Part shown: one piece after another, positions 1-64,000 of the stretch | Position numbering within the stretch: the first letter of the stretch is position 1 | Layout: each line of letters opens with the position of its first letter | DNA from: an uncultured Planctomycetia bacterium | GTDB taxonomy: Bacteria; Omnitrophota; Gorgyraeia; CAYWPX01 | NCBI GenBank assembly: GCA_964460615.1 | Contig: CAYWPX010000003.1 | Coordinates: 155,028 to 219,027 of the forward strand | Length of the DNA stretch: 64,000 bases | Direction: 5' to 3' | Notes under the pieces: model-generated | What the model saw: the letters and a program-made list of their open reading frames with translations, nothing else | Told to the model about the DNA's origin: nothing | The model's database searches: none | Translations under genes and position numbers: made by a program

Positions 1-3000
1 AGCGCTTTGGCTCCAACTGAAAGCTTATCGTTTAAAGAAATCATTGCTGAAGGCTCTAATTTGAATCTATCGCTCAATCCTACTCCTCCAAAATTAGTTG
101 CATTAGGCTCCCAGAACCATGTACCAGGCTTTGGAGAACCGGGGAAGTATTTTGACGCGCCAAACCCAAGAGCAAGATGCAACTTAGGATCATTGTTAAA
201 TATAACGCCGTTAATATCAATGCCACCGAATGCAGTCCCACCTTGGGTAGCTCCAAGTAAACCTTTAAGACTTATTCTCCCGCCGTTATTAAGCCCGTAT
301 GTTGTGCCAGCTCCTATGTAACCGGCAGGCGTGCTTCCTGTGTTAACGTCAGAATTCGGAATCTGCAGGCCGCCATACATCAAATAATAATTTCTGAAGA
401 ATGTTGCGCCCTGCACCTGAGAAAGCGTAGCTTCTCCGGTAGGAGTCTTTAGCAGGTTAGTTCCGCCTGAAATAACAGTCTGGCCGGCGTTTATAAATAT
501 CGGCTTTGACCATGCACTTGCTATTCCAGCCTGTCCTTCCTGAGAAACTATCCTGACCCTTACATATTTGTGTCCGAAACTCTGATCACAGCTAATTGTA
601 GTCTGAATATCAGAATATGTCTTAGTATAGCCGCCTTCCGGGAACTCAGGGTATTTAGAAGTCTGGACAACATATATAGTCTTTCCATATGTAGCTCCAT
701 TAGGCTCACTAACTGTAACATTAAAGCCTAAATCATTAGGTATGACTCCTGTAACCGTAGGAGCATCCATGGCTTCTGGGATATTCAGATTAGATATACT
801 GCCAACATAAGGCGTACCCTCAACCAAACCAGCCATGTTTCCGGTGCAAGGAGTAATTCTTGCAAATTTAAGGCCCGGTGTCTGGTTTTTAATATATGCC
901 CTGACCTTGCCCGAAGAAGGCTGAACTACATAATCTTCGACAAATACCTCATTGCTATTATCAAAGGATCCGGAAGCATTAGTAGTTACTTCGACCTTAT
1001 AAGCTGTGGCGCCCGGGACCATATCAAATTCTACCCAGTAGTTGCCCTTAGACTCTGTGAAACCGTTAATAGCCTTCAATTGAGTAGGCAAAGCAAAGAA
1101 CATGGATACAGGATCTGACCACGAAACCACCTGCGCTCCGTCTGGGCCATCTTCAAATATTGCGTACCTGACCCACTTGTGAGTTCCGGTGCTGTCATAG
1201 CTTCTATTGAGATACTGGCTCATGGTGGTTCCATCCGGATAGTATTCAGCAACCGGCTTGACAAATTTGCTGGTTGAACTATCAACTGAGAAGTACTGAT
1301 CATTAGATGTCTGTATCGCCAATCTCTGGCCCGGGCTTGTCTTAGTCCAGCTCAACTGATAGCCCATAACCGGGTAATAGTTAACCCCAAAAACCGATGA
1401 AGGCGAAGGCATCTCAGCGCTTGATATCAGCGATTTATCAACAGTTTTTACATTAGCAGATTTTACAGGGCCCATCTTGTTGCCATGAAGAACTATGATA
1501 GCATAGTTATCATAAAGCGTAGTCTTGCTCCAAAGGTTTATATAACCAACTGAAGAGCTCTGGTTCTTACCTACGCCAACTATCTTAACTCCGCTTGCTA
1601 GTTCTCCGTTCTGAACAAAAACAGGGCTAGCGCCATTTACTCCGACAAGCATGTAGGTAACGTCATATTTATCGCTTGTGCCGGGTATTGTTTCGCCGGT
1701 TGCATAAGGAGTATTAAACGTAAGTTTGTTGCCTGAGATCGAAGGAGTTGATAAGCTGGCAGCATTCAAAGCCGATGGCGCATCTATCGCCTGTGATAAA
1801 GCATATTCTGTCCATCCGCCGACTGGGTATCCGTTTTCATCGATCTTTCTTATGCGGACCTTTGTATGGCCTTCGCTCTTATATAAGTAAGCGCTTGTAG
1901 CATCACTTGCGGTACCATAGACTGATACAGGACCAGTGGTAAAGTCTGTAGCTGTAGTCTGGATCTCAAGCCTTGCGCCATTTGCCCAGTTAAGCTCATA
2001 AGCGCTTCCATTAAGAGGGTTCTGTGCATTAATACCGATTTCTTCTCCGGCGCTTACTATCTGAGTAGCCGAGAGATCAACTTCTTTATACTGGTCTATA
2101 GAGGTTAATGACTGGGTTGATTTTACCTGACCGGTTGTTAATCCATGTAAAACAATTATAGCTGCCTTCTTGAAGGACTTATCAGTTATATTCACATAAC
2201 CTGTGCCATCGGCCAAATTGGTTCCCATGCCGATTATCTGTACGCCTGGCGCCAATTCTCCTTCAGCTCCGACAAATACTCCGTCGCCGTCTTCATTGAG
2301 ATTATTGGTACCGACAAGCATATAAGTAACAGTATATTTACTTGAGCTTCCAGGAACAGTATCACCGGTAACACCCTTGAAGGTGATCTTATCATTACCG
2401 ACAGATATATCAGCAAGATTGGCAGATTTTGCACTAGGAGCTACTATATTAATATTTACAGTTGTATACCCTGTAACCGGATGTCCATACTGGTCAACCT
2501 GACGGATCCTCAGTTTTTTGTGGCCAAGCGACTTATATAAGTTAAGAGCCGAAGTTCCGGCAGGAACTGAGTATGTAACAACATTGCTTGTGAACTTGCC
2601 ATCTACTTCTGTGAAATCACCGTCTGTTGTCTGAATATCTATAGCTTTCGAAGTATCAGTCCAGCTGTATGTATATTTACCGTCAAATGTACCTGCCTGA
2701 GCAGTCGGAATAGTCATTCCGGTGACTTTGGCAGTAACATCAAGAATCTGATTTGATACACCTTGAGTTGATTTTGCATAACCATCTTGTAATCCGTGGA
2801 GCACAATGATGGCAAAATTACTGAATGATTTATCCCAAACATTCGCATAGCCTCTGCCACCGGCGTTGGTACCGGAACCGACTACGCTTATAGAGCTGGC
2901 AGAATAAGGCTCACCGTCTTTAACGGTTATAGGACTATTTGAACCAACAACAATGTATGTAACTTTATAACTTCCATTTTCAGGATTTACTGCATTGAAA

Positions 3001-6000
3001 TCAAGCTTAGAACCTACCACATTAACTGTACCAAGCAGGTTAGTTCCCATTACCGCCGGTGCATCTATAGGAACTGAAAGATTGACTTCAGACCAGTCAG
3101 ATGTCGGGAACCCGTTCTCATCAACAGTTCTGACTCTTATCTTCGTATGACCTTCACTCTTATATAATGCCAAACTCTTATCAGTTGCTTTTGTCCCATA
3201 ACTATAAACTGTGCCCGTCGCAAAGTTAGTGTTTGTAGTCTGTATCTCTATCTTAGAAGGATTCGTCCAGTTAAGTACATAACCGCTTGTTACCGAAGGC
3301 GCATCCGCCATGCCTATAGCACGCCTTGCATCAATAACTCTAACTGTGCTCAAGTAACCAGCAAGATCTTCTGACTGTACAGACATTGACCAGCCGGTCT
3401 TATTACCCTGCATTACGACAATAGCTGTATATTTATACTTACTGTTCGTTGTGACATTGACATAACCTTTGCCTTCACCAGCATTCTTTCCCATACCGAT
3501 TATTTCAGTGCCGCTCGCCAATTCACCGTCTTTTACAAATATCGGTTTTCCATCTCTATCAGCATTATCAGTCCCAATAAGTACATACTGAATATCAAAA
3601 CCGGTGTCTGCAGTAACTGCATCAAATTCAAGTCTTTCCCCGGAAGCTGTGATATTCTTTATAGCATCTCCAGCCTTAACAGCCGGCGCCTGGACATTCA
3701 GGCCAAAGCTTGGTGAGAATTCTGAAATAGCCTGGCCATTTGCATCAACGATCCTGACTCTTGCATATGTATGGCCGGCGCTCTTATAAAGATTTTGTGA
3801 AGTCTGGCCGCTTACTGTACCGTAAGTTGACACATTACTTGAGAAATCAGACTTACTTGATGTCTGTATCTCTATTCTGTATGTTGAGTTTGTCCACGTA
3901 AGAGTATATGCAGTGCCGTTAAGAGGATTGGAAGTATTTAATCCGATAGTCGAAGCCGCATTAGCTGATGTTATAGGATTGCTGGACGCAAGAGTTGTTG
4001 TAACCTCTTTATACTGATATGTCGCCCCTTGAGTAGACATAGCATAACCAGTTGCACTAGAACCGTGCAACACTACAATTGCAGCTTTCCCTCCGGATTT
4101 CTTATTCCAGACGTTTACATATCCTGTCGCGCCATCATTCTTACCTGCGCCTATTATCTGGACATCCGAAGCAAGCTCTTTAGTGGTAGGATCTACTATT
4201 GCGCTGGATGAATTTGAAGACCAGACCAATAGATATGTAACCTCTTTACCTGTATCGGCTGTCTTTGCGTCAAATTTGATCCTGTACTGCTTAGCAGGAT
4301 CAATACCGACATTCGTCAAATTAGCATCTCTAACTACAGGCGAATTAATGCCCGCTGACTTAGTAAGTACGCCGCTCCAAGGAGTTTTCTTTATTCCATT
4401 TTCCTTTAAGACATATTTAATATACCTATGCCCCTGGCTCTTATATAGCGGTTGTGAATTTGTTCCGGCAGGGGTTGCATAGACCGATTTATTAGCAAAA
4501 TCTGCTGTGTCGCTTGTCCAGATCTCGAGAACTTCATTATCTTTAAGATTGTAGGACCAGCTGAATACCCCGTCAGTAATAGTAGTCTGACCAAGAAGGT
4601 CTTCCGGTGATTCAACAACAAGCCCATCAAGGCTTATCGGATCGCTTTCCCTGCCTTGTACTGAGCCGTTCACACCTGAATCAGGCCTGATCTTTATGTC
4701 CGTGGCATTGCTGTCAGTAATATAAGCTTTTGCATAAGTTGAGTCATCTGTCGGCTGAGGTATCACAGCCAATGTTTGCCAAGTACCACCTATCTTAACA
4801 AAAACTGAATACTGAGTAACGCCTTCCTGGAGGTCCCAGATAACTTCATTTGTACCTTTGCGGAAGGTTATATCACCCATTCTCTCAGCTTCCGGAACAG
4901 TGATCTGGGAGGTCAAATGAGTAGGCGTAGTCCATGAAGTAACCTGAGAGCTCGGCTTACCGGTAGCAACTTTAGTAACAATGGCATATCTGACATAGGT
5001 GTGCCCGGCACTCTTTACTAACGGCATGCTTGTGCCTGTGCCATCAAAATAATATGTAGAAGAAGTTGCAAAGCTAGTTGTCTTGCTGGTCTGAATAAGG
5101 ATTGCTTTGCCTGCCGGTATCTGTTTTGTCCAGGTAGCGACATAGTTATAACCGCCGCTAACACCGACTGAAGGTTTACCACCGTATTCAGCGAAGGTAG
5201 GAATATGAATATTCATTGAACTTATTGCTGAAGAAGCTTTACCCTTTATCTCTTTTTCGCCTGTTCCTCTAATCGCTATTACTTTAATATGTCCATTCTT
5301 AAACACCGTCCAGTTGGTATTTTCTGTAACTGCTATGACTTCATACTTACCGTTTGCCCCGGATGTGGACTGCATTACAACATACCTGTCAGCTCCGCTT
5401 ACAGCATTCCAACTCAGGTTGTTGCCTGACCATGCAAATCTCGTAGGAGCTGAAGGAGGCGCAGGAACGCTGATAGGAACACTGAATGCACCGGTAAACG
5501 GAGTTACCAGTTCATTGTTCCTCACTAAAGCAACTCTCATGTACTTGTCGCCCCTTGACCTGTCAAGGTAAATATAAGTCTTTCTGTAATCTTTGCCTAA
5601 TTCATATTTATGGACATTCTTAAACGAAGGATCACTAGATGTCTGTATGGATAATGAATAACCTGCCGGCAAAGCATTCCAGCTGAGCTTATACCCATCG
5701 GTAATGCAGTTTAACTTATTTATACCTGCGAAAGACAGCGGATTTGGAACAGCAATATTAACTGCTATCGGGCTAGTAAATCCTGTAACAAGTTCGCTCT
5801 TTTTGCCGGCATCGGTCGCAAGAGCAACTCTAATATATTTTGCGCCGTTAGATTTGAATAAATAGACATAACTATCTTGGCCGTCAAGATTATAGTCTTC
5901 GTATCTACTGAAGCTCGAAGTAACACTTGTCTGTACTACCCATTTATATCCTCTCGGGGCTTTATTAAGATTAAGTCTGTATCCATCGGATATCTGAGAT

Positions 6001-7080
6001 GAGCTAAGGCCGCTCGCTGTCAATGGGTTTCTGGAACTAATGGCAGGAATCCTCATAGCACCTGTAAACTCAGTTACAAAATTCCCATTATCATCTACTA
6101 ATGCCAGCCTTATATAAGTATCACCGTCAGCCCCTACAAGCCTAACATGATTGGATCCGGCAGCGGCAGTATTCCCTTGAATAATTCTAGTATTTTTGAA
6201 TGTTCTATCTTTAGAAGTATTTACTGCAAGCCTGTAACCTGCCGGCAGGTTGTTAAATACCAACTTATTTCCGTCAACTATGTGAGCGCCGATATTAGCC
6301 GCTGTAAGACCGGTTGCCCCAAGCGGATTAAGTACCTGCACATTGTGTAAAGCAACTGCTTTAGAGGCATTGCCTCTAACGAATTGGTTCTTTACTCCTG
6401 TAAGAGCTCTTACTCTTATCGCCTTTGCATTAGTAATAGGAATAAAGAATTTAACGGTGCCATTAACAGGATGATCTATATAATATCTCTTGACATATCT
6501 TTCGCTGGAAAATACCCTGTTTGCTGCATCATTTTCAGTTTCACCAGATAATTTTCTGATAGGTGCAGTGGAAATTTCTATCTCATAACCTGTCGCACCC
6601 GGAACCGATGCAAATGTGAAGAGATTCGTTCCGGTCGTATTCCTGAAAGTACTGGCATTCGGTGGATTAGCCGCTGCGGGAGCTTCAAAACCAAGCCTTG
6701 TCAAATTGCCGGAAGTATAAGCATTACCGGTCTCTCTTTTCTTAATAGAACCGTTAGCCCCTCTTTCCAGCACTCTTATAGTATAAATTCTAACATATTT
6801 ATGCCCAGCGCTGCTTTTAAGATAAACTGAAGTGTTGTTTGCGCCTCTTACTGAATACCCGACGGTCTTACTGTTCGGGAAGGTCGGATCGGATGAGGTC
6901 TGAACATAATATTCTATATCGCCGGTTGTATTAGCCGGTTTGGCCCATGACAACTTATAGTCATTTGTTATCTTGAATGTGGTAGCAACGGGTGGTTGCG
7001 TAGCACGTCTTGGGACCAGGTTTGACAGGTTCAATGCCTCTGCAGGAGTGGTTATCGCAGGATTACCCAACAATGTCACT
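1..7080 (-). repeat. C-terminal array of at least 12 Ig/FN3-like beta-sandwich modules (continues beyond the window)
   Basis: Recurrent module signature …W…P…(I/V)QTS(S/K)xxxF…Y…LYKSxGH(T/K)Y(V/I)R(V/I)…D(E/A)NG…WSE. Examples: GHTYVRYAIV, KYMRVALV, KYIRVALATD, TYIRLALVDDNG, GHKYVRIYTI, GHTKIRVRTVDENG, GHTKVRIRKIDENG, GHKKLRIRQVDQYG. Confidence 0.55.
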
Positions 7081-10000
7081 CCAAGTAATATCGTTGCGAC
7101 AATTCTCTTATTGGCGATCTTTGAAATTGCCTTCAAAAGGCCTGCTCTTAATCTAGGAATAAATCCGATATTGTCAACGACAGAACCTTCTCCGCCATTG
7201 AGGCCATATGTAAGCATTCCGTCTTCATTCTCAGTAGCAACTACAGAACCAAATTTTTCAAGTAACTCATTAAGCTGATTCTCGGCTTCAACCCTGCTTA
7301 CCCCGAATTCACTTGCATAAGAATAGATATCGTAAGAAACATCGTTTGCAAGCATATTGCAATAAGCCATATTGATATTAAGAGTTTTTCTTGAGGTAAA
7401 GTTATGATAGTAATAAGTAACACCGTCCTGCGTATCGCTCTTTATGTTGCTATTGTTGAGAACGAGATTTTCTAAAATTGCCTCCAAATCCTCGTCTTCA
7501 GATTCGCCGTATAACTCCCTTACCTTGTCAAGAGTGATGACATCTCCCTCCATCATCCTGTTATAGAGAGTAGCTGAAGTTAATTCTTCAAATGAAATAT
7601 CAGGATCTGTAATAGCGTTGAACCTATATAACAACCTGCCGTCATCAGAACGTGATTTTATGACTTCTCCGGAGAATATATTATAAGCATAACCAAGATC
7701 TCTATTGGCGGTAGAATAGCTGATCTTACCGTCTTCGCCGAAGTGTTCGACAAGAGCATCTCTATATTCCTTGATTGTAATATAAGCACCACCCTTAGAC
7801 TGGAGATATGCCATAAGGAAGTTAAGGCGTTCCATCCTCTTATCAACTTTTTCTGCGCCGGCCAAAGCTGCATCTGAAATTTCGGCGTCAAGAACAAACG
7901 TATCATTAATATATACAAGCACCTCATTTGCCTCGGCTTCGGTCAAGTCACCTCTCATATAAGCGGCCTGGAGCATTGAAGCGACTTCACCCAGCGACAT
8001 TATCTCGTCGTTATCTATCAAATAACTTAAGTTAAGCTTCCATATTTCCTTATCAAGTTTGTCTTCTTCGGCTTCTTCTGCCTCAGCATGGGTCTTTGGT
8101 TCGCCCAGGACCGCTGTATGTTCCATCATCTCGTGAAGTACCTGCCTAAAGAGAGCTTCCCCGGTTAAATAGCTTGTAACAACAATATCGCCTGAATTAA
8201 TGTCTGCTCTATTAAGATTAGCCGCCTCAATATCAGAAACAACGTGGCCGCTCACATAAAGCATTCTTCCGAATTCGCCTTCTTCGTCCAATAACTGCAA
8301 GGCTATGGAAGGCGCCCCGCTGGCATTTGTAACAAGCTTGACTCTACCGGAATCGATAAAGTTCATTGCTTCATTATACTCATCTGTCCCTGAACCAAAG
8401 TAGTTCCTGAATCCTTCTTCTAATGCCGCATATGCGTCAATATCATTAACAGCTTCATCTACAGCTGCTTCAGCTAATGCATCCTGAAGCTCTAAACCAA
8501 CCTCCGGATGCGATGAACCCTTGTTGATCAATTTGTCTGAATCAATTATCTTCTTACCGGACAGCGGATCTATGCCTCTTCTAAGCATGTCTACCCACGC
8601 TGTTGCACCCACATGGGCAAATCTGTTATCTAAAGGATAAAGTTGTCCGTCTTCGCCGACAATAGCTATGATGCCGCCATTATATTCAACGACTTTACTG
8701 AATTGAGAATATAAAGCTGCGCCCTTTTCATCGTCCCCAGTCAAAAACGCCAACATAGCAGCACCTGCTGTTAATTCAGAGTTAAACGACGGACTGCCTT
8801 CGACAACCTTAGACGCATACCCTTCAAGAGTAACTTTACCGTAAGAAACTTTATTAAGGGATATTTTGTCAAGGTATGGGAGAGTATTAAATGTAGCAGG
8901 ATCTATACCTGTAACATCCTTGGTCGCATATAATGCTAAAGGCGCCCAAATATTGTGAGTAGTAGGCTCTTCGCTTGAATAATTCGGATAAATGAACTTT
9001 CCAGTGCCTTCATCAGTTGTACCAACCAAGAAGTTTTCACCTGTCCACATACCGCCCTGAGACACATTCTTGGTCATCCATGTTAAGGCAAGTTTACCGG
9101 CATCGATATACTTCTGGTTACCGATAACTTGTCCCAATTTGATGAGCGCAGCTCCTGCAGTAGCATTATGTTCGGTTGAGGCCCATTCAATAGGGATATA
9201 ATACTTGGTATCATAGTTATCTCCCAGATAATCGGCGTTTGGATATTCAAGTCCGCCCTTTATCGCTCCGTATATAGGACTTGAAGAGTTCACTATCTGG
9301 AACTGTGACACCCATTCGGCTGCTTTTGTAGCTGCATCAAGGTATTTGGCATCATGGGTCTTTTCATATAAGTTAGTTAAGAACATGATATTCCATGAAA
9401 CAGGGCCAACCGCTATATTACCGGCATTAATCTGGCCGTTAACATCATAACCGTCTACCCACCCGCCTCTAAGGTTTATACCTTTTACAACAACGCTTTG
9501 TTTAAACTGTTTTGATATCAGGTTATCTGCAAGTACCTTAGCAGTCGCAAGATCCTGCTGAGTACCGCTTGCAACAAGCGAAATGCCGGTAACACCGACG
9601 TCATACGTCCAGCTGGAACTGTTGTTATACTGCTTGTAGCTCCTTAAAACTCCGTCAGAAGATATCTGGTCTCTTAAGAATGTTTCCATATTGGCTACGG
9701 AAACAACCGCCGGGCCGGTCTTCAAGGCATCCATAAGTTTCGGCCCGCCTACAATACCTCCGATTCCTAAGGTAGCAATGAGTACCGCTACAAACGCTTT
9801 TTTATCTTTTACCCATTTTATAAGCTGGTCTATCCTTGAAACATTAGGAGTAAGTATTTTATCTGTGATCTGAATAGCTTCTTGAACATTAGTATCATCA
9901 ATAGCATCCTGTAGTAACGAAAGTATTCCATCATCACCTCTGGCTAACAATGCCTCTCGTATCTCAGGATAATAAACCCCTTCGGTTTTGGCATATTCAA

Positions 10001-13000
10001 TAACGTCGTATGTCAATTGGTTACTGTCGGTGTCATATAATGTAAGTCCATCAAGTCTTTCGAGCGTCCTTGAATCAAGGCCCTGAGCAGACAAGACTTC
10101 AAGAGCAAATCCCTTTTCATCCTGAGTTAAGGACTTAAAGAGAATATCCGCAAAATTCAAATTGTCTATTTCATCTGTCTTTGTGAGGAAGAACAAGATC
10201 TCTATTTTTGCGTCTATGGATAACTCCGTAAAATCCTGTACCTTGCGTATCGCAAGCATAACCTCGGTAATATCAGCCGGCGGTGCCCTGTTACCAAGAG
10301 CATCCAACTTGACATGCCTTAGCTCTTCTTTTAATTCCATCTTGAGCAGGTCCTTGGAATCAAGTATGTCGTTATCAAGAGTATAGGTCGGGATACCATT
10401 ATCATCATAAGAAACTCTCGCAAGCTTGCTGTTCCAGACAACTATATTGAGGTTAGTACTAAGCGGGATACCCAGTTCTATCGCTGCTTCCTTAAGATTC
10501 TTGGCCATCCTCAGGTTTTCATCATTAGAATCAAATCTGGAGAGGTCGTCACCGCCTAATGTTGTAATCAATCCTTCAAAAGTCCCGTAATATATTATGG
10601 TCGTATTGCCGGGCCTTCTGGATATAGATGAAGTATTTACGCTTGAAGGCGTAACATGGACCGCTCCAAGAGCCGTGAAGGCATCCTTAATATTCTTAAC
10701 TATCTCCTGATAACCGGCTCCTTCTATAGGTATCGTTCCTTCGGGACTATCCGTATAATCGCCCAATCCCATATTCCCCGCCGGATCATCCTTAGTATCG
10801 CCTACACCCATCAGGGTCTGCCATGTGAAGATATTGTGGCCGTCTGAACCGTTTGTAGTAAATAATTTGTTTGTGGCATACCTTGCATCATTGTTATTAA
10901 GATCATCCAATAATTCCTGCAACGCATTCCTATAATCAGGCTTCAGTTTACTTGAATACATCTCAACGCCTCTTATCTGAGTATAAGAAGTCAGGAAGGC
11001 CCTCAAATATGTCATCTGGTCTTCAAGCGTCACTCTTTCGCCGCTCTTATAGGTCACCTCAACAGGATGTGGTAATACCAAGACACCTTTTTGAGCAGTT
11101 ACAAAGTTTATAACATCATTTATCGGCTGACCGTCCCTTATTCCTGATCTTTCGAAAGAAACATAACCCGTCGGGCCGTAATTAGGATCTTCTGGGTTGG
11201 TTGACCTGTTCTTTTTGAAATATTTTGCATTAACTTCTTTATAATTCGAACAACCCAATCTTTCGGGGCCGTATTTCTGGAAAAGAATGAGCGATAACTG
11301 ATAGGAATTGGTCAAGTCGGATATCTTACCTTGTAAATCTTCTTTGGTAAGTTCCAGCCCTTCATACCAATCCGGATGCAGATTCTTCTCGTTAAAGTTA
11401 GAATTAAATTGCATTCTCATCTTTTCAGCCCTATTAACACCGGTACCGAAAGCATTAGGATCAAAATAAATTCCATCCATTGTATTTACCATATTTACTA
11501 CTGGTGAGCTATTAAGGAACGTCTTATATGCATCGGCACTGCCTCTATTAGGGAAATAACCTATCAGATGCTGGCCGCCGGTTATACCTCTGGGGTCATC
11601 AATAAAATCAAATTCAACACCTGTAATAACTTCAATTCCAAGCTTATCCGAAGAAGCGTAGCCGGCAGAAAGAACCTCGCCTGCTCTTAAAGCTTCATAA
11701 TGGCTCCTAAAGGTGTTATGATCAATGATACCTATTGAGCTCAAGCCCTTCATCCATGCTTCGAGCACAGCTCCTGCCGGAGTAAGGTTGCCATCTGAAT
11801 AATAGGTATGGTAATGCATATCAACTCTGCCTTTTAATTCAAAGGTTCGTTTTACCAAATTTTCATTACTCTTTATGGCCTGTAGTGCCTGTAAGCGCCT
11901 TGCAACCCTGGCATCTTCGCTTACTTCATTCGGAAGCTTGTCATTGACCACTACAAATCCGGCTACAACCTTTTCAGCTGCCTTAGCTGAACCGCTGTCA
12001 AGTATGGCTTTCATACCATCGATTATAGTCTTATGCATCGCAGGAGTGGCATAATTGATGGCAGTATTATAAGCTGCTACCGCCTTTTCTATCTGGCCAA
12101 GAGCCATAAAGTTGGAAGCGTCTGCAAGTGCCGTATAAGCATCTTTTCTACCGATATAAGACAGGTTCATGAAGTTGCCATTCTGATCATACATTTCAAC
12201 CCTGTCTTTGTTTATGATAATATAACCGCCTGATATCGCTCCGCCACTAGTAACATAAAAATTATATTTCTCCCCATCAGGTGTCATAACAACAGGGCTT
12301 AATGTATATTCTGAATTGACATCTCCCCTTATAAGCTCAATAAATGTTGCATCAAGAGAGGCCTCGTGCAGAGCGCCAATTTCAGCAACATCAAGATCAA
12401 ACATGGTCCTGATGTCATTCTTTCTCTCACCAATTGCGCCAATAAGGTATGACTCTAATCCACCGTCTCTAAGGACCTGATTAAACATTTCTATAGGATT
12501 CTGTCTCTGGGCGCGGGTCTTTCTGTTCCATCTGCCGGGAACATTTTCAGTGCTCAACTGATCCAACCAATCATTGACCATGCTTAAGCTATGAGACCCT
12601 GTAAGGTTTTTACTACTGGTAAGCTGTTCGGCCAGAGATAAACTTCCATTAATGATCGCGCTGATCTGCTCAGGCTTAATTGCCTGAAGGATCGTTGCCA
12701 AATTGCTCAATTTGTCATCGTCAGTCTTTGCCATTTTGTATGCTTCATTAACAAAAAGCTTCTGATCATGCCTTACAATATTAAATATTTTTTCAAACTG
12801 TACCGAATCAAAATAAGGCAGGAACTCAGAAAAACCACCTGTAGGCCTTGAGAACATCGTGCCGCCAAAGTCAATATGTACTATATCCTGATTGGTACCC
12901 GAATTATCCGAGACATCATTGAAATCCGGGCTATTGAACATCATATTCCAAGGAGTCCTATCAGAATCCCTTAAGAGAGCTGATAGCATCAATGCCCCAT

Positions 13001-16000
13001 ATACCCTTGCATCATCATGATATCTCTCCAAGAGATTCAACCCGCCATCTTCATATCCAGGCAAAAATTCTATGGCCAGCCTCAGTTCTTTCTTGCGCTG
13101 ATATGGCCCGCCTGTTGCGCTCAGATCTCTCTCATACGGTTTGCCTTTAGCATAGTCTTTAACTTTATAACCGTTCTCATCTACCCTGAAACCTTCTACG
13201 GATATATATGCCCCATCCCTGTCATGTATATAGGCATATACCAGAGATGTCTTTGGTACCGGTAAACCCATTAGCGCAAAGAACCTCTGTGTCATATAAT
13301 CGATCAGTATCGTATATTCATTGCCGCCTTTTACTAAATACAATTGACCTGTGTGTTCATCCTTATAGAGATCAATAGGATTGGTTGTCGGCCTTGTAGG
13401 CACCCCAAAGAACTTCTGATAAGAAAGATTCTCAAAGTCTGCCTGGGAAATCAGGTCCTGACCGTTAGCGGCTTCACTGGCAGTCTTATTGGTAATATCA
13501 GAATAATTAGCCGGATCCTCCCTATTAGATTCTAAGTCAGCGCTGATCAATCTGTATACTATAAAGACATCTATAGGTATGCCGTCAATTTCATAATTAC
13601 CAGTTGTATTAAAATAAGACCTGAGAATATCTCTCGGTCCGTTGGAGCGGATCTCTTCTCTTATTCTGATCACGTCATCGTTAATACTATTATTGATAGC
13701 CTGGAGATACACATCAAAACCCTCAGGCCTCATATTAACAAGTGCTTTTGCCGAAGCATTCCTAAGTTTGTCCCTGTCATCATCTGTACCGCTCAAATAG
13801 TCATCACCGTTCAAGGCCAGGTTTACAAGCTCTTTCCTGATATTCTCGGCAACTTCAGCGTCAATCTTAGAACCTTCGCCATAATTAAGAGATCCGATAA
13901 CATCTATCATCTGTATCTCGTTCTCCGAAGGCGCATGATTCGAGATATTTGCCACTAAAGACTCCAGTCTTTCAATACCATAAGACGACCCTATGCTCTT
14001 AAGAGTCCCGGCGGCAGCCTTAACTAGTTCAATGGTATTATCAGCTTCTGAATTTTCTAAAATATTAAGAAGAAGCGTTATTCCTCTTTCTCTTAATTCC
14101 TTGACAGAAGCATTATAGCTGGGGTTTGAAGGATCTATCAAAGGCGAATTATCCTTGATCCTACCAAGCATATCCTTAAGCACATGTCCTGCAATGGTAG
14201 TTCTGATCTGCATTCTTATATTAATGTAGTAATCGCTGTCGTATGGGAAATAAGCTTTGGCTATGTTACCATCTACATCTTCAATGATATCAAGCAGTCT
14301 CTGCATCATCGTTGGATTATTCTCAACTCTTATCGGATTTATCGCCTCGGTAATAGCCGGCCAACCCCAGAATTCTTTATCATCACCTAAGGATTTAATA
14401 CATCTATTGAACGCCATTTCCCATATACGGATATTTTTGGATTCAAGCATTTCAGTGATAATTTCTTTGGCGTTTTTCCACAGGTCTTCATCAGTGAATT
14501 TATTCTTCAGTACTCCAAATATTAATTCAAGCGCCTGCTGCCTGTAATAATTTGTCCCAAAGGTATCTTCCATCTCAAGGTTAAAATACATCCACCTGAG
14601 GTTCCACAATGTTTCTATTCTCTTGGGAAGCTTGTCGGGTGACAGATCTCTCAGTTCATTTCTGGCGGCAGTGATATATGCGCTAGCATAATTCTGAGTA
14701 GAACTACCTAACCCAACATTTTCTTCCCATTCAGAGGTTCTTAGCCCCGGCGCCATAGCCTGATAAAGTGCAAGTTTTTCATATCTAGTCAAACTCGGAT
14801 GGTTAGCAATAATAGCATCCAGCTTATCAAACCTTCCGGACCCTGAGAAATTGGAACCAGCCAAGTCAAGCCATGATGCTGGATCAGAGCTGATCAATGT
14901 TAGCGCCTCTGACATGGCATTTCTTGCCTCATTGGAGTAGGTCGCGGCGGTAAGAACCGTCAAGCTAAATAGATGCTCCCACCCATATTTCAGCCCGCTA
15001 TTATTGTATATCTCTACGAGGTATTGTTTCCTTGCAAGTTGCGTTGAGCTTGGGTTGTTTGTCACATATGTATTATATGCCTGTACAAGTGGAGTAAGCT
15101 TGTCTAATGAAATCTGATGTTTGGCTTTTACAACTGCTTTTCTTGCAGCGTCTGATACTGGTTTTGTTGCTAATACGGTTTCGATCTTTAGCATCAGTTT
15201 ATTCTGGAGGGCGACGTTGGAGGTAGAAAGAATGCTATAAACTAGATTTGGCAATTCTGAAGCCAATTTAGCAGCTAAAGCCGCGAGATCAGCACCATCA
15301 GTTTTTATTAAAGTAAGCTCTGGATCAAATAAAGAATCAATAGCCAATTCCAACCTTCCTTCATCTGTTTCTGAATGCAGGCTGGCCGCTATTTGACCAA
15401 AAAGTATATGCGATTGTTCATTATCAGCACTCAACGCCTGTTTAATAGCTTCAGGATAATTGCCTATGGCAATATGCCCATAATTAACCTGGGCTTTTAT
15501 TTCATCTATTAGATCCTTGTATTTTTCGCTTTCTGCAAAATCACCTACATTTATCGCCAGCATAATATCCAAAACATCAAATATTGGCGTCAGTATACTA
15601 AGCTTCTGAGTTATATCATTTACAGAGCTAAATGTCAGGAGATCATTGAGATTGGTTATATTAAGCCCTGCTGCTATGCCGGCAACTTCAGGATTAAATG
15701 AGGTTGTCATATTATTTCTGCCAATAAGGAGATTTCTAATAAAGTTTGTGGCAGACTGGAAGTATGTATTAGCATTTGCGCCCAATTCACCGGAAATATA
15801 TTTAGCAACTGCTTCATCAATGCTGAATTCAACTCCATATTCGGTTTCAAAGGCAGCTTTAAATGAATTGAAGTTAGTTAAACCCATAAGCCCGGACAAT
15901 TCTGCTTCAGTAAGCTTATTATTGACTTTGGAGTATAGTAAATGCCCCACAATATCATGCCACTGTCCGACGTACCTGTCAGTTGAAGCGCTGCTCATAT

Positions 16001-19000
16001 TGATCAGTTTCGCAACTTCTGAGAAGAGGTTCAGGAAACCTATATCAGTAGTAACCATTTCTTTGTCTTCTATAACAGGGTTACCATTATCATCAATTCC
16101 AGTCTGTATACTCACTGTTTCGACTTTAAAATCTGACCTATTGGCATTTACTATATCCATAAATGCGGATATAGACTCCTCAGAAACTCCCAAACTTCTC
16201 AATCTGCTTTCTATTGACGTTGTAAGAGTTGTGCTGAAATAATTGTGTACCGGCGGCTTGCCGTATGGAACCCTGGTGGCCGGATCAAGGCCTAAGGTAT
16301 CCATCATAGCATCCCTTAGATCAACAGCAAGGTTGTATTTTTCAAAAGAGTTATTGAGAACTGTATGCTTCTGTATCTCTTTTGTAAATATCTGCCAGAT
16401 ACCCTTATCCTGATACCTCACCATTTCTATAATAGCGCTTCTTATACCGTTTAATTTGGGTAATCCTACTGCATCATAAAGATCAAGGATCTTCTTGGGA
16501 TTATCTCTAAAGTTGCCATTTGCTTCGGCAAGCTCGGTAAGTTTCTTGAATTTCTCCTCAACGCTTGGGGTAGTAGTCTGAGCGCTCCCCCATGTATTAT
16601 ATTGGGCAGCAACATTATTTATATCCTTATTGGTTGAGATATTAGTAATTGCCCCCACTCCTGCTGAAATAAGCGGGCCGACAATATATGCCAGGGCATA
16701 TAACGAACCGACTACCCACGCGCCCCAGACAACTGGGTTAGTAGCATCAGTAGTATACTTGAAGATATTTCCGAACAAACCAGTTAATAGTATTACAAAA
16801 GGAGCATGACCAATAGTGCGAATAAATGTCCCGTATATACCTTTTGAATCAAGGAACTGCGATAATCCCAGGAACGGCTTCAACCAAATACTTGCTTTAT
16901 TGTATTCTTCCTGCTGTTTTGCCGTAAGATCATGAGGTACGTTGTTCCAGAAAGAAATAAGCGGGCTAAGTAAATACGCTCCTGATACTGCTATACTAAA
17001 CGGTGACAAGCTCAAAGCAGCCCAAGTCAATAAAGCACCACCAATTATTGTTGGTATCAACTCAAGATTAGCAAGGTCAGATCTCAACTGAAGCCAAGGA
17101 GTTAAAGTTGTGGTATTTCCCTTTTCATCAGTTCTAGTGTGAGTATAGCCCGGGATCAATAAAGTAATCATATCCCATGGAATTTGTAACAGATATTTAA
17201 TGGGAAGCAACTGGCTAATCTTAGCATCATCTTCTACAGAAGATGTAGATACGAATTTTGCCTTCTCGCCAAGTAATTTAATAAATGTCTCCCACATCGC
17301 CACTATTGCAAGTGCCGGATAGAATAAAGTTGAGTAGGATACAAAATTGAGCATCTTCTTAGGTGTCTTTGCCATATTAACAAAGAAAATAATAAGAGGC
17401 GACATCAACGTCAACACTGTGATAACGAGGAATTGCGGCCCCACAACACGGCCTGCCTCAAGGGGAACATATGAATCATATAATAACGCCTGTATCAGAT
17501 AGAATACGAATACGAAGTTAAGAGGCAAATTGGATACAGGCACAGTAACATCCAGTTTCTCTATGGTAGTCATCTGTGAACTCCAGATCTTACCTCTCAT
17601 GGCGTTCTTAAAGACGCCGAATAAGAACCCTGCTTCACCTGCAAGTATGCCTTTCTGGAGTAACGACATATCTCCCAGTATATTCGATACATAGTTCCAT
17701 ATCTGGCCAAAGTAACCACCTACGCTGGTAACGGTATTATGTTCCACTCCGCCGCCGCCCGTAAACAAACTCAATAAACCGAATGTCGCAGCAAAAGCTC
17801 CCAATGCCCATAAGGCATCGGTGGCTTTCTTTGTTCCGAGGAATATATAATCCCTGAAGAATTCTACTGTACCGCCGGACCATTTTTTGTGCCTTACATA
17901 GAATTGTGTGAAGTTCTCAGGGAAACCTTCCATGGCGGATACACCTCTGGCGAATACACCGTAGTTACCGTGTTTTTTCATAAACCTCGCCTGCAGAGAG
18001 AACGCCAAGTCTTCGGAAACTATTTCTGGCCATCCCTGTCCGGACCTGCCGTCATAGGAACTCCATCTTACATCTCTCCATACGCTTCTTCTGTAGAGAA
18101 CTCCATGGCCGAGAAGCATTACGAATCCGCCTTTATTTCTCGGATGCTGGTACTGGTTCCAGTGGTGGTCAACGCCCGTGCCTACCTCATCGCTGAATTT
18201 TGTCTGGATCGTAGGATCGAATACGTGATTCGACTGTACAAACGCAACCTCATCATCATAGAAGTACGGCAGCATCTCCTCAACGTAATTCTCTGAGAAT
18301 ATTTCATCCTTATCGGTTAGAAGAAGGAAGTCATCAGCATCTGTTGTTTCAGCCTGCAGTGACAGGTTCATTTGCCCTGCTTTTGACCCGCCCTCAACAT
18401 CGGATATTATTATTTCAACATCCGGATATTTTGCTCTTAAATATTCAACCGTATCAAGTAAATATTGATAACGGATCCTCTTCTTTTCATCACTAAGTTT
18501 CTTGTTGGCAAGTATACTGCTGGAAATAATTACTCTATAGTTGCCATGGTGTCTAAACGACTGATTAACAACTGATTCAAGGGCCTTTAAATTGCCTCCA
18601 TCTTTACCGGGTTCACCTATACCGCTTGACGTCGGATACAACGCAGTAACGGTCTTCCCTCTAAAATCGCTATAATTCTTTAGCGGCATATCACCCTTAT
18701 CAAAATATGACATACCTTCCACAACCCAGTTGAAAGCACCATATAACCAGAATATGCCCCAGAACGCGAATATGTTGATCAGATTGAGCTTGATCCAAGG
18801 ATCCTGTTCAGATATAAGTTTTAGTTCAGGTATAATGGTCATCGCCGCAGCGGATAATGATAATCCGATGATAGTGCCCCAGTTCCTCCAGCTCTTACGG
18901 GATTTTTCACTGGAGTTTTTGTTTTCGCCGGCTTTAATGAATTTGGATATAAATGTGAATAAGGCTCCGAGGCCGGGTATTATTTCCATATTTAACTGGC

Positions 19001-22000
19001 TTGAAGATTCCTGGGCTGTTTCAGCCAATGCCTGTTTAAGCCTCGCTATTATGCCCCTTGCTTCTTCTTTTGTAGCCTCATCAGCTGTAGCCAGATTACC
19101 TGAATCGAGCTCTCTCTCAAGATCGTCGATCATTTTCTGTGAGTCTAGCGCACCGGTATTTTCATCCGTCAAGGTTGTACCTTCTTCATTGGCTAGTTTA
19201 TTTAGGAACTTATCAGAAAGCTCTTTATAGACCTGGGCAGCTTTTGTTTTCACATCATCAGTTATACCCAGGTTATGAGCATCAAAAGCCCATCTCTGCA
19301 GAGTCGATAAAGCCGGGACAAGGAATAATTCAGAAGTAAAGTCAAGGTTTCTCAATGCTTCCATTAACGCTATTTCATAAGCAACATTTTCTTCGGTTGC
19401 TATTTCATCATAGCAATATTCGTAAATACCCGACAACTCTACTACAAGAACATCAACAGCTTTCTCTGAACCCATCTCTGCTAGTTTTTCAACATAGTGA
19501 TTTCTCAGTTCAGCCAGCTCAGGCCTTTCAGCGGCCGTTGGGTAATTGGCAATTACTATTCCGATATTTTCTATAAGCTTACCAAGGGCAATAACTGCAT
19601 CTCCCGAATCATTCTGGCCTGCATTGACTAAGAAGGTCAGTATAACTTCCCTCAGTTCTATATCGGACTTCGACCCTTCGATCCTGTTACCCATGTATTC
19701 CAAGGCATCGCTATTGAAGGCTATATTGTCAAGGGCTTCAAGTATATTGCTCTTTTGTATATTAGTGGTAGCGGCTTTGTAATAAGCAAAAGATTTTTCC
19801 AATATCAAGATCATAAGCTGTAAATGCTTCCCGCTATCCTGGGATTCATCATAAGCCTGAGCTCTTAGTACAGCTTCATTTAAAGCGTCTTTTGCCGCCT
19901 CTACTATCAAAGGTGAAGAACTATTCAGTCCATAAATGGACAATAAATCGCTTACGATGTTAGTAGTGTTCATTGTAGCGCCTGTTACGCCCAGTCTAGC
20001 CCTCGAGAGAACTTCTTTGTAAATATTTAGACCGCTCAGAGCCTTATTTGGATCGGTGCTTCTCACTCTTGCAAAGGCCTCTACTGAGATCCATTTGTCA
20101 AATTCGGCTCCAAAATCAACACCACTATTAACTGCAGCAATAATTGTATCGATCTTATTTATCATATCTGATTCGGCTGAACCCAATATTCCTCTTGCGT
20201 ATGCTATAACAAGCTCGTCTTTCTGTTCCTGCGTCAAAACATTCACATTTGGCCTTAAATTAATAATATTTAAGGCTGTTGACACATCAGTTTTAGAGAC
20301 AACCTGTATCAGGATACCGCCAATGGAAGTATTAGAGACCTTCTGTATCGTAACGCCAAGTTTAGCGGCGTTATATTCAAAAGCCTTTATCCAGAAATCT
20401 TCATTTTCGAGTGTTGGGCTGATATCATGACCGGGCCTAAAATGTATGAGCCCGCCGGCTTTTGTGATCCTGAGCGCTTCGCTTATAAAATTATCAATTG
20501 ACATCATATCAGGAGCTTCATCTTCATAATCAACAATAGAGTCTATCAATGCCAATTTATCAACCGTTGAATCACCAATACTAAGCCTGCCTTTGGTAGC
20601 ATCACCCATTGTGAACTGGGCATTCAAAGGAACTCCATTAGAAGGCAAATTCCTACTTGTAAGGCTATTCAGGAAGTCTTTAAGCTTAAGGCCCTTTAAT
20701 GTAAACGCCCTTTCAGTCTGAGGTGAATTGAGATATCTTATTAGCTTTCTCATAAGATTAAGGACTATCGGGGACTTAACAAAACCGATTACCGTGACCC
20801 CGTCCATTCTCCCGGCTGTAAGAACATCATTGCCGTCTTTTGATAATGATACGTAAAGATCTCCGGCAGTTAATGAAAGAGGGTTCAATATATCACCGGC
20901 AGAATATGATGTAGCAGACGGTTCTGACTGATCAACGACGAGCTCTTTAGCCGGTTCTCCTGTTACTATAATACCGACATTATCTATAAGGTCTTTATAT
21001 GAATTATGAGTGGATATATCAAGACCATTATAGGACTTATTCTTAAGGTAAGATTCTGCAGCGATAAACGCAATAGGATTGGTTACTGCAACGGATACAT
21101 TCTTGATCTTACCGTTATATGCTACCTCGCTGATCCACTTCATAACCGCAAGATACACATTGATATCCTCATCGGTTGAAGTGATCGGGGAAGTCGGGCC
21201 GAAGGATGAGATGTTCATATTGGAACCACTCATTGAGTATGATATCTCGCCTTTCACTACTCCATTGACAACTATGTCATAAACATTTATACCTTTTTCA
21301 ACAAGCAGTATCTGGTCAAGATCTGACTCAACAACATTTTCTATTGCAACGACTATATTGGCATCACCCTTAAGTACCACACCTTTGCCGCTTGCTATCT
21401 GAGCGTCGATCTTGGCCTTAACCTGGTTATCAGAGAGATTATAGGATATCCATGCCTGGGTAGCTTCATCAAACATCTGGATATTTTTAAGGAATCTCGA
21501 ATAAATAGCTAAGGTCGCTGAATCCAAAGCTGCAGGAAGATGGAGCTTCTTACCTTCGCTTCTTGCTATAGTAACTATCTTATTTAATTCAGTTACGAGA
21601 TCCCCGCCTATCTTATTAAGTTTGAATACCTGGACTTCATCTACCTTAGAAACATATCTTACATCAGCGTTCACAGCATCAAATGACGCCGAGTTAAGGA
21701 AGTCAGCCATATCGTTATCGCTGGCATCTTCCAAGACCATAGGTGTAGCAGTATTCTTTATAGCGTTAAATTCCGCTAGTGCAACCTGGGTTGAAGGGAA
21801 TCTTTCATTAAATGCGTTGCGCATCAAAGAAATTGCCTGCAGATTACTGAATGACGCCGCAAACTGATCGCCATCAAGACTTGGGTTACCGGCCAGATCC
21901 TTTACGGCTACCAGCGCTTCAACATCTATGATGACTACATTACCATTTTCGTCCACTCCGTAGTTATCCGCGAATCTTGTTATGTCAAGATCTACATAAC

Positions 22001-25000
22001 CGGCTGCCCATAAAGCAGTCATAAGCCTTACGACATTTTCAAGGAGCGCTTTAGCGCCTTCAGGGTCACCGTTATTTAAAAGCTCATTTGTTTTTTCATT
22101 GAGCGTTGTCACTTTATTCTGTACAAGCGCGTGGGTAATCGTTTGGGTGTGCATAACATTGGCTTCGTCTAGATAAGTAATATTCAGGTTTTCCAATGCC
22201 GTATAAGGAGCCGCTATTCCTCCTAAATATGCCTTCAAGGTCTGATATTTCTGCCAAGCGCTTGGGTCTGAAGTCATATCTTTGATTACAAAATTACTGC
22301 CATCCTTGGAATAAACAGGGTTTGTTGCCCCTGAACCCACGAGATGTAAAGGTTCGAACATATCAGTCATAGAATCAAGGAACGCTTTTCTAGCAGTATC
22401 AGTTTCAAACATTTTTACATAGTTGGCTTTGGCTTTGTCAGGATCTTTTTCAAAGTTTGCCTTGAATGACTCTCCATCAATCGCCTCAAGTGAACCTTTA
22501 ATAACCGCCAAGATATCGCCTTTTACCTTTTGGTCTAAAAGGCCGCTATTAACCATAGGAGTAAGGAGTAGTCCATCGATATAAGTTTCGGAATCCTTGT
22601 GGCTGAATCTATCCATTTCAACCGCGTCCATCTCGGTACCTTCTGCATTGAAATCATACATATGATAATCATAGCCTTTGACATCGCCTGATTCAGTCAC
22701 TCCATAATTAAGCATTCTCTTGCCGTCAAGGTCAATAATGCCCCTCTGCCACATCTTGATCTGGACATCACAGTAGCTGTCAAAAATTCTCTTTAATTCA
22801 TCATACTTTTCCTGGATAAGCTTATTCTTCAATTCCTGGTCATAAGATTCATTGTTCTTGATAGCCATAACTGCCTGGGCGATCAACTTGACTTTATCCT
22901 GTATGATCGTAAGGCGTTCCTGTGCCCTTATTTTGGTAAATGTTCTGACAACCTTTGAGCCATTGTCATTTTCAATGACAGGTATACCGGCTTCATCTTC
23001 TATATCAATGGTTCTTGCAAATATATCGCCAAGGGCTTCTTCAGTGTCTCTAAGGTGCTTTGTATCTAATCCCAAAGGATCACTATCTTCACTTACAACT
23101 TTGACTACATACTTTTCGCCTGCGATCTCAAAGACCTCGGCTTCAGCGCCGCTAGCCAGGCTTATGATCTCCCTACCGCTTTCTCTTGTGATAAATTCTT
23201 TATACTTAGCATCCATTGACACCTTTAACGAGTCAGGATCTATACCCATTTCACTAAGCTTATTTCTTAATCCCTGGTCCACGGCGCCAGCTGAAAGCTT
23301 ACCGCTCAGGTAGCCAAGAACTATGGATTTGGATTCACTCTGATATAGATCAAAGAAATTAACAACATACGGCCATGCTTGCTCCCATGCCCCTGATCCG
23401 ATCGGGCCTATAGTAGTAACACATATATCCTGCATCAACTTTAACGCATTTTCATATGACAGGCCGACAAAATCAGCTATCCGATCTTTATAGGCGGCTA
23501 TTGATTTGTTGATTTTATTCATAACGGCCTTATCGGCATTAGTAGGCTCGCCTAACAAATATTCATATGAACTTCTAAAATTGAAATCAGCATCGCCGGT
23601 CGGATAAAGGTTCACCACAAATGCTCCGCCGGTTATGCTTAATGTCCCGTCTTCAAGGACCCTTGTGATTATGTCATCCTTATCTACCTGAATATTTGTC
23701 AATATATATATAACAGACCTGTAGTATCCTCTTGCCATATCCTGATTGCCTTTAAATTCCGCAATCCTTGCAAGTGTCAGAAGTGCCAGAGCTTCGATCC
23801 TATTAAGATGGTTTTTCTGTGCCTGGAATGCCACATTTATTGCCACCATCTTTGACTTCTCGATCTCAGCCGAATCATTCCATCCAAGGTTTAGCAATGC
23901 ATTAGTAATGGCGAGATACCTTTCTATATCTGTGCTGTCAAGGCCGCCTTTCATCCAGGTAATATTATCCGGAGCAAAGAAAAGCCTTGCGCTCTTAAGG
24001 CCTTCTATATCTTTATTTCTGAGTGCTAACTGCGCATCTCTAAGCTTCAGAGAATAATACCCGCCGGCTATCTGGGCTGAAGATATCAGACCTCTTACAG
24101 CATCATTTGTCAGGTCTTTTATACCCGGGTACGCATCCGTAAATCTGACAAATGTGATCAACTGATCTATTATTTCATCATCAACCTGTTTTTTACTAAC
24201 GGCACTAAAGGCAATATTGTAATAAGCAGCTGATGTTGTTTCCTTGATCATATCAAGAAGTATTGATCTTTCATTATCAGATAAACTCACCAAATATTTG
24301 AGATCACTTATCCTGCACATGATCTCGCTCACGGCAGGATTGAATCCGGTTGTATTCAGGTGTTCTGCTTCGTGTACGAGGATCATCTTAAGGAATGCAA
24401 CCTTCTGTTCCTTTGTATAAAGTGTATTTGTAATCAGATTGATATTTATATCAATACTGGCGTCATATCCTATGCTATGGTTTGCAAAACCCAGGAAGTC
24501 AACATTTTCATAGAACCTTATTTCATCAAACATAGAAAGGTTAAATTGGCTCCCGAGCTGGCTTACCGCTTCGCTTAATAACTCACTTATTAAGCTATGA
24601 GTCGGGTCAAATGCCAGTACGCGCTGATTGATATCGTGGGTTGCCACAGCTAAGACTACCTGAGGTTTATCGGTATTTGGCGTATCTATCTCAATGCTGA
24701 AGGCCTCATTGGCAGTCACAAGAGAGAAATCGGGTATAATAGCGCCGGCATTCCTTGCTATAGCATAGTTAACCGCTTCAATAAGATATGTAGTATCAGA
24801 ATTTAGGATCAGGTTTGCATTGCCCAATGCCGCATCATGGCCCGCAAGCGGCATACCTATCGAGGCCAATAATTTAACTCTGTCCCTTACAGAATCTCTT
24901 ACACTGTTTAAGAGAGATTCTGTAATATCCGTAGCGCTCCCTGTCAATTCATCGATCGCCAATGTCAAGATATCCATTGCATCAAGCGCTGTCTGATGAT

Positions 25001-28000
25001 TATCGGGGTCTTTGGCTGCTATGATCTTTGCCACATTAAGAGCCTCATCAGCTAAGATCGTCTTTCCGTCGGCGATAGCTTTTGTCCTTATATAATTTGC
25101 AAAGGCAAGAGAATCGGTATCATTAAACACCAGGTTGGCAAGGCCTGTTTTATCACCCTTTGCTATTATTTGGATATCTGACAGCTTTGTACCTTCCGCT
25201 GCTTCAGTATAGTAGAGGTCGTCGAGATACTGAAGTGATTCGTTTATATTCTTTAAAAGAGGCCAGAAATTAACATGAGCAAAATTACTGTCATAGGCAA
25301 AGAGAACCATTGCCATTCCATAGTCGCTCAGGTTGTATTCGGCCTGTATCTGAACGAGGTCATTTACAGAAGCAAACCTGTTATTCTTTGTTTCTAGGGC
25401 CTTAATAGCGTTATTCACTCTTACTATCATGCCAAGACTTGCAATAGAAACGTTATTAGATATGAACTCGGCATTCATCAGTTCACCGTTTGCGCCATTC
25501 CCGTCCCTTAACTTCTTTATGTCTGCAATTTCTGAAGGCGTGAAAGAAAGATTAAGTATCTGATAAACCATTGTCTCCGGCAATCCTGTATCCTGAGCTA
25601 TCTTGGCTATGTCTAATGGATTAACAAGTTTAAATCCTGTTATAAGTTTTTCAACGGCGTTAGCTGCGGCAACAAGCTGAGTATTACTGGATCCCTTAAA
25701 TATTCCCAAAGATAATTTAGCAGAATCAATTAATTGTTTTCTCTTCGATTCAAGTTCGTTGATCTTGGATTCTATTTCATTGACTACGCTCTCTTCCTGG
25801 TTAGCTTTCCAGTTATTGAGATATAACCTCACCATATCGCTGGATAGCATATCTGCAAATTTGATTTCACCCTGTTTATCAGGATCGCTTATTATGCTGA
25901 GTAAAATCTGCCTTATCTGAGCATCTACGCTTCTTAACTCATTTTCAGATGCCGCAACAGGATTATTTACATTTGCTGCCAGATCAGTAATATCCAGGAC
26001 AATACTATTATCCATAGCGGATAGATTGGCTTCCGCCTGTATAAGCGCGTCATAATTGGCCACAGGGTCCATGAGGAACATTCTGGCAAACGCGGTATTT
26101 ATCTCCGCTTTTCTGGTGATATTAAGCCTTGTAGATATTTCGGTGAGCGAGAATACCTCATTTTCCGGATCACTAATATAATCAACATCGAAAGTAATGG
26201 TGTGGCTCTTTACATATTCGCTCAGATTCGCCTGGGCTTCTTCAAATTCTGCTTTAGCTTCATCCATTCTTACCTTATGGACTTCTTCGGCCTCGCCGTC
26301 TAGTTCTCTAAATGCGGCTACTAAATTTGACTGGGCAACGCTAACTGCGGCCCTAAGCTGGTCTATCTGGTACTGCCTTGTGACAAGCCTCTGCACCATT
26401 GAACTTGCCTGCATATCCTGGGTCTTGCCGGCTATAAGTGCTAAGACCTGGTATTGCGGGTTAGAGGATTTTATTATATTTTTAATATTTGTAATATTTC
26501 TTAGGTTAGCCGCTACATCACCACCGTCCCATGAAAGAACTCCGGCAAACCCTATAGCCGCTTCACCTATCATAAGGATGGCATTAACTTCATTATCTCC
26601 GAAAGTATCAAGCGATATTGCGCTCGCATCGATAAGAGCACCGATAAGATCCACTGCTTTCTTATCATCGTCGCCTGCATTTGGTATAAGGGCATCTATA
26701 ACATTAGGATCTGAGTTTATCTTATTCCTTAAGCTCATAACCGCTTTTATGAACTTCTTTGCTCCGTCAGTAACATTCTTAAGGCCGGTAGCGGGATCAG
26801 TGGTTGTTAATCCTCTTGCGTCAAGCTGTGATCTGATGGCGCTCTTTGCCTCTTCGCTAATGCCTTCCATGCTGTCAATAGCTTCATCAACTGTCTCGGT
26901 GGCAGAAATCTCAACCTTTTTCTCTGTGGACATAGGTGCCACTTTTGGAAGCATGCTTTCTGTAATACTGGCATTTATTGATTCGAGGCATTCTGATAAA
27001 CTACCCGCTAAAGCGATCGGTGTTACAGAGCTATCCGAGGTAAGGGCAAGATTTATATCTGTGGTAGAAACAGCCATGGCTTCTGCTGAAATACTGCTTC
27101 CGACAGCAGTATTGGCAATGGCTTTAAATTCATCCGAATTTGTGATAGCATTCAGGAAGTTATCGGCTTTTTCCTTAGCCGCTTTGAGGCCATCAAGGCC
27201 TGTCTGGGCATTTCCTAAGCCGATATTTGTATCAACACCGGACTGATTCTGGAAGTCACTTATGGCCTTTTCGAGGAATGAATATTCAGCTTCTGTAGAA
27301 GCAGTAGCCCTGAGGCCTTCTAAGAAATGGACTAACGATTCATCTATAGCATCTGTAAGGTGCCTGTATAATAAATTTTGTCTTTCCGTTTGTTCGTTTG
27401 CATCAATAAGAGCCATAAACTCATCTTTTGTCACTTCATTGGCAAACCCTGTCGGCGGCGCCCTTTCAGCGTCAATATGGTCAATAACTAGTGAGTGCAA
27501 AAGCGCGGCATTGGCGGCTCCATTTGAAGTCACATCATATGTAAACCTTAACTGCCCTCCGGCAAGGTCCGCAGCTACATCATCAAGGGAGATCCTGCCT
27601 TCCCTGAATGCCTGGGCATCTTCGGCGGTATAAGCATATACGAACTTTCCGCCAAGCCTTACACCCCTATCTCTATTGAGCAATTGTTCTATATCGGTAG
27701 CCTTTGAGAATTTATCTGTTATTGCATGTACTTCTACATTACCGTTAAATACAACATCTATACCTCTTGTTGCGCCAAGTGTGAACCAGAATCCGACATT
27801 ATCGCCCGGGCGGACATCCATATATTTCTTTACATCCGGGTCCTCGGCTGTTGGATTGGCTTTTTCGAAATCAATCCTGTTATGTTCGCCAAGATTAAGC
27901 CTGCCATCAACAATGTCACTGGCAGTAACCCTGTACCAGTCTTCATGCTGGCCTTTCACTATAAACACATCTCTCTTTGAAGCATCTGTCGCAGTTAACA

Positions 28001-31000
28001 ATTTTATTATGATTCCATCTCTTACTATCGATTCATCAGTTCCAACTTGTCCATTGAGGAAGGCGACACCCTTCTTGGATCCGTCAACCGTCAAAGAATC
28101 TACAAGGTTTTCTCCGCTTGCATATGTCTTTATCATGCTGTCTGTTATCTTATCCACAGCTCTCTTTGTAGTTCCCTCTACCATCTCGACAACGTTAACA
28201 CCCAGCATCATTAAAGCTGCATAAGAAACGCTGTCTAATGTTCCCGAGAAACCTGAGAACGTAGCGTCAAATTGGGCATCATACATATGGCGGATAGTAT
28301 TCATACGACTTGACCTGCGGGTTTCGCCCTGCATCTCAACATTATCCAAGTTGCCGTTCTCGCCCATTATAGATCTCATAAATGCCAGCTGTGTTGCGCC
28401 GGCAAGATACGGATCAGACTGTTGCAATCTCGGGGCTATTACGCCGTTGGCCATTACCCTGATATCGCCGGTCTCAGCGCAATAAGCGACATCCTTACCT
28501 TCAGTCTGCCTCAGAGCTTTTGCCCATCCGACTAAAGCAGCCCTGTAACCCATGATAGCAGCTTTCTGCTGGTCAGTTAGATCAAGTTTATTTACATCTT
28601 CGGCCTTAAAGTCTTCGAGAGTGACATTTCTCTTTCCTTTAACATCCGAGTTGATAGCATCTACGATACCATTCAGGACATCCACGCCGTTATTGGTCGA
28701 ACCATAACTAAGCTCACCGTCATTGAACTTAACATCAAATAACGACACATTATCTGCGGCCATATACTGGTCGTAGGTAAGATCAAGGATATTATTTTCT
28801 GAATCTAAAACTCTGTATGTAAGAAGGTTTCTTCTTATGGCGCTGATCCAAGCCATTCCTCCGTCAGTTTCATATAATGACTCTATTGTCATACCATTAA
28901 CTTCAACATTACCTATAATGGTCATCAGTCTTGATATAACGGCTTTCTGATCCTTGGTAAGTTTTGTTGTATCCTGGCCGGCTTGCGTACCGTTAGAATA
29001 GAACGAAGTATCAGCTTCATCTGATATGAAATTGGCTTTATTATAAACAAGGTTAAATGCATCCACAACCGCCTGATCCTCAGGGGTCTTTATATTTTCG
29101 CCTATCTGGTCTCTTGCCTGTACCAGGAAGTCAAGACCCTGGCCGTCAATTATCCTTACCCTGTTATTAGCAAGAGCTGTCAATACTGCCTGCCTTTTGG
29201 CCGGATCATTGCTTCTAAGCTGATGCAAAGTATCTTCGGTGAATATTGTAGAAGTAAGGCCAAATGCAGCAAGAACATCCTGTAAAGGCTGGTTCTGGAT
29301 AGTCTGGTTAAACAAATCTTTACTTGAAAGTACAAAGTTTGTCGGCCTTGTGCTATCAGCCTGGCTCATTAATACAGTAGCTATAGCAAATATGACGTCG
29401 GTCTTTCCAGTACCGGCAGGAATTCTAAAGAAATTATCTGCGCCGTTATAGGCAAGTTCTGCTATGGCACGTATAACATTTACATCATTTCTCATGCCTA
29501 TAGTAAATCCTCTCATTGCCTCTACCTGGGCTATGATCGAATTAAACAGGACTGCATTAGCTTTCTGGGCATCACTGCCGAATGATTCGTCTGCCCTGTA
29601 TTTACCGTCATTATCCTGGATTATCCTTACAGGCAAAGTATCCCAGTTAGATTCTCTTGATGTAACCTTGCCGGCATCATCAATCTTTATAACTTCAAAT
29701 ATACCGTGGCTGATGCCATTAAGCGTCTCTATGCCAGTTGCAAGCCTGATCTCCAATTCCCCTTTAGTATTTATAGACGCGCTTATCGGAGTAGCGTCTA
29801 TATCGGCATTATCAAGTGCTTTCTGGCTTAATACAGTTATACCTTCAAAAGCTTTACCTTCAGCAGTAGAAACAAATTTTCCGTCTTTTGTCCTGAATAC
29901 ATACTTTACACTTTCAGTGCCATCAGCCAGTGTTTCAGTGATAGTCTCTACCACTATCGGCTGATCAGCTATTGAAACGCTTCTCGTTACTGTGCTTCCA
30001 TTGAAGGTAGTGGTTACAGAACCATCTTTGGTCTTAGAGGTTATAGAGTAATTGCCGTTAGCATCTATCGTATTTTCCGTACTTGTGTAAACCGCATTCA
30101 ACGCCTCGTTCATCCCTGTTTCTGTAGGCAGATAATCAAAGGCATCCTGGCATGTGGAATAATCTAATGGAAGCGCATTCAGCCTTGTGGTATCGACTTT
30201 ACCTGTGTTCATAATGCTGTTTAATAGCGGCGCAACTGCATAACCAAGGGTTGCCTGGTTATTTGTATAGATATTATTTAAAGCGCTATACATAGCCTCC
30301 AGCTGGGTTGTTGAATATGAATTACCCTGATTCAACCTTCCGGTAATAGCGGTAGTAATATTGGTCATGGCATTATCAAACTGGGACTGCGTAAGGTTGA
30401 GGTCGCCACTCTGGGCAAAATAAGTAAGGTTGACAAGTAGATTACCAAGTACGTGGCTATCTAATGTAGAGATTGTCTGGCTGTTTGCCACTGCACTTGT
30501 AACAGTAGCGCATAATGTGCTTATTTTCCCTCGTATTGCCCTTGCTCTATTGCTAAGGTCTGTGCTTGCAAAAGCGCCATTAGCCAAAGCATTGTCAATG
30601 GCAACAGCTGTTTCAACTGCGTCATTTAAAGCGGCCACCGTATCGCCCATAGACCCTACGGCAAAATCAGCAGTAGAGAAACTCTGGGAGAGATTGTCAG
30701 CAAGTATAATAAGATTATTAAGAAGCTGGTTATTACTTAATACTGCTACACTTGTAGATGAATTGGTCGTAAGAGAATCGATCAAAGAACTGATAGTCCT
30801 TAAGGTGGTCAATGCATTGGCGCCATTTGCATAAGACTGCGTAGTATTGGATCCCTGGAACCGGACTATATTGGAAGCGATCCTTGATATATTGGCTCCG
30901 AGGTCATTTAAAGCCCTTTCCTTTGTGGCTTCGTCAATAGCATTCTCCTGGATAGCCCTTGAAGTCTCTATAAGGCTTGATAAGAGATTAAGATGTGTAT

Positions 31001-34000
31001 CAACATTCGTAGCATCAGTAGAGAAGTCCATATTTGCTACAGTTCTATTTATCCTTGCAGCAACAGAAACCAAATTATTCCTTGCTTCTAATACTGCGCT
31101 TTGATAAGCATTGGCTGACATAGCATCACCGGACGGCCTCGGCATACCATTGGTTAAAATGTCCAGCGCAGCCGTGGCATTGCTCAGGAGCGCTGCGGCA
31201 TTATTTATATCTATATTACTTCTTGATAAAGACGCCTGCATCTGACTTGTTATATTAACCTGCGTATTGATAAGAGTCACTTTTATAGCATCCAACTGGG
31301 CAATATTCACAGATGATAAATTTGCATTCTCAAGTGTTGCGATCGAATTTGCTACCTGGGTAATAACCTCTGAAACAGCTGAAAGCCCGTCAATACTTAT
31401 ACCGGTATTGGTTAGCCTTAAAGATCCATTGGTAATAAGATAATTGAGAGATGTCTGTATCTTTGTAACCGCGTCGTTTATAGCTGTCTGGGACTGGATG
31501 TCTCCTGAAACTCTTGCCGCTAATTCAGGAGATTTAATAGCCGCATTTATTACCTGTGCTGATTGTGCGACATTATATAACTCTCTGCCTGATTTAATAC
31601 CTTCAAACAATCTTGATGCATTTACATTTGCCCCTTCTAATTCACCACCACCGGAAACGTATTCCGCGGCATAATTAGCTATATTACCAGCAATTTTTTG
31701 GTCAACACCAAACTTCATTAGACTGTTTTGTATATAATAGCCGTATGTAGGTTCAACTATACCTTCGTCGATGACCGCTGTTAATGCCTGAAGAACGGGG
31801 TATTTTTCAGCCAAACCTTCTAATCCAAACTGACCACTTACCATCTTATTAAAATTACCAATATAGGGTATATCTCCAAGCATTCTGCTTATAGGACCCA
31901 TAGTAGGAGCTATAATAGCACCTATAACAGCGCCCTGTTGAAAAGCCTGGAGTGCTGTACCCTCGCCAAACTGGTCAAATTGCTCACTTATTGCATTAAA
32001 AACACCACCAATACCAAACGGGGCATTCTGAAAAGTTTGCCCTAAATAATTAAATGCGCCGGATAACGGCTTAAATAATCCCATTTGGCCTGCGCCCCAG
32101 AATCCAACTCCAAGCGCTCCAACTTTTAAAGAATTAAGCGCAGTATTAGCTATTGCTAATCCTGAAGTTTTCAATGCCCAGCCACCTGCGCCATCAGCTA
32201 ATGTAATACCACCCCATTTTGCCAATGTAGGCGAAGTAAGCCCTATAAGCTTGACAGTATTAAATCCGATCCCCGCTGCTGTCTGGCCAATCGATCTTAC
32301 TGAATTGGCTAATAAAGCTCCTACCTGGCCTTCAAACGACAGTGTGCCGCTTGTTCCAACAGTTGTAGCAAAATTAATAGCCAAATTTTTTCCTATGTTA
32401 ATCCCAGCTTGAAGAGCTCCGACAGCAATTCTGCCCAAAGCCTGTTCTAAGGTAGCAGTTGTAGCAAATTTTAAGGACAAATTTGTAATACCTGTTGTTA
32501 TTGCTCCTCTAAGTCCGGCTAAGGCCGCACCCACAGTAACTTGTGACGCTGTACCTGTTAAAAGTTTTATACCAGCGCCAACACCGGCAGTCATTAGTCC
32601 GCCCCAAACTACATCAACAGCTCCTGCGGCCCAAGGATTCCAATCCTTTGTCCCAATAAAACCTCTCCACTCATCCTGAAGATACTGTGTATTCACTGCA
32701 TTCATAATTGTAAGATTACGAAGATATCCAAGTTCAGCATCAGTAGTCAACCCAAAATTAAATCCTACAGTATCACCAAGGTAATTACCAAGAGCATTAG
32801 ATACATAACCAGCTTGAGACTCGGCCCATGAACCTAAAGTCAATAAACCTGTACCAAAATTCCTGAAGAAGGATGTGCCAGCCGCTAGCAATGAACTCTC
32901 TTCCCAGTCCTTTCTTCTATACTGTGTTCTCAGAGTATCTGTCATTAATTTCTTAGTCTCGCTGACGCTTAAATTTCTGTCTCCTGTAGCGCCATAAGCA
33001 TGATATTCATATCCATGCTTTTCTTCATTCCATGTTAAATTTGCAGGATTCATTCCTCCGGCAGCCAAAAGCTGAGGTATTGTGGCAGCATCGACAGACG
33101 CTGTAAATGCCCAATTTATCCCTTTCCTTCTGTTGTCATCATAAGCAAGGTCCCTAGCCTTATTTCCAATATCTAATAAATAAGCCTGACTATGCTGGGA
33201 GGCTATTTCAGACATCATTCTATTCTGCTCGGCCTGGTAATCCATTTGAGCATATTTATTATAAATAAACTGCTTAGCATCGGCACTTATTGTCCCTCCA
33301 TTCCACGCCTTTTCCATCATAATATCCATCTCAGCCTGATTCCTAAAGTAAAAACTATTCCATGCATAATTACCTGTACCGATCTGGCTTGCAGGATTAA
33401 ATAAAGATGTCCAACTGCTGGAAGAATTAACAGATGCAAGGTATTTAGCTCTAAATTCTTCGGGAGTCATTAATGTGCTGCCATCAGGGCCCATAGCTTT
33501 TAACCAGTTATTGCTTACATAATTATCATAAAGCATATCGACATATTTAGGATGCGTGGCGTATTGAGACTTTACATGCCACTTACCATTTTTATCAAAA
33601 GTCCCTGTCTGGTTCATCTTGTTTCTTAGAGCAACAATATCATTATAATTAGCACCATAGGGTTTTCCAAAGAACACAACACCGTCTGGATTCTCTTTAG
33701 CAAATTTGGCAACTATCTCAGCTTTTTGGGCGTTGATTATAGCGGTATTAAGCCTCTTACCTGCCGCATTAATAGAGTTTGACAACCCCTTAAGGGAATT
33801 ATTTAAATTATTAACACTGGTAGAAACATTATTTATCTTTTTGGCAAATCCATTTACATCGTTAAGCGATAAATTGCCGCTATATAAGGCATCTTTGAAA
33901 TTTCCCTTATACTGCGCCATTAATTGCTGATAAGAATCTAATTTATTACCCTTACTGCCGACTGACCCGATCAATGACGCAAATCTCTTGTATTCAGGCA

Positions 34001-37000
34001 AACTTCTATACTTGGCCGGTACTTTAGCCAGGGCTGCATTCAGCTTATCCTGCGATGCGCCGATAGAAGATGAAAGTTTATTGAAATTTGCTTCAAGGTC
34101 TTTAACTGCTACCATGATCTTAAGAGCCGATCCGTAGGTAAAGAACTTGGTCAATTTGTCAGCACTTCCTTCGCTAAGTGCTTCATTATAGAACGCTAAT
34201 GTCTGCCTATAGAGACTGTCTTCATTCTTAATATCTTCTCCGATCTTCGACATCGACCCGGAATTTTTGGTAAGCCAATTCTTTAGGTTAACAAGTTCCC
34301 TCTTTGTGGAGTCATCAACCGGTGAGCCATTCAAGAATAAATGGCCATTGGCTGTCCATTGTGACTTTGCACTCGGATCAAACCATGTCTTCCAGTCTAC
34401 CTTGTAACCATAGGTCGTACCATCCTCTGCTGTGATCCTCAGGACATCCTGTGACGGAATATATGTTGTCCCTTTAGTATCATTCCATAAACCCATATCT
34501 GCTAAATAGTAGAATGGGTTATTAAAATCCTGAACCACATGATTAGAACTGTCTGTCAATGAAGTTAGATTCTGAGCTTTAAACGCAATGAAATTATTAC
34601 TGACATCTTCAAATCCATTAAAATATGAGCTAGTTGCTCCGGACCAGTTATTTGCCCATATACCGCTATAGCCGTTGGTTAAATATCCGCTAGTATAATT
34701 AGCTAACATCGGATCTTGTGTACCATATTGCGTCCACGCTACAGAACGAACTTCTCCATTCTGTATAACATTGCCAGCGCCTATAGCGCCACCGGTCCAA
34801 TAATAATTACCATTAGTACTACCGCTTATTGGCGGAGCTGATGGTATACCGGCTACTGACTCAGATGATCCTGATGTGAAATTATTGGTATAGACCATCT
34901 GGGAAACAGTATCAACTAATGATTTTCCGCCATCCGTACTGTAAAATCTCCCGTCTTCGCTTAATAAGATTATCTGTCCATCCTGAGTTTCTACAGGAAG
35001 CATATTGACAGAACCGCCGCCATAAGAAGCGTCAATTGTCACACCAAAAGTCTCTTTGCCCTGGTATGGATTTGTAGAAACATCAATCGGCCTATATCCG
35101 ACCATAAAAGCATTAGTAAGATCACTAGATCCATAATTTGCCCATGGCAGATCTCCAAAAAGCGAACTTTCACTTGTATTGGTTCCAAACGGGTTATAGG
35201 CATAAGCTTCCCATCCCGTAACCTCTTCTGGGATAGGGCTTACCTGGTTAAATGTAACAGGCGGCTCGTAGAACGGAAGCGCATCTGTTTCCACATTGTA
35301 AAACCAGTCTGTTACTACCTGTTTAGAAGCAAATTCTTCCTGAGTTAATGTCCTTGCGATACCATATGTATTGGCTAATGCCTGAAGTTCTTCGTTACTA
35401 GAGGCAGATACAATAAATCTGGCATTTGTCTGCCCGTCGATCATCTGCCAATATCCGCCGCTAACAGGCGATAAGAGCACTGGACTGCCGCCTTTGGTAG
35501 GAACAGCGTAGAATCTTGAGTCATACGACAAATAATCATCAAACGATTTAGTGCTTTCATTATAAATCAATGTTACATTAGCCCCATAACTTGTAACCCC
35601 CGTATATGCATTCAAGCCCTGATTCAAAGTAAATGTTACATAATCCAGCATCCCGTAGTCTTCATCATAAACTTCCTTAAGGATAGTACCCTCTGTTAAA
35701 TCTGCATGAATGAATCCATTAGTGGAATCGAGGCTACTCCAGATCCAATGGCCTTCATCATTTGTTGTAATAAATGCATTCTTAACTTCCATTCCGCCTA
35801 TATTAAGACTATCAACTACTTGCCCTGCGGAAATCACTTCTCCCGTTAAAATATTAGTTTTGTAGTATGTCCCGCTAAGTGAGTCATAAAGATCGTATCC
35901 GGCTCTGTAATTAGGACTGGATCTATCCCATCTAAAGCTTTCAGTAGCATAATTATGCACAATGGAGTTTAATTCGGGATTAGCCTTTAACACCTGTTCT
36001 GAAACATTATACATTCCTATCAATGTTCGCCTGTTAGGATCGTTCGCATCTTTACTGAAATCAATGTTATATAAGTTTACTGTAACATTGTTAGCATCGT
36101 ACCTTGAGACCTCAGCGGTAATTGCCGGATTGCCAAATAGATCAAAATACGGGTTTTCAAATGAATTAAAGAAGGTCCCTGATAGAGACATAGAATCCAA
36201 TCCAAATTTCGATAAACCTAATGAAGGATTTAGTTCAATAGGCACTAAAGAAAGGTTTAAATTAGTCAAATCACTTGCCTTTAAAGTCTGACTATTTAAC
36301 CAGCCATTAAATCTGTTTAAAATTCTCTGAATCTTCGCGTCATTTTCCGTTTTCCATATCGTATATTGCTTCTTCCATAATTCTGTCTTCCAATTATTGA
36401 TGTCTGCATCAATAGATCTTGTAATAAAGTTTATACCTAAGAAATTAGTGACTGCTCTTATAGCCGGCTTAACGACTTTATAACTGAACCAATCGCTTAT
36501 CCCCACCCTTGCGATCCTCGTAGAGCCGTCAGGCATAGTTTGCTTTAATGGTATTATCGGTATTTCGCTTATCGCGCCCTGATAGAGATTTCTCCCGAAG
36601 GTTGACCACGGGTTAAACCCAAGATCAACATTAACACCGTATTTTTTCCAAATTTTATATTCCTGGTATTCCACCATCACGTAAGCTTTTGCGGTATCCT
36701 TTACGGCATTCCAGAATACTTTGTTATACCATTTTGCATCTGCGTCTGGGCCGGGCAGCCATTCGCTGAGAGCCGCACTTAAAAATGCCTCATCGAACGG
36801 TATCTTAAATATCCACGAATTTAAAGCCGCTGTTGCCGTCACCCTTGCAAGCGCCCACCAGAAACCAGCCCCTGGTATAAGAGCGTTTACAACGATCTGA
36901 ATAGCAATATTAATGACTATATCTTTTACGGCTTCCCATGCCTTATTGACCCATTCTCTTACAGTCGGAGATACTGCATAAGCGGTTGCCGCAACAAATA

Positions 37001-40000
37001 TAATAGCTATAAATGAACAAGCGCCTCTTGTCCTCATCATCTCTTCGCGGGACATTCTCTTTTCAGAAGTAACGCTTGCGATATTCTTGACCATCGCCTT
37101 GCCGTCCCAGCGCTGGACAAAATCCCTAAGTTTAAGCACTCTCTCAACGCCGTTTTCAATGACTGTTACGGTGTGATTATCAAGGTCTGTGGTACCGCTG
37201 ATCGCTTTTACTACCATAAAATGCTCGTCTTTGGTGTAAACAGTGATCTCACTACCTTCGACCGACAGCAACGACTGCAATTCTGTCAAAGTAAGGTTCT
37301 TTGCGCCGGCGTAGTTATTGGTGCCGGTCCTGTTTAATAGCGATCCAACAACTGACATAGAATACATGGAAATAAGCGCCTGGCTGCCTGTATTGGCAGT
37401 CATGAACCCGAAAATTATTTCTAATATCATCAGCTCTGCCGCTATGCCTACTGAAGATATATTGCCGCTTGAATATGTATAATATAATGTGTTACCGGGA
37501 GTGGTTGACGGAACATAACCAGTAAGTACTACAAGCATAGACTCCACAACGCTTCGTCCAAAGTGTTTCTGGGTAAGCGCATTTAAAGTCGCCTGCAATG
37601 TATCGGTAACATTATAGATCTTTAGTGATGAGCTGAATGACTTGATGGCATCTGCCAAAGCCACGAAGTTGCTTCCGAGGCCAGAGAAGGCTGCAGAAGA
37701 AGTGATAGACCCGCTAATAACATTGTAAATTTGAGCGAAGAATGAGGTTATCCTGCTCTTTACAGTCGCCATGAAGTTAGTATTGGCGTCATACTCAGTC
37801 TTATACCCTGTAACCGTATCAGTAGTAAGATATGTCTTTAACTGCGAAATATTCCTGGTAGCATTGAGATACTGATTCCTGAAGTTGGTTAATTCTGCGG
37901 CACCGCCGACCTCAGTCGGATATCTGCCAAGGATATCAAAGAAGACTTTTCTGATCGCCTCATCAATTGCCTTATTTAAAAGTTCAGTCTTCTTAGTTTC
38001 AGCTATACCTTTACCGTAAGTACCATTATTTATCCAGCTGCCATAAGTTGAGGTTAATGAAGAAACCCTTAAATCAGACTGGCTTTTAACCATGTTAAAT
38101 GCATCTAACCAGGCAGAATAGCCGGTAGTAGAAGTTAGGGAGGAAGTTACTCTGTCAGTCCTTGATCTATCGCCTGAAGCATATTCCCATATAATGTATG
38201 GAAGGTTATCTATATTGCAATTAAAATATGTGAAAAGCTTTGTAAAATATTCCAACTCTTCTATCGAGCCATCTCTTGGGGTAGTTAAAAAACCGCCTTT
38301 TCTGAATATATTGTTATTTATTAAATAATCCCTGATCCTGTAAGTATCGCCGATAATATCGGTATTGGCTCTAAGCATAATATCAGCGGTAATCTTTGAC
38401 CATGAAATGTATGGAGGGCCAACTATGGACTTAATGTCACTCAGAAGATTTTCCTGAATAAGATTCCTTATAGACGGGTCTGTAACAATAGAAGCATTGA
38501 TTGTCGCGATCCAGCCGGGAGTACTCTTGTTAATCGTTATAAAATCTGAAGTGGTGGGAGCTGATGGGAAATATATTACGGAATATCTAAGGTATTTATT
38601 GTATAAGTTTACCAGTTTCTCAAGGGTCAGGTTATAATATTCTTTTGTAAATACCTGGTAAGGATAATTGGTTGTATTCGAAAGGTCGCTATAGTTACCG
38701 AAAGACGGGCCGAAGAAATCGGAAATATAATTAAATGACTGCGCCAATTCAGCGGCTGTCGGCGCCCTGCCGAGGAAAAGCTTGTAAATAGCGTCTATTA
38801 TAGTAGGCTTATCTGCTGCTTCAGGCTTTACTGTATTAGTAAACGTAAGCGACGGCATCTGCGTCTTATCTTCCACGCCTTTATATTCAAAATACCACGG
38901 CTTAGAAGGAGTGCCAATCCCCTGTTGATTCGGATTAAGGACCGTAAGATATATGCCAAACTGAGGAGTGTGATTTGTTGTTATGACTGTTGTCTTATCG
39001 GCCTTAACAACACTGTAAGCAGTGCCACCCGATGTTTTCCACTGTGTCCAGTCTTCGCCATAATTATACTCATATTCCAATCCAAGGGTTTCGCCGACAC
39101 CATTATTATATAAAGCCGAAAAATATACATTCTTGGATGACGGCATATCCTGAATACGGGTATCAACTTTATAATCAGTAACGGTTTTTGTAATACTCTT
39201 GTTGCTGAAATTCATCGGCACGCCGCCGGTAAGCGAATAATTACTAAATCCTATTTCTGCATTAACACCCGGAGTCCATGTCCCGATATTCCCATTAGCT
39301 ACCCATGGGTTAGCTGCGATTTCTGAGCCATAAAGCTGATACATAGCCGGTATCGCATAATCAAGCCACGGCTTAAGGCTGTCTTCAGAGTGCCCTCCCT
39401 CAGTAAGATTTTCATCATCCATAAATTCTGAATATGCCTTACTGCCTACACTGTCTAGTATTGACATATACCAGTTATAGAAGTCAGCGCTGAAATCGCT
39501 TATTTCAACCGACTTGGATATCATGCCATCAACAGTATCCCTCACATAATAGGTATCGGTTGTTGTCAGACCATATGTTTCTATCTCTTTAAATCCGCTG
39601 TATCTCTTTACTCCGCTTATTATGATCTTATCAACTTCAACTCCGGAAGCAAAGGCCAGGTCATACGGTTTTGTTGTATCGGTGATATTTACGGGATAAG
39701 TCCCGACCGGCGCGCCTGCCTTATAAAGAGTTACTGTAACTGTCCCCATCGGCTGTGCCAGGATATTTGTTCCATACAACCTCAGGAGGTTAATCTTTCT
39801 TGTCGAATCCCATATCATCCTGATTTCTGAATTGTCTACATTAGAAGCCCATGCGCCCATCCACTTTCTTGTGGCTAGGGAACCATCTATCACATTACCG
39901 CCATAATACGCATTGTTAGAATCTGAGTAGAAGCTTGATACCTCAACTTTGGCAGTCTTTGCCATATTTACACCGGCGTTACAGACTTCTTTTGTTGCCT

Positions 40001-42266
40001 CTCCGGTAATCGACATGTAGCGGGTTGTGCTCTTTGTTGCATGAGCCTTATCATATACTTCAATTTCTCTAAATCCTGTATCGCCGGTACCTGTTGTTGC
40101 TACACTTAATCTAAGAGTAGTAGCACCTGCTACGGAAATATCATTAGGAATTAATATCTCATACCCTGTGCTGATAGGAAGGTACTGGACAGGTATGGTC
40201 CTAAGAACTGTTGAACCGGACATAAACTGTACATTAGCATTTGTAATCTTACCGGACATTTCATCTGCTTTATTTGAAACATTAGTATAAAGGACTATCT
40301 TCCTGATATCTTTACTCTCTGACCATGTCAGATCAACATTATAATTTTTGATAGAGGTGCTCCACGCGCCGGTAGCCCAGCTCGCACCATTACCTTCGGC
40401 ATAGTAATATGTGGTAGTTTTCATAGGGTCGCCATCGGTAAGCGAAGTAACCGTTGTCCCGTTGGCTTTTACGACTGCGGTCCTTGCGATATTGTCGGAT
40501 TCATCAAATGAATTTATATTTGTTGAATCGGTCTTCATCTGCCTTACATTACCGAACTTATCGTATACTTGATTGGTATATGAGGTTTCATAGGTATCAT
40601 AAATAGTGTTGTAAATTTCCACCTCACCGACCGCTGTATTAGTGTGCCTCTGTATATATACCCTCGAAACACCTTCTGTTGCGGCAAATTTAACATCTAC
40701 CTTATTTCCATCTGTATCAAAATAGTTGCTTTTATTTACAGCAAACTGCTTAAGTACATTACCGCTTACATCAAAGAGCGTTATATTCCACATACTGTCA
40801 TCATCAGATGCCGGATTCTCTTCTGTGTCTCTTTTGACGTCACGGATAATGATCCTGTCTAATGTTTTTACATTAGTACCATAATTAAACTGCATCCAAG
40901 CGGTATCATAAGCGCCTGATGCAGGTTTCCACTCACCGGCGTTATCTTTATAATTAAAGGCTCCATCGATCAAATTTAAATTTGAAGAGCCTGACGCAGT
41001 TGCACTTGTTGTGATACTGGCATAGCTTGCAACGTTTTTACTGCCTATACCGCCTACACTAATATCTTTATTTATTGTGCCATCGGCATTATAGATAGTC
41101 TTTCTGGTATAGTTATTATCGCCGAGAGCAATATTGGGGTTAAAATACAAAGTTCCGTCGCTCTTAACGGCTCTGTTGGAAGTACTGCCCTGCCAAGTAG
41201 TAATAACATTGTCTTTCGAATCAAGCTCATATTTGAAGAATATAGTGTTGCCCAATGAATCAATAGCTTTTGTAACTCTGCCGTTTTCATCAAAGTAGGT
41301 TATTGAGATCCTGCCGTTATCGCCCTGCTCATAAGAAACTGCTATATTACCTTTGGAATCATAATCATAACTTCTCTTAACATGCTTAAGAGTATTATCA
41401 ACTCCAAGGAATGGATTGGTCATGAGAACATCGGAAGTATAAGTAGCCCCTCCTGGTGTAACACTGCCTGAAATAGTACCGGATCCCTGATAACTTATTA
41501 CTGATGTAGAGTATTTATAATTTCCCTTTATTTTCCCGGACATCAGACTTACTGCCTCAGAGTTCATGCCATTATCCACGGCTTCTATCATTTCACCTAA
41601 ATCATCAAATTTATAGCAAGATATATACTGCGTAAGAACAGTAGAGGTAACTCCGCTTGCTTCTTCATAAGAATCCTTAAGCATAGAGGTAAGATCATAA
41701 TGCGATACAACTTTGCCGCTGGCGTCTGTTTCATAAATAAAGTAATGATTTCTACCCTGGCTGTCTGTCATGCTTGTGGCCCTGCCATTTACCTCATCCT
41801 GGAAATACGTGACTTTGGAAGCGTCATCAGAATAAACTTTTAAGTTTGAATTTGTAAATGAGGCACCTGAGGTTTCAAGCTTGATTGAATGGCTGCCCGC
41901 TTTCAGTAGATAAGTGTAATATCTTGTCTTCTGTATACCCTGGTCAACTGCGCCCCTGAAAGATGATGGGCTCTTAAATGCGGATATCTTTGCTCCGTCT
42001 ATAGAAATCTGTAGTTCACTATCGGCGGCCGCCAATGCTGTGATCTCTATTGTAACCAAAGTCTCGGTGGCTACGTTTATATTTAAAGTTTTTGAAGCAC
42101 TAACTAAAGGTAATGTTTCACCGGTAATCAGAGTGGTATAAGGAACTGCCGCAAACGCCCCGCCATAAAGCGCTGTTTCAACTTTTTCGTATCGTTTTAT
42201 AAGATCGCCTTTAGAATCTCTGAAGTTCTTATAGTATGTCTTTCTTCCATTTTTATCCTGAACGCT
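1..42266 (-). CDS. In-frame continuation of the giant ORF beyond the TAG: at least 14,088 sense codons in the same frame (mod 3) with no stop, 3' end beyond the window start. Either read-through of the same gene or a second giant gene.
   Basis: Full manual codon-by-codon translation of the reverse complement from 42266 down to 1. Spot checks at 42181-42266, 39570, 33000, 30000, 29400, 21000, 17880, 12840, 11760, 7020-7300 and 1-182 all lie in the same frame as the upstream ORF and are stop-free. The ORF track lists no minus ORF in this frame or frame 1 across 42 kb of AT-rich DNA, only five short frame-2 ORFs. That is expected if this frame-0 ORF has no stop in the window and is therefore not listed. 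Confidence 0.75.
600..4700 (-). repeat. Degenerate nucleotide-level tandem repeats (unit about 620-660 nt, about 6 copies) encoding paired Ig-like modules
   Basis: The recurring plus-strand motif …cttcgctcttatataag… (antisense of LYKSEGH) appears at about 1880, 2535, 3165, 3780 and 4440. The flanking stretches tgtctgtatctctatc… and …gtccagttaag… repeat at the same phase. Confidence 0.5.
7085..7170 (-). other. Internal signal-peptide-like segment (basic n-region, 13-residue hydrophobic core, AxA site)
   Basis: …RLRAGLLKAISKIANKRIVATILLGVTLLGNPAITTPAEA|LNLS…, verified codon by codon at 7020-7300. A TTG at 7134-7136 would give MKAISKIANKR… if used as an internal start. Confidence 0.5.
8118..8135 (-). 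other. Second HExxH motif (HEMMEH)
   Basis: ALFRQVLHEMMEHTAVLGEP, verified at 8101-8140. Could be a metal site or chance. Confidence 0.25.
8650..9620 (-). other. Possible alpha/alpha-toroid (six-hairpin glycosidase or epimerase-like) domain
   Basis: SWTYDVGVTGISLVASG…AGNIAVGPVSWNIMFLTNLYE…EWVSQFQ…HNATAGAALIKLG…GGMWTGENF, with W/G-rich helical hairpins. Low-confidence fold guess. Confidence 0.25.
11060..11830 (-). other. PHP-family phosphoesterase domain (CpsB/YwqE-like tyrosine phosphatase or Pol-X PHP fold)
   Basis: GRVDMHYHTYYSDGNLTP…GIIDHNTF…ITGVEFD…VLVLPHP. Verified at 11760-11831. Confidence 0.6.
12800..13500 (-). other. PI3K/PI4K-like kinase catalytic core
   Basis: TILIDYMTQRFFALMGL (compare IFKxGDDLRQD), LRDSDRTPWNMMF (compare DRHxxN), IVHIDFGGTMF (HIDFG). 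Verified at 12840-12900. Confidence 0.45.
16600..17850 (-). other. C-terminal polytopic membrane region of the GT2 module (at least 7 predicted TM helices)
   Basis: ALWALGAFAATFGLLSLF, LPLNFVFVFYLIQALLY, PQFLVITVLTLMSPLIIFFV, FVSYSTLFYPALAIVAMW, LIPTIIGGALLTWAALSLSPFSIAVSGAYLLSPLISFW, APFVILLTGLFGNIF, VVWGAWVVGSLYALAYIVGPLISAGVGAI. Confidence 0.5.
17850..18580 (-). other. GT2-family processive beta-glycosyltransferase catalytic domain (cellulose-, chitin- or hyaluronan-synthase-like)
   Basis: NYRVIISSS…TDADDFLLLTDKDE (DxD) … VSEDLAFSLQ (TED-like) … TQFYVRHKKWSGG (QxxRW-like). Verified at 17880-17940 and 18331-18380. Confidence 0.6.
18620..18950 (-). other. Two N-terminal TM helices of the GT2 module
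   Basis: MEIIPGLGALFTFISKFIK…WGTIIGLSLSAAAMTIIPELK…IKLNLINIFAFWGIFWLYGAFNWVV. Confidence 0.5.
21900..22350 (-). other. Protein-kinase-like fold 2 (aminoglycoside-phosphotransferase-like Brenner motif)
   Basis: LVGSGATNPVYSKDGSNFVIK … YVDLDITRFADNYGVDENGNVVIIDVEA (hxDxxxxN…IDxE pattern). Confidence 0.35.
22600..23200 (-). other. Protein-kinase-like fold 1 (putative)
   Basis: Gly-rich loop plus Lys: LASGAEAEVFEIAGEKYVVKVV. Catalytic-loop-like: GIIDLDGKRMLNYGV…GDVKGYDYH. Confidence 0.3.
24358..24375 (-). other. HExxH zinc-binding motif (HEAEH), possible zincin-like metallopeptidase
   Basis: KEQKVAFLKMILVHEAEHLNTTGFNPAVSEIM, verified at 24354-24390. Motif only. Confidence 0.3.
27600..29540 (-). 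other. SecA-like DEAD motor ATPase domain (SF2 fold) embedded in the giant ORF
   Basis: Motifs verified by direct translation. NAVLFNSIIAQVEAMRGFTIGMRNDVNVIRAIAELAYNGADNFFRIPAGTGKTDVIFAIATV (compare SecA FGMRHFDVQ…EMRTGEGKTL). KANFISDEADTSF (DEAD box, compare SecA VDEVDSIL). FSGFSGTLDS (compare GMTGTA). FTLGATRGIDVVFNGN (compare TNMAGRGTDIVLGGN). VEVHAITDKFSKATDIEQLLNRDRGVRLGGKFVYAYTAED (compare [39 protein letters not shown]). Confidence 0.6.
29900..31700 (-). other. Long low-complexity, N/S/T/A/L-rich predicted alpha-helical fibrous tract of about 600 aa
   Basis: …SLNYLITNGSLRLTNTGISIDGLSAVSEVITQVANSIATLENANLSSVNIAQLDAIKVTLINTQVNITSQMQASLSRSNIDINNAAALLSNATAALDILTNG…. Confidence 0.45.
31700..32640 (-). 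other. Glycine/alanine-rich hydrophobic core with many GxxxG/AxxxG motifs (phage tape-measure TP901-core-like)
   Basis: GAVDVVWGGLMTAGVGAGIKLLTGTASQVTVGAALAGLRGAITTGITNLSLKFATTATLEQALGRIAVGALQAGINIGKNLAINFATTVGTSG…GALGVGFWGAGQMGLFKPLSGAFNYLGQTF…. Confidence 0.4.
33690..34140 (-). other. Coiled-coil segment of about 150 aa
   Basis: LEANFNKLSSSIGASQDKLNAALAKVPAKY…NNVSTSVNNLNNSLKGLSNSINAAGKRLNTAIINAQKAEIVAKFAK, with heptad-like N/S/L/A periodicity. Confidence 0.5.
36850..37060 (-). other. Internal cluster of 2-3 predicted transmembrane helices
   Basis: MSREEMMRTRGACSFIAIIFVAATAYAVSPTV…IVINIAIQIVVNALIPGAGFWWALARVTATAALNSWIF. Confidence 0.5.
37885..38810 (-). other. Two DUF4214-like motifs (LGRxPxxxE/G…) in an uncharacterised extracellular-type region
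   Basis: IIDAIYKLFLGRAPTAAELAQSF (38735-38810) and IDEAIRKVFFDILGRYPTEVGGAAELTNF (37885-37970). Confidence 0.3.
39570..41030 (-). other. Three tandem discoidin (F5/8 type C, galactose-binding-like) domains
   Basis: SNLNLIDGAFNYKDNAGEWKPASGAYDTAWMQFNYG…VGEVEIY; GNGASWATGAWSTSIKNYNVDLTW…GFREIEVYD; NAYYGGNVIDGSLATRKWMGAWAS…GFKEIETYG. Verified by direct translation of 40921-41020, 40051-40080 and 39854-39900. Confidence 0.55.
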
Positions 42267-42269
42267 CTA
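42267..42269 (-). other. Single in-frame TAG inside a YD-repeat (…ITTYNIYGDM-TAG-SVQDKNGRKTYYKNFRDSKGDLIKRYEK…)
   Basis: Verified by reverse-complementing 42181-42281. The same frame and repeat register continue on both sides. The next in-frame ATG is 166 codons downstream (41769-41771). Confidence 0.9.
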
Positions 42270-45200
42270 CATATCGCCATAAATATTATACGTAGTTATG
42301 CTGTCAACATAATTAACCCCGGATGCATTTGTTTTCGTCTGCGTAGCAGTTAAAATATTACCCTTTGCGTCTTTTGTATAACTGAATTTTGTGATATTAC
42401 CGTTATTATCTATTGATTGCAGGTTATCACCGCTTCGCGGATCCATTACTACTCTTTCAACCTTATTGTTTCTTGCCGGGGTTGTATTTATTACTTCGGT
42501 GATCTCGCCTCTATAATTCCTGTTATAAGTAATATTTTTGACAATTCCGTATTCATTGGTCGATGCTATCGGATTACCCAAGAGATCATACTCAATGGTG
42601 CCGGTTGCAACAAACTGCTCATCGCCGGTAGTAATATCCTTACCGATCTTTTTGTATTCTATTCTCTTTTTAATATCTCCGGTTGCAAATCTTTCATAAC
42701 CAATCCTTGTTTCTGCGCCGTTCTGGTCAATAATGGATACCAGGCTGCCATCCTCAAAGAATTTCTGGCTATAGTTCGTAACCTGGTCATTTGCATCTAT
42801 CACGCCATCGCAATTTATGTCAGTATCTCTGTAGCTTGCTTTCTCTATGGAACTGGTGACATTGCCAAGGGCGTCCTTAAGATATGCGTATTCTGTAACC
42901 CTGCTATTCTTATCGGTAAATTTTACAACGTCCCCTTCCAGATTGTACTCAGTATCTTCATAGAAGGTTATAGTCTGGTCCGCAACTCCGTCCTGGTTTA
43001 TGTCATCTTTATAGGTAGTAGTTCTTCTCATCTTTGTTGTATTACCGAGAGAATCATTGGTATAAGTAAAGGTGATTGTCTTATTGAACTGCGCGTCAGT
43101 TCCTTTGCGGTCTTCGACTTCGCTCATTACTGCGCCGTTTATATAGAAATTCTTTGTCTTTTTGACTTCTATGTATTCATAGGTACCGTCGTTATTAATA
43201 TCCTCATGTCGGGTAGTCGTCTCATGGCTTGCTATGACATTTAATTTGTTATCCCATTCATAAGTGAATGAGCTGTTATTTCCGTTTTTATCCGTAAGGG
43301 CCTTTATTGATCCGTCAGCATTATAGTAGGTAGTCATGCTGTATGAATAAGGATCCGTTGCCCCTCCTTCATATGAGAAAAAGGTCTGGGTGATCCTTGT
43401 CCTGTTACCTTTATAATCCTTGTTGTACTGATAATAGATCCTGTTGCCCTTATTGTCTTTTGAATAATCAAGCTCCCCGACCATGGTAAGATCGCCGTAA
43501 GTGTTAATAGAGCCTGTTTCGGTAACAAAGTATTTATCCAGATACTTGGAATCAAGCTGGCCATTGCTGTTTGTATCTTCGCCGGCATCAAGAACGCCAT
43601 TACCGTTTACATCCTCGCCTCTAAATGCCCAGTCTGTTTCCCTGACTGAAGCGACATTGCCCTTGTCGTCAAATGCATAGTTGCTATACATGGTCTTATG
43701 GCCATTCTCATCTATCAATGCCTTTATCTGCCCGATCCAGCCGGCTTTTTGACTGGCCGGTACAGAAGCGGGAACAGTTGATTCTACATAATATTCATAA
43801 CCTTTAACGTTGGTGATTACATTGCTTGCATTGGTAGGATCGGTGTATGTCATCGAGGTATACATATATTTCGTTCTACCGCTTGCTGAGTCTTTTAAAT
43901 AACTATATTTTGTACTAATACCATTTTCATCTACGGACTCTATCATCTCGGAATTATTGTTGTACTCTTTGGATGAAGAGACAACAAAATACGCCGGGTC
44001 AGTTGAATGCGCCGTATATTCTTCCTTTGACACGCTTACGACTTCTGCTCCTGACCTCTTGTAGTAAATTTTCTGCACAGTCTTAGAATAACCTATAGCA
44101 TAGTTATTATAACCGTTCGCGTCAGTCGGATACTCAAAATAGTACATAATTTCATTCTTATCTTTAATAAGCGTTATTTTTCCATCTGCATCGTAGTAAG
44201 ATGTCTGGGCCCCGTAATAAGATCTCTTGTCTTTGGTGATCGTGTAATCAAGATTGCCGTCATCTTTATATACATATGTAATAACAGAATCATATGATTC
44301 ATAAGAAACTGCCCTCTGTTCTCCGTCAACATCAGCATATCTTGTGAGAGAAGTGACTCCCTGTGCAAGCGCATTAGGCCTATTGGGATTTGACTCTGTG
44401 GTATTGATCAGCTTGCCTGTCGCGGAATCGTAATAATAGAGCGTCCTTGGATGAATATTTGATTTGTATGTCGTATCCGCCCCTAAGCTGTAGATCACGG
44501 CTACCTTTTCGGAATTACCCGTTCCCTGGAATACGGTGACGGTCCTTTCAACAGAGCCATCCATAAGCTTTCTAACGCTTATGCAATAGTCCATATCTGC
44601 GTTATCCGAACCGGCTTCATCACTATCAATATCAAGAGTAATGCCTGTGAGATTAAGGGTGGCTCCTATGACATTAGGATCCGGAGTAATTTCGCCCTTA
44701 TAGAAATAATAAGTTTCCATTGAATTTGAAGGATCGATCATCCTGACCATTCTCTCGTTGCCGGATGTGCCCTCGTAGAAATATGTCACCAACGTCTCCT
44801 GGCCTCTGGAATCAGTAGACTGCTCTTTAGCGGTTGCAAGGACTCCATTGACATAAACATAAGTCCTTGTTGTTTCAGGAGTGGCGCTGCCGTTAAAGAA
44901 TTCCTGTTTTTCAACCCTGCCGTCTGCTACCGAGAAATAACTCTTGTTAAGCAGGTTATCAACAGTCAAACTTGCTCCTTTATACTTGGCCACTGTAATA
45001 AGCCTATCCGTATATGTAGCGTCATAAGTGTTGACGAGCCAATATTTCTGGTTTCCTTTAATGACATTGTTGGAAGCGTCAAGAGAAGCTTCGAATATAT
45101 TGAGAGGGCTGCTGTTTGTATCATAATAAGTCAATTCATTCTGGCTAGGATCGTATACGCTATCCAGCTTATCGCTTGTTGTATTGTAAAAATAGATGCC

Positions 45201-48200
45201 TTTTATCTTATCGTTTTCATCCTTAACGGTGACTTTTTTGACTTTTGCTATGCCATTTACGGTTTCATACTCATAAGTTGTAACGTTTTTATAACTCTTG
45301 AAGGAAACATCTGATATGTAGTCATAATAGACTATCTCTTCAGATTTAACGAGCCTTCCTGACTGGTAAGTATAAAGATAAGACCTTACTCTATATTGAT
45401 TACTTAGCGCTATAGCCGCATCCAGAGTACCGTCCTGATCAATGTCCTCACCGGCGTCAATTACAGCATCATTATCGAGGTCTTCTCCCAGCATATTACC
45501 TTTGTAAACCACTAAAACCTGGCCAAAGTTATCAAGGGTGCTGGTTTCATTCTTATAGTAGTTATAAATTTTTGAAATAGCTTCTCTGTCGCTGTCATAG
45601 GCATATCTGACTTTATCTGTTACATTACCCATTTTATCTTTTATTACTACTATTTTATTGATAAGTTTTTTATTACCTGTTGCGGAATTATAATATAAAT
45701 CTGAAATAACTGTACCGTTAGCTACGCCTGAATCATTGTACCTGGTCTCGGTAATATTGGTGACATTCCCTGTTGTAGCATTGTAGGTGTAAGCGTATGA
45801 ATTTCTCAAGTCCGCAGCAACTTTTGTCTTATTGGGCGTATAATCATTATTATAGACTGATGTCACTTCACCGGAATAAGCATCAAAGAAACTTGTTGTG
45901 TTTGACGCCTTATTATAAGAAGATATCAGCCTGCCTGAATCGGTATTGTAATAATTTTTAATAACATTTCCGGTAGAATCCGTCATTTCAGTATGCTCAA
46001 CAGAATTACCGGAATAGAAATAAGTAGTAGTAGATGTCTGCGTAATAACATTATTGTAGCTATCTTTATCATAATTGTTTGATGTAACTGTCCTTATAAG
46101 GTTATTGGTATCATAGGTATAAGCATAATCAGCCAAAAGTGCATAATTTACTCCCACCGGCGCCACTCCTGTATAGGCAGTAGAACCAAGATACCTGTAA
46201 ATAGCTACGGGGTTGCCGGTATTATCAAATTCTGTAACCTGCTTGTCCCTTTCTGAATAGCTTCTTAAAAGCGCTCCGTAGTTGGCCGTTACATCAAAAT
46301 AATAATAAGTTTTCCAGTTATCGCTGTCAGTGATGTAATAATTCTGGACGAATGTATAACCTCCAACAGTTGTATAGTTATAAGTTGTAGTTGAGGTTGT
46401 AGTTAATGTCTCTCCGCCGCCATTTACCTTGTCATATGAGGTCTCGGTAGATGTGCTGATATTATAGACATTTGCAGTAAAGGTATAAGTATAATGCTTT
46501 AACTGGTAGTATTCGCCAGTTCCAAGGCCATTCTGGTCATAATAAATATCTGATGGCTGCCCTTTTTCAATACCGGTCGTATAATATAATGTTGTCCTCT
46601 TCCTGGATAAGTCGTGTGATTTAGTCAGAATGCCATTTGTATAGGTATAGGTAGTTCTATTATTAAATCTATCGGTATAAGCTGTTAAATTGCCGTCTTC
46701 ATCGTACTCTCTTATGCTAAGGCCATTTCCGTTTACCTTATCATATTCTTTTATTGTCTGAAGGGTTAATTTGCTGTCAAATGTATACTCATAATGATAT
46801 AACCATCCAGATAACTTAAGCGCATTTTCATCGGGAGTAGTAGAGTAAGTCCCTTTATAAACATCTCTGGGCTGATTCTTATCATCATAATATGTAAACT
46901 GCTTTTTAGTCTGGTCAAATGAGAAAGCAAGACCGTTAGTATTGTAGAAATAATCAGTTCTTGCGCCATTCTTATCGATGATGCACATAAGGTTGCCGTT
47001 AAAATTATTGGTCAGGTACCCGCGCTTAGTAAAAAGATTGGCATATGTTCCGGTCTGAGGATTAAAGGTGGAAAGATCTGTGCCTATGGCGTAATTACTC
47101 ATATCATATTCGTAAGATATGAATTTTACGTCATTGGACCTTATGGTATCAGATATAGATGAATATACATAATATTTGCTGACAGGGACATTATAAGTAG
47201 TTCCAGAATTCCATCCATATACATAATCAGCCACTCTCTGAGTAGCATCAAGCGGATTGTCCTTATAATAGGTTCTCAAAGCACCCGCGCCGTCTACACC
47301 ATTTGGCTTATAGGTTGTGTAGCTAAGCTTACCGCCGGAATATACATAATCCGTTACGGCGCCATTCTGATTAATAGAGCTTACTACATCGCCTACTGTG
47401 GCTGTATAGCCATTTGTGTTTGTCTTATAGATTGACTTATCATAAACATAATAATATTTTCCGCTTCTGTAGAAATATATATCACCGGCTACCGGCACAG
47501 TATCAGAAGGTTTCGTCATATCAAATCTAATAGATGTCTCCATCTCCAGATTATTTCCATAAACAGAGAATGTATATTCATAGTGGTATAACTGTTTCGT
47601 AAGGTCGCCGTAAACGCCGGCATAAGTATCCTCAACAAAATTATCCTTATTGAAATAATCTGTAGTCTTAGCATTAGTTGTCGGGTCGGTTTTTTCTATG
47701 GCATAGCTTACTCCGACCAGTGACTCCGTATCGTAGTAATATTTATATCTTCCTAATACAGTTGTTCCATTATTGTCATAGGCAATTACCGTATCTATCT
47801 TTCCGTAACTATTAAAGGTAGTGACATTATATTTCTGTGTACCTGTTATATACTCAGTCTGGCTAAGGACATCTCCGAGGTTGCCGTTGGCATCACTATA
47901 AGCATAAGAATATGTCTTCTTTAAAACGTACGCTGTGCTGACCCACTCATAATATTCAGTCATCAACCCGCGTTTATTATAAACGATCTTTTTATTCGGA
48001 GACCCTGTTTTGTCTTCCGAATAAAGCAAATATCCTTCAGCATCATAGGTGTATTGGATATTATCTATTTTAGTCCTGTCAGTCTCAACCCTATTGAAAG
48101 ACCTGTAGACTTTTCCTATATTGGCCGAACCTGCATCATCGTCATTATTATAGTAAAATTTAGTTGTTACAGTCGGCTGAACAGTAATGCCGGCCTTATA

Positions 48201-51200
48201 AAATTCGGTTGCCATACCAACCTTTGTGCCGGTTACTGTCCCGTTCACACTACCTTCATAATCTGCGCTGAATAAAGTGGTAACATTGCCGGGATACAAA
48301 CCTTTATAATCATCAGCAACCTGCGACCTGCCCGTGACTGTAGATGAGGTAAACCTAATATTATCAATAAAAGCGTTTGCTCCGGTTGTAGTAACGGTGT
48401 ATACATTTCCTATTCTGAACTTTGGATATGTAGTGCTGGATATAGTGGTAGGATAATAGAAAGTTGTGGTATTGTCCCTGTAAGCCCTCTGCTCACCATT
48501 AACATATAATGCTACAAATTTAGTTGTAGCGCTAAAATTCCATGTTACTGTTAACTTGTACCATTCACCAACTTCTACATTGCCATTCATGGCAATTTCA
48601 GTCTTGCTTGTACCATTACCCATGGTAAAAATAAAACCTTTTACTTTGCCGCCTCCGATACTGGTCGGGTCAAACGCCAGTCTTAAATGTTGTTCAGTCC
48701 CGCCCGTTCCTCCGGCCCCAAGATAAAAGTAGTTGTGAACTGATGTTACATCCATTGGTTTTACCCACATATCCAATGTACCTGTGGCAAATGTAGAGAG
48801 TATGCCTGTCCTTGAATAATCAACTGCCTGGTTATTGCCTATGAATAAGGATTGCCCTGTTGCTTTCTTTTCAAAATATTTTTCAACCGATCTTTTTATA
48901 GCCCCTTTTGAATCCATATAATAATTATAGTGGACCAGATGGGTTTCTGGAGACAGATAGCCATTGAGATTCATTATAAAATTATTATATCCCCTGTAAT
49001 CCCCCTTATAAACATCTGTTACATTTCCAGTGGCGTCATAAAAAGTTGTCTGGCCGTTAAATTCGTCATATATAGTCCTCAAATCACCCATATGCTGCAC
49101 ACCATTGATCCAAACGGGCGTGTATTCATAGTAAAATTTATTATTATTATTATCTATTACCTCGACAATTTTCCCTTCATTAATATCATAAATGTTAGTC
49201 GTAACATCATCCATCACTTGCCCGCCGTCTACCGTGACTTTTCTTGTATCTTTTCTCTGGATGATATTGCCGTTCTCGTCAAAGGTATAATCATAGTGAT
49301 AAAGCAGATTGGCGGGAAGTTTTGCGGCATCGCCGTTTCCTTTATATATATCAGTCACATTGGCTTTATCATCATAATATGATGTCTGATTATTCTTCTG
49401 GTCATAGACATATTTCAGATTCCCAAAATTATCATACTCATAAGCATAGGTTCTATTATTCAATACATCAAGTTGGGTCTTGGATTTGCCGCGCTTTGCC
49501 GCAACATCTGTATAGGCCGGATCACCGGTTCTGCCGTTATAATAAGTCGTGTCATAGGTCTCTGATAAGGTAATTAATCCGCCCTTAGCGATGTTACCTG
49601 TTATAGCAACTCTCCCCGTTGCTGAATTAGTACCTTCAAAATCATCAAAGAATGTCTGTCCTGTTGCCCCAAACAATGGTGTAGAGAGATAATCTTCCTT
49701 AAGCTGATCCAATGTCTTACCATAATTAAACCCGACTATATTATCAACCGTGCCGTTCAATCCCCTCGAAGTCGCATTTACACTACCGTTTCCAAAGTAA
49801 AACGTTGATGGAAGTGACGGTGTGGCAAATGTTGCACTCCCTATAAGCGTACCGTCAATATAAGCGTAGAATCTGCCGCCTGACCAGGTTATGGCAAAGT
49901 GATGCCATTTGTTATTGAAGTTTGCAAATTTGAACGGGCTATCATCGGCAGGGGCATCAAGGTCCAATGTGACGGCATTTGTCTCATTAACGCCATATCT
50001 GAAATATATCTTATTATTAGCAGTACCAGCTTTTCTCATGTAGATACCAAGATAACTTGTACTACTTACCGTATCAGTGGTAGCGCATTTCAATATAGAT
50101 GTATCCTTACCTGATGCCCACTCAGGCTGATACCAGAATTCAACCGTTCCCTGGCTATAGTTCGTAACTAATTGCTTATCGTACCTTATACCTGTGTTTG
50201 TAAAATCTTCATTGCCATAACCGCCGCTACTGGCTCCTTCAAGCCTCTTATAGCCGATCTTTCTGTCTTTTAGCAAAATATAGTTATAATCTGAAGCAAA
50301 ATCAGATGCTGAGTAAACATACCTGTAAAGAAGATCGGTTACTGATGGGTTGGCGCTATTTCCCTTATAAACACTCTTCAAAAGCCCAGCATTATTATAA
50401 AAACTGGTTGTATCGTTATACTGATCGTAGATGTAATTAAGCTTATTAAACTTGGCCTTATCGGGTGTAGGATCAGCCGGGTTGGACTGATAATAATAAA
50501 AATATTCATGTCCAGCCTTATCCGTTACTTTGGATATCCTGCCGATTGAATCAAAATCAGTTGTATTTGTTTCCGTAGCGGTTACCGTACCTGAAGCGAT
50601 ATATCTGGTTTCGACTGATCTTGTTATTTGGCCGCTTGCATCATATGTATAATCATAATGCGTTTTTAGTTTGCTAATATCTTTTGCTCCGAGATCGCCT
50701 TCATATATATCGCTGATATTATTTTTGGCGTCATAAAAATATGTTAAATTATTTTCTTCGCTGTATGAGCGGACAAGTTCGCCGGTAGACGTGTTGTAAT
50801 AGTGCCTTGTAATCTTGCCAGCCTTATCTTTGGCTTTTATCATCATCAGCCTGTATGGCTTTGTAGTGGTATAAACATATTCGATCTTTTTATTGATGGT
50901 CACTACCGTATTCAGGTTTTCTGTTGTTCCGTCATATTTATCAAGAACAAAAGTATCATAGGCGACTTCATCGTACCAGAGCATATTTCCGGTAGATTCA
51001 TCATACTCATAGTTATATGTAGCCTTCAATGTTCCGGAACCGGGAGTGGCGACATCACCAGCTTCAACTCTCCACACGACACCCTTTTCCAAACTATCCG
51101 TAACCATCGAATCATAATAGAAAGAAGTAGTATTCTCGGATTTAGTATAAGCCCTGTTTAGAAGATCTGTAACAGGATCATAATAATATTTAATACTTGG

Positions 51201-54200
51201 CGAGCTTTGGGTATCCCCTGAGGCAATTCCTCCCTTATCGATAAGAGCAGTTATCCTCCCCTTGGAGTCGTAATATTTTATGGAATTAACATAAGAAGTT
51301 TCGGCGCCACTTATTTCGCCATCCCCATTTGCGTCATCGCCGATAGTCTCGGTAACCTGCGTATTAAACCCGTATGACGCATCCTTTAGATAACTAAACG
51401 TGGTTACAGTCTTAGCGCTTTTATCAACTATCTTTGTGACGTCTCCCTGAGAGTTTATATATGTAACTTTGTTAGTTTCTGTGATAATGGAGTTTGTGAT
51501 CGAATTAAAATAGTCTCTTTCATACGTATATTTGGTTTCGATAACATCCCCGGGAGTAAATGTGATCTTATATGTCACCCCGCTTATTAATTCTTTGGTA
51601 ATATTCGTAATACCGTAAACTGTCTTTATTTCATTAATGATCGCGTCAAGATCAGCGCCGGTAAAGCCATTATTAAGCTTTACGAGAACCCTTGTTGGTG
51701 CAAATGAATAACCCATCGGATTTTCATCTGTAGTAAGAAGCACATCGGGAGAGGCATCATTGACCTTAGAATACTGCTTAAAGATATTTGCCAATACATC
51801 GCTTGTAGGGAAATTCTGGACCTTTTTCGTTTCCACCAGCGGGTCAACCTTTTCATTGAACTTTCCGGTGCTGTCCGGGACCATTCTTGTAAGGCCGATC
51901 TTGGTATATTCATACTTAGTGAGGACAACATTGTTCTTCATCTCGTATTTTGCTATCAATGCGCCGTTCGGGTCTTTGACATATTTGTAGGTAGTAACAT
52001 CGTCCGCATTAACCTTGCTTTCGTTCTTAATAAGATCGCCATCGCTATTGAAGGTCTGAATATATTTTTCTGTTTCAACAAGGGTAATATCCTTATTTTC
52101 ACTGTCCTTTGTATATGTATATGTAGAGACCTTATTCTTTATATCGGTGACCCTTGTAAGTTTCCCGTCCGGTGCGTATTCATACATGTTATGTATATTA
52201 AGGCCTATTTCGAGTTTCCCGGTTATTTTTCCGCTTGAATTTTTAAAATACTGGTAGGTAATTTCGCTCTGGGGATATCTGGCATCCATTTCAGAGATAA
52301 GCTCCCCAAGCTCATTATATTTCCATATTCTGATACTATTGGTTCCGGGAGCCCCTGGAGTACCATCCATAAGAGTTACCTTGGTCATTGTATAACCTTC
52401 TCCATCAACCAGGTACTCATAATAATAGAAATTGCCGTACTTATCCGTAACCGTTACGGGTTTATTTTCACTATTTCTGTCATAAATAGTCCTGCCGTAT
52501 TTGTCTACCTTTCTGATAATAATTCCCTTATCCTCATCATCTGTTGAATAATAAATGGTGGTACCATCCTGTGCAACGTCATGATCTATATCACCGAATG
52601 CGTTATAAACATAATAATGCATAGTATCCACTCTCGGGGACAGTTTCCAGTTAGAATCAAGATCGAATTTAACAACATCGCCCATCTTAAGCGTAATACT
52701 TGAATTAATATTATTGGTAGCAGTAACAATAACTGTCTTCGGAGTATAGCCCTCCTCAGCTTCTTCAATGCTAAGGCTTACAAAAAAGCTTTCTTTTGTA
52801 ATAGGGTTGTAGAAATTAAGATATTCTGAACCAAGCTTTGTGCCTTTAAGCGTCAGATTGCTAGATGCATCAGCTACAGGTGTAAGGCTGCCATCGGTGA
52901 GTAACGACCAGCTATAAGCGCCTTTTCCCGATGTGATCTCATTTCTTAATTCAACTCTTAGGGTATCATTCTTATTTATTGTAAATACGATTTTGCCGTT
53001 CTCTACATCTTCTCCGTCATATCTTATTACTACGCCTACAGAGTTTACTATTATAGTGTGCGTAACCCCCGCCGCCTCACTATCCTCTACCGTTAGATCG
53101 ATATTGAATAATCCTCTTGTGAGATTATAGTCAGTATCACTGGTATCCACGAGCTGATTAACAAGCTGAAGGTTCGTTGTCCCGAATCTTACCGGCTTAA
53201 AGGTCCAAACACCGTTTCCGGTATTGGCTGTATCGATCGATAATAAGCTGTAATCAATGCCCATGCTCATATCATGCTTGATGGCGGATATTGAGCCCTG
53301 GTACAACGGCCCGGCCAAAAGCGTCCTTGTCTCTACCTGACCGGCTGCATCGACAGTATAAATATACCTGTAACCAAGAGCCCCCATAGAATCAAAGACT
53401 TCTTTAGTCAACCCATTTCTTTCGTCATTGGTGACATAGTAAGTGATCTTACTGCCGTCATAGTACGAGGTACTCAGCCTATTACCATTGACATCATATT
53501 CAGTGACTGTGTCTAAAGATACTTTAGAATTAAAGGTGGTGGATTCACCGTATTTATTTATACCATAGAGGTAAAATATATCCTGGCCATTGCTATCGGT
53601 AATTGACTTTAGCCTGCCCAGTTCGTCAACCTTGAAGCTTACCTTAACCGCATCATACAGCTTGATATTAGGGTTCAAAAAGAACCTTCCGTTTGAGGCG
53701 TTGTAATGATATTCAAACACCATCCCTTTGTAGTTTAGTTTCACTACATAGCCCGATGCCGGTACATTCTTATCGCCTGTTAAATCATATCCATCCAGCG
53801 TTGAATCCGCCCAATTGTAGTTCACTATACCAGCCAGGGTAATTTCTTCCCCGAAATAAAGATCATATTTACCAACACCATAACCGGCAATATTTTCATA
53901 AAGATCTTTTGCTATCGCCTCTATAAGCTTCTTGCCGTTCACAAGAGGCTGGCCGGCCATGATCGGTTTTAACGTAAGAGTTGTGCCGTCATAATCATAT
54001 TCATATGTAATGCCTTTATATTTAAGGACTATCTTATAATCCTCGCCTTCAGGCCTGATCATTGAAACAAATTTTATTTTATTCTTATCGCAGGCGAGGA
54101 ATGTTGACAGATTTGAGATTGCGTTTTTAATAGCTCCTATATTATTCCCGAAGCTAGCGGTATTGTCCATCACCGGATCAAGATATATCTTATTAATAGC

Positions 54201-57200
54201 TCCATCTTTATAGGTATGGAACTCATAATAGTTTCCTTTAGCCTGGAAAACTATCTTATATCCTGAAATACTTTCTACGGTATTATCGCTTGAATAACCG
54301 CCAAGGGTACGATCGGCCCACTGTGCTTTTTCTACGCTTATAAGCTTGAAATCAGCACTGACAAGGTTAAAGATATCAAACTGCGCATCTTTAAGAGCTG
54401 TTCTAGTGACAAGATATGCCTTAGCATCACTGACTAAGGTATACATATCGCTTAGCTCAGGTATTAAATATGCATTTGTAAGATTTGTGTGGAATTCGTA
54501 GGTTTTAGCGCCATAGCTAAGGATTATTTTATAGCCTTCTGTATCGGTCCCTGAAGGCGTAATATCCGTCCTGTATCCGCCGAGTGTCTCATCATCCCAG
54601 ATCATTTTCTGCACAGAAGCTATAGCAACGGCTTTCTTATCATCTGTTGTTGAGCCAATGAAACTCTTGGACACAAGTGCGTTGATAGAACTATATATAA
54701 GAGGTATTGTCACAGCATTAAGGTTAGTGGCACAATAAAGAGTTGTTGCGCCTTTTCTTAAATGGTATTCGGCTACTAACCCGCCAAATGTAAAAAAGAG
54801 TTTATACCCTTTTACATTCTTAGTTGTAGAAAGACCTGTTGGATCAAAGCCGCCCAAAGTATCATCGGCAAATGTATATTCCTGCATCCCTTCAAATTTA
54901 ATTTCTGAAGCACTTGAGATCGGGGCAACTGTCCTAATTTTATTATATAAATCTGTCCTGGCGGAAGCTACATCGTTTGTAAGTACATTTATAATTGCAG
55001 GATCCATATATGTCTTTGAATCAGGATCGGCAAGTACCGAGTTATACATATATAGGAAATTATTGGCTGAGAAGAAGAACCTGTATGCAGTGGTTTCGTT
55101 ATCAAAAGTTCCTTCGGGGTCAGCCTCTTTGGTACGCAATGTCTGTATCTGAGAATTGGTCAGGGCCTTGTTATATATCCTCACTTCATCAATAACGCCG
55201 TCCCATTTACCATAGTTAGCTGACTGCCATATACCGATAGATGTGGTACTAGCAGTTGATGTATAGGCAGGCAATAAACCTGTTTTTAAGGTTGAAGCTA
55301 TGCCGTCAACATAGAGTTGCCCCGTACCCTTATCAGAATCATATGCCAAAGCCACAAAATGCATCTTGCCGTCGTTAATATTCACATCTGAAGTAAAATA
55401 TGTTTCCGTAGTGCCGCCGTTACCTACTCGCGCGCCAACCTTGCCATCATTGCCAACATAGATCATATAATTCTGGGTATAACCACTGCCGCCTTCGCCG
55501 CGAGATACAATAGTCCTGAAGTTTTGCCCCGTAATAGGCCCATCCCATTTAAACCATGACGTGACCGTGAAATTACTTAAAGAAAGATTATTATTATTCC
55601 CAAGGCTTATATAATCACTTGTTCCATTAAAATTATACCCTCTGCCGCTCTGGCCATTTACTAGTACAGGTGAACCATAAATAGTCCCGTTATAGTTATT
55701 ACCTGTCATATCATTGGCATTACCGTCAAATTTGTAAAATGCGGCCATATCTGTATTATTTACGGGAGTACCTTCGAGGATATTCTTAAGTGTAATATCT
55801 TCTTCGGATATGCCAGTCCTTGCTGCAAGGTCTGCAATGCTATTCTTAAATGCATTGACCTTCTGGGTTAAATTTGGTTCCGGATATGCCTCTCCGGTAG
55901 TAATATCTATAATATATGTTATCGGTAGACCTTTATAGCTGAATTTAACCTTTAATCCGGCGGTAGGCGTCAGCATTGTTGTATCATCATCGCTTCTATA
56001 ACCATCAAAGTCATAATCGCTGAATATTTTGCTCTCAACCGAACTTATGCTCATATTATTAACATTAAATGAAAAATCTGAGACAATATCCAGCTTGGCA
56101 TTATTCACTATCTGCCTTACACGATCAGCGGAAATAGTGACATCCTTATCTGTTGTAAGGGCTGTGCTTTTACCATCGGCATCAAAAATGAACGCTGTAC
56201 CGTCAATATTAGTGATTTTCTCGACTTTACCGTTTGCGCCATATTGAATAATTATCCCGCCGCCATTCTGGGTTGAGGATTCTACGGCAGATACGGATTC
56301 TACAAGCCTGTTTATAAGCTCAGGATTTATTGAAAGGATATACTGATACCTGTCACTCGGTATGATAAAGCCAGTCCCCGGTGTACCTTCAAACCCCCAG
56401 AAATTCAGATTGTTGTTATCAAGATAGGTTTCGATCTCAAGTATTGCATTAAGGAAGCCTGTCTGATCCATAAAATCAGCGGTTAAAAGTTTGTTTCTAT
56501 AGTTCTTTACAAAATAAGCAGCTCTGTCAGCAGGTACGTTGCTGGAATTCAACTCAAAGTAATCCAGGTCCTTTGTGGTACCATCCGGATAAGTAACTCT
56601 GATAGTATTTTCATCAATAATTGAATATGTCGTTCCGACTGCATCACCAAAATCATTGATATTGTTTGTTGCTATAGAATCATTATTGACGACATATTTA
56701 TAATTATCGATAGCCCTTAATAGGCACTCTGATATTACATTGCCGTTATTCTGAAGGAGATACCCAAGCCTTGAGCCAGGCATGCTAGTAGCGTCATAAA
56801 GTGACCCTATCGGATCTCCAAACGAATTCAGGTTGAGTGATTTTAGGATATCATTTATTATAGAAATTCCTTTTGAACTATAATTAAAGGTATAAGTCTC
56901 ACCGGTTGTCTCTGTGATCTTTATCACAAGGCCGTCAATATTGAAATCAAGCTTTCTGCCCTTAGAATCATATATGGACAATACATTGCCATTTTCGTCT
57001 CTATTGAGCTGGTTAACTGAAGTTGTACCGCTGGAAACAATAACTTTAATTATCTGTCCGCTCGAATCCTTTATATAAGTATAAACCTTTATACCTGAAC
57101 TTGTCATAATAGTAGAAACCATGCCGTCATTATTATAAGTAGTTACATTACCATCATAATCCTCAGATGAAATAAGTTTTTCACCCTGAATCACTCCTCC

Positions 57201-60200
57201 TTCATAAATATATTCAAATCTTAATTCATATTCACCGTCAGTAACAGTCTTAAATGAGGGCAACCCTGTCTCCGGATCAAACTCGTAACCGTAGAAAACT
57301 CCGTCTTCTTCCGTAATAATTGGATTCATGCCCGTGTCAATGGCATTAAAATTTTCATATGTACTGACAACGCCGCTTGGGCTGATCTTTTTGATCTCAA
57401 GGATGCTTTTTCCTGTGATGTTATTATCGTCATCATAAGCATAATCCCATGTATATCTGACTTCTGAATTATCTGGGTATACTATTCTATTGACAGACCC
57501 GTTAGAGTCGTAGAATTTTTTCATAGTGTCGCTTGTCCCGGCACCTGCTTCACTGATAAATTCACTCATTGGATCCATTGCAAAATCGCTGTAGTTGGTC
57601 CCGAATGTGGCAGGATTATAATTCTTAAAACCGGGCTGCTGGTCTATGAAGCTATTATTAAGATAAAAATCAGGATATGTGGCAAACAACCTTGAATCAA
57701 AAGTCAAGGTAGACGCCCAAAAAACGTTATTCTCAAATACATTAATATCTTCAGGCGCTACTGAAGTTTTAAGCTGGTAATTAACCGCCATTTCCTGCGG
57801 ATTGATTATGATATTATTTCGGATAGTCGGATTGGCCTGAATGATGTTTATAGCCATTTTTGTATTATTGATAGTATTATTTTCTATCAGAGGGTCACTA
57901 GGCTCGTAGGCAGCATCGCTGAAAGATTCCAGCTCAAATCCTCTAGTCATATTATTAATAACATTATCTTTTATAATACCGCCAAATCTGCCCCATCCTT
58001 TTATGGCAGTGCTGTAGAAAAATGAGCTATAATAAGGTATTACTTCACCATAGTAAGTCCCTGAACTAAAATAGTTATTGGTTATTGTAGCTGCTGCATA
58101 ATCAAGAAAGATACCGGCATCTCTAGTATCAAGGAATTTGTTATTATTAATGAGTATGTTATAATCTGTATCCATATATTCAGTATAGGAGCCGCTTATC
58201 CAACCAACGCCTATTGCCCCACCGTTGCCACCTGAACCCATATACCTGAATGTATTATTTTCGATAGTAACATTCCTTGACCTGTCAACCCAAATTCCGT
58301 ACCTTGGGCCATTATTATATATACCTTCGAATGTGATACCGCTTATTACTACGTCATTAGCATGGTCCACCGCGACCATGCTTGTATACCCGCCTATATT
58401 TTTAACGATTTTTGTCTTATCCGCTCCCTGGCCAAGAAGCCTTACTCCCTGTTTTAGTTTAATGCTGCCGGAATAAAAATTAAATGTACCTTCACCGAGC
58501 ATAACCGTATCGCCATAATTTGCAGAGTTAATTGCGGCTTGTATTACCCCTTCGGCGTTAGCGCCGTATGTTGATTTAAAATAAGCCGTGCTCATACTTC
58601 TCGGCGAGCCGTTATTTATAGTATAGGTTATACTGCTATTATTAGTTCCGTAGAAACCCACAACGGTAATAAGCCCGCTTGTTGCATTAAAGGTTGTCCC
58701 TACGACAAGCTCTCCGGTCCATGGATTAATAGGGGCGTCAACATATATGGTATTGCCGACTTCCTGTCCAAGAATATTTTTGTTCTCGTCATCAGTAAGA
58801 AGTACTGCACCGTCTATTTCCTCAGAAGTAAGAATCTCTCCATTAAACTTTTCTTTAAACTCCTCTATTGATTCGGTTACTGATACACCGTTATCGTTAT
58901 AATTTACATTTCCATCGGCAACTGAAACAATAACAACATAGTGATTGCCGTTTATAAAAGCCACTCCTGGCTGCGTAATCTTTACAAGGTCGTTATCAGG
59001 ATCGATTTTATAGGCCTTAAGATCAAATCCTTTTGCATTGGCGTATCTAGCTATACTTTCAAAGGAGATCTTAAGATCAGCATTTGAATCCTTCAGTTCA
59101 GTGGTAACCCCTGTCAGGATATCATAGAGAATAGTTGCTATAGCTATTTTTTCCTTTTCCTGGTCAGGGAAAAAATAATTTAATACATTAGTTGCGCAGT
59201 TAATTATGTTCGTAATCTGATTATTAAGATAAGAAATTATCCCATTAATTCCTGTCTGTGTTAAAAGTACGGGATTGGTCCCGGACAATATATTTCTGAT
59301 ACCGGCATACTGGTCATTAGCCGTATCCATCACGCTTTCAAGAAATGTCCTTATGACATCAATAACCCTTGAAGCCATTTGAGAAACATTGGTTAGCGGC
59401 GTCAGGTTAAGTGAATCAAAATAATTCGAAATCTTCGTAAATACATCGAGTGATTGTTCCTCGTCAAGCTGGGCCTTATTGCTGTACCACTCGCCGTTAA
59501 GCTTTTCAAGCTTTATTTTAAATACAAGCGTCTGGCCGGCCATCGGATGAGTACCGGTAAGCCCGTATGCCCTTTCCGGAGGAATAACAACGGTTACTTC
59601 TTCGCCAAGCCTGAGACCTACTACCGCATCTTCAAATCCTTTAATAACAGATCCGCTGCCGATACTGAAATTTAATAACGTAGAAGAATTTTCATTAGTA
59701 TCAAAAACCTCTCCATTAAGGTAAGAACCTGTATATTTGACGCCTATCGCGTCCCCTAATTTCGCAAAATCAACCTCATTGCCTGATTTAACAACTGTTT
59801 CGCCTACGATCTCTTCATATGTACCATCAGATTTAATGACAAACTTGCCAAGTATATTTCCTTCGCCGTCTTTCTTGTAAGCGTATTCGGTTTTCTTGCC
59901 GGTTTTATCGGTCTCCGAAACTAAAAAACCGTTTGCATCTCTCTCGATTTTTGAGCCATCACTAAATATAACAGTAGTAGATATTGTTGTGCCGGCAGTA
60001 TCTGTGCGTTTTGTAAAGGTAGAGTTCAGATAAACCCTGAATTTCGCAAGATCAATTTCCCTGATGCCATCCCCATTTATATCCTGGCCTGCAACATCAG
60101 AACCGAATTTATTGACAAGAGCCTTTACGAGAGAATCCCAGCCTGCATCCGTTACATAGCTCTTCCACATAGTAGGGTAACTTCCGGTAGTATCCCAAGT

Positions 60201-62459
60201 AGTATCAAAATTCGACCAATCTATTTCCGTTTCAAGGTCCGCCACATCGTCTGCTGAAATTCCGGACAAGGCATAATCAATATCGCTTGTTTCGTATTGA
60301 TCATTAGAAATTACGGTTCTTCTCTTAACTTCATCCTTAATTATATTTCTTAGCTGTTCAATATTTATATTGACCGTTTCATCAATTAAATCAATGCCCT
60401 CCTGAGTTCCCGCTGCCTGGGCGGGCATTTCAGGAGCTTCTTCACTCTTCTTGCCGGCGCTTCCTTGAGGCGGCTTAACCATCGGCAACTCATTATCTTC
60501 ATCAGTAGCGGCTCTACGTCCAGTTATTAATTGATCAAGCCAGTCAACAAAATTGGCTAATCCAAGGCTCTGAATAAAATATATTGCCTGTAACTGATAA
60601 TCCTGTTTTTTAGAAAATTTGTCTATAAGGTTTTTCGTAGAATCTGCTATCGTACTAACAGTTGACGGAAGCGGCGCGAACATTCTCTGGATATAAGCAG
60701 AAAAAGCGGCATTTGCGTCTTCCTGTTCCTTTTTATAAAGCGGGTCGTTATTATCTCCGATACCATTTTTATTTACATCCGACCATTCGTTTAGATCGAA
60801 AGGAAACGCGTCAACATCATCCGTATAACCATCCGCATCCGAATCATCGTCTTTAATTAGGCCCGTTGTTGAGGTGCCTGTTATAGTATCTGGTTTACCG
60901 TCCTTATCAGTATCTTTAGAGGCAGATGCATCCAGTGGGAAAGCGTCTATATTGTCATTTACTCCATCGACATCACTGTCAACCAATGCGGGATTCAAAC
61001 CCTTCATAAGCTCATCTTTATCTAAAATTCCATCACCATCAGAATCACTTGACAATGGGTTAATGCCCCTATCCAGCTCTTCTTTGTCAGGCACCCCATC
61101 CGCATCCGAATCGTTAGTCAATGGATTCGTCCCAATCGTAAGTTCATTATTATCATTAATACCATCGTTATCGGTATCTTCAATGAGAGGATTTGTACCT
61201 AACTCGATCTCCCTTAAGTTTGTTACTCCATCGTTATCATTATCAGGGAATTCTTCTCCTATAACCTGATCATTCAAATCCAAATGAGTAATCTTCCCTA
61301 CTAAATTAGAAGCTGCAAGCTCTTTCAGGTCATAACCGGTAAGGACGCCGTTGGCATACACATATTCCCTGATAGTCCCGTTATTATAAACTTCCTTGAG
61401 TATCTGGCCGTCCTGAGAAATGTATGTCTGATCATTGGTTTCTGTGTTCTTTATGACAATCCCATTAATATTGTATATGAATTCATATACTACATTATCC
61501 TGGCCCATCAAAGATTTTAACCTGTTAGAATAATCATATTTAAGGGTTAAAGTAGGAGTGACAACCGTTGTTTCAACAATATTCTCACTGGCATCTCTCG
61601 CATAGGAATAATTATCCTCTGTCCCATCCTGATAGATAATTTTACTTATTAAATTATTTTCAAATAACACCACTTTATTATCGCTGGCATATTTTATGGA
61701 CAGAACCTTGTTATCAGGGCTATAAGTAACTATATCGCCGTTATTAAGCGTTGCTATAATTTTAGCGACATTTCCTTCATTATCCAATTCATACGAATAA
61801 TTAGTTGTGACTCCGTCTTTAGTATAAGAAGATATTCTGCCATTATCAAAATTTATAGTTTCGCCGGAAGTAAATGTGTAAGAAACAATATTTCCATTTT
61901 CATTATATATGAGGAAACTACCGTTGGATTTAGTTATAGTGATCTGTGTTATTTTAGTGGGATCGGTTTGATCAAAAACATAGGAATAGACAGCTACATC
62001 GCCGGTTGCTTCAGTTATAGTATCTATAAGATTATTATTGAATGTAACTACTTTGCCGTCTTCATATACCTGGCTGACTACATTACCGGTTGCATCAATA
62101 TTGGTTGTCACGACATTACCGGGAACGGTTTCTTTGTTAAGCGCTTTATTCTGAGCTTCTTCAAGCGCCTGCATTTCTTTTACAAGTTCTTCCTGTCTAG
62201 ACTGGGCATCCTGTTGTGTACTTAACGGCACAGATTGTCTTTCTTGACGCTGTTGCATTAATTCTCTGATGTCTGCAGCCCTAGAAACTTCCTGAAACAA
62301 AAAAGTAAAAACTAGCACGGATGCAATTGTTTTGAGCCAAAATCTACGCCTAGCTGATCTCCACTCGAGAATGCTCAAAAGCTCTGCTTCGGTCCTGTCA
62401 TCGTAAAATGACATCTCACCCACATCATCTCTTGGTCTAATTTTTTCTTCGTTTGTCAT
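42267..62459 (-). CDS. Giant multidomain surface protein, N-terminal 6730-aa segment (start ATG at 62457-62459; ends at the in-frame TAG 42267-42269)
   Basis: ORF track gives 6730 aa with no stop. AAGGA lies 7 nt upstream of the ATG. The N-terminus carries one hydrophobic helix (FWLKTIASVLVFTFLFQEV). The protein is rich in T/Y/D/N/G/S and full of YD repeats (YxYDxxGN-type), with LamG, beta-helix, FKBP and TSP3 motifs. Confidence 0.9.
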   Translation of the reverse strand: MTNEEKIRPRDDVGEMSFYDDRTEAELLSILEWRSARRRFWLKTIASVLVFTFLFQEVSRAADIRELMQQRQERQSVPLSTQQDAQSRQEELVKEMQALEEAQNKALNKETVPGNVVTTNIDATGNVVSQVYEDGKVVTFNNNLIDTITEATGDVAVYSYVFDQTDPTKITQITITKSNGSFLIYNENGNIVSYTFTSGETINFDNGRISSYTKDGVTTNYSYELDNEGNVAKIIATLNNGDIVTYSPDNKVLSIKYASDNKVVLFENNLISKIIYQDGTEDNYSYARDASENIVETTVVTPTLTLKYDYSNRLKSLMGQDNVVYEFIYNINGIVIKNTETNDQTYISQDGQILKEVYNNGTIREYVYANGVLTGYDLKELAASNLVGKITHLDLNDQVIGEEFPDNDNDGVTNLREIELGTNPLIEDTDNDGINDNNELTIGTNPLTNDSDADGVPDKEELDRGINPLSSDSDGDGILDKDELMKGLNPALVDSDVDGVNDNIDAFPLDASASKDTDKDGKPDTITGTSTTGLIKDDDSDADGYTDDVDAFPFDLNEWSDVNKNGIGDNNDPLYKKEQEDANAAFSAYIQRMFAPLPSTVSTIADSTKNLIDKFSKKQDYQLQAIYFIQSLGLANFVDWLDQLITGRRAATDEDNELPMVKPPQGSAGKKSEEAPEMPAQAAGTQEGIDLIDETVNINIEQLRNIIKDEVKRRTVISNDQYETSDIDYALSGISADDVADLETEIDWSNFDTTWDTTGSYPTMWKSYVTDAGWDSLVKALVNKFGSDVAGQDINGDGIREIDLAKFRVYLNSTFTKRTDTAGTTISTTVIFSDGSKIERDANGFLVSETDKTGKKTEYAYKKDGEGNILGKFVIKSDGTYEEIVGETVVKSGNEVDFAKLGDAIGVKYTGSYLNGEVFDTNENSSTLLNFSIGSGSVIKGFEDAVVGLRLGEEVTVVIPPERAYGLTGTHPMAGQTLVFKIKLEKLNGEWYSNKAQLDEEQSLDVFTKISNYFDSLNLTPLTNVSQMASRVIDVIRTFLESVMDTANDQYAGIRNILSGTNPVLLTQTGINGIISYLNNQITNIINCATNVLNYFFPDQEKEKIAIATILYDILTGVTTELKDSNADLKISFESIARYANAKGFDLKAYKIDPDNDLVKITQPGVAFINGNHYVVIVSVADGNVNYNDNGVSVTESIEEFKEKFNGEILTSEEIDGAVLLTDDENKNILGQEVGNTIYVDAPINPWTGELVVGTTFNATSGLITVVGFYGTNNSSITYTINNGSPRSMSTAYFKSTYGANAEGVIQAAINSANYGDTVMLGEGTFNFYSGSIKLKQGVRLLGQGADKTKIVKNIGGYTSMVAVDHANDVVISGITFEGIYNNGPRYGIWVDRSRNVTIENNTFRYMGSGGNGGAIGVGWISGSYTEYMDTDYNILINNNKFLDTRDAGIFLDYAAATITNNYFSSGTYYGEVIPYYSSFFYSTAIKGWGRFGGIIKDNVINNMTRGFELESFSDAAYEPSDPLIENNTINNTKMAINIIQANPTIRNNIIINPQEMAVNYQLKTSVAPEDINVFENNVFWASTLTFDSRLFATYPDFYLNNSFIDQQPGFKNYNPATFGTNYSDFAMDPMSEFISEAGAGTSDTMKKFYDSNGSVNRIVYPDNSEVRYTWDYAYDDDNNITGKSILEIKKISPSGVVSTYENFNAIDTGMNPIITEEDGVFYGYEFDPETGLPSFKTVTDGEYELRFEYIYEGGVIQGEKLISSEDYDGNVTTYNNDGMVSTIMTSSGIKVYTYIKDSSGQIIKVIVSSGTTSVNQLNRDENGNVLSIYDSKGRKLDFNIDGLVIKITETTGETYTFNYSSKGISIINDILKSLNLNSFGDPIGSLYDATSMPGSRLGYLLQNNGNVISECLLRAIDNYKYVVNNDSIATNNINDFGDAVGTTYSIIDENTIRVTYPDGTTKDLDYFELNSSNVPADRAAYFVKNYRNKLLTADFMDQTGFLNAILEIETYLDNNNLNFWGFEGTPGTGFIIPSDRYQYILSINPELINRLVESVSAVESSTQNGGGIIIQYGANGKVEKITNIDGTAFIFDADGKSTALTTDKDVTISADRVRQIVNNAKLDIVSDFSFNVNNMSISSVESKIFSDYDFDGYRSDDDTTMLTPTAGLKVKFSYKGLPITYIIDITTGEAYPEPNLTQKVNAFKNSIADLAARTGISEEDITLKNILEGTPVNNTDMAAFYKFDGNANDMTGNNYNGTIYGSPVLVNGQSGRGYNFNGTSDYISLGNNNNLSLSNFTVTSWFKWDGPITGQNFRTIVSRGEGGSGYTQNYMIYVGNDGKVGARVGNGGTTETYFTSDVNINDGKMHFVALAYDSDKGTGQLYVDGIASTLKTGLLPAYTSTASTTSIGIWQSANYGKWDGVIDEVRIYNKALTNSQIQTLRTKEADPEGTFDNETTAYRFFFSANNFLYMYNSVLADPDSKTYMDPAIINVLTNDVASARTDLYNKIRTVAPISSASEIKFEGMQEYTFADDTLGGFDPTGLSTTKNVKGYKLFFTFGGLVAEYHLRKGATTLYCATNLNAVTIPLIYSSINALVSKSFIGSTTDDKKAVAIASVQKMIWDDETLGGYRTDITPSGTDTEGYKIILSYGAKTYEFHTNLTNAYLIPELSDMYTLVSDAKAYLVTRTALKDAQFDIFNLVSADFKLISVEKAQWADRTLGGYSSDNTVESISGYKIVFQAKGNYYEFHTYKDGAINKIYLDPVMDNTASFGNNIGAIKNAISNLSTFLACDKNKIKFVSMIRPEGEDYKIVLKYKGITYEYDYDGTTLTLKPIMAGQPLVNGKKLIEAIAKDLYENIAGYGVGKYDLYFGEEITLAGIVNYNWADSTLDGYDLTGDKNVPASGYVVKLNYKGMVFEYHYNASNGRFFLNPNIKLYDAVKVSFKVDELGRLKSITDSNGQDIFYLYGINKYGESTTFNSKVSLDTVTEYDVNGNRLSTSYYDGSKITYYVTNDERNGLTKEVFDSMGALGYRYIYTVDAAGQVETRTLLAGPLYQGSISAIKHDMSMGIDYSLLSIDTANTGNGVWTFKPVRFGTTNLQLVNQLVDTSDTDYNLTRGLFNIDLTVEDSEAAGVTHTIIVNSVGVVIRYDGEDVENGKIVFTINKNDTLRVELRNEITSGKGAYSWSLLTDGSLTPVADASSNLTLKGTKLGSEYLNFYNPITKESFFVSLSIEEAEEGYTPKTVIVTATNNINSSITLKMGDVVKFDLDSNWKLSPRVDTMHYYVYNAFGDIDHDVAQDGTTIYYSTDDEDKGIIIRKVDKYGRTIYDRNSENKPVTVTDKYGNFYYYEYLVDGEGYTMTKVTLMDGTPGAPGTNSIRIWKYNELGELISEMDARYPQSEITYQYFKNSSGKITGKLEIGLNIHNMYEYAPDGKLTRVTDIKNKVSTYTYTKDSENKDITLVETEKYIQTFNSDGDLIKNESKVNADDVTTYKYVKDPNGALIAKYEMKNNVVLTKYEYTKIGLTRMVPDSTGKFNEKVDPLVETKKVQNFPTSDVLANIFKQYSKVNDASPDVLLTTDENPMGYSFAPTRVLVKLNNGFTGADLDAIINEIKTVYGITNITKELISGVTYKITFTPGDVIETKYTYERDYFNSITNSIITETNKVTYINSQGDVTKIVDKSAKTVTTFSYLKDASYGFNTQVTETIGDDANGDGEISGAETSYVNSIKYYDSKGRITALIDKGGIASGDTQSSPSIKYYYDPVTDLLNRAYTKSENTTSFYYDSMVTDSLEKGVVWRVEAGDVATPGSGTLKATYNYEYDESTGNMLWYDEVAYDTFVLDKYDGTTENLNTVVTINKKIEYVYTTTKPYRLMMIKAKDKAGKITRHYYNTSTGELVRSYSEENNLTYFYDAKNNISDIYEGDLGAKDISKLKTHYDYTYDASGQITRSVETRYIASGTVTATETNTTDFDSIGRISKVTDKAGHEYFYYYQSNPADPTPDKAKFNKLNYIYDQYNDTTSFYNNAGLLKSVYKGNSANPSVTDLLYRYVYSASDFASDYNYILLKDRKIGYKRLEGASSGGYGNEDFTNTGIRYDKQLVTNYSQGTVEFWYQPEWASGKDTSILKCATTDTVSSTSYLGIYMRKAGTANNKIYFRYGVNETNAVTLDLDAPADDSPFKFANFNNKWHHFAITWSGGRFYAYIDGTLIGSATFATPSLPSTFYFGNGSVNATSRGLNGTVDNIVGFNYGKTLDQLKEDYLSTPLFGATGQTFFDDFEGTNSATGRVAITGNIAKGGLITLSETYDTTYYNGRTGDPAYTDVAAKRGKSKTQLDVLNNRTYAYEYDNFGNLKYVYDQKNNQTSYYDDKANVTDIYKGNGDAAKLPANLLYHYDYTFDENGNIIQRKDTRKVTVDGGQVMDDVTTNIYDINEGKIVEVIDNNNNKFYYEYTPVWINGVQHMGDLRTIYDEFNGQTTFYDATGNVTDVYKGDYRGYNNFIMNLNGYLSPETHLVHYNYYMDSKGAIKRSVEKYFEKKATGQSLFIGNNQAVDYSRTGILSTFATGTLDMWVKPMDVTSVHNYFYLGAGGTGGTEQHLRLAFDPTSIGGGKVKGFIFTMGNGTSKTEIAMNGNVEVGEWYKLTVTWNFSATTKFVALYVNGEQRAYRDNTTTFYYPTTISSTTYPKFRIGNVYTVTTTGANAFIDNIRFTSSTVTGRSQVADDYKGLYPGNVTTLFSADYEGSVNGTVTGTKVGMATEFYKAGITVQPTVTTKFYYNNDDDAGSANIGKVYRSFNRVETDRTKIDNIQYTYDAEGYLLYSEDKTGSPNKKIVYNKRGLMTEYYEWVSTAYVLKKTYSYAYSDANGNLGDVLSQTEYITGTQKYNVTTFNSYGKIDTVIAYDNNGTTVLGRYKYYYDTESLVGVSYAIEKTDPTTNAKTTDYFNKDNFVEDTYAGVYGDLTKQLYHYEYTFSVYGNNLEMETSIRFDMTKPSDTVPVAGDIYFYRSGKYYYVYDKSIYKTNTNGYTATVGDVVSSINQNGAVTDYVYSGGKLSYTTYKPNGVDGAGALRTYYKDNPLDATQRVADYVYGWNSGTTYNVPVSKYYVYSSISDTIRSNDVKFISYEYDMSNYAIGTDLSTFNPQTGTYANLFTKRGYLTNNFNGNLMCIIDKNGARTDYFYNTNGLAFSFDQTKKQFTYYDDKNQPRDVYKGTYSTTPDENALKLSGWLYHYEYTFDSKLTLQTIKEYDKVNGNGLSIREYDEDGNLTAYTDRFNNRTTYTYTNGILTKSHDLSRKRTTLYYTTGIEKGQPSDIYYDQNGLGTGEYYQLKHYTYTFTANVYNISTSTETSYDKVNGGGETLTTTSTTTYNYTTVGGYTFVQNYYITDSDNWKTYYYFDVTANYGALLRSYSERDKQVTEFDNTGNPVAIYRYLGSTAYTGVAPVGVNYALLADYAYTYDTNNLIRTVTSNNYDKDSYNNVITQTSTTTYFYSGNSVEHTEMTDSTGNVIKNYYNTDSGRLISSYNKASNTTSFFDAYSGEVTSVYNNDYTPNKTKVAADLRNSYAYTYNATTGNVTNITETRYNDSGVANGTVISDLYYNSATGNKKLINKIVVIKDKMGNVTDKVRYAYDSDREAISKIYNYYKNETSTLDNFGQVLVVYKGNMLGEDLDNDAVIDAGEDIDQDGTLDAAIALSNQYRVRSYLYTYQSGRLVKSEEIVYYDYISDVSFKSYKNVTTYEYETVNGIAKVKKVTVKDENDKIKGIYFYNTTSDKLDSVYDPSQNELTYYDTNSSPLNIFEASLDASNNVIKGNQKYWLVNTYDATYTDRLITVAKYKGASLTVDNLLNKSYFSVADGRVEKQEFFNGSATPETTRTYVYVNGVLATAKEQSTDSRGQETLVTYFYEGTSGNERMVRMIDPSNSMETYYFYKGEITPDPNVIGATLNLTGITLDIDSDEAGSDNADMDYCISVRKLMDGSVERTVTVFQGTGNSEKVAVIYSLGADTTYKSNIHPRTLYYYDSATGKLINTTESNPNRPNALAQGVTSLTRYADVDGEQRAVSYESYDSVITYVYKDDGNLDYTITKDKRSYYGAQTSYYDADGKITLIKDKNEIMYYFEYPTDANGYNNYAIGYSKTVQKIYYKRSGAEVVSVSKEEYTAHSTDPAYFVVSSSKEYNNNSEMIESVDENGISTKYSYLKDSASGRTKYMYTSMTYTDPTNASNVITNVKGYEYYVESTVPASVPASQKAGWIGQIKALIDENGHKTMYSNYAFDDKGNVASVRETDWAFRGEDVNGNGVLDAGEDTNSNGQLDSKYLDKYFVTETGSINTYGDLTMVGELDYSKDNKGNRIYYQYNKDYKGNRTRITQTFFSYEGGATDPYSYSMTTYYNADGSIKALTDKNGNNSSFTYEWDNKLNVIASHETTTRHEDINNDGTYEYIEVKKTKNFYINGAVMSEVEDRKGTDAQFNKTITFTYTNDSLGNTTKMRRTTTYKDDINQDGVADQTITFYEDTEYNLEGDVVKFTDKNSRVTEYAYLKDALGNVTSSIEKASYRDTDINCDGVIDANDQVTNYSQKFFEDGSLVSIIDQNGAETRIGYERFATGDIKKRIEYKKIGKDITTGDEQFVATGTIEYDLLGNPIASTNEYGIVKNITYNRNYRGEITEVINTTPARNNKVERVVMDPRSGDNLQSIDNNGNITKFSYTKDAKGNILTATQTKTNASGVNYVDSITTYNIYGDM
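48359..48899 (-). other. LamG-like domain 3
   Basis: GTLDMWVKPMDVTSVHNYFYLGAGG…GEWYKLTVTWNFSATTKFVALYVNGEQRAY. Confidence 0.55.
49814..50249 (-). other. LamG-like domain 2
   Basis: QGTVEFWYQPEWASGKDTSILKCATTD…NNKWHHFAITWSGGRFYAYIDGTLIG. Confidence 0.55.
53684..54929 (-). repeat. Five tandem copies of an uncharacterised module of about 95 aa (about 285 nt)
   Basis: Protein repeats: FADDTLGGFDPTGLSTTKNVKGYKLFFTFGG…EYHL; WDDETLGGYRTDITPSGTDTEGYKIILSYG…EFHT; WADRTLGGYSSDNTVESISGYKIVFQAKG…EFHT; …EDYKIVLKYKGITYEYDY; WADSTLDGYDLTGDKNVPASGYVVKLNYKG…EYHY. The periodicity is also visible at nucleotide level, for example …gttttagcgccatagctaaggattattttatagcc… and …gtttcctttagcctggaaaactatcttatatcc…. 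Confidence 0.6.
55169..55775 (-). other. LamG / concanavalin-A-like lectin domain 1
   Basis: AFYKFDGNANDMTGNNYNGTIYGSP…SWFKWDG…HFVALAYD…LYVDG…WDGVIDEVRIYNKALT. Confidence 0.6.
57660..58590 (-). other. Right-handed parallel beta-helix (pectate-lyase-like) region
   Basis: Repeated NNxxxxN rungs: VTIENNTFRY, ILINNNKFLD, TITNNYFSS, IKDNVINN, LIENNTINN, TIRNNIIINP, VFENNVFW. Confidence 0.65.
58890..59280 (-). other. Possible papain-like (C39-like) cysteine peptidase domain
   Basis: A Cys in NIINCATNVL, followed about 85 aa later by GNHYVVIVSVADGNVNY (His then Asp). The spacing resembles the C39 family. This is motif-level evidence only. Confidence 0.3.
59531..59789 (-). other. FKBP-type peptidyl-prolyl isomerase domain
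   Basis: GVKYTGSYLNGEVFDTNE…NFSIGSGSVIKGFEDAVVGLRLGEEVTVVIPPERAYGLTGTHPMAGQTLVFKIKLEKL, a typical FKBP C-terminal signature. Confidence 0.7.
60734..61277 (-). repeat. Thrombospondin type-3-like Asp-rich Ca-binding repeats (about 10 units)
   Basis: Repeated DxDxDGxxDxxE and TNPLxxDSDxDG motifs: DNDNDGVTNLREIELGTNPLIEDTDNDGINDNNELTIGTNPLTNDSDADGVPDKEELDRGINPLSSDSDGDGILDKDE…. Confidence 0.65.
62286..62342 (-). other. N-terminal transmembrane signal-anchor helix (residues about 40-58)
   Basis: RRFWLKTIASVLVFTFLFQEV is preceded by basic residues and followed by a coiled-coil-like segment rich in Q, E and R. Confidence 0.7.
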
Positions 62460-62466
62460 AGCTTTT

Positions 62467-62471
62467 TCCTT
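62467..62471 (-). promoter_or_regulatory. Ribosome-binding site AAGGA, 7 nt upstream of the ATG
   Basis: Minus strand reads aaaaaaggaaaaagct then ATG. Confidence 0.5.
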
Positions 62472-62495
62472 TTTTAATATTCAGTTCCTAAACTG

Positions 62496-62523
62496 TTTAT
62501 AAAACTTTTTATAAAAAAGTCAA
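62496..62523 (-). promoter_or_regulatory. Candidate sigma70-like promoter: TTGACT, 15-nt spacer, TATAAA (minus strand)
   Basis: Reverse complement reads ttgacttttttataaaaagttttataaac, about 40-65 nt upstream of the ATG. The spacer is short and the -10 is imperfect. Confidence 0.3.
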
Positions 62524-62675
62524 AAAAAAATTCCCGGTTATATTTTATCAATATAAACTAGGCAAAACTTTTCTATGATTTTTAAAATCATACTCAACCT
62601 CATTATTCTCCATAAAAATATACAAAATATGTTTTCATATTTCTAACATAAGTATACCTTACAGAAATACATATT

Positions 62676-62705
62676 GCAAGTTTTTTTTTAACTTTTTAAA
62701 CTTGC
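62676..62705 (-). terminator. Weak hairpin downstream of the LamG/BNR gene (GCAAGTTT...AAACTTGC, 8-bp stem, A-rich loop)
   Basis: Inverted repeat seen directly. The loop is large and there is no clear U-tract, so the terminator function is doubtful. Confidence 0.2.
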
Positions 62706-62745
62706 TTACTTTATAAATTTCTAACTTTTCATGCTTTTTAATGGT

Positions 62746-64000
62746 TTATTTTGCAATTTTTGCCCTCCAAGCGATCCATCCATTGGTTGTATATGTTGAG
62801 GCATATAAATGACCCTTAAAGATACCAAGGCTTTCAGATATACCCCTATTAAACATTGTTGTCCAATTTACGCCATCAGGTGATGAATACATATAATTTC
62901 CATTATATGCTGTCAGATACATCCTACCCATATATACCTTTACATCGCAGACATACGGACTTGAATACATACCTGTAAAACAAAGGGACCATGTTACCCC
63001 ATCCTGGGATCTGTACGCTCTCGTAGCTCCAAACGACTCTGAAACAAACGCATAAATATAACCGCCAAATACCGCCATATGAGAAATATTGCGGATACTT
63101 GAATTGCCAAATCCACCGGATTCTACCATATTCCATGTTGTCCCGTTATCAGTCCTCCAGATCTGTCCGCCCGATGTCTTTCTCTCAAAGTACCCGTTAT
63201 TATATGTCCCGACGTAGAGCCTCTCTTTGAATACCACCATTGAATCAACGCTCATATTTGCGTACTCTCTCTGGATACCGTTTACAGTATTGTTAGGGTC
63301 TTTTCCGAATGCCGCCGGCGCAACATTAAGCCAGCTTGCTTCATATAAGGACAGGATCTCAGCTTGCGTTAAAACGCGGTCATATATTATAAATTCGTCG
63401 AGACTGCCGTAAAATCCCTGTATGTTTGTAAGTACCGGTGTTGCAAGTGCAGTACCAATTACAAGAGAGTTAAGATTATTAAAGTTAGGTTTAGTTACTG
63501 TCGATGTCTCTCCGGCTTTTGTGCCATTTACATATAAGGTGGCTATACTAGTTGATCCGGTTGTATCATAAGTGTAAGTCACTAAAGACCACTTGCCGGT
63601 CTGGATATTAGAAGCGGTAATTTGGCTTCCGGTTACATTATTGTAGCATTTTAAGGAAGAGCCTGAACCGTTGTATTCCATTTTTATAAAGCCGGAGGTT
63701 CCTGTGAGATTGAATACAACAGATGTATCGCTTGCCTGAGATCCGCTTGGCGCCAGCCACATCGATATACTACCCTTATCTTCCCTGTAGTCGCCGGTAC
63801 AGGCGATATTGGTATACTTTGGATAAGAGGAATTATTATAATAGGAGCTATTCTGGAAACTGAAGCCACCGTTATACATACCTATTACACAGAAACCGTT
63901 CTGATGATTATGAACGACACCGTTATAATTATTACCGGAGTAATCATTTGCGTCGCTATTCAAAGGATAATACGCTACCATATTTACATTTGTAATATTG
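62746..64000 (-). CDS. LamG (concanavalin-A-like) plus BNR/Asp-box beta-propeller protein, C-terminal part. The frame stays open to the window end, so the true start lies beyond 64000.
   Basis: ORF track gives 411 aa from the first ATG at 63979-63981; the upstream codons NITNVN are still open. The N-terminal part, AYYPLNSDANDYSGNNYNGVV...WSLVTYTYD...LYVNG, follows a LamG pattern. The C-terminal part has repeated SxDxGxTW motifs (WRTDNGTTW, SQDGVTWS, SPDGVNWT). Stop TAA at 62746-62748. Confidence 0.75.
   Translation of the reverse strand, partial: NITNVNMVAYYPLNSDANDYSGNNYNGVVHNHQNGFCVIGMYNGGFSFQNSSYYNNSSYPKYTNIACTGDYREDKGSISMWLAPSGSQASDTSVVFNLTGTSGFIKMEYNGSGSSLKCYNNVTGSQITASNIQTGKWSLVTYTYDTTGSTSIATLYVNGTKAGETSTVTKPNFNNLNSLVIGTALATPVLTNIQGFYGSLDEFIIYDRVLTQAEILSLYEASWLNVAPAAFGKDPNNTVNGIQREYANMSVDSMVVFKERLYVGTYNNGYFERKTSGGQIWRTDNGTTWNMVESGGFGNSSIRNISHMAVFGGYIYAFVSESFGATRAYRSQDGVTWSLCFTGMYSSPYVCDVKVYMGRMYLTAYNGNYMYSSPDGVNWTTMFNRGISESLGIFKGHLYASTYTTNGWIAWRAKIAK
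62749..63330 (-). repeat. BNR/Asp-box repeats (beta-propeller blades) of the upstream partial gene
   Basis: WRTDNGTTW, RSQDGVTWS, SSPDGVNWT spaced by about 50-60 aa. Confidence 0.55.
63340..63981 (-). other. LamG-like domain of the upstream partial gene
   Basis: AYYPLNSDANDYSGNNYNGVVHNHQNGF…SISMWLAP…WSLVTYTYD…LYVNGTKAGE…LDEFIIYDRVLT closely parallels LamG 1 of the giant protein (AFYKFDGNANDMTGNNYNGTIYGSP…IDEVRIYNKALT). Confidence 0.55.

What the first reader, a model, noticed from the sequence alone, without database searches (positions are those of the whole stretch)
1..62459. One reading frame of at least 62.4 kb (about 20,800 codons) on the minus strand, continuing beyond the window
From the ATG at 62459 to position 1, minus frame 0 contains one triplet that is a stop (TAG at 42267). 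Outside that TAG the 6730-aa ORF is stop-free per the track. I found no stop in a full hand translation of 1..42266 (14,088 codons), and the ORF track shows no interrupting ORF. Ordinary AT-rich sequence cannot do this by chance. The frame must be (or very recently was) translated as a single protein larger than any titin-scale bacterial protein. It resembles the giant genes described in Omnitrophota-like bacteria.
Basis: seen in the sequence. Interest (0 to 1): 0.9.

Follow-up and report, generated by a model that had tools for sequence, protein, structure and literature searches.

The report
Very large Omnitrophota-type gene, one stop
The window is almost entirely the first 62.4 kb of one enormous membrane and surface protein gene of the already described Omnitrophota large/giant-gene kind, cut once by a TAG that looks like a point lesion rather than a gene boundary, so it is real and striking but not a new kind of thing.

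Summary
The minus-strand frame that starts at ATG 62459 runs 20,819 codons to the window edge with one stop, TAG at 42269-42267. About 1,385 stops are expected by composition. The other five frames carry 852-2,423.

The frame is coding. It has a low-GC leader and an N-terminal membrane anchor. About 8,300 aa of surface-type modules follow: TSP3, YD/RHS repeats, FKBP, a C39 peptidase with Cys/His, beta-helix, LamG. After that come transmembrane clusters, an ATPase whose best fold match is SecA, a membrane GT2 synthase-like domain, a PHP domain, and at least 12 all-beta repeats.

Only the ATPase module has detectable relatives. Every named one is a large Candidatus Omnitrophota MAG protein. This layout matches published Omnitrophota large/giant genes, with predicted proteins up to 85,804 and 147,155 aa. 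The claim "larger than any bacterial protein" is therefore wrong.

The TAG sits inside a YD repeat unit. No start codon follows for 69 codons, no Shine-Dalgarno sequence or RNA structure is present, and codon usage is continuous. I read it as a very recent nonsense allele or a base-call error in a single gene. Which of the two cannot be settled without reads. New member of a known kind.

The parts
3..62459 (-). Whole reading frame: 20,819 codons, one in-frame TAG, open at the window's low end (3' end of the gene not in the window)
42267..62459 (-). ORF A: ATG 62459 to TAG, 6,730 aa
42267..42269 (-). The single in-frame stop (TAG), followed by A
42228..42287 (-). YD/RHS-type repeat unit NIYGDM*SVQDKNGRKTYYK that straddles the TAG (residues 6725-6744)
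   Evidence: Custom repeat HMM built from the protein's own units gives domain E 8e-7. Further units lie at residues 6891 and 7057 after the TAG. Pfam RHS_repeat hits fall on both sides.
3..42266 (-). Open frame B: 14,088 codons without a stop. No ATG/GTG/TTG in the first 69 codons, first ATG at codon 166, none preceded by a Shine-Dalgarno-like sequence
62460..62745 (-). 286-bp leader/intergenic region, 21% GC, with A9 and T9 runs. Promoter-like TTGCAA-17-TATACT at 62679..62651 and AAGGA 9 nt before the ATG
62289..62339 (-). N-terminal hydrophobic anchor (residues 41-57, WLKTIASVLVFTFLFQE) preceded by RRR
   Evidence: read from the sequence
60810..61244 (-). Bacterial thrombospondin type 3 (TSP3) calcium-binding repeats, at least 4 tandem 22-aa units (residues ~406-550)
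   Evidence: Pfam PF18884 E 2.4e-8; motif count
59508..59765 (-). FKBP-type peptidyl-prolyl isomerase domain (residues 899-984)
   Evidence: Pfam PF00254 E 3e-20; NCBIfam
58824..59207 (-). Peptidase C39 domain (residues ~1085-1212) with Cys1088 (INCATNVL) and His (NGNHYVVIV) at the expected catalytic positions
   Evidence: Pfam PF03412 E 2e-8; sequence reading
57762..58493 (-). Right-handed parallel beta-helix (NosD/Beta_helix), residues 1323-1566
   Evidence: Pfam PF13229 E 3.4e-14, PF05048
55143..55628 (-). LamG_3 (concanavalin A-like lectin) domain, residues 2278-2439
   Evidence: Pfam PF13385 E 1.2e-24
49722..50189 (-). Second LamG_3 domain, residues 4091-4246 (a further weak LamG at 4609-4668)
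   Evidence: Pfam PF13385 E 9.7e-21, two stretches
40053..40493 (-). DUF7402 domain, residues 7323-7469, in the part after the TAG
   Evidence: Pfam PF24135 E 5.4e-10
36852..37451 (-). First internal cluster of hydrophobic helices (residues 8337-8536, 3-4 helices); end of the Tyr-rich, helix-free N-terminal region
   Evidence: Kyte-Doolittle scan and composition per 1,000 aa
26532..30212 (-). Conserved ATPase module (residues ~10750-11976). Motifs: PAGTGKT (11013-11020), DEAD (11147-11150), a ~255-aa insert, GFSGT, GATRGID, RDRG. It ends in a hydrophobic helix at 11958-11976
16638..18869 (-). Second cluster of about 8-9 hydrophobic helices (residues 14531-15274). It encloses a Glyco_trans_2_3 domain (14735-14897, window 17769-18257) with DKDE and RDVRW motifs
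   Evidence: Pfam PF13632 E 1.3e-11
11532..11822 (-). PHP phosphoesterase domain (residues 16880-16976), DMHYHTYYSDG metal-binding motif present
   Evidence: Pfam PF02811 E 3.4e-8; NCBIfam
384..6908 (-). Array of at least 12 diverged copies (25-45% identity) of an all-beta module of ~100-215 aa (residues 18518-20692)
   Evidence: Self-BLAST, HMM iteration, alignment A1. AF2 pLDDT 72, all beta. Foldseek gives only weak Ig/FN3-like matches, E>0.03.
62746..64000 (-). Upstream neighbour, same strand, cut by the window end: LamG_3-containing protein ending in TAA

Best explanation
The window holds the promoter-proximal 62.4 kb of a single very large gene of an Omnitrophota-like bacterium. It belongs to the published class of Omnitrophota 'large/giant' membrane-anchored proteins.

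Shown: the gene starts at ATG 62459 behind a 21%-GC leader. It encodes an N-terminal membrane anchor and about 8,300 residues without hydrophobic helices that carry surface-type modules. These are TSP3 calcium-binding repeats, YD/RHS repeats, an FKBP isomerase, a C39 cysteine peptidase with its Cys and His, a parallel beta-helix, LamG lectin-like domains and DUF7402. Next come a cluster of 3-4 membrane helices, a two-RecA ATPase whose best structural match is SecA and which ends in a membrane helix, a GT2 glycosyltransferase embedded in 8-9 helices, a PHP phosphoesterase, and at least 12 all-beta repeats.

Inferred: the long N-terminal part is displayed outside the cell as an adhesion or attack stalk. 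The SecA-like ATPase sits in the cytoplasm and helps export parts of the same polypeptide. The GT2 module makes or exports a glycan. The C39 domain may cut the polypeptide into pieces.

The TAG at 42269-42267 is a point lesion inside one YD repeat unit, not a gene boundary. The two halves were one gene until very recently. The lesion is either a genuine, very young or polymorphic nonsense allele (my estimate about 45%) or a consensus base-call error (about 25%). In the first case the cell would make only the 6,730-aa stalk.
For: Frame statistics. Domain content on both sides of the TAG.

The TAG lies inside a repeat unit. RHS/YD units occur on both sides. A 150-aa domain of A (residues 2922-3072) has a paralogue in B (6863-7000) at 30% identity. 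The Tyr-rich composition continues to about residue 8,000, past the TAG at 6731.

No start codon occurs within 69 codons after the TAG, and later candidates lack a Shine-Dalgarno sequence. No minus-strand terminator and no excess of promoter-like sites is found near the TAG. GC3 (0.376 vs 0.384) and synonymous codon usage are continuous across it.

In B, 4.27% of possible substitutions would create a stop. The absence of any stop in 14,088 codons therefore limits neutral divergence since inactivation to below about 0.17% (my calculation).

Omnitrophota link: an exhaustive HMMER search with the ATPase module gave 23 representatives. All eight of the ten clusters looked up that carry an organism name are Candidatus Omnitrophota/Omnitrophica MAG proteins of 350-7,836 aa; the two JGI clusters are labelled only 'hypothetical protein'.

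SecA is the top hit in two independent fold searches.

Match to published architecture: N-terminal C39 near the signal or anchor, a long helix-free N-terminal part, then membrane helices followed by a SecA-like domain, glycosyltransferases, and a low density of Pfam domains (10.1101/2023.11.21.568195). A low-GC leader before a giant gene is described in 10.64898/2026.06.04.730025.
Against: As written, the sequence does not encode one protein, because translation should stop at residue 6,730.

No orthologue covering the TAG site could be found, so the ancestral codon is unknown. No reads are available, so error and real allele cannot be separated.

The taxonomic assignment rests on one 1,200-aa module. 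The rest of the protein has no detectable relatives, and the window has no marker genes, tRNA or rRNA.

Membrane topology comes from a crude hydropathy scan. No function has been tested.
Confidence: 0.72

Rival explanations
1. Two genuine, stably separate genes that happen to share a frame. The first is a 6,730-aa anchored surface protein ending at TAG. The second starts at an internal TTG or ATG (for example 42059 or 41771).
For: Read with the standard code, the TAG is a stop. Relatives of the ATPase module exist as complete proteins of only about 4,000 aa (L003), so a smaller unit is viable. Fusion and fission of neighbouring genes by stop gain or loss has been proposed for huge proteins (PMC11573180).
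Against: The TAG splits a repeat unit, and the repeat family continues after it. The first possible start is 70 codons downstream and the first ATG 166 codons downstream, none with a Shine-Dalgarno sequence. The 69-165 codons between the TAG and those starts have no stop, although 6.7% of random codons would be stops. B has no signal or anchor at its beginning. No intergenic signature is present, unlike the true 5' end with its 21% GC leader.
Confidence: 0.1
2. The TAG is decoded. Leaky or programmed read-through, an amber suppressor tRNA or a rare recoded amino acid yields a short 6.7-kaa form and a long >=20.8-kaa form from one mRNA.
For: 14,088 downstream codons remain intact without any start signal. 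This fits continued translation. The TAG is followed by A; my own recollection, not checked here, is that this is not the strongest termination context in E. coli.
Against: There is only one TAG in 20,819 codons, so TAG is not a general sense codon. No stable RNA structure follows it (z +0.85). No Rfam element or tRNA is present in the window. None of the papers opened (West-Roberts 2023, Nielsen & Lui 2026, PMC11573180, 10.64898/2026.06.04.730025) describes stop-codon recoding in Omnitrophota. Intactness is equally explained by a very recent lesion or an error.
Confidence: 0.08
3. Artefact: a chimeric assembly or a non-coding open frame.
For: The source contig could not be retrieved for checking. 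Amino-acid composition differs between the first 8,000 and the later residues.
Against: P(<=1 stop) is about 1e-619 by chance. Many significant Pfam domains lie along the frame. GC3 and codon usage are uniform, and the compositional change lies about 1,500-3,000 residues after the TAG, not at it. The frame is kept exactly across the TAG and within a repeat unit. No repeats exist that could mislead an assembler.
Confidence: 0.02

Closest known systems
Omnitrophota large/giant membrane-anchored proteins (West-Roberts et al. 2023, bioRxiv 10.1101/2023.11.21.568195; Nielsen & Lui 2026, bioRxiv 10.64898/2026.06.07.730766), including the Velamenicoccus archaeovorus giant protein
   Same: It is a tens-of-kb single frame with an N-terminal anchor and a C39 peptidase near the N-terminus. 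A long helix-free N-terminal part is followed by membrane helices and a divergent SecA-like ATPase. It carries a glycosyltransferase, many hydrophobic helices, mostly Pfam-dark sequence and diverged protein-level repeats without nucleotide tandems. The bulk of the protein is sequence-unique. The only detectable relatives are in Omnitrophota MAGs.
   Different: Only 20,819 codons are seen so far, which is 'large' rather than the >=30,000-aa 'giant' tier. It fits neither named subtype cleanly. TSP3 repeats and the TM-free N-terminal layout recall the Dockerin type, but no dockerin domain was detected. A GT2 domain recalls Archaeovorins, but HEAT, GT5/GT1, methyltransferase and NUDIX domains were not detected in this part. 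It is rich in YD/RHS repeats, which Nielsen & Lui never mention and which I did not see in the sections of West-Roberts that I read. It carries an in-frame TAG.
RHS / YD-repeat polymorphic toxins and teneurin-type YD shells
   Same: YD repeat units (Pfam RHS_repeat, TIGR01643) are scattered over residues ~100-7,100.
   Different: No RHS core is present: the NCBIfam RHS_core match is 14 bits against a cut-off of 2,000. There is no PxxxxDPxGL core-end motif and no recognisable C-terminal toxin after the repeats. The repeats are spread over about 7,000 residues and interspersed with lectin, beta-helix and calcium-binding modules.
SecA preprotein translocase motor (and SecA2)
   Different: Identity is about 10-14%. 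There is no Pfam SecA_DEAD match and no detectable scaffold or wing domain. The module is embedded in a >20,000-codon frame and followed directly by a membrane helix. Other SF2 helicases score almost as well.
Giant bacterial adhesins and other huge non-Omnitrophota proteins (PMC11573180)
   Same: Very long surface proteins built of diverged repeats with calcium-binding modules.
   Different: Those are typically repeat-only secreted proteins. This one combines a surface region with internal membrane clusters and cytoplasm-type enzymes (ATPase, GT2, PHP).

Membership tests
Omnitrophota large/giant proteins (West-Roberts 2023; Nielsen & Lui 2026) | Predicted protein >=10,000 aa ('large') or >=30,000 aa ('giant') | tested here: inconclusive
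   The frame is 20,819 codons but interrupted once. The uninterrupted pieces are 6,730 aa and >=14,088 codons, the latter without a start. The >=30,000 tier cannot be judged because the gene runs off the window.
Omnitrophota large/giant proteins (West-Roberts 2023; Nielsen & Lui 2026) | Encoded in an Omnitrophota genome | tested here: inconclusive
   There are no marker genes in the window. Every homologue of the ATPase module that carries an organism name is from a Candidatus Omnitrophota MAG. No relatives were found among the GTDB species representatives with the tool's close-relative scan.
Omnitrophota large/giant proteins (West-Roberts 2023; Nielsen & Lui 2026) | N-terminal signal or anchor with a C39 (or S8) peptidase domain near the N-terminus | tested here: met
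   Hydrophobic anchor at residues 41-57. Peptidase_C39 E 2e-8 at ~1085-1212, with Cys and His present.
Omnitrophota large/giant proteins (West-Roberts 2023; Nielsen & Lui 2026) | Multiple transmembrane helices | tested here: met
   The hydropathy scan gives 19 overlapping peaks, about 15 distinct segments, in clusters at residues 8337-8536, 11958, 14531-15274, 15620, 17555 and 18453. The method is crude, and no dedicated TM predictor was available.
Omnitrophota large/giant proteins (West-Roberts 2023; Nielsen & Lui 2026) | Divergent SecA DEAD-like helicase/ATPase domain | tested here: inconclusive
Omnitrophota large/giant proteins (West-Roberts 2023; Nielsen & Lui 2026) | Neighbouring type II secretion / pilus or carbohydrate-active genes | not testable with these tools
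   Only 1.25 kb of one upstream gene (LamG_3) lies in the window. The source contig was not found.
Dockerin-type giant proteins (West-Roberts 2023) | Dockerin (PF00404) repeats together with TSP3 repeats | tested here: not met
   TSP3 is present. No PF00404 hit at E<=0.01 in any of the 21 chunks. Only scattered DxNxDG calcium-loop motifs are seen.
Archaeovorin-type giant proteins (West-Roberts 2023) | [quoted passage not shown] | tested here: inconclusive
   One GT2 and one C39 peptidase were found. No HEAT, methyltransferase, NUDIX or GH domains occur in the 20,819 codons available. The rest of the gene is unseen.
RHS / YD-repeat polymorphic toxins | YD repeats | tested here: met
   Pfam RHS_repeat in five chunks (four at or above the gathering score, one at 20.7 vs 22 bits) and TIGR01643. 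29 units found with a custom HMM.
RHS / YD-repeat polymorphic toxins | RHS core ending in PxxxxDPxGL followed by a variable toxin domain | tested here: not met
   RHS_core scores 14 bits against a cut-off of 2,000. The motif is absent.

The most novel reading that the evidence does not exclude
The TAG inside the YD repeat is real and is partly read through (near-cognate or suppressor decoding). One mRNA would then yield a 6,730-aa anchored surface stalk and, at low frequency, the full >=20.8-kaa protein with its ATPase, synthase and repeat modules. That would be a stoichiometry switch inside a giant gene. More generally, very large bacterial genes might tolerate or exploit internal stops.
Probability: 0.07. 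Interest if true: 0.6.

Novelty: new member of a known kind. Interest (0 to 1): 0.3.

Why it matters
This locus adds a well-defined example to the still poorly understood class of bacterial genes of tens of kilobases. It is almost entirely without sequence relatives among 5.8 billion proteins.

It has a clear modular order: anchor, ~8,300-aa surface stalk, membrane cluster, SecA-like ATPase plus helix, membrane GT2, PHP, and a beta-repeat array.

The one conserved piece is the SecA-like ATPase with its trailing membrane helix. This supports the published idea that such proteins carry their own export motor, and it offers a compact target for biochemistry.

The in-frame TAG is a practical warning. 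Gene callers will report this locus as a 6,730-aa protein plus an orphan, so surveys of giant genes can under-count or mis-size them.

The finding does not change the known size limits of proteins.

Tried and rejected
- Exact-match searches with window bases 1-60 in the genome and metagenome collections, meant to retrieve and extend the source contig, found nothing.
- A protein search with 1,201 aa centred on the TAG found no real homologues, so the ancestral codon could not be read from orthologues.
- A word-index search with the ATPase region found nothing. Only the exhaustive HMMER search found relatives.
With the single protein in the GTDB representatives it found nothing.
- The third protein search (N-terminal 1,400 aa) was swamped by generic TSP3-repeat proteins from many phyla and was uninformative for taxonomy.
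- PDB sequence searches of all of B and of the ATPase profile found nothing significant.
- A lenient Pfam scan of ten 1,000-aa chunks without hits found nothing credible, so more than 10,000 aa remain unannotated.
- A fold search of the C-terminal repeat gave only non-significant Ig/FN3-like matches.
- Tests for recoding signals at the TAG were all negative: RNA fold z +0.85, no Rfam family, no tRNA.
- RHS toxin reading rejected: there is no core and no core-end motif.
- Antisense ORFs of 198-349 aa have no Pfam hits and are treated as spurious.
- Chimera reading rejected on codon-usage continuity and the absence of repeats.
Full report
**1. Observation**

The minus-strand frame that contains ATG 62459 has 31 stops in the whole window. 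Thirty lie upstream of 62459. One lies downstream, a TAG occupying 42269..42267.

- ORF A runs from 62459 to 42267 and is 6,730 aa.
- After the TAG the frame stays open for 14,088 codons to position 3 and leaves the window.
- The other five frames carry 852-2,423 stops, and their longest open run is 417 codons.
- From base composition 1,385 stops are expected in this frame, and the chance of one or none is about 1e-619.
- There are no nucleotide tandem repeats and no DNA self-similarity.

The only inaccuracy is 'AT-rich': the window is 41% GC.

**2. Anatomy**

Residue numbers count from the ATG, with the TAG as residue 6731.

*Upstream and 5' end.* A gene on the same strand, LamG_3-containing and cut by the window end, stops with TAA at 62746. 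A 286-bp spacer of 21% GC follows, with A9 and T9 runs, a promoter-like site and AAGGA 9 nt before the ATG. A preprint on another Omnitrophota giant gene describes a similar very low-GC leader (10.64898/2026.06.04.730025).

*N-terminal surface-type region.* The protein begins with a basic stretch and a hydrophobic anchor at residues 41-57. About 8,300 residues without hydrophobic helices follow, rich in Tyr, Asn, Asp, Thr and Gly. Its modules are:

| Module | Residues | Evidence |
|---|---|---|
| TSP3 repeats (at least four) | 406-550 | |
| YD/RHS repeat units (29 with a custom profile) | ~100-7,100 | |
| FKBP isomerase domain | 899-984 | E 3e-20, |
| C39 peptidase domain | ~1085-1212 | E 2e-8, |
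| Parallel beta-helix | 1323-1566 | |
| LamG_3 domains | 2278-2439 and 4091-4246 | |
| DUF7402 | 7323-7469 | |

The C39 domain keeps a Cys (1088, INCATNVL) and a His (NGNHYVVIV) at the expected positions. The protein has only 26 Cys in 20,818 residues.

*Membrane and enzyme region.*
- A cluster of 3-4 hydrophobic helices lies at 8337-8536.
- An ATPase module lies at ~10,750-11,976 with PAGTGKT, DEAD, GFSGT, GATRGID and RDRG motifs. It ends in a hydrophobic helix at 11958-11976.
- A cluster of about 8-9 helices at 14531-15274 encloses a Glyco_trans_2_3 domain (14735-14897, E 1.3e-11). The domain has DKDE and RDVRW motifs, a layout like membrane-embedded processive GT2 synthases (the comparison is from my own knowledge).
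- A PHP phosphoesterase domain with its His motif lies at 16880-16976.

*C-terminal repeats.* At least 12 diverged copies (25-45% identity) of an all-beta module lie at 18518-20692. The AF2 model has pLDDT 72 and is all beta. Fold matches are only weak Ig/FN3-like ones.

More than 10,000 residues have no Pfam match even at E<=1 and no PDB sequence match.

**3. Relatives and taxonomy**

- The source contig is not in the searchable collections.
- The region around the TAG and the ATPase region have no close relatives among 5.8 billion clustered proteins by word-index search.
- An exhaustive HMMER scan of 1.84 billion representatives with the ATPase module found 23 proteins. Eighteen have E<=1e-10. 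Most are 1.6-7.8 kaa, several are shorter fragments, and many are partial on short contigs.
- Ten clusters were looked up. Every member that carries an organism name is from a Candidatus Omnitrophota/Omnitrophica MAG.
- The best hit, MDP3789433.1, is 63% identical over 230 aa.
- Against these proteins, similarity is confined to residues ~10,750-11,970, meaning the ATPase module with its trailing helix.
- Some relatives are complete genes of about 4,000 aa. In two loci a PilZ gene follows.
- No relative was found among the GTDB species representatives.

The Omnitrophota assignment is therefore probable but rests on one module.

**4. The ATPase module**

Pfam gives only sub-threshold ResIII/DEAD matches for this protein and its relatives, not SecA_DEAD. 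A profile search of PDB sequences finds nothing.

An AF2 model built with five relatives has mean pLDDT 66 and pTM 0.56.
- Foldseek against the PDB puts SecA first and second: 1tf2 at E 2.4e-8 and 2vda at 9e-8.
- DinG (15.6) and RIG-I (15.3) follow closely.

The ~255-residue insertion between DEAD and SGT lies where SecA carries its preprotein-binding domain (my own knowledge). I call it a SecA-like SF2 motor. This matches the 'divergent SecA DEAD' domains reported in nearly all Omnitrophota giants, but membership of the SecA family proper is not demonstrated.

**5. The TAG**

The TAG lies inside a YD repeat unit.
- With a profile built from the protein's own units, residues 6725-6744 (NIYGDM*SVQDKNGRKTYYK) match as a complete unit at E 8e-7.
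- Further units follow at 6891 and 7057, and Pfam RHS_repeat matches lie on both sides.
- A 150-aa domain in A has a paralogue in B.
- The compositional change from the Tyr-rich region to the Ala/Leu-rich region occurs around residues 8,000-10,000, not at 6731.

There are no restart signals.
- After the TAG there is no ATG, GTG or TTG for 69 codons, and the first ATG is at codon 166. None has a Shine-Dalgarno sequence.
- B begins without an anchor.
- There is no minus-strand terminator, no excess of promoter-like sites, and no low-GC spacer like the one at the true 5' end.
- GC3 (0.376 vs 0.384) and synonymous codon usage are continuous.

The TAG is therefore not an ancestral gene boundary.

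In B, 4.27% of all possible single substitutions would create a stop. An untranslated B would thus acquire about 1,805 x d stops at neutral divergence d. Having none limits d to below roughly 0.17% at 95% (my calculation, ignoring indels, which would tighten the bound). So the lesion is extremely young, or is polymorphic, or is a base-call error, or B is still translated.

There is no RNA structure after the TAG (z +0.85), no Rfam element and no tRNA in the window. One TAG in 20,819 codons also rules out TAG as a general sense codon.

My split:

| Reading of the TAG | Probability |
|---|---|
| Real nonsense allele | ~45% |
| Consensus error | ~25% |
| Stable two-gene split | ~10% |
| Read-through or suppression | ~8% |
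| Chimera or other artefact | ~2% |
| Unassigned | ~10% |

Reads would settle it.

**6. How it most likely works**

This section is inference, following the model proposed for this class.
- The N-terminal anchor holds the protein in the inner membrane.
- The ~8,300-aa stalk is displayed outside for attachment to, and attack on, another cell's surface. Its calcium-binding TSP3/EF-like loops, YD beta-repeats, lectin-like LamG domains and pectate-lyase-like beta-helix suit that role.
- FKBP may assist folding, and C39 may process the chain.
- The chain re-enters the membrane at the first helix cluster.
- The SecA-like ATPase, which needs cytoplasmic ATP, drives export of segments of the same chain.
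- The GT2 module polymerises or exports a glycan.
- The C-terminal beta repeats are again external.

None of these steps is shown here. What is shown is the domain order, the conserved motifs and the fold similarity.

**7. Comparison with the known**

West-Roberts et al. (2023) describe 46 Omnitrophota genes above 90 kb, up to 85,804 aa. They report N-terminal C39 domains, many membrane helices and divergent SecA domains. They define 'large' as >=10,000 aa and 'giant' as >=30,000 aa.

Nielsen & Lui (2026) report 3,650 proteins of >=10 kaa and a maximum of 147,155 aa. In their clustering 80% of clusters are singletons, and nucleotide tandem repeats have largely dissolved.

The present gene fits this class feature by feature. 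It is not a clean Dockerin-type (no dockerin domain) or Archaeovorin-type member, and its YD/RHS richness is not emphasised in those papers. It is not an RHS toxin, because it has no core and no core-end motif.

**8. Verdict**

This is a real, very large Omnitrophota-type gene and a new member of a known kind. An internal TAG will make gene callers split it.

Interest is moderate to low for a specialist (0.3). The only reading that would raise it is functional decoding of the TAG (about 7%).

Noticed in passing
window 3..62459 (minus frame); 62522 and 62681: Mononucleotide runs are strongly depleted inside the giant frame. There are 0 runs >=7 and 24 runs >=6, against 13.5+-3.2 and 53.6+-5.7 in 300 synonymous-codon shuffles that keep the protein (none as low). 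The only runs >=7 in the window (A9, T9) are in the intergenic leader. This is consistent with selection against slippage-prone tracts in a frame that cannot afford a frameshift. General homopolymer avoidance in coding DNA is known, from my own knowledge.
   Followed up: partly
window 62460..62745: The 286-bp region before the start codon is 21% GC against 41% for the window. A preprint reports a ~16% GC leader before another Omnitrophota giant gene.
   Followed up: partly
whole frame; Cys at residue 1088 = window 59196..59198: Cysteine is nearly absent, with 26 in 20,818 residues (0.12%). One of the 26 sits at the expected catalytic position of the C39 peptidase domain.
   Followed up: no
window 26532..30212; loci L001 (14114-14470) and L003 (12998-13372): The ATPase module with its trailing membrane helix is the only part of the protein with detectable relatives. 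It occurs in Omnitrophota proteins of very different sizes, including a complete 4,081-aa gene. In two of the four loci fetched, a small PilZ-domain gene follows directly downstream.
   Followed up: partly
window 62746..64000, minus strand: The upstream neighbour, cut by the window end, carries a LamG_3 domain like those inside the giant gene, followed by short repeated Gly/Tyr-rich segments. It may be a paralogous surface protein.
   Followed up: no
window 26197..27246 (+), 42417..43244 (+), 15646..16242 (+): Antisense open frames of 349, 275 and 198 aa lie opposite the giant gene. They have no Pfam matches and are most likely by-products of the codon bias of the sense strand.
   Followed up: yes
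window 53244..53696 and 41460..41873, minus strand (residues 2922-3072 and 6863-7000): A ~150-aa unannotated domain occurs once before and once after the TAG at 30% identity, E 6e-7. No family was assigned to it.
   Followed up: no
window ~42800..43620, minus strand (residues ~6283-6560): EF-hand/dockerin-like calcium-loop motifs (DxNxDGxxD) are interspersed between YD repeat units just upstream of the TAG. No Pfam dockerin hit was obtained.
   Followed up: no

Follow-up and report, generated by a model that had tools for sequence, protein, structure and literature searches.

A probable giant membrane-anchored surface protein gene of the Candidatus Omnitrophota kind with a highly divergent SecA-like motor

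Organization of the locus and the in-frame TAG

The window, that is, the whole 64,000-nt stretch of DNA analyzed, is dominated by one giant reading frame on the minus strand. It is open from position 62480 down to base 3 of the window, has an ATG at position 62459 with a Shine-Dalgarno-like AGGA about 8 nt upstream, and is interrupted by a single TAG (table 1). The first stop-free stretch (42270–62480) comprises 6737 codons, and the second leaves the window, so that the C-terminus lies outside. Both belong to the same frame, with a total of 20,818 sense codons and the one TAG. The preliminary description of this DNA had proposed a giant frame. A huge single frame does exist; the stop codon within it had gone unmentioned. 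The two off-frames contain 1414 and 2415 stops, and the openness of the giant frame is therefore not due to chance. GC3 varies between 0.33 and 0.41 and is uniform over all 14 blocks. The GC skew is uniform too. No direct DNA repeat of at least 40 bp was found in the window.

The TAG occupies a variable position of a YD repeat, at which the most common residue is lysine, whose codon AAG differs from TAG by one base. The next in-frame start after it is a TTG 70 codons downstream, and the first ATG, 166 codons downstream, lacks a Shine-Dalgarno sequence. As the TAG interrupts a YD repeat, is followed by neither a restart codon nor a Shine-Dalgarno sequence for 70 codons, and precedes 14,088 open codons, the likeliest explanations are an error in base calling, a variant within the population, or a nonsense mutation of very recent origin, rather than a gene boundary.

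Upstream on the same strand lies a gene encoding a Laminin_G_3 domain protein; as its frame is open to the window end (63999), the product may exceed the predicted length. No recorded protein is identical to the product of this upstream ORF. We found neither marker genes nor tRNAs within the window. Two antisense ORFs (26197–27246 and 42417–43241, plus strand) have no family match and we regard them as fortuitous.

Table 1. Features identified in the window. Amino acids (aa) are numbered from the ATG at 62459, with nt = 62459 − 3(aa − 1); slashes mark putative cleavage sites.
Feature	Position	Strand	Basis or remarks
Upstream gene with Laminin_G_3 domain	62746..63981	−	411 aa, perhaps longer
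ORF-A, first ORF of the giant frame	42267..62459	−	ATG to TAG, 6730 aa
N-terminal signal anchor or cleavable signal peptide, aa 40–58	62286..62342	−	RRR-FWLKTIASVLVFTFLFQEV-SRA/AD
FKBP-type peptidyl-prolyl isomerase, aa 899–984	59508..59765	−	Pfam, 3.6e-20
Peptidase_C39, aa ~1088–1213	58821..59198	−	1.4e-9, 38.3 bits (cut-off 22)
Right-handed beta-helix, pectate-lyase-like/NosD-like, aa 1323–1566	57762..58493	−	Pfam
Laminin_G_3 (ConA-like lectin) 1, aa 2278–2439	55143..55628	−	1.3e-24
Laminin_G_3 2, aa 4542–4709	48333..48836	−	1.6e-21
Self-similar YD/RHS-repeat-rich stretch, aa ~3500–7110	41130..51962	−	Bounds approximate; contains the TAG
In-frame TAG, codon 6731	42267..42269	−	Within YD repeat, ...TTYNIYGDM-stop-SVQDKNGRKTYY...
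Frame continuation past the TAG	3..42266	−	14088 codons without stop
DUF7402, aa 7323–7469	40053..40493	−	Pfam; site previously described as discoidin
Hydrophobic (TM) cluster, aa 8337–8551	36807..37451	−	Hydropathy
SecA-like DEAD-motor module, aa ~10940–11975	26535..29642	−	Motifs, AF2 and Foldseek
Membrane-embedded GT2 module, aa 14528–15261	16677..18878	−	Pfam, hydropathy
PHP phosphoesterase, N-terminal part, aa 16880–16976	11532..11822	−	Pfam; HYH at 16882
Lone hydrophobic helix, aa 17555–17573	9741..9797	−	Hydropathy; positive N-flank (KWVKDKK)
C5-epimerase C-terminal-like stretch, aa 17757–17806	9042..9191	−	Marginal, 24.2 bits (cut-off 23.3)
Internal Sec-signal-peptide-like segment, aa 18443–18475	7035..7133	−	Hydropathy; KAISKIANKR-IVATILLGVTLLGNPAITT-PAEA/L
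Tandem FN3-like beta-sandwich array, aa ~18490–20700	360..6992	−	Periods ~100 and ~210 aa

Domains and hydrophobic segments of the giant frame

The N-terminal part carries domains of exterior type. Most of those named in the preliminary description were recovered: the signal anchor by hydropathy, the C39-like motif as a Peptidase_C39 match above the Pfam cut-off, and the YD, LamG (two copies), and beta-helix domains by Pfam. The C39 catalytic set would consist of Cys1088 (NCATNVL), a histidine around position 1171 (GNHYVVIV), and an aspartate (YNDNG), all assigned by eye; for Cys1088 we infer the assignment, because the Pfam match proper (aa 1131–1213) spans profile positions 45–129 only. The Beta_helix match proper covers aa 1388–1566. 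Several PF05593 and TIGR01643 matches to RHS/YD repeats are scattered from aa ~120 to ~7100 (Pfam and NCBIfam). NCBIfam searches over aa 100–8600, except 1101–2899, identified no RHS core domain, and the YD region is devoid of the DPxGL motif. A single TSP3_bac repeat scores above the Pfam cut-off in the whole frame. The domain previously described as discoidin matches DUF7402 alone: no F5/8-type-C family was recovered even at E ≤ 10, and a sequence search of this region against the PDB gave no significant match. An FKBP-type peptidyl-prolyl isomerase, overlooked in the earlier description, is encoded upstream of the C39 domain. A second, Cys-less C39-like domain at aa 8325–8470 was considered and is supported neither by Pfam nor by BLAST against the first C39. 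This idea, a visual impression only, would turn the hydrophobic segment at 8337 into a buried helix.

Hydrophobic segments and their sidedness were deduced from our own hydropathy scans and charge counts, not from TMHMM or DeepTMHMM. We counted, in addition to the N-terminal anchor, which scores just under the threshold, 12 segments in which the Kyte-Doolittle mean over 19 residues is at least 1.6 and about eight weaker ones. The TM cluster previously placed around position 37000 is made of three segments: 8337–8355, which contains two glutamates and is doubtful, 8479–8497, which is strong, and 8518–8551, with 38 hydrophobic residues forming one or two helices. Given the first and the last of these, a crossing of the membrane by the chain at this cluster depends on an odd number of helices. 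The internal signal anchor reported near position 7100 corresponds to a signal-peptide-like segment (aa 18443–18475, core at aa 18453–18471, nt 7103) that resembles an n-h-c signal peptide with an AxA-type site. The hydrophobic helix at aa 17555–17573 (nt 9797) had not been noticed before.

The preliminary description had depicted an alternation of extracellular and cytoplasmic blocks separated by TM clusters, which would be contradicted if no hydrophobic segment separated the YD repeats from the ATPase or the PHP domain from the C-terminal array. Such segments do separate them, and exterior-type and enzyme-type blocks are indeed split by hydrophobic clusters. A tidy alternation is not established, for reasons of parity. 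The chain from the PHP block to the FN3 array includes two hydrophobic segments (aa 17555 and 18453), with nothing hydrophobic between these. By strict parity, both blocks would therefore lie on the same side, and the FN3 array would be placed on the cytoplasmic side, unless the second segment is a cleaved internal signal peptide.

Downstream of the TM cluster, the GT2 described earlier with its own TM helices was retrieved as a PF13632 catalytic domain (aa 14638–14897) preceded by two hydrophobic helices and followed by six or seven. Its motifs are variants (TDKD, SED, and RHKKW). The only relative found by a word-index search is a stand-alone GT2 of 594 aa. The processive, membrane-integrated GT2 synthases (BcsA, hyaluronan/chitin synthase; Glyco_trans_2_3) likewise have PF13632 and helices flanking the catalytic domain, and their motif set (D, DxD, (T)ED, QxxRW) is represented here by variants that are DxD-like, (S)ED, and (R)xx(K)W; the differences are RHKKW in place of QxxRW, the location of the module inside a giant protein, and the ordinary GT2 as the only near relative recovered. 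The PHP domain was likewise recovered by Pfam. The C5-epimerase-like stretch, overlooked previously, is located between the last two hydrophobic segments, with a weaker pectic-acid-lyase-like stretch just 5′ of it.

Other enzymes claimed in the preliminary description were not recovered by sequence profiles and motifs. Pfam searches relaxed to E ≤ 5, which covered the greater part of the cytoplasm-type blocks, yielded no kinase and no PI3_PI4 domain, and no catalytic loop (HRDxxxxN or DRHxxN) with DFG was present. Only one of the two reported HExxH motifs exists (aa 12696) and no peptidase family surrounds it. Sequence searches of aa 6732–20819 against the PDB, in three chunks, gave no match. 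Conversely, the C-terminal Ig/FN3 array is found as an FN3-like tandem array, based on its repeats, an AF2 model of one repeat unit (pLDDT 73), and the PDB matches of this unit. These matches consist of proteins with FN3 domains (lambda gpJ, Tie2, integrin beta4, and LAR), plus a few low-ranking antibody fragments.

The SecA-like motor and its relatives

The SecA-like ATPase of the preliminary description is confirmed in that the motor motifs are present and that SecA and SecA2 are the best structural matches. Helicase motifs I, II, III, V, and VI are all found in the module: AGTGKT near aa 11015, DEAD at 11147, FSGFSGT near 11402, then ATRGID and RDRG. Motifs II and III are separated by an insertion of about 250 residues. 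The AF2 model, which extends to aa 11650, has a pLDDT of 71, low past residue 650. In a Foldseek search of this model against the PDB, the top nine matches are all SecA or SecA2 (E values from 2.5e-10 to 3e-6). The Pfam matches are weak, to ResIII (E = 4e-4) and DEAD (0.05), and the module matches neither PF07517 (SecA_DEAD) nor PF01043 (PPXD). Among nine members of the motor family compared with Pfam, ResIII and DEAD are the only families that recur, next to single weak matches to four unrelated families. A profile of the motor family searched against the PDB gave insignificant P-loop matches only.

The module thus resembles SecA and SecA2 in its DEAD motor of two RecA domains and in the large insertion that separates motifs II and III. 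In SecA, this is the place of the preprotein-binding domain, to which the insertion observed here corresponds by position only. It differs from them in its low identity (11–15%), in the absence of PF07517, and in its location inside a giant membrane protein. The SecA-like domains of giant proteins have been described as lacking the helical scaffold, the wing, the two-helix finger, and SecYEG docking (West-Roberts et al. 2023, 10.1101/2023.11.21.568195).

Among 1.84 billion representative proteins, we identified 26 relatives of the motor module, all of them long ORFs or pieces of long ORFs, the longest measuring 7,836 aa. Of the eight for which an organism is named, seven originate from Candidatus Omnitrophota/Omnitrophica MAGs, the closest being 49–69% identical; the Omnitrophota affiliation used here is drawn solely from these relatives of the motor. 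In fragments reaching far enough upstream, TM clusters precede the module, and in only one fragment is a hydrophobic peak located inside it. In two relatives, L003 and L004, the ORF encoding the SecA-like module comes to an end and separate large ORFs lie downstream of it. The latter share no detectable similarity with the downstream blocks of the window and have no significant Pfam match. The preliminary description had suggested searching related genomes for the same blocks as separate genes, as evidence of fusion by stop loss. What the L003 and L004 loci show is plasticity, not fusion by stop loss. No homologue of the motor module, or of the 500 aa around the TAG, was retrieved by the word-index search. 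Scans of genome contigs with TAG-adjacent peptides and the N-terminal part of the motor gave no match, nor did scans of metagenomes with the 44 nt surrounding the TAG as an exact pattern and with a protein query. A literature search with the assembly accessions of the motor relatives returned no papers.

Relationship to described giant proteins, proposed organization, and alternatives

Giant proteins of Omnitrophota rank among the longest predicted proteins. Those described by West-Roberts et al. (2023) have an N-terminal C39 domain adjoining a signal peptide and an extended exterior portion free of TM helices, which gives way to [quoted passage not shown]; their strict set starts at 30 kAA. 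In Omnitrophota giants, the peptidase near the signal sequence is of family C39 or S8. The neighborhood of T2SS and sugar import genes described for them is not visible in the window. Nielsen and Lui (2026, 10.64898/2026.06.07.730766), who also describe this layout for Omnitrophota giant genes, reported 3,650 proteins of at least 10 kAA and catalogued 916 long proteins, 94% of which are membrane-targeted and 39% of the SP+TM class. The frame characterized here exceeds 10 kAA, even in its longest uninterrupted stretch (at least 14,088 codons), and combines a signal sequence with C39, numerous TM helices, and a SecA DEAD-like domain past the TM anchor. Its layout matches that of the described Omnitrophota giant genes, of which it is a new example and not a new kind.

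The closest resemblance is with the "Dockerin-type" giants of West-Roberts et al. Shared features are an ORF of tens of kilobases, a C39 near the N-terminal signal, a long TM-free N-terminal part with TSP3, RHS-like, and lectin-like modules, a SecA-related motor located after a TM anchor, a glycosyl-transferase content, and relatives in Omnitrophota MAGs. However, dockerin (PF00404) is absent and TSP3 is limited to the one repeat, unlike in the Dockerin-type subclass with its many dockerin/EF-hand and TSP3 repeats, and whole-frame Pfam searches revealed none of the HEAT, GT1/GT5, methyltransferase, and NUDIX domains of the Archaeovorin subclass. Further differences from these giants are the divergence of the motor beyond PF07517, the in-frame TAG, and the presence of FKBP and PHP domains and of an internal signal-peptide-like segment that precedes an FN3 array at the C-terminus. 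With the SP+TM and tandem-repeat-scaffold classes of Nielsen and Lui, the frame shares a signal sequence with scattered TM helices (about 1–2% of residues), repeated LamG (PF13385)-type modules, a place in the C39 and SecA-DEAD architecture groups, and near-singleton status. In their catalogue, its size of more than 20.8 kAA is mid-range, and membership in a cluster is not visible from the window. Similarly, YD/RHS repeats over several thousand residues recall the RHS/YD shells of the Tc toxin TcB-TcC, bacterial Rhs proteins, and teneurins, but the RHS-associated core (over most of aa 100–8600), the aspartyl autoprotease motif (in the YD region), and a recognizable C-terminal toxin after the repeats were not found. 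Bacteriocin-processing C39 peptidases go with a double-glycine leader substrate and an ABC transporter partner domain; neither a double-glycine leader-like motif nor, by Pfam, an ABC transporter domain occurs in the giant frame.

We propose that the locus probably encodes a giant surface protein anchored in the inner membrane, of the Candidatus Omnitrophota kind, translated as a single chain, or almost so, that exceeds 20,800 residues. The N-terminal signal anchor would send about 8,300 residues over the cytoplasmic membrane, a sidedness deduced from hydropathy and charges. This exported part, with its YD/RHS repeats, two LamG domains, beta-helix, DUF7402, one TSP3 repeat, FKBP foldase, and C39 peptidase, may form an adhesive stalk contacting prey or host. 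The hydrophobic cluster at aa 8337–8551 would bring the chain back to the cytoplasm, where the following block, some 6,000 residues long, would contain the SecA-like motor, which must be cytoplasmic because it requires ATP. Next, the membrane-embedded GT2, of processive type, might synthesize and extrude a polysaccharide, and would be followed by the cytoplasmic PHP phosphoesterase block. The last two hydrophobic segments would bracket the C5-epimerase/lyase-like block and lead into the FN3 array, past the window edge. By analogy with the proposal of West-Roberts et al., the motor, tethered in cis by the neighboring TM helices, might aid the export of the exterior segments of its own protein.

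The TAG, which stands in the sequence as given, raises the question of two units. It might genuinely end a YD/LamG adhesin of 6,730 aa that is anchored or secreted, with the 42 kb downstream either very recently inactivated or expressed only upon suppression or read-through of the stop; the remainder would then have no visible translation route. Taken by itself, ORF-A possesses a Shine-Dalgarno-like sequence ahead of its start codon, as well as a signal anchor, and its domains are all of exterior type; L003 and L004 show that such loci do split. We nevertheless consider this unlikely: the stop falls within a YD repeat, 1,600 residues ahead of the TM cluster, at no module boundary, the 70 codons after it offer neither a restart codon nor a Shine-Dalgarno sequence, and a single base change from AAG, CAG, or GAG suffices to create it. 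Moreover, 14,088 further codons in the same frame with equal GC3 would be unexpected for DNA that has long been untranslated. A false giant frame created by the joining of unrelated genes during assembly, the misassembly that the preliminary description had named as potentially fatal to its own reading, is extremely improbable and we rejected it. The single in-frame stop is the only oddity and nothing was found in its favor; 6,737 plus 14,088 open codons cannot arise from the joining of unrelated pieces, no direct repeat of 40 bp or more could seed a misjoin, GC3 (in 14 blocks) and GC skew are uniform, and the relatives are likewise giant ORFs filling their contigs.

The preliminary description also left room for a self-processing polyprotein, and West-Roberts et al. 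(2023) offer both hypotheses for their giants, a polytopic protein or cleavage by C39. Here, the precursor would be cut by its own C39 or by signal peptidase at PAEA/L (aa 18475). The C39 domain, with its cysteine, histidine, and aspartate, and the resemblance of aa 18443–18475 to a classic signal peptide are consistent with it, and a cut at aa 18475 would resolve the parity conflict of the FN3 array. Yet the double-glycine site, the RHS core domain (within most of aa 100–8600), and the YD-region autoprotease motif that could serve processing were not found, the lone HExxH has no metallopeptidase family around it, and the orientation of the anchor places C39 in the exterior block, away from the cytoplasmic junctions. 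We thus view processing as conceivable but doubtful. A more elaborate version, a "self-translocating polyprotein" in which the motor exports the downstream C5-epimerase-like block and, by way of the internal Sec-type signal peptide at aa 18443–18475, the FN3 array, with a signal-peptidase cut at PAEA/L that releases or re-anchors the array, appears quite improbable to us. In that case, the TAG might act as a regulated read-through point setting the ratio of short adhesin to full apparatus.

The current picture of Omnitrophota giant proteins is unchanged by this example. The order of its modules is comparatively clean: signal anchor, adhesion block (with C39 and FKBP), TM cluster, SecA-like motor, GT2, PHP, TM helix, C5-epimerase-like block, internal signal peptide, and FN3 array. 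The internal signal-peptide-like segment, together with the parity conflict, provides a concrete site at which to address the choice between a polytopic chain and a cleaved polyprotein. Finally, a SecA-like motor can diverge beyond the reach of profile searches, and catalogues based on PF07517 therefore undercount such modules.

The giant frame and its single TAG

Read from the ATG at 62459, about 8 nt downstream of an AGGA motif, the minus-strand giant frame comprises 6,730 codons, a TAG, and a further 14,088 codons that run off the start of the window. It is free of stops at 42270-62480 and again at 3-42266, in identical phase, and the TAG at 42267-42269 is the sole interruption. This codon breaks the strict continuity assumed in the preliminary description. 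As the remaining two minus-strand phases contain 1,414 and 2,415 stops, the openness of the giant frame is not due to chance. GC3 lies between 0.33 and 0.41 in each 1,500-codon block, GC skew is below zero across the whole window, and a search of the window for direct DNA repeats of at least 40 bp returned none; nothing in these data points to a chimeric assembly. No tRNA gene was found within the 64 kb.

The TAG falls midway through a YD repeat (...TTYNIYGDM(stop)SVQDKNGRKTYYKNF...), at a variable position of the pattern G-x-[LM]-x-x-V-x-D-x-x-G. Lysine is the residue most often found there in the other copies, and AAG differs from TAG by a single base. A base-call error or a population variant would most likely account for the stop, with a very recent nonsense mutation ranking next and programmed read-through last. 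Beyond the TAG, translation could not restart in frame before a TTG at 70 codons or, from an ATG, at 166 codons, and a Shine-Dalgarno sequence precedes neither. As the first transmembrane (TM) cluster is still 1,600 residues further downstream, the TAG does not coincide with a module boundary. No relatives of this region were recovered by a word-index search with the 500 aa around the TAG, by a genome scan or by two metagenome scans.

Two antisense open frames of 349 and 275 codons are found inside the giant gene, at 26197-27246 (+) and 42417-43241 (+). Neither matches a Pfam family, and sense-strand codon usage probably accounts for both. Upstream of the giant gene, a LamG_3 gene occupies 62746-63999 of the minus strand. 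Its frame is open up to the window end, so this 411-aa ORF possibly represents the C-terminal portion of a longer protein; no signal peptide follows its first in-window ATG.

Domain content and the SecA-like motor

The giant frame was compared with Pfam as overlapping 1,100-aa tiles, then as shorter pieces with relaxed thresholds, and most of the exterior part was compared with NCBIfam. The coordinates and domain calls of the preliminary description proved mostly accurate. The C39-like motif that it listed corresponds to a Peptidase_C39 match above the curated cut-off, and inspection places Cys1088, one His, and one Asp in the expected contexts. Conversely, the kinases and the PI3K-like domain were not recovered: the Pfam scans, at any threshold used, gave no protein kinase, PI3K/PI4K, metallopeptidase, dockerin, F5/8-type-C, or SecA_DEAD family, and motif searches revealed neither a kinase catalytic loop nor DRHxxN. 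Instead of two HExxH motifs, we found a single one (aa 12696; about 0.07 expected by chance from composition) with no peptidase family around it. The giant frame contains no double-glycine leader-like site, the NCBIfam comparison of most of the exterior part gave no RHS core domain, and the YD region carries no DPxGL autoprotease motif. Cysteine accounts for only 26 of the 20,818 residues (0.1%) and histidine for 0.8%. Hydrophobic residues represent about 27-30% of the exterior blocks versus 39-41% of the cytoplasm-type blocks, in agreement with the proposed sidedness.

Domains and hydrophobic segments of the giant frame, numbered from the ATG at 62459
Feature	Residues (aa)	Strand	Score or remark
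RHS/YD repeats	~120 to ~7100, several matches	-	Pfam above curated cut-off
TSP3_bac	428-447	-	Pfam above curated cut-off
FKBP_C	899-984	-	3.6e-20
Peptidase_C39	1131-1213	-	38 bits vs cut-off 22
Beta_helix / NosD	1323-1566	-	Pfam above curated cut-off
Laminin_G_3	2278-2439	-	1.3e-24
Laminin_G_3	4542-4709	-	1.6e-21
DUF7402	7323-7469	-	Pfam above curated cut-off
Glyco_trans_2_3	14638-14897	-	Pfam above curated cut-off
PHP	16880-16976	-	Pfam above curated cut-off
C5-epim_C, marginal	17757-17806	-	24.2 bits vs cut-off 23.3
Strong segment	40-58	-	RRR before it
Strong segment	8479-8497	-	hydropathy scans
Strong segment	8518-8551	-	one or two helices, given its 38 residues
Strong segments	14528-14546, 14558-14576	-	precede GT2 catalytic domain
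Strong segments, six or seven	14882 to 15261	-	follow GT2 catalytic domain
Strong segment	17555-17573	-	strongly positive N-flank
Strong segment	18453-18471	-	strongly positive N-flank
Doubtful segment	8337-8355	-	contains two Glu
Doubtful segment	11958-11976	-	within conserved motor module
Doubtful segment	15620-15638	-	contains two Asp
Doubtful segments, three, Gly-rich	near 9857-9992	-	hydropathy scans

The motor module harbors the motifs AGTGKT, DEAD, FSGFSGT, ATRGID, and RDRG within aa 10990-11620. About 250 residues separate the DEAD and SGT motifs, at the position of the preprotein-binding insertion of SecA. By sequence, the module is recognizable as a generic SF2 P-loop protein only (ResIII, 4e-4; DEAD, 0.05), eight of its relatives likewise, and the family profile gave nothing significant against the PDB. 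We modeled the structure from a nine-sequence alignment (A1) drawn from an exhaustive HMMER search. With this model (pLDDT 71), the nine best Foldseek matches in the PDB are all SecA or SecA2 (E 2.5e-10 to 3e-6, over 650-700 aligned columns). These matches support, by a modest margin, a SecA-like fold for the modeled motor, as announced in the preliminary description, although its membership in the SecA family fails at the profile level.

Sidedness of the chain and the C-terminal array

Hydrophobic segments were called from Kyte-Doolittle 19-mers and the Hessa biological scale, taking the charges of the flanks into account. Their positions match the TM cluster near 37000, the GT2 with its own TM helices, and the internal signal-anchor near 7100 that had been described from the sequence. 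As they need ATP and nucleotide sugars, respectively, the motor and the GT2 catalytic domain must lie in the cytoplasm, which fits an odd crossing count at the first cluster, two helices before the GT2, and six after it. The stretch preceding the strong TM helix of this cluster (DEHFMVV...ENGVERVLKLRDFVQRWDGKAMV) resembles a C39-like domain by eye. If aa 8301-8480 (window 37020-37559, minus strand) were the C-terminal half of a Cys-less C39-like domain, the "TM" at aa 8337 would be a buried helix; this candidate gained no support from Pfam or BLAST.

The end of the chain defies a simple form of the proposed alternation of extracellular-type and cytoplasmic-type blocks separated by TM clusters. 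Between the PHP block and the FN3 array there are exactly two hydrophobic segments, at aa 17555 and aa 18453, and in the interval between the two the Kyte-Doolittle mean nowhere exceeds 1.0. Counting by parity would then put the C5-epimerase-like block on the outer side and the FN3 array on the inner side. The second segment, aa 18443-18475 (window 7035-7133, minus strand; KAISKIANKR-IVATILLGVTLLGNPAITT-PAEA/L), has an n-region rich in KR, an h-region of 13 residues, and a PAEA/L site. In sequence it resembles a textbook Sec signal peptide, here placed 18,400 residues into the frame and immediately ahead of the FN3 array. It may serve as an internal signal peptide that is possibly cleaved; otherwise, one of the assignments is wrong. 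It may be a relic of a fused secreted-protein gene. A similar ambiguity was reported for Omnitrophota giant proteins (West-Roberts et al., bioRxiv 10.1101/2023.11.21.568195).

Between aa ~18500 and ~20700, self-comparison revealed tandem repeats of two periods, about 100 aa and about 210 aa, many copies sharing the pattern "...LSWNAVSGADRYVV...". One 208-aa unit, modeled with five sister units as alignment (A2), is predicted to fold into two beta-sandwiches (pLDDT 73). Except for a few low-ranking antibody fragments, its PDB matches are FN3-domain proteins (lambda gpJ, Tie2, integrin beta4, and LAR; E 2.6e-4 to 1e-2). The Ig/FN3 array of the preliminary description is thereby corroborated. Past the array, aa ~20700-20819 (window 3-360, minus strand) are Gly-rich (…YGLNNGGRISLKGLLGATQGGTAFGGIDINGVIF…), and the giant frame extends beyond this end and past the window. 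The motif TYGLN(N)GG is found there and again at aa 18418, just upstream of the segment that resembles an internal signal peptide.

Relatives and published giant genes

Omnitrophota giant genes combine C39 domains close to an N-terminal signal peptide, divergent SecA DEAD domains without scaffold and wing, many TM helices of uncertain placement, glycosyl transferases, and RHS-like beta structures; self-export by the SecA-like domain and C39 cleavage were both proposed (West-Roberts et al., bioRxiv 10.1101/2023.11.21.568195). The giant gene of the window fits this kind on all features tested here. In the same study, the Dockerin type has a long TM-free N-terminal part followed by transmembrane anchor domains and secA related domains. 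The window's gene has no dockerins and, unlike the Archaeovorin type, none of that type's signature families, and thus fits neither named subclass. In their own samples, Nielsen and Lui (bioRxiv 10.64898/2026.06.07.730766) counted 3,650 proteins of at least 10 kAA; in their 916-protein catalogue, a TM helix or a signal peptide is present in 94% and both together in 39%, PF03412 and PF07517 anchor architecture clusters, and singletons form 80% of sequence clusters. Either a polytopic megaprotein or a self-processing polyprotein would be a reasonable reading, but one already published for this gene class. Three points are of local interest: how extremely the motor has diverged; the signal-peptide-like segment inside the chain, together with its parity conflict; and the lone TAG.

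Apart from a single word-index relative of the GT2 module, an ordinary 594-aa GT2, relatives were found only for the motor module (about 1,000 aa, aa 10940-11975). Among 1.84 billion representative proteins, 26 are related to the motor module. All are long ORFs or fragments of such ORFs, of at most 7,836 aa, and some occupy an entire contig. The nearest, MDP3789433.1, is 49% identical along 328 aa, rising to 69% in the core. Hydrophobic clusters precede the module in the fragments that reach far enough upstream; a hydrophobic peak within it was seen in one fragment only. In two relatives, the ORF stops 1,400-1,600 aa past the module and other large ORFs come next, indicating that such loci are plastic. 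No similarity was detected between these ORFs and the blocks further along the window's frame, and the two loci do not demonstrate fusion by stop loss.

Seven of the eight relatives with a named organism come from Candidatus Omnitrophota/Omnitrophica MAGs. The eighth motor relative (MCK5600406.1) was deposited as "Candidatus Pacearchaeota archaeon", a label that could reflect a binning error or a trace of archaeal-host contact. In the relative L004 (GCA_018817165.1, JAHITY010000041.1), the frame is open to the contig end, so the ATG chosen by the gene caller at 203 is probably internal.

What the first reader, a model, noticed from the sequence alone, without database searches (positions are those of the whole stretch)
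7020..7300. Signal-peptide-like segment with an AEA cleavage motif in the middle of the ORF, directly upstream of the Ig/FN3 array
KIANKRIVATILLGVTLLGNPAITTPAEA looks like a textbook Sec signal (n, h and c regions). In frame it could be an internal start-transfer or signal-anchor that flips the C-terminal Ig array outside. Alternatively it may be a relic of an independent secreted protein gene fused in by stop-codon loss. A TTG at 7134-7136 would yield MKAISKIANKR….
Basis: seen in the sequence. Interest (0 to 1): 0.6.

Follow-up and report, generated by a model that had tools for sequence, protein, structure and literature searches.

The report
Internal export signal in giant gene
A textbook-looking secretion signal sits about 18,450 codons into a giant (at least 20,819-codon) gene of an Omnitrophota bacterium, exactly where a long array of beta-sandwich modules begins. 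It is most likely the export signal of a protein cassette built into the giant gene, which is a known kind of feature, though how it works is unsettled.

Summary
KIANKRIVATILLGVTLLGNPAITTPAEA is encoded at 7121..7035. It lies in frame at residue 11,716 of an open frame of at least 14,088 codons (42266..3). That frame continues a 6,730-codon ORF across a single TAG.

The peptide has a +3 n-region, a 13-residue hydrophobic core, an N-P break, Pro at -4 and A-E-A. It lies 15 residues before the first of 21 beta-sandwich modules, and none of these modules occurs upstream.

Nearest relatives are Omnitrophota proteins. The gene fits the published class of giant, multi-transmembrane Omnitrophota proteins.

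[quoted passage not shown] So this gene does carry captured export signals in frame.

The segment is probably the export signal of a similar cassette, working as an internal N-in/C-out start-transfer and possibly cut by signal peptidase I. There is a topological parity conflict with the previous signal that I could not resolve. No orthologue of the region exists in the databases searched. Internal initiation at TTG 7136 is possible but unsupported.

Verdict: new member of a known kind, moderate interest.

The parts
7035..7121 (-). Signal-peptide-like segment KIANKRIVATILLGVTLLGNPAITTPAEA (aa 11716-11744 of the large frame). Hydrophobic core is 7103..7065; c-region NPAITTPAEA is 7064..7035. The predicted SPase I site lies between 7035 and 7034 (A-E-A | L).
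7134..7136 (-). In-frame TTG, 11 codons before the hydrophobic core.
   Evidence: Upstream context is CTAGATTAAGAGCAGGCCTT, with only AAGAG/AGG as Shine-Dalgarno-like bases.
471..6992 (-). Array of 21 beta-rich modules (type A x12, type B x5, type C x4), aa 11759-13932. The first module starts 15 aa after A-E-A.
   Evidence: FN3-like fold is weakly supported. The basic, N/S/T/G-rich composition resembles extracellular proteins.
7122..8531 (-). Acidic orphan region directly upstream (aa 11246-11715; pI 4.28). It contains three winged-helix-like units at 7856..7197.
   Evidence: No homologue found. Composition. A low-confidence AlphaFold model (pLDDT 55) has top fold matches that are all tandem winged-helix proteins.
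9741..9797 (-). Preceding internal hydrophobic segment AFVAVLIATLGIGGIVGGP (aa 10824-10842). It is positionally equivalent to the N-terminal signal peptide of the stand-alone secreted protein P0002.
   Evidence: BLASTP E 2e-41, aa 10826-11244 against P0002 aa 7-393. There is no start codon within 30 codons upstream.
8532..9659 (-). (alpha/alpha)-toroid domain (C5-epimerase C-terminal / PL10 pectate-lyase-like) between the two signals.
3..42266 (-). Giant open frame holding the segment (at least 14,088 codons, running off the low end of the window). It also holds RHS repeats, a DEAD-like P-loop, a GT2 synthase module with flanking transmembrane (TM) helices, and a PHP domain.
42267..62459 (-). 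Upstream 6,730-aa ORF in the same frame, ending in TAG 42267-42269 inside a YD/RHS repeat unit. It has an N-terminal signal, TSP3, FKBP, C39 peptidase, beta-helix and Laminin_G_3 domains.

Best explanation
The segment is a genuine Sec-type export signal. It belongs to a cassette (acidic winged-helix-like region, then signal, then beta-sandwich array) that sits in frame inside a giant multi-transmembrane gene of an Omnitrophota bacterium.

Proposed mechanism. It acts as an internal N-in/C-out start-transfer (type II signal-anchor-like) sequence. The K/R-rich flank KAISKIANKR stays on the cytoplasmic side. The 13-residue core IVATILLGVTLLG enters SecYEG as a hairpin. The C-terminal array of more than 2,340 residues is then threaded to the outside. 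The N-P break, Pro at -4 and A-E-A|L give a canonical signal peptidase I site, so the array may be cut free from the membrane-embedded upstream part.

Shown:
- the sequence features;
- the in-frame internal position;
- the exact coincidence with the start of the array;
- the sharp change in composition across the segment;
- that a neighbouring internal hydrophobic segment of the same ORF is homologous in position to an N-terminal signal peptide.

Inferred: the orientation, translocation of the array, and cleavage.
For: 1. n/h/c anatomy and A-x-A. The combination is rare in shuffles, at 0.7-7%.
2. K/R bias of 5 in the N-flank against 2 in the C-flank.
3. All 21 modules lie downstream and the first is 15 aa after A-E-A.
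4. Upstream 470 aa: pI 4.28, D+E 18.5%, helical and winged-helix-like. Downstream array: pI 8.87, N+S+T+G 36%, similar to the predicted extracellular parts of the same protein.
5. Relatives of the modules (P0001, P0003, P0004) all carry N-terminal signals. P0001, the only relative of the first module, also has a hydrophobic stretch (aa 287-305, KD 1.70) just before its array.
6. [quoted passage not shown] It has no start codon upstream, so it can only act internally. PHP (cytoplasmic families) lies before it and a pectate-lyase-like toroid after it.
7. The ORF's own N-terminal signal has the same style: a long n-region and a 13-residue core.
8. The published class of Omnitrophota giant proteins has numerous internal TM segments (doi 10.1101/2023.11.21.568195; doi 10.64898/2026.06.07.730766).
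Against: Parity conflict. The previous hydrophobic segment (aa 10,824) also has an N-in charge bias, and the toroid after it has secreted relatives. No hydrophobic segment lies between the two (KD < 1.0 throughout). On a single chain, the N-flank of the finding's segment should therefore already be outside.

Other weaknesses:
- The core is short, and a crude Hessa-scale sum is +3.4 kcal/mol, making it weak as a membrane span.
- The winged-helix assignment rests on a pLDDT-55 model.
- There is no orthologue to test conservation.
- No signal-peptide predictor was available.
- Two arginines lie at +8/+9 of the would-be mature end.
Confidence: 0.45

Rival explanations
1. Passive relic. The segment is the former N-terminal signal (or signal-anchor) of a once independent array gene that was fused in frame. 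The chain is already outside from the signal at aa 10,824 onward. The weakly hydrophobic segment slips through SecYEG or lies at the membrane surface, and it is not cleaved. The array is outside, but not because of this segment.
For: - Captured-signal precedent 900 aa upstream.
- Parity: no TM between aa 10,843 and 11,721.
- Weak membrane propensity of +3.4 kcal/mol by crude sum.
- Toroid relatives are secreted.
Against: All three signal regions, including a canonical A-x-A with Pro at -4, are intact. This is in a region evolving so fast that no homologue is detectable. By contrast, the captured signal at aa 10,824 has lost a canonical cleavage site (L-M-D-A aligned to P0002's I-Y-A|S). Intact features suggest selection.
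Confidence: 0.2
2. Separate product. Translation also starts internally at TTG 7136. This gives a stand-alone pre-protein MKAISKIANKR... with a normal N-terminal signal peptide, which is exported and cleaved independently of the giant chain.
For: - In-frame TTG 11 codons before the core gives an n-region of normal length.
- A promoter-like TTGACA-16 nt-TAGATT (10 of 12 matches) lies at 7177..7150 on the same strand, ending 14 nt before the TTG.
- This reading would resolve the parity conflict.
Against: - The Shine-Dalgarno-like context is weak (AAGAG/AGG), against AAGGA before the ORF's real start.
- A start codon within 10 codons is expected by chance roughly one time in three.
- Promoter-like sites in the region occur at the shuffle expectation (5 against 4.2 +/- 2.1), and 20 such sites lie on this strand in 64 kb.
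- There is no GC3 step at the boundary.
- The sibling signal at aa 10,824 has no start codon nearby.
Confidence: 0.12
3. Stop-transfer anchor. The segment spans the membrane N-out/C-in, closing a periplasmic loop (toroid plus acidic region) opened by the segment at aa 10,824. The array would then be cytoplasmic.
For: Simple alternation of TM segments, counted from PHP (inside) and the toroid (outside). P0001 shows the same order: signal, domain, hydrophobic stretch, array.
Against: - The charge bias is the wrong way round (5 K/R on the would-be outer side).
- An A-x-A site would be pointless at the inner face.
- An array of 21 beta-sandwich modules with extracellular-type composition, whose relatives carry signal peptides, is unlikely to be cytoplasmic.
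Confidence: 0.13
4. Chance. The segment is a hydrophobic helix or linker with no topogenic role that happens to look like a signal peptide in a protein of more than 20,000 residues.
For: With loose criteria, shuffles give 2.7 signal-like segments per protein. Even at the observed stringency the relaxed rule gives 7%. AlphaFold gives the helix low confidence.
Against: It sits exactly at the sharpest architectural and compositional boundary of the C-terminal 3,000 residues. It is the only hydrophobic segment after aa 10,843.
Confidence: 0.08

Closest known systems
Giant multi-transmembrane proteins of Omnitrophota (West-Roberts et al. 2023, doi 10.1101/2023.11.21.568195; 2026 preprint doi 10.64898/2026.06.07.730766)
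   Same: - An ORF of tens of thousands of codons.
- An N-terminal signal and a C39 peptidase in the N-terminal part.
- TSP3, beta-helix and lectin-type extracellular modules.
- Many internal TM segments.
- A DEAD-type P-loop domain and carbohydrate-active domains.
- Nearest homologues are named Omnitrophota.
   Different: - A SecA_DEAD Pfam match was not obtained; only sub-threshold ResIII/DEAD.
- The frame is split by one TAG.
- Those papers treat internal hydrophobic segments as anchors, and the 2026 one suppresses internal signal-peptide calls as chunking artefacts.
- Here one internal segment is shown to match a stand-alone protein's N-terminal signal.
N-terminal Sec signal peptides cleaved by signal peptidase I
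   Same: Positive n-region, 13-residue h-region, helix breaker, small residues at -3 and -1 (A-E-A), Pro at -4.
   Different: It is not N-terminal: about 18,450 codons precede it in frame. Cleavage is unproven.
Internal start-transfer / type II signal-anchor sequences of polytopic membrane proteins
   Same: An internal hydrophobic segment with a positive N-flank, followed by a large domain of extracytoplasmic type.
   Different: The core is shorter than a typical span and is followed by a cleavage-type c-region. The preceding segment has the same polarity, so simple alternation fails. From memory, this is comparable to the 'topological frustration' described by Gafvelin and von Heijne (1994).
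Internal signal sequences of polyproteins cut by signal peptidase: flavivirus polyproteins (PMC6756788), tomato ringspot virus NTB-VPg (PMC5010249), and, from memory, the Bradyrhizobium FbcH cytochrome b/c1 precursor
   Same: A signal-like hydrophobic stretch (14 aa in NTB-VPg) inside one long ORF. It is followed by a signal-peptidase site that separates two functional products.
   Different: Those cases are experimentally shown and mostly eukaryotic-viral. Here nothing is shown beyond sequence, and the ORF is bacterial and about ten times longer.
P0001 (1,539 aa, JGI metagenome contig Ga0247841_10000597) and P0002 (571 aa, JGI)
   Same: P0001 is the only relative of the first module. It has 11 module copies preceded by an internal hydrophobic stretch. 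P0002 has a signal peptide plus a toroid that aligns end to end with aa 10826-11244 of the giant frame.
   Different: Both are ordinary-sized stand-alone genes. The hydrophobic stretches of P0001 and of the finding do not align in sequence. The upstream domains are unrelated.

Membership tests
Sec/SPase I signal peptide | Located at the N-terminus of the translated product | tested here: not met
   In frame at aa 11,716 of an open frame with no stop upstream for 11,715 codons. It would be met only if TTG 7136 is used as a start, which is unproven.
Sec/SPase I signal peptide | Positively charged n-region, hydrophobic h-region of about 7-15 residues, polar c-region with small residues at -3/-1 | tested here: met
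   KAISKIANKR / IVATILLGVTLLG / NPAITTPAEA|L.
Sec/SPase I signal peptide | Positive call by a trained predictor (SignalP, DeepTMHMM) and experimental cleavage | not testable with these tools
   No such predictor was available. Only rule-based scans and shuffles were run.
Lipoprotein (SPase II), Tat and type IV pilin-like signals | Lipobox with Cys at +1; twin-arginine S/T-R-R-x-F-L-K; G|F-T-L-I-E prepilin motif | tested here: not met
   Read directly from the sequence: there is no Cys, the n-region has K-R rather than R-R, and there is no prepilin motif.
Transmembrane signal-anchor (uncleaved) | Hydrophobic span of about 19 or more residues with favourable insertion energy | tested here: inconclusive
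   There are 21 uncharged residues, but the core is only 13 and is broken by N-P. KD over a 19-residue window is 1.68. The crude Hessa sum is +3.4 kcal/mol, against +0.2 to +2.5 for most helices of the GT2 module.
Omnitrophota giant proteins | ORF above about 7,000-30,000 aa with numerous TM regions | tested here: met
   At least 14,088 codons (at least 20,819 across the TAG). At least 12 hydrophobic segments.
Omnitrophota giant proteins | Omnitrophota origin | tested here: met
   The best homologue of the DEAD-like region is 63% identical: MDP3789433.1, Candidatus Omnitrophota bacterium. Others are also Omnitrophota/Omnitrophica. The source contig itself is absent from the collections.
Omnitrophota giant proteins | C39 peptidase in the N-terminal part; SecA-DEAD-like domain | tested here: inconclusive
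   Peptidase_C39 scores 33.8 bits at ORF1 aa 1131-1212. For the ATPase, only ResIII at 21.7 bits (cut-off 22.5) and DEAD at E 0.03 were found, with no SecA_DEAD hit.
Fibronectin type III / Ig-like domain array | Match to fn3/Ig profile models | tested here: not met
   No fn3 or Ig family at E <= 1 except faint Ig-like hits at E 0.06-0.15. One distant relative (P0004, E 4e-4) does carry Pfam fn3.
Fibronectin type III / Ig-like domain array | Seven-strand beta-sandwich fold | tested here: inconclusive
   AlphaFold model of module 1: pLDDT 70, 7 strands. Foldseek top hits are nearly all FN3, but with E >= 0.048 and TM about 0.45.

The most novel reading that the evidence does not exclude
The C-terminal part of this giant gene is a chain of complete secreted-protein cassettes captured in frame together with their own export signals: signal plus toroid at aa 10,824, then signal plus beta-sandwich array at aa 11,722. 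The second signal, still carrying a canonical A-E-A site, would mark a real processing point. The giant precursor would then behave as a bacterial polyprotein, cut by signal peptidase I after a cytoplasmic cleavage or internal initiation. This would give the first concrete cleavage point for Omnitrophota giant proteins.
Probability: 0.25. Interest if true: 0.65.

Novelty: new member of a known kind. Interest (0 to 1): 0.4.

Why it matters
Giant Omnitrophota proteins are known to have many internal hydrophobic segments. Nobody knows whether they are made and kept as one chain or cut into pieces, and the published work says the lack of known cleavage points blocks structural analysis.

This locus offers two things. 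First, it gives direct sequence evidence that at least one internal hydrophobic segment is a captured N-terminal signal peptide, which suggests giant genes grow by swallowing whole secreted-protein genes. Second, it gives a specific, testable candidate cleavage site (A-E-A|L at window 7035/7034).

If the site is not used, the segment is just one more membrane-targeting element of a known protein class.

Tried and rejected
1. Orthologue test. aa 11,301-11,856 was searched against 5.8 billion proteins and against genome, viral and metagenome contigs, and nothing was found. An exhaustive HMMER search of aa 11,101-12,300 against 1.84 billion representatives gave 4 hits, none covering aa 11,246-11,720. 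Conservation of the stretch therefore could not be tested.
2. The source contig is not on record.
3. A shared 'YILHEALE' domain between P0001/P0005/P0006 and our VLHEMMEH was rejected: hhalign aligned 9 columns with probability 0.4%.
4. A second C39 peptidase that I read by eye at aa ~1,560-1,740 has no Pfam support. A double-glycine (LNGG) C39 site 30 aa upstream of the segment was considered and dropped because it does not fit the leader consensus.
5. The hydrophobic stretches of P0001 and the finding do not align; only the modules do.
6. Recent foreign insertion is not indicated: there is no GC or GC3 step at the boundary.
7. Stop-codon reassignment as the cause of the long frame was rejected, because no TAA or TGA and only one TAG occur in 20,819 codons.
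8. Parity by counting TM helices after the GT2 domain is ambiguous, at 7 or 8. There is no PDB or NCBIfam relative of the GT2 module to settle it.
9. Searching for more module arrays with alignments A3/A4 failed, because the alignments were too divergent for the tool.
10. The glycine-rich tail at aa 13,933-14,088 was checked as a possible outer-membrane barrel, with no hits.
Full report
**Observation**

The quoted peptide is real but lies on the minus strand. The reverse complement of window 7121..7035 reads KIANKRIVATILLGVTLLGNPAITTPAEA. It is residue 11,716-11,744 of an open frame that runs from 42266 down to base 3 without a stop, giving 14,088 codons, and leaves the window.

Immediately upstream, in the same frame and separated only by TAG 42267-42269, is a 6,730-codon ORF starting at ATG 62459. 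The TAG falls inside a YD/RHS repeat unit (NIYGDM*SVQDKNG). RHS repeats continue after it, and the next in-frame start codon is 69 codons further on, with no Shine-Dalgarno. The segment therefore lies near codon 18,450 of a frame of at least 20,819 codons.

**Anatomy of the segment**

- The n-region is KAISKIANKR.
- The core is IVATILLGVTLLG (13 residues), followed by an N-P break.
- The c-region ends P-A-E-A, followed by L.
- There is no lipobox cysteine, twin arginine or prepilin motif.

By Kyte-Doolittle hydropathy (KD) over a 19-residue window it scores 1.68. It is the only hydrophobic segment after residue 10,843. A crude sum on the Hessa scale is +3.4 kcal/mol. That is weaker than most helices around the glycosyltransferase module (+0.2 to +2.5) and fits a signal-peptide core better than a stable span. 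The 15-residue flanks hold 5 K/R on the N side and 2 on the C side.

**Is it more than chance?**

With loose rules, shuffled versions of this very long protein give 2.7 signal-like segments each, so length alone is a caveat. At the observed stringency the three features together occur in 0.7% (A-x-A) to 7% (relaxed -3/-1) of 1,000 shuffles, with thresholds chosen after the fact.

The stronger argument is position. Profile HMMs of the three module types downstream find 12, 5 and 4 copies. All lie between residues 11,759 and 13,932, and none scores significantly anywhere in the preceding 18,000 residues. The first module begins 15 residues after A-E-A.

Composition changes sharply across the segment:

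| Region | pI | Composition |
|---|---|---|
| 470 residues upstream | 4.28 | 18.5% D+E |
| Array downstream | 8.87 | 36% N+S+T+G |

The array's composition resembles the predicted extracellular N-terminal parts of the same protein.

**The array**

Pfam gives no fn3 or Ig hit. AlphaFold on module 1, using an alignment of the 12 paralogous modules, gives a 7-strand all-beta domain at pLDDT 70. Foldseek against the PDB returns almost only FN3 domains, but weakly (E >= 0.048, TM about 0.45). A distant relative (P0004) carries Pfam fn3. 'FN3-like beta-sandwich array' is reasonable. 'FN3 family member' is not shown.

**Context**

- The upstream ORF carries an N-terminal signal with a long n-region, plus TSP3, FKBP, Peptidase_C39, beta-helix, Laminin_G_3 and RHS repeats.
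- The large frame carries DUF7402, a DEAD/ResIII-like P-loop, a GT2 synthase domain flanked by a cluster of TM helices, a PHP phosphoesterase domain and an (alpha/alpha)-toroid.
- The nearest homologues of the DEAD-like region are Omnitrophota proteins (63% identity to MDP3789433.1). A relative of P0001's N-terminal domain is also from Omnitrophota.
[quoted passage not shown] In the catalog of that class, 94% of the long proteins carry TM helices or a signal peptide (doi 10.64898/2026.06.07.730766).

**Relatives of the region**

Word-based protein search and scans of genome, viral and metagenome contigs found nothing. An exhaustive HMMER search of residues 11,101-12,300 against 1.84 billion representatives gave four hits.

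P0001 (1,539 aa, an ordinary gene among housekeeping genes) has 11 copies of the module. It has an N-terminal signal and a second hydrophobic stretch (aa 287-305, KD 1.70) about 30 residues before its first module. So the only relative keeps a hydrophobic stretch before the array, and it too is internal. The two stretches do not align in sequence. No relative starts at the peptide.

**The most informative result**

P0002 is a 571-aa stand-alone protein with a signal peptide, a toroid domain and a dockerin. It aligns end to end with residues 10,826-11,244 of the giant frame (31% identity, E 2e-41).

In that alignment the internal hydrophobic segment AFVAVLIATLGIGGIVGGP (residue 10,824) lies opposite P0002's N-terminal signal peptide. 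There is no ATG, GTG or TTG within 30 codons upstream of it, so in the giant gene it can only act internally.

Its surroundings are coherent with an inside-to-outside start-transfer. The PHP domain before it matches cytoplasmic families. The toroid after it matches PL10 pectate lyase and C5-epimerase models and secreted P0002. This shows that the gene contains at least one secreted-protein cassette captured together with its export signal.

**Interpretation**

By analogy, and from its own features, the finding's segment is most likely the export signal of the next cassette: an acidic region with three winged-helix-like units, then the signal, then the array. The winged-helix reading comes from a single-sequence AlphaFold model (pLDDT 55). 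Its secondary structure repeats H-(E)-H-H-E-E three times, and its Foldseek hits are all tandem winged-helix proteins: RPC62, ESCRT-II, ScpB and ROQ, down to E 1.8e-4. An N-terminal cytoplasmic domain, one N-in signal-anchor and an extracellular repeat array is a common bacterial architecture.

**The unresolved problem**

Both hydrophobic segments (10,824 and 11,722) have N-in polarity, and nothing hydrophobic lies between them. On one continuous chain, the N-flank of the second should already be outside. The possibilities are:

- the upstream region is cytoplasmic after all, meaning the toroid is not exported;
- the downstream cassette reaches the translocon as a separate molecule, through internal initiation at TTG 7136 or cytoplasmic cleavage (the protein carries a C39 peptidase);
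- the segment is a relic that slips through the translocon;
- the segment is a stop-transfer and the array is cytoplasmic.

Counting helices after the GT2 domain does not settle parity, giving 7 or 8. P0001 shows the same order of elements.

For internal initiation, the TTG has only AAGAG/AGG upstream. A TTGACA-16-TAGATT promoter-like site ends 14 nt before it. Such sites occur about once per 3 kb on this strand, and their number in the region equals the shuffle expectation.

One detail favours function over decay. The captured signal at 10,824 has lost a canonical cleavage site, while the finding's segment keeps Pro(-4)-A-E-A intact in a region that evolves too fast for any homologue to be detected.

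**Comparison with what is known**

In function it is closest to internal start-transfer or type II signal-anchor sequences. It is also close to the internal signal sequences of polyproteins cut by signal peptidase: flavivirus (PMC6756788), tomato ringspot virus NTB-VPg, where cleavage follows a 14-residue hydrophobic region (PMC5010249), and, from my memory, Bradyrhizobium FbcH.

It fails the defining N-terminal position of a signal peptide unless TTG 7136 is used. The gene belongs with the Omnitrophota giant proteins. The 2026 preprint suppresses internal signal-peptide calls on later chunks as chunking artefacts. The alignment with P0002 suggests that some such calls may reflect real captured signals.

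**Verdict**

- It is a new member of a known kind: an internal topogenic signal in a giant Omnitrophota membrane protein.
- The mechanism is unsettled, and there is a concrete, testable candidate cleavage site.
- Interest is moderate (0.4). The most novel reading not excluded is a bacterial polyprotein of captured export cassettes processed at A-E-A|L, at about 25% probability.

Noticed in passing
window 42267-42269 (minus strand): A single in-frame TAG splits a frame of at least 20,819 codons into a 6,730-aa ORF and an open frame of at least 14,088 aa. It sits inside a YD/RHS repeat unit, and RHS repeats continue after it. The next in-frame start codon is 69 codons downstream, without a Shine-Dalgarno. 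It could be a recent nonsense mutation, a sequencing error or read-through.
   Followed up: partly
window 9741-9797 and 8532-9659 (minus strand): The internal hydrophobic segment at aa 10,824 and the following (alpha/alpha)-toroid align end to end with a stand-alone secreted dockerin protein (P0002, E 2e-41). The internal segment lies opposite P0002's N-terminal signal peptide. This is evidence that the giant gene captured a whole secreted-protein gene in frame.
   Followed up: yes
window 16629-18884 (minus strand): A complete membrane-embedded GT2 synthase-like module lies in the middle of the giant frame. It has two TM helices, a Glyco_trans_2_3 domain and a cluster of 6-8 TM helices. It has no PDB or NCBIfam relative.
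   Followed up: partly
window 7150-7177 (minus strand): A promoter-like TTGACA-16 nt-TAGATT (10 of 12 matches) ends 14 nt upstream of the in-frame TTG 7136. It is statistically unremarkable: 20 such sites occur on this strand in 64 kb.
   Followed up: partly
window 7197-7856 (minus strand): Three tandem winged-helix-like units lie directly upstream of the signal-like segment, in an otherwise orphan, very acidic region (pI 4.28). This fold is usual in cytoplasmic proteins. The model is of low confidence.
   Followed up: partly
window 3-470 (minus strand): After the last module the sequence turns glycine-rich, with alternating hydrophobic residues (…GVGLSDRFKLEPSAMISLNDKLSVGAKA), and runs off the window. 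It could be the start of a beta-barrel or beta-helix. There are no Pfam or PDB hits.
   Followed up: partly
window 29016-29474 (minus strand): A DEAD/ResIII-like P-loop (PAGTGKT) domain is 63% identical to a fragmentary Candidatus Omnitrophota protein (MDP3789433.1). It is probably the divergent SecA/DEAD-type ATPase reported for giant Omnitrophota proteins, but no SecA_DEAD Pfam hit was obtained.
   Followed up: partly
L001 10001-14620 (P0001): The only relative of the first module is a 1,539-aa stand-alone protein. It has an N-terminal signal, a ~250-aa domain shared with cytoplasmic-type Omnitrophota proteins (Fic, cNMP-binding contexts), a second hydrophobic stretch and then 11 modules. 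This is the same puzzling order of two N-in-type signals seen in the window.
   Followed up: partly
window 6973-7278 (plus strand): A 101-aa TTG-initiated ORF on the opposite strand overlaps the finding's coordinates. It is most likely a shadow ORF of the giant minus-strand frame.
   Followed up: no
window 62749-63999 (minus strand): The gene upstream of the giant ORF encodes a Laminin_G_3 (concanavalin-like lectin) protein. Its open frame runs off the high end of the window, so another large surface protein may precede the giant gene.
   Followed up: no

Follow-up and report, generated by a model that had tools for sequence, protein, structure and literature searches.

A Distantly PI3K/PI4K-Like Kinase Domain and a TrpH/RNase AM-Like PHP Domain Recur as a Cassette in Giant Multi-Enzyme Proteins

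Results

A Single Minus-Strand Frame Contains All Mapped Modules

A six-frame stop scan of the window, which here means the whole 64,000-nucleotide stretch of DNA that was analyzed, revealed a stop-free frame of 14,088 codons on the minus strand (positions 3..42266). This long frame contains all modules described below, and residues are numbered along it, with residue 1 at window position 42266 and residue i at 42266-3(i-1) and downwards. The frame leaves the window at its left end, and its C-terminus is therefore missing. On the other side, an in-frame TAG (42267..42269, minus strand) parts it from a preceding 6,730-aa ORF (42267..62459). This TAG is a single stop within a YD/RHS repeat, with RHS_repeat matches on both of its sides, and the visible chain has a minimum length of 14,088 aa, which rises to 20,826 aa when the TAG is disregarded. 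The preceding ORF carries an N-terminal hydrophobic segment and, about 1,100 aa further on, a C39 peptidase domain, as well as an FKBP domain and then RHS repeats. About 30 weakly hydrophobic segments and a multi-pass membrane synthase are interleaved with the modules according to a hydropathy scan. The first-pass annotation had described the kinase, phosphoesterase and synthase modules as built into one protein, which is correct, since all of its quoted motif strings are present on the minus strand in the one frame 3..42266. Along the chain, the modules follow each other in the order K1/K2, GT2 synthase, helical solenoid with kinase, short TPR linker and PHP.

K1 and K2 Are Duplicated Units of Doubtful Kinase Character

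The first two modules are the kinase-reminiscent unit K1 (aa 6366-6545; 22632..23171, minus strand; SGAEAEVF...YVVKV...GIIDLDGKRMLNYGV...GYDY) and a second copy, K2 (aa 6639-6800; 21867..22352, minus strand; GSGATNPVY...FVIKD...GYVDLDITRFADNYGV...IIDVEA), in which YVDLDITRFADNYG lies at aa 6757 and IIDVEA at aa 6779 of the minus-strand translation. BLASTP aligns 161 aa of the two copies at 26% identity (E 5e-7), and they form a genuine tandem duplication with true paralogous repeats. They had been taken for two APH-like kinase folds with a Brenner-type motif, which at present is an unconfirmed, motif-level guess. Neither Pfam and NCBIfam nor the PDB yielded a significant match, homologues were not found even at E <= 10, hhalign against the verified kinase family described below gave nothing, and the AF2 model (pLDDT 36.7) was unusable. 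In addition, Asp and Asn are spaced by +6 and +7, which breaks the strict Brenner pattern HxDxxxxN. There is thus a nearly even chance that K1 and K2 are not kinases at all but copies of a domain that was duplicated within the lineage and whose resemblance to kinases in the strings G-x-G / V-K / D-L-D / N-Y-G arose by chance. However, the residues common to both copies are precisely the kinase-like positions, and a fold of APH size would be compatible with the unit length of about 273 aa. Moreover, when a two-sequence K1/K2 profile was run against the PDB, GCN2 kinase (E 0.058) and AceK (E 1.5), both sub-threshold, were among matches 2-6, with a correct superposition of the catalytic loop and the DFG region; the GCN2 alignment covers the alphaE helix, the catalytic loop and the DFG region.

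A Membrane-Embedded GT2 Synthase Precedes the Kinase

Pfam searches and the hydropathy scan identified a membrane-embedded GT2 synthase (aa 7797-8540; 16647..18878, minus strand). Its catalytic domain (aa 7907-8166, window 17769-18548) is flanked by two hydrophobic segments before and six or more after it, and carries the motifs TDKDE at 7984, SEDLA at 8084 and RHKKW at 8125. The match to Glyco_trans_2_3 (E 4.7e-16) reaches 59.6 bits versus a cut-off of 27, in agreement with the earlier GT2 assignment, and the domain also matches Glyco_tranf_2_3 and Glycos_transf_2. By its domain identity, the module is a real sugar-polymer synthase of the processive type that is embedded in the membrane.

The Kinase Domain Represents a Previously Unannotated Family

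A helical HEAT/ARM-like region (aa 9131-9590; 13497..14876, minus strand) is conserved together with the kinase domain that follows it. In a phmmer comparison of the long frame with homologues and genome loci, aa 9131-9676 align in at least 12 proteins, and the equivalent region of the relatives is occupied by HEAT_2 matches. The kinase domain itself (aa 9612-9960; 12387..13433, minus strand) has a PI3K/PI4K/HipA-like protein-kinase fold on family and structure evidence and carries an insertion of about 50 aa after beta-4. Its key residues are Lys9646, the acidic residue 9656, Asp9769-Arg9770, Asn9774 and Asp9799, the latter within the HIDFG motif at aa 9797. The 48 homologues retrieved by an exhaustive HMMER search include 10 with E below 1e-30. 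The catalytic residues proved conserved in an alignment of 28 sequences: the Lys, the Asn and the DFG Asp never vary, the DR pair is present in 27 of the 28, and the alphaC position is D or E throughout. The domain, with its DRxxxN...IDFG catalytic loop of the PI3K/PI4K/HipA type, looks active. Its reaction would be the transfer of the ATP gamma-phosphate to a hydroxyl group. ATP would then be positioned by Lys9646 and Asp9656, with Asp9769 serving as the base and Mg bound by Asn9774 and Asp9799.

The domain had been called PI3K/PI4K-like, and of this assignment the kinase fold and the catalytic loop were upheld by family and structure, whereas the single-sequence Pfam match to PI3_PI4_kinase (E 0.13-0.21, 12-13 bits) stays below the cut-off of 27.1. 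Likeness to PI3K/PI4K/PIKK (PF00454) is seen in D-R-x-x-x-N and (H/F)-I-D-(F/N)-G, which align with 'KDRHNGNIML...HIDFG' of PI4KA, as well as in the helical solenoid ahead of the kinase domain. The Pfam model is matched weakly by 12 of the 28 family members (best 3e-5) and no other model recurs comparably, with HipA_C weakly matched by three members and every other family by one. With the family profile, the best PDB matches were PI4KA, PI4KB, TOR2/TOR and mTOR (E 0.05-0.2), in alignments that span the catalytic loop and the DFG. However, all Pfam matches lie under the gathering score, the PDB matches have E above 0.05 with only about 40-90 residues aligned, no sequence similarity is detectable in the N-lobe or in the helical bundle at the C-terminus, and the kinase sits in bacterial giant multi-enzyme chains.

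An AF2 model of the domain (pLDDT 86.2, pTM 0.87) was compared with solved structures by Foldseek, where the best 50 PDB matches were all kinase-fold proteins. CtkA (HipA/CtkA type, PF07804; PDB 3akj/3akk/3akl) gave the top TM-score of the solved structures (TMt 0.46, probability 1.0), and its D-x-x-x-x-N catalytic loop is of the same type. On the other hand, these TM-scores are below 0.5 at 9-13% identity, a HipB-like partner or toxin-antitoxin context is missing, and HipA_C is matched by fewer members than PI3_PI4_kinase. A viral structure library yielded 12 matches with E < 1e-3, some of them annotated as PI3/4-kinase; the best structural matches include viral proteins with a PI3K annotation, and the top ones are large phage proteins, one of which is named a phage portal protein. 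Since the Pfam cut-off for PI3_PI4_kinase was not passed and no PDB match with E < 1e-3 was obtained by sequence profile or Foldseek, the sub-family may be PI3K/PI4K-like or HipA/CtkA-like. The sequence family and the model together confirm a fold like that of protein kinases and a catalytic loop of the PI3K/PI4K type. The kinase is a previously unannotated family, which is distantly PI3K/PI4K-like and lies outside Pfam's family boundary.

The PHP Domain Is of the TrpH/RNase AM Type

The linker between kinase and PHP contains a TPR-like repeat (aa 10053-10072; 12051..12110, minus strand; Pfam TPR_11 E 0.004-0.006, below cut-off). It is followed by a TrpH/RNase AM-like PHP phosphoesterase with a helical insert (aa 10145-10500; 10767..11834, minus strand). 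In line with the earlier PHP call, the domain exceeds the Pfam PF02811 cut-off (30-32.9 bits versus 26.4), and all metal-ligand motifs are invariant in seven relatives. Candidate ligands are His10151, His10153, Asp10182-His10183, Glu10218, His10233, His10400, Asp10475 and His10477; DMHYHTYYSDG lies at aa 10149 and VLVLPHP at aa 10395. The last motif, GSDGH (window 10836-10850), is located beyond the left boundary of 11060 that had been assigned before.

Matches of the PHP family profile to 3e0f (E 1.1e-20), 2yb1 (5e-13) and 7ug9 (5e-11) and the full metal-ligand motif set group the domain with TrpH/YciV (RNase AM) and the Cv1693 PHP protein (3e0f/3o0f, 7ug9, 2yb1). It differs from these by a longer insert of about 165 aa between motifs IV and V and by being embedded in a giant protein beside a kinase. 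NCBIfam gave partial matches only, the best including RNase RNM and 3',5'-nucleoside bisphosphate phosphatase, with scores far under the equivalog cut-offs (30.8 versus 375 and 28.4 versus 400). A CpsB-type family was found neither in Pfam nor in NCBIfam, and no chain named CpsB/YwqE was among the PDB profile matches at E <= 1. Overall, the motifs and profiles mark the domain as a real metal-dependent phosphoesterase of the TrpH / RNase AM / pAp-phosphatase type, not CpsB, whose centre would hydrolyze a phosphate mono- or diester.

Kinase and PHP Recur as a Cassette in Relatives

The large relatives of the kinase are giant ORFs from MAGs of Candidatus Omnitrophota and Planctomycetia. All six genome loci are free of stops over their whole length; three carry the label Candidatus Omnitrophota, two come from an uncultured Planctomycetia MAG, and the sources of P0003 and P0011 are likewise named Candidatus Omnitrophota. 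One homologue stems from a short contig whose bin is a Methanosarcinales archaeon. Because of these relatives (31-34% identity in the loci, up to 48% among all homologues), we infer a probable Omnitrophota-like setting for the window protein.

The same PHP subtype follows the kinase in L002, L005, L007, P0004 (directly adjacent), P0005 and P0010, which is about half of the large relatives. It is located upstream of the kinase in P0011, and in P0022 a separate PHP gene adjoins the kinase gene. No PHP of this subtype follows the kinase in P0001, P0028, P0039, P0043, L003 and L004. Solenoid-kinase followed by PHP hence recurs in relatives as a new kinase-PHP cassette. Neighboring domains in relatives include adenylate kinase (ADK), Ap4A-phosphorylase-like, 2H phosphoesterase and HD domains, phosphorylase, sugar-nucleotide enzymes such as GalE and UDP-glucose dehydrogenase, and glycan synthases. 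A GT2 synthase does not consistently accompany the pair: L005 has a Glucan_synthase about 2,200 aa upstream of the kinase, and in L002, P0004, L007 and P0011 no glycan synthase was detected near the cassette, which sits among nucleotide and sugar-nucleotide enzymes.

Discussion

The domain calls of the first-pass annotation were largely right (PHP, GT2, a PI3K/PI4K-like core, one polypeptide); its functional reading was not. The flagged 12 kb is probably an internal part of a giant, membrane-anchored, 'Archaeovorin'-like multi-enzyme protein with separate catalytic modules and no regulatory circuit. As in the multi-enzyme giants of Candidatus Omnitrophota, the frame spans tens of kilobases, with C39 in the N-terminal part, RHS-like repeats, HEAT/TPR scaffolding, a glycosyltransferase and many hydrophobic segments, and the kinase module has its nearest relatives in giant ORFs of Omnitrophota. 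However, the visible 20.8k aa, of a chain truncated by the window, fall short of the 30k aa that define that set, and a SecA-DEAD domain was seen only as a weak ResIII/DEAD match. The C39 and RHS giant-protein architecture has been described (bioRxiv 10.1101/2023.11.21.568195, 10.64898/2026.06.07.730766), and a term search of both texts yielded no PI3K-like kinase or PHP domain.

It seems unlikely, though conceivable, that the giant protein undergoes cleavage by its C39 peptidase or export via the RHS/YD shell, and that kinase and PHP act as toxin-like effectors on prey or host, for example on lipids, proteins or nucleotides. The N-terminal arrangement of hydrophobic segment, C39, FKBP and RHS repeats would fit such a delivery, as would the phage proteins among the viral-library matches and the homologue on the Methanosarcinales contig, and a predatory/epibiotic lifestyle with giant-protein cleavage has been proposed (10.1101/2023.11.21.568195). 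However, cleavage or export is a proposal only, the multi-pass synthase and the interspersed hydrophobic segments fit a resident membrane scaffold better, and the neighbors in relatives (ADK, GalE, UDP-glucose dehydrogenase, phosphorylase) are housekeeping-type metabolic enzymes.

The first-pass annotation had also suggested Wzc/CpsB-type control. In capsule/EPS systems, a BY-kinase (Wzc/CpsD) and a PHP tyrosine phosphatase (CpsB/YwqE) are likewise encoded near a polysaccharide synthase, and Wzc is a P-loop BY-kinase. A built-in phospho-switch of this kind, in which the kinases and the PHP phosphatase turn the neighboring GT2 on and off, is very improbable: kinase fold, PHP and membrane GT2 are indeed no more than 2,700 aa apart in one polypeptide, and L005 also has its upstream Glucan_synthase, but the kinase has a protein-kinase fold instead of a Walker A/B P-loop, Pfam searches of the flagged region found no P-loop BY-kinase domain, the PHP groups with TrpH, Cv1693 and RNase AM without detectable CpsB/YwqE affinity, and a neighboring synthase is not a conserved feature of the relatives.

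For the giant multi-enzyme protein with its kinase-PHP cassette, the domains that co-occur in relatives suggest that kinase and PHP would most likely act on small molecules of the nucleotide/sugar-phosphate type, or on glycans beside polysaccharide synthesis, rather than on phosphotyrosine of a synthase regulator.

A Single Giant Reading Frame Contains the Predicted Enzyme Modules

A six-frame stop scan revealed that the minus strand is free of stop codons from window position 42266 down to position 3, a length of 14,088 codons, and that the frame continues past the left end of the window. An open frame of this size cannot have arisen by chance. The region 11060-23200, for which a cluster of kinase and phosphoesterase modules had been proposed in a first-pass annotation, lies entirely within this frame (here called big, amino acids counted from 42266) and corresponds to aa ~6,355-10,400. 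All five motif strings quoted in that annotation were found in the minus-strand translation of big, and since they share one stop-free frame, the suggestion that the modules are built into one protein holds. Plus-strand ORFs in the region were rejected as genes, since they merely shadow the frame on the minus strand.

In the same frame, big is directly preceded by a stop-free stretch (42270-62480) with an ORF of 6,730 aa (42267..62459), whereby the two are separated by an in-frame TAG at 42267-42269 of the minus strand, which is the sole stop in 62.4 kb of this frame. The TAG is located within one unit of a YD/RHS repeat (...TYNIYGDM*SVQDKNGRKTYYKNF...) and has further RHS/YD repeats to either side (41181-41294 and 46611-46706, minus strand). 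The first in-frame ATG past the TAG follows 166 codons downstream. The TAG may stem from an error in sequencing or from a nonsense mutation of recent date, or it may be read through; if it is disregarded, the protein comprises at least 20,826 aa. The idea that further copies of the modules exist was rejected, as none of the duplicated unit K1/K2, the kinase or the PHP domain was found elsewhere in the two giant ORFs. A DUF7402 domain is located in big soon after the RHS/YD repeats.

The upstream ORF carries an N-terminal hydrophobic segment (aa 47-65), a TSP3 repeat, an FKBP domain, a Peptidase_C39 domain (aa 1138-1219, E 1e-7) and three LamG domains (58824-59765 and 47781-62480, minus strand; FKBP_C E 4.5e-20, three Laminin_G_3 E 4.8e-41). 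This layout matches that reported for the N-termini of Omnitrophota giant proteins. Giant multi-enzyme proteins of this phylum have been described in two preprints (bioRxiv 10.1101/2023.11.21.568195; 10.64898/2026.06.07.730766), and the setting in the window matches these descriptions. If the upstream ORF and big form one protein, the C39 peptidase lies in its N-terminal region near the hydrophobic segment, as is characteristic of an “Archaeovorin.” Proteins of that class have a length of >= 30,000 aa; the chain visible here is shorter, with the ORF cut off by the window end. A term search of both preprints found neither a PI3K-like kinase nor a PHP domain. Within big, a weak ResIII/DEAD helicase-like stretch (29016-29474, minus strand, aa 4265-4417; ResIII E 4.5e-4, DEAD E 0.07) may represent a divergent form of the SecA-DEAD-like domain of Omnitrophota giant proteins. 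Upstream of the giant ORF there is a separate minus-strand gene (62746-63981) for a Laminin_G_3/pentraxin-like protein of 411 aa, whose exact sequence is not recorded in a large protein collection.

A PI3K/PI4K-Like Kinase Family Outside the Present Pfam Boundaries

The segment at aa 9612-9960 had been read as a PI3K/PI4K-like kinase. Taken alone, it scores 11.9-12.6 bits (E 0.13-0.21) against PF00454, for which the gathering threshold of 27.1 is not reached; it has no match in the PDB, a word-index homologue search returned nothing, and genome and metagenome contigs, when scanned with single proteins, contained no relative. An exhaustive HMMER search of 1.84 billion representatives then yielded 48 homologues (identity at most 48%), 10 of them with E < 1e-30, which mostly occur in proteins of 1,000-6,600 aa. 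Since the word-index search had missed all of these, its negative results are weak, including those for K1/K2. In an alignment of 28 family members, the beta-3 lysine K9646, N9774 and the DFG aspartate D9799 are present in 28/28 sequences, the catalytic aspartate D9769 together with R9770 in 27/28, and the alphaC position 9656 is D or E throughout (28/28). The catalytic residues of the kinase are thus conserved in the family. Scanned member by member against Pfam, 12/28 sequences match PI3_PI4_kinase (best 3e-5) and 3/28 match HipA_C, whereas other families are matched by one member each; the full-length homologue P0002 reaches 21.8 bits (E 2e-4) with PF00454. The best PDB matches of the family profile are PI4KA, PI4KB, TOR2 and mTOR (E 0.05-0.2), whereby “DRHNGNIML...HIDFG” of PI4KA is aligned with “DRTPWNMMF...FIDFG” of the family. 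In the window protein DRTPWN (9769-9774) and HIDFG (9797-9801) show the spacing between catalytic loop and (H)IDFG that is known from PI3K, and this loop belongs to the PI3K/PI4K/HipA type.

The AlphaFold2 model built with this alignment (pLDDT 86.2, pTM 0.87) presents the elements in canonical order: beta1-3, alphaC, beta4-5, hinge, alphaE, catalytic loop and DFG. The best 50 Foldseek matches in the PDB all have a kinase fold, none with E < 1e-3, and the highest TM-score (0.46) was obtained for the HipA-like CtkA. A viral structure library yielded 12 matches with E < 1e-3. Those among them that carry an annotation are kinases, for example a “PI 3-/4-kinase catalytic domain” protein of a phage and a PI3K of a giant virus; another giant-virus PI3K was matched at E 1.6e-3. 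Large uncharacterised phage proteins, from the Gordonia phages GodonK and Sixama, are the top structural matches overall, and another top match is a 1,201-aa protein named HK97-type phage portal protein. The activation-loop segment SR-x-GG-x-x-F appears to be unlike a basic PI-binding loop. Taken together, the domain is a genuine and probably active one with a bilobal protein-kinase fold, and it lies outside the present Pfam family boundaries. The original reading of a PI3K/PI4K-like kinase is borne out for the fold, the catalytic residues and the loop spacing, with a score under the PF00454 threshold. Going by the structural model, related kinase domains may also be carried in phage virion proteins.

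The PHP Domain Resembles the TrpH Branch

The PHP phosphoesterase named in the first-pass annotation was recovered by Pfam at ~10767-11834 on the minus strand (PF02811, 30.0-32.9 bits vs a gathering threshold of 26.4). In an alignment of the window protein with six relatives (n = 7), all metal-ligand motifs are invariant, namely HxH (H10151, H10153), DH (D10182-H10183), E (E10218), H (H10233), H (H10400) and DxH (D10475, H10477). The final motif GSDGH lies at 10836-10850, to the left of the boundary originally set at 11060. The PDB matches of the PHP family profile comprise 3e0f (E 1.1e-20), 2yb1/Cv1693 (5.2e-13), 7ug9/RNase AM (4.8e-11) and 9etk (3.2e-10), as well as PHP domains of PolC, whereby the closest solved relatives belong to the TrpH/RNase AM/3',5'-bisphosphate phosphatase branch. 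The best NCBIfam matches, a histidinol-phosphatase-domain model, RNase RNM and 3',5'-nucleoside bisphosphate phosphatase, are partial and far under the cut-offs; those to the equivalog models span only the N-terminal ~75 residues (RNase RNM 30.8 vs 375 bits, nucleoside bisphosphate phosphatase 28.4 vs 400 bits). Among the PDB matches of the profile up to E <= 1, none bears the name CpsB or YwqE, and no CpsB-type family model was matched in Pfam (E <= 5) or NCBIfam (E <= 1). The solved relatives on the TrpH/RNase AM side together with the lack of a CpsB/YwqE match argue for a TrpH-like rather than a CpsB-like domain. A CpsB-type PHP was rejected on the basis of these PDB and NCBIfam searches.

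About 500 aa past the PHP domain there is a stretch (9042-9191, minus strand) with a partial match to the C-terminal domain of D-glucuronyl C5-epimerase (23.8 bits vs a cut-off of 23.3) and a weak pectate-lyase match, which hints at a polysaccharide-modifying alpha/alpha-toroid domain.

A Solenoid-Kinase-PHP Cassette Recurs in Relatives

In at least 12 relatives, the kinase has kept the helical region that lies upstream of it (aa 9131-9590). A matching subtype of PHP domain follows downstream of the kinase at the genomic loci L002, L005 and L007 and in the homologous proteins P0004 (directly adjacent), P0005 and P0010, whereas in P0011 it is located upstream; six further long relatives lack it. 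At locus L009 (15252-17263), on a 613-kb scaffold, a separate convergent PHP+PHP_C gene follows the gene of the kinase-bearing protein P0022 (2,384 aa), which is also adjoined by an ADP-ribosylglycohydrolase gene. The link between kinase and PHP thus appears to extend across gene boundaries. The genome loci with the kinase are all stop-free end to end (6/6); three originate from Candidatus Omnitrophota, two from one uncultured Planctomycetia MAG and one is unclassified. The source names of P0003 and P0011 are likewise Candidatus Omnitrophota. The closest homologue, P0002 (NCBI MFQ6119279.1, 48% identity), is encoded on a 3-kb contig and unites GalE, HEAT repeats and the kinase in one fusion protein. 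Its source is labeled as a “Methanosarcinales archaeon” MAG, and the contig may be a mis-binned fragment of an Omnitrophota epibiont living on methanogens.

The neighbours of the cassette in relatives are adenylate kinase, the ATP adenylyltransferase C-terminal domain, LigT and 2H-SAK phosphoesterases, an HD domain, phosphoribosyltransferase, NTP transferase, GalE, UDP-glucose dehydrogenase, glycogen phosphorylase, glucosamine-6-P isomerase and a glucan synthase. The adenylate kinase domain typically lies ~700 aa upstream of the solenoid-kinase module (L001, L002, L005; P0001, P0009), and at L002 an adenylate kinase domain is located between kinase and PHP. In the window protein, an ADK domain is missing from the corresponding position.

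The Duplicated Unit K1/K2

Two APH-like kinases had been assigned to the units K1 (aa 6366-6545) and K2 (aa 6639-6800), both encoded on the minus strand. The duplication itself is real: K1 and K2 are true paralogues (BLASTP E 5e-7) that share a G-loop-like SGA..V(F/Y), a (V/I)K and the positions W..G..DLD..R..NYGV.E.G.V...D. What does not stand is the Brenner motif and any family assignment. The distance from the second Asp to Asn is +6 in K1 (IIDLDGKRMLN) and +7 in K2 (VDLDITRFADN), whereas HxDxxxxN needs +5. Neither a Pfam family (E <= 5) nor a kinase family in NCBIfam was matched, and there was no profile match to APH, Kdo, CotH, RIO or other kinase families. Homologues were not found even at E 10, whereby the word-index part of this search is a weak negative; tblastn against plasmids and phages gave no match, and a K1/K2 HMM found nothing among the giant proteins of this study. 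According to hhalign, K1/K2 have no relation to the PI3K/PI4K-like family (probability 0.4%). An AF2 model computed from the single sequence without an alignment was unusable (pLDDT 36.7). In a PDB search with a two-sequence K1/K2 profile, the sole kinase signals were GCN2 (E 0.058) and AceK (E 1.5); in the GCN2 alignment, the superposition is correct for the alphaE helix, for the catalytic loop and around DFG. These signals are suggestive only, and we consider the case for a kinase fold in K1/K2 to be about evenly balanced.

The GT2 Synthase

The GT2 synthase named beside the originally proposed cluster was confirmed. Pfam was run on a translation of 4,048 aa as well as on ten chunks of 500 aa that overlap, and three GT2 models matched, with Glyco_trans_2_3 at 59.6 bits (E 4.7e-16). 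The catalytic domain (aa 7907-8166) contains TDKDE, SEDLA and RHKKW as DxD, (T/S)ED and QxxRW-like motifs, and is preceded by two and followed by six or more hydrophobic segments; such a layout is typical of membrane-embedded processive synthases. A search for solved structures resembling the GT2 region by sequence gave no significant match. Across aa 6340-10530, no P-loop or AAA family was matched and hence no Walker A/A'/B domain with its C-terminal Tyr cluster, as in a BY-kinase. A Wzc-type kinase was rejected for this reason.

Proposed Function and Significance

Overall, the first-pass observation was partly confirmed and its interpretation partly supported. Judging by the neighbours of the cassette in relatives, we read the region as a row of individual enzymes that share a membrane-anchored scaffold. 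Here the kinase would add and the PHP domain would remove phosphate on nucleotide- or sugar-type substrates close to polysaccharide synthesis, whereby this substrate class is what we infer for both enzymes. That the modules of the giant protein instead act as delivered effectors seems rather unlikely to us. A bolder proposal, which we consider quite improbable, is that the solenoid, the PI3K/PI4K-like kinase and the TrpH-like PHP domain constitute an undescribed bacterial phosphotransfer system, which would be largely confined to the giant proteins that ultra-small Omnitrophota and PVC bacteria related to them encode, and whose substrate lies in the envelope of prey or host or is a signalling molecule, with K1/K2 as a second, orphan kinase family. 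Such a substrate could be a lipid with an inositol or sugar headgroup, for example, or else a nucleotide second messenger, and this system, if true, would give the first enzymatic handle on the effect of giant proteins on their partners. The textbook analogy of capsule control by Wzc and CpsB, a kinase/phosphatase switch of the neighbouring synthase as first proposed, though tempting, is not supported here, as a P-loop BY-kinase is missing, the PHP domain comes from the wrong branch and the linkage to the synthase is not conserved in relatives.

Whereas the class of giant proteins has already been described, the unannotated kinase family and its partnership with PHP are new here. The family consists of ~50 cluster representatives that are missed by present family libraries, and its catalytic residues are conserved, its fold is predicted with confidence and PHP recurs as its partner. 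The cassette comprises ~1,400 aa, a size that suits expression and assay. Giant proteins of the Omnitrophota type consist mostly of “dark” sequence, and one such dark stretch has now become a testable unit.
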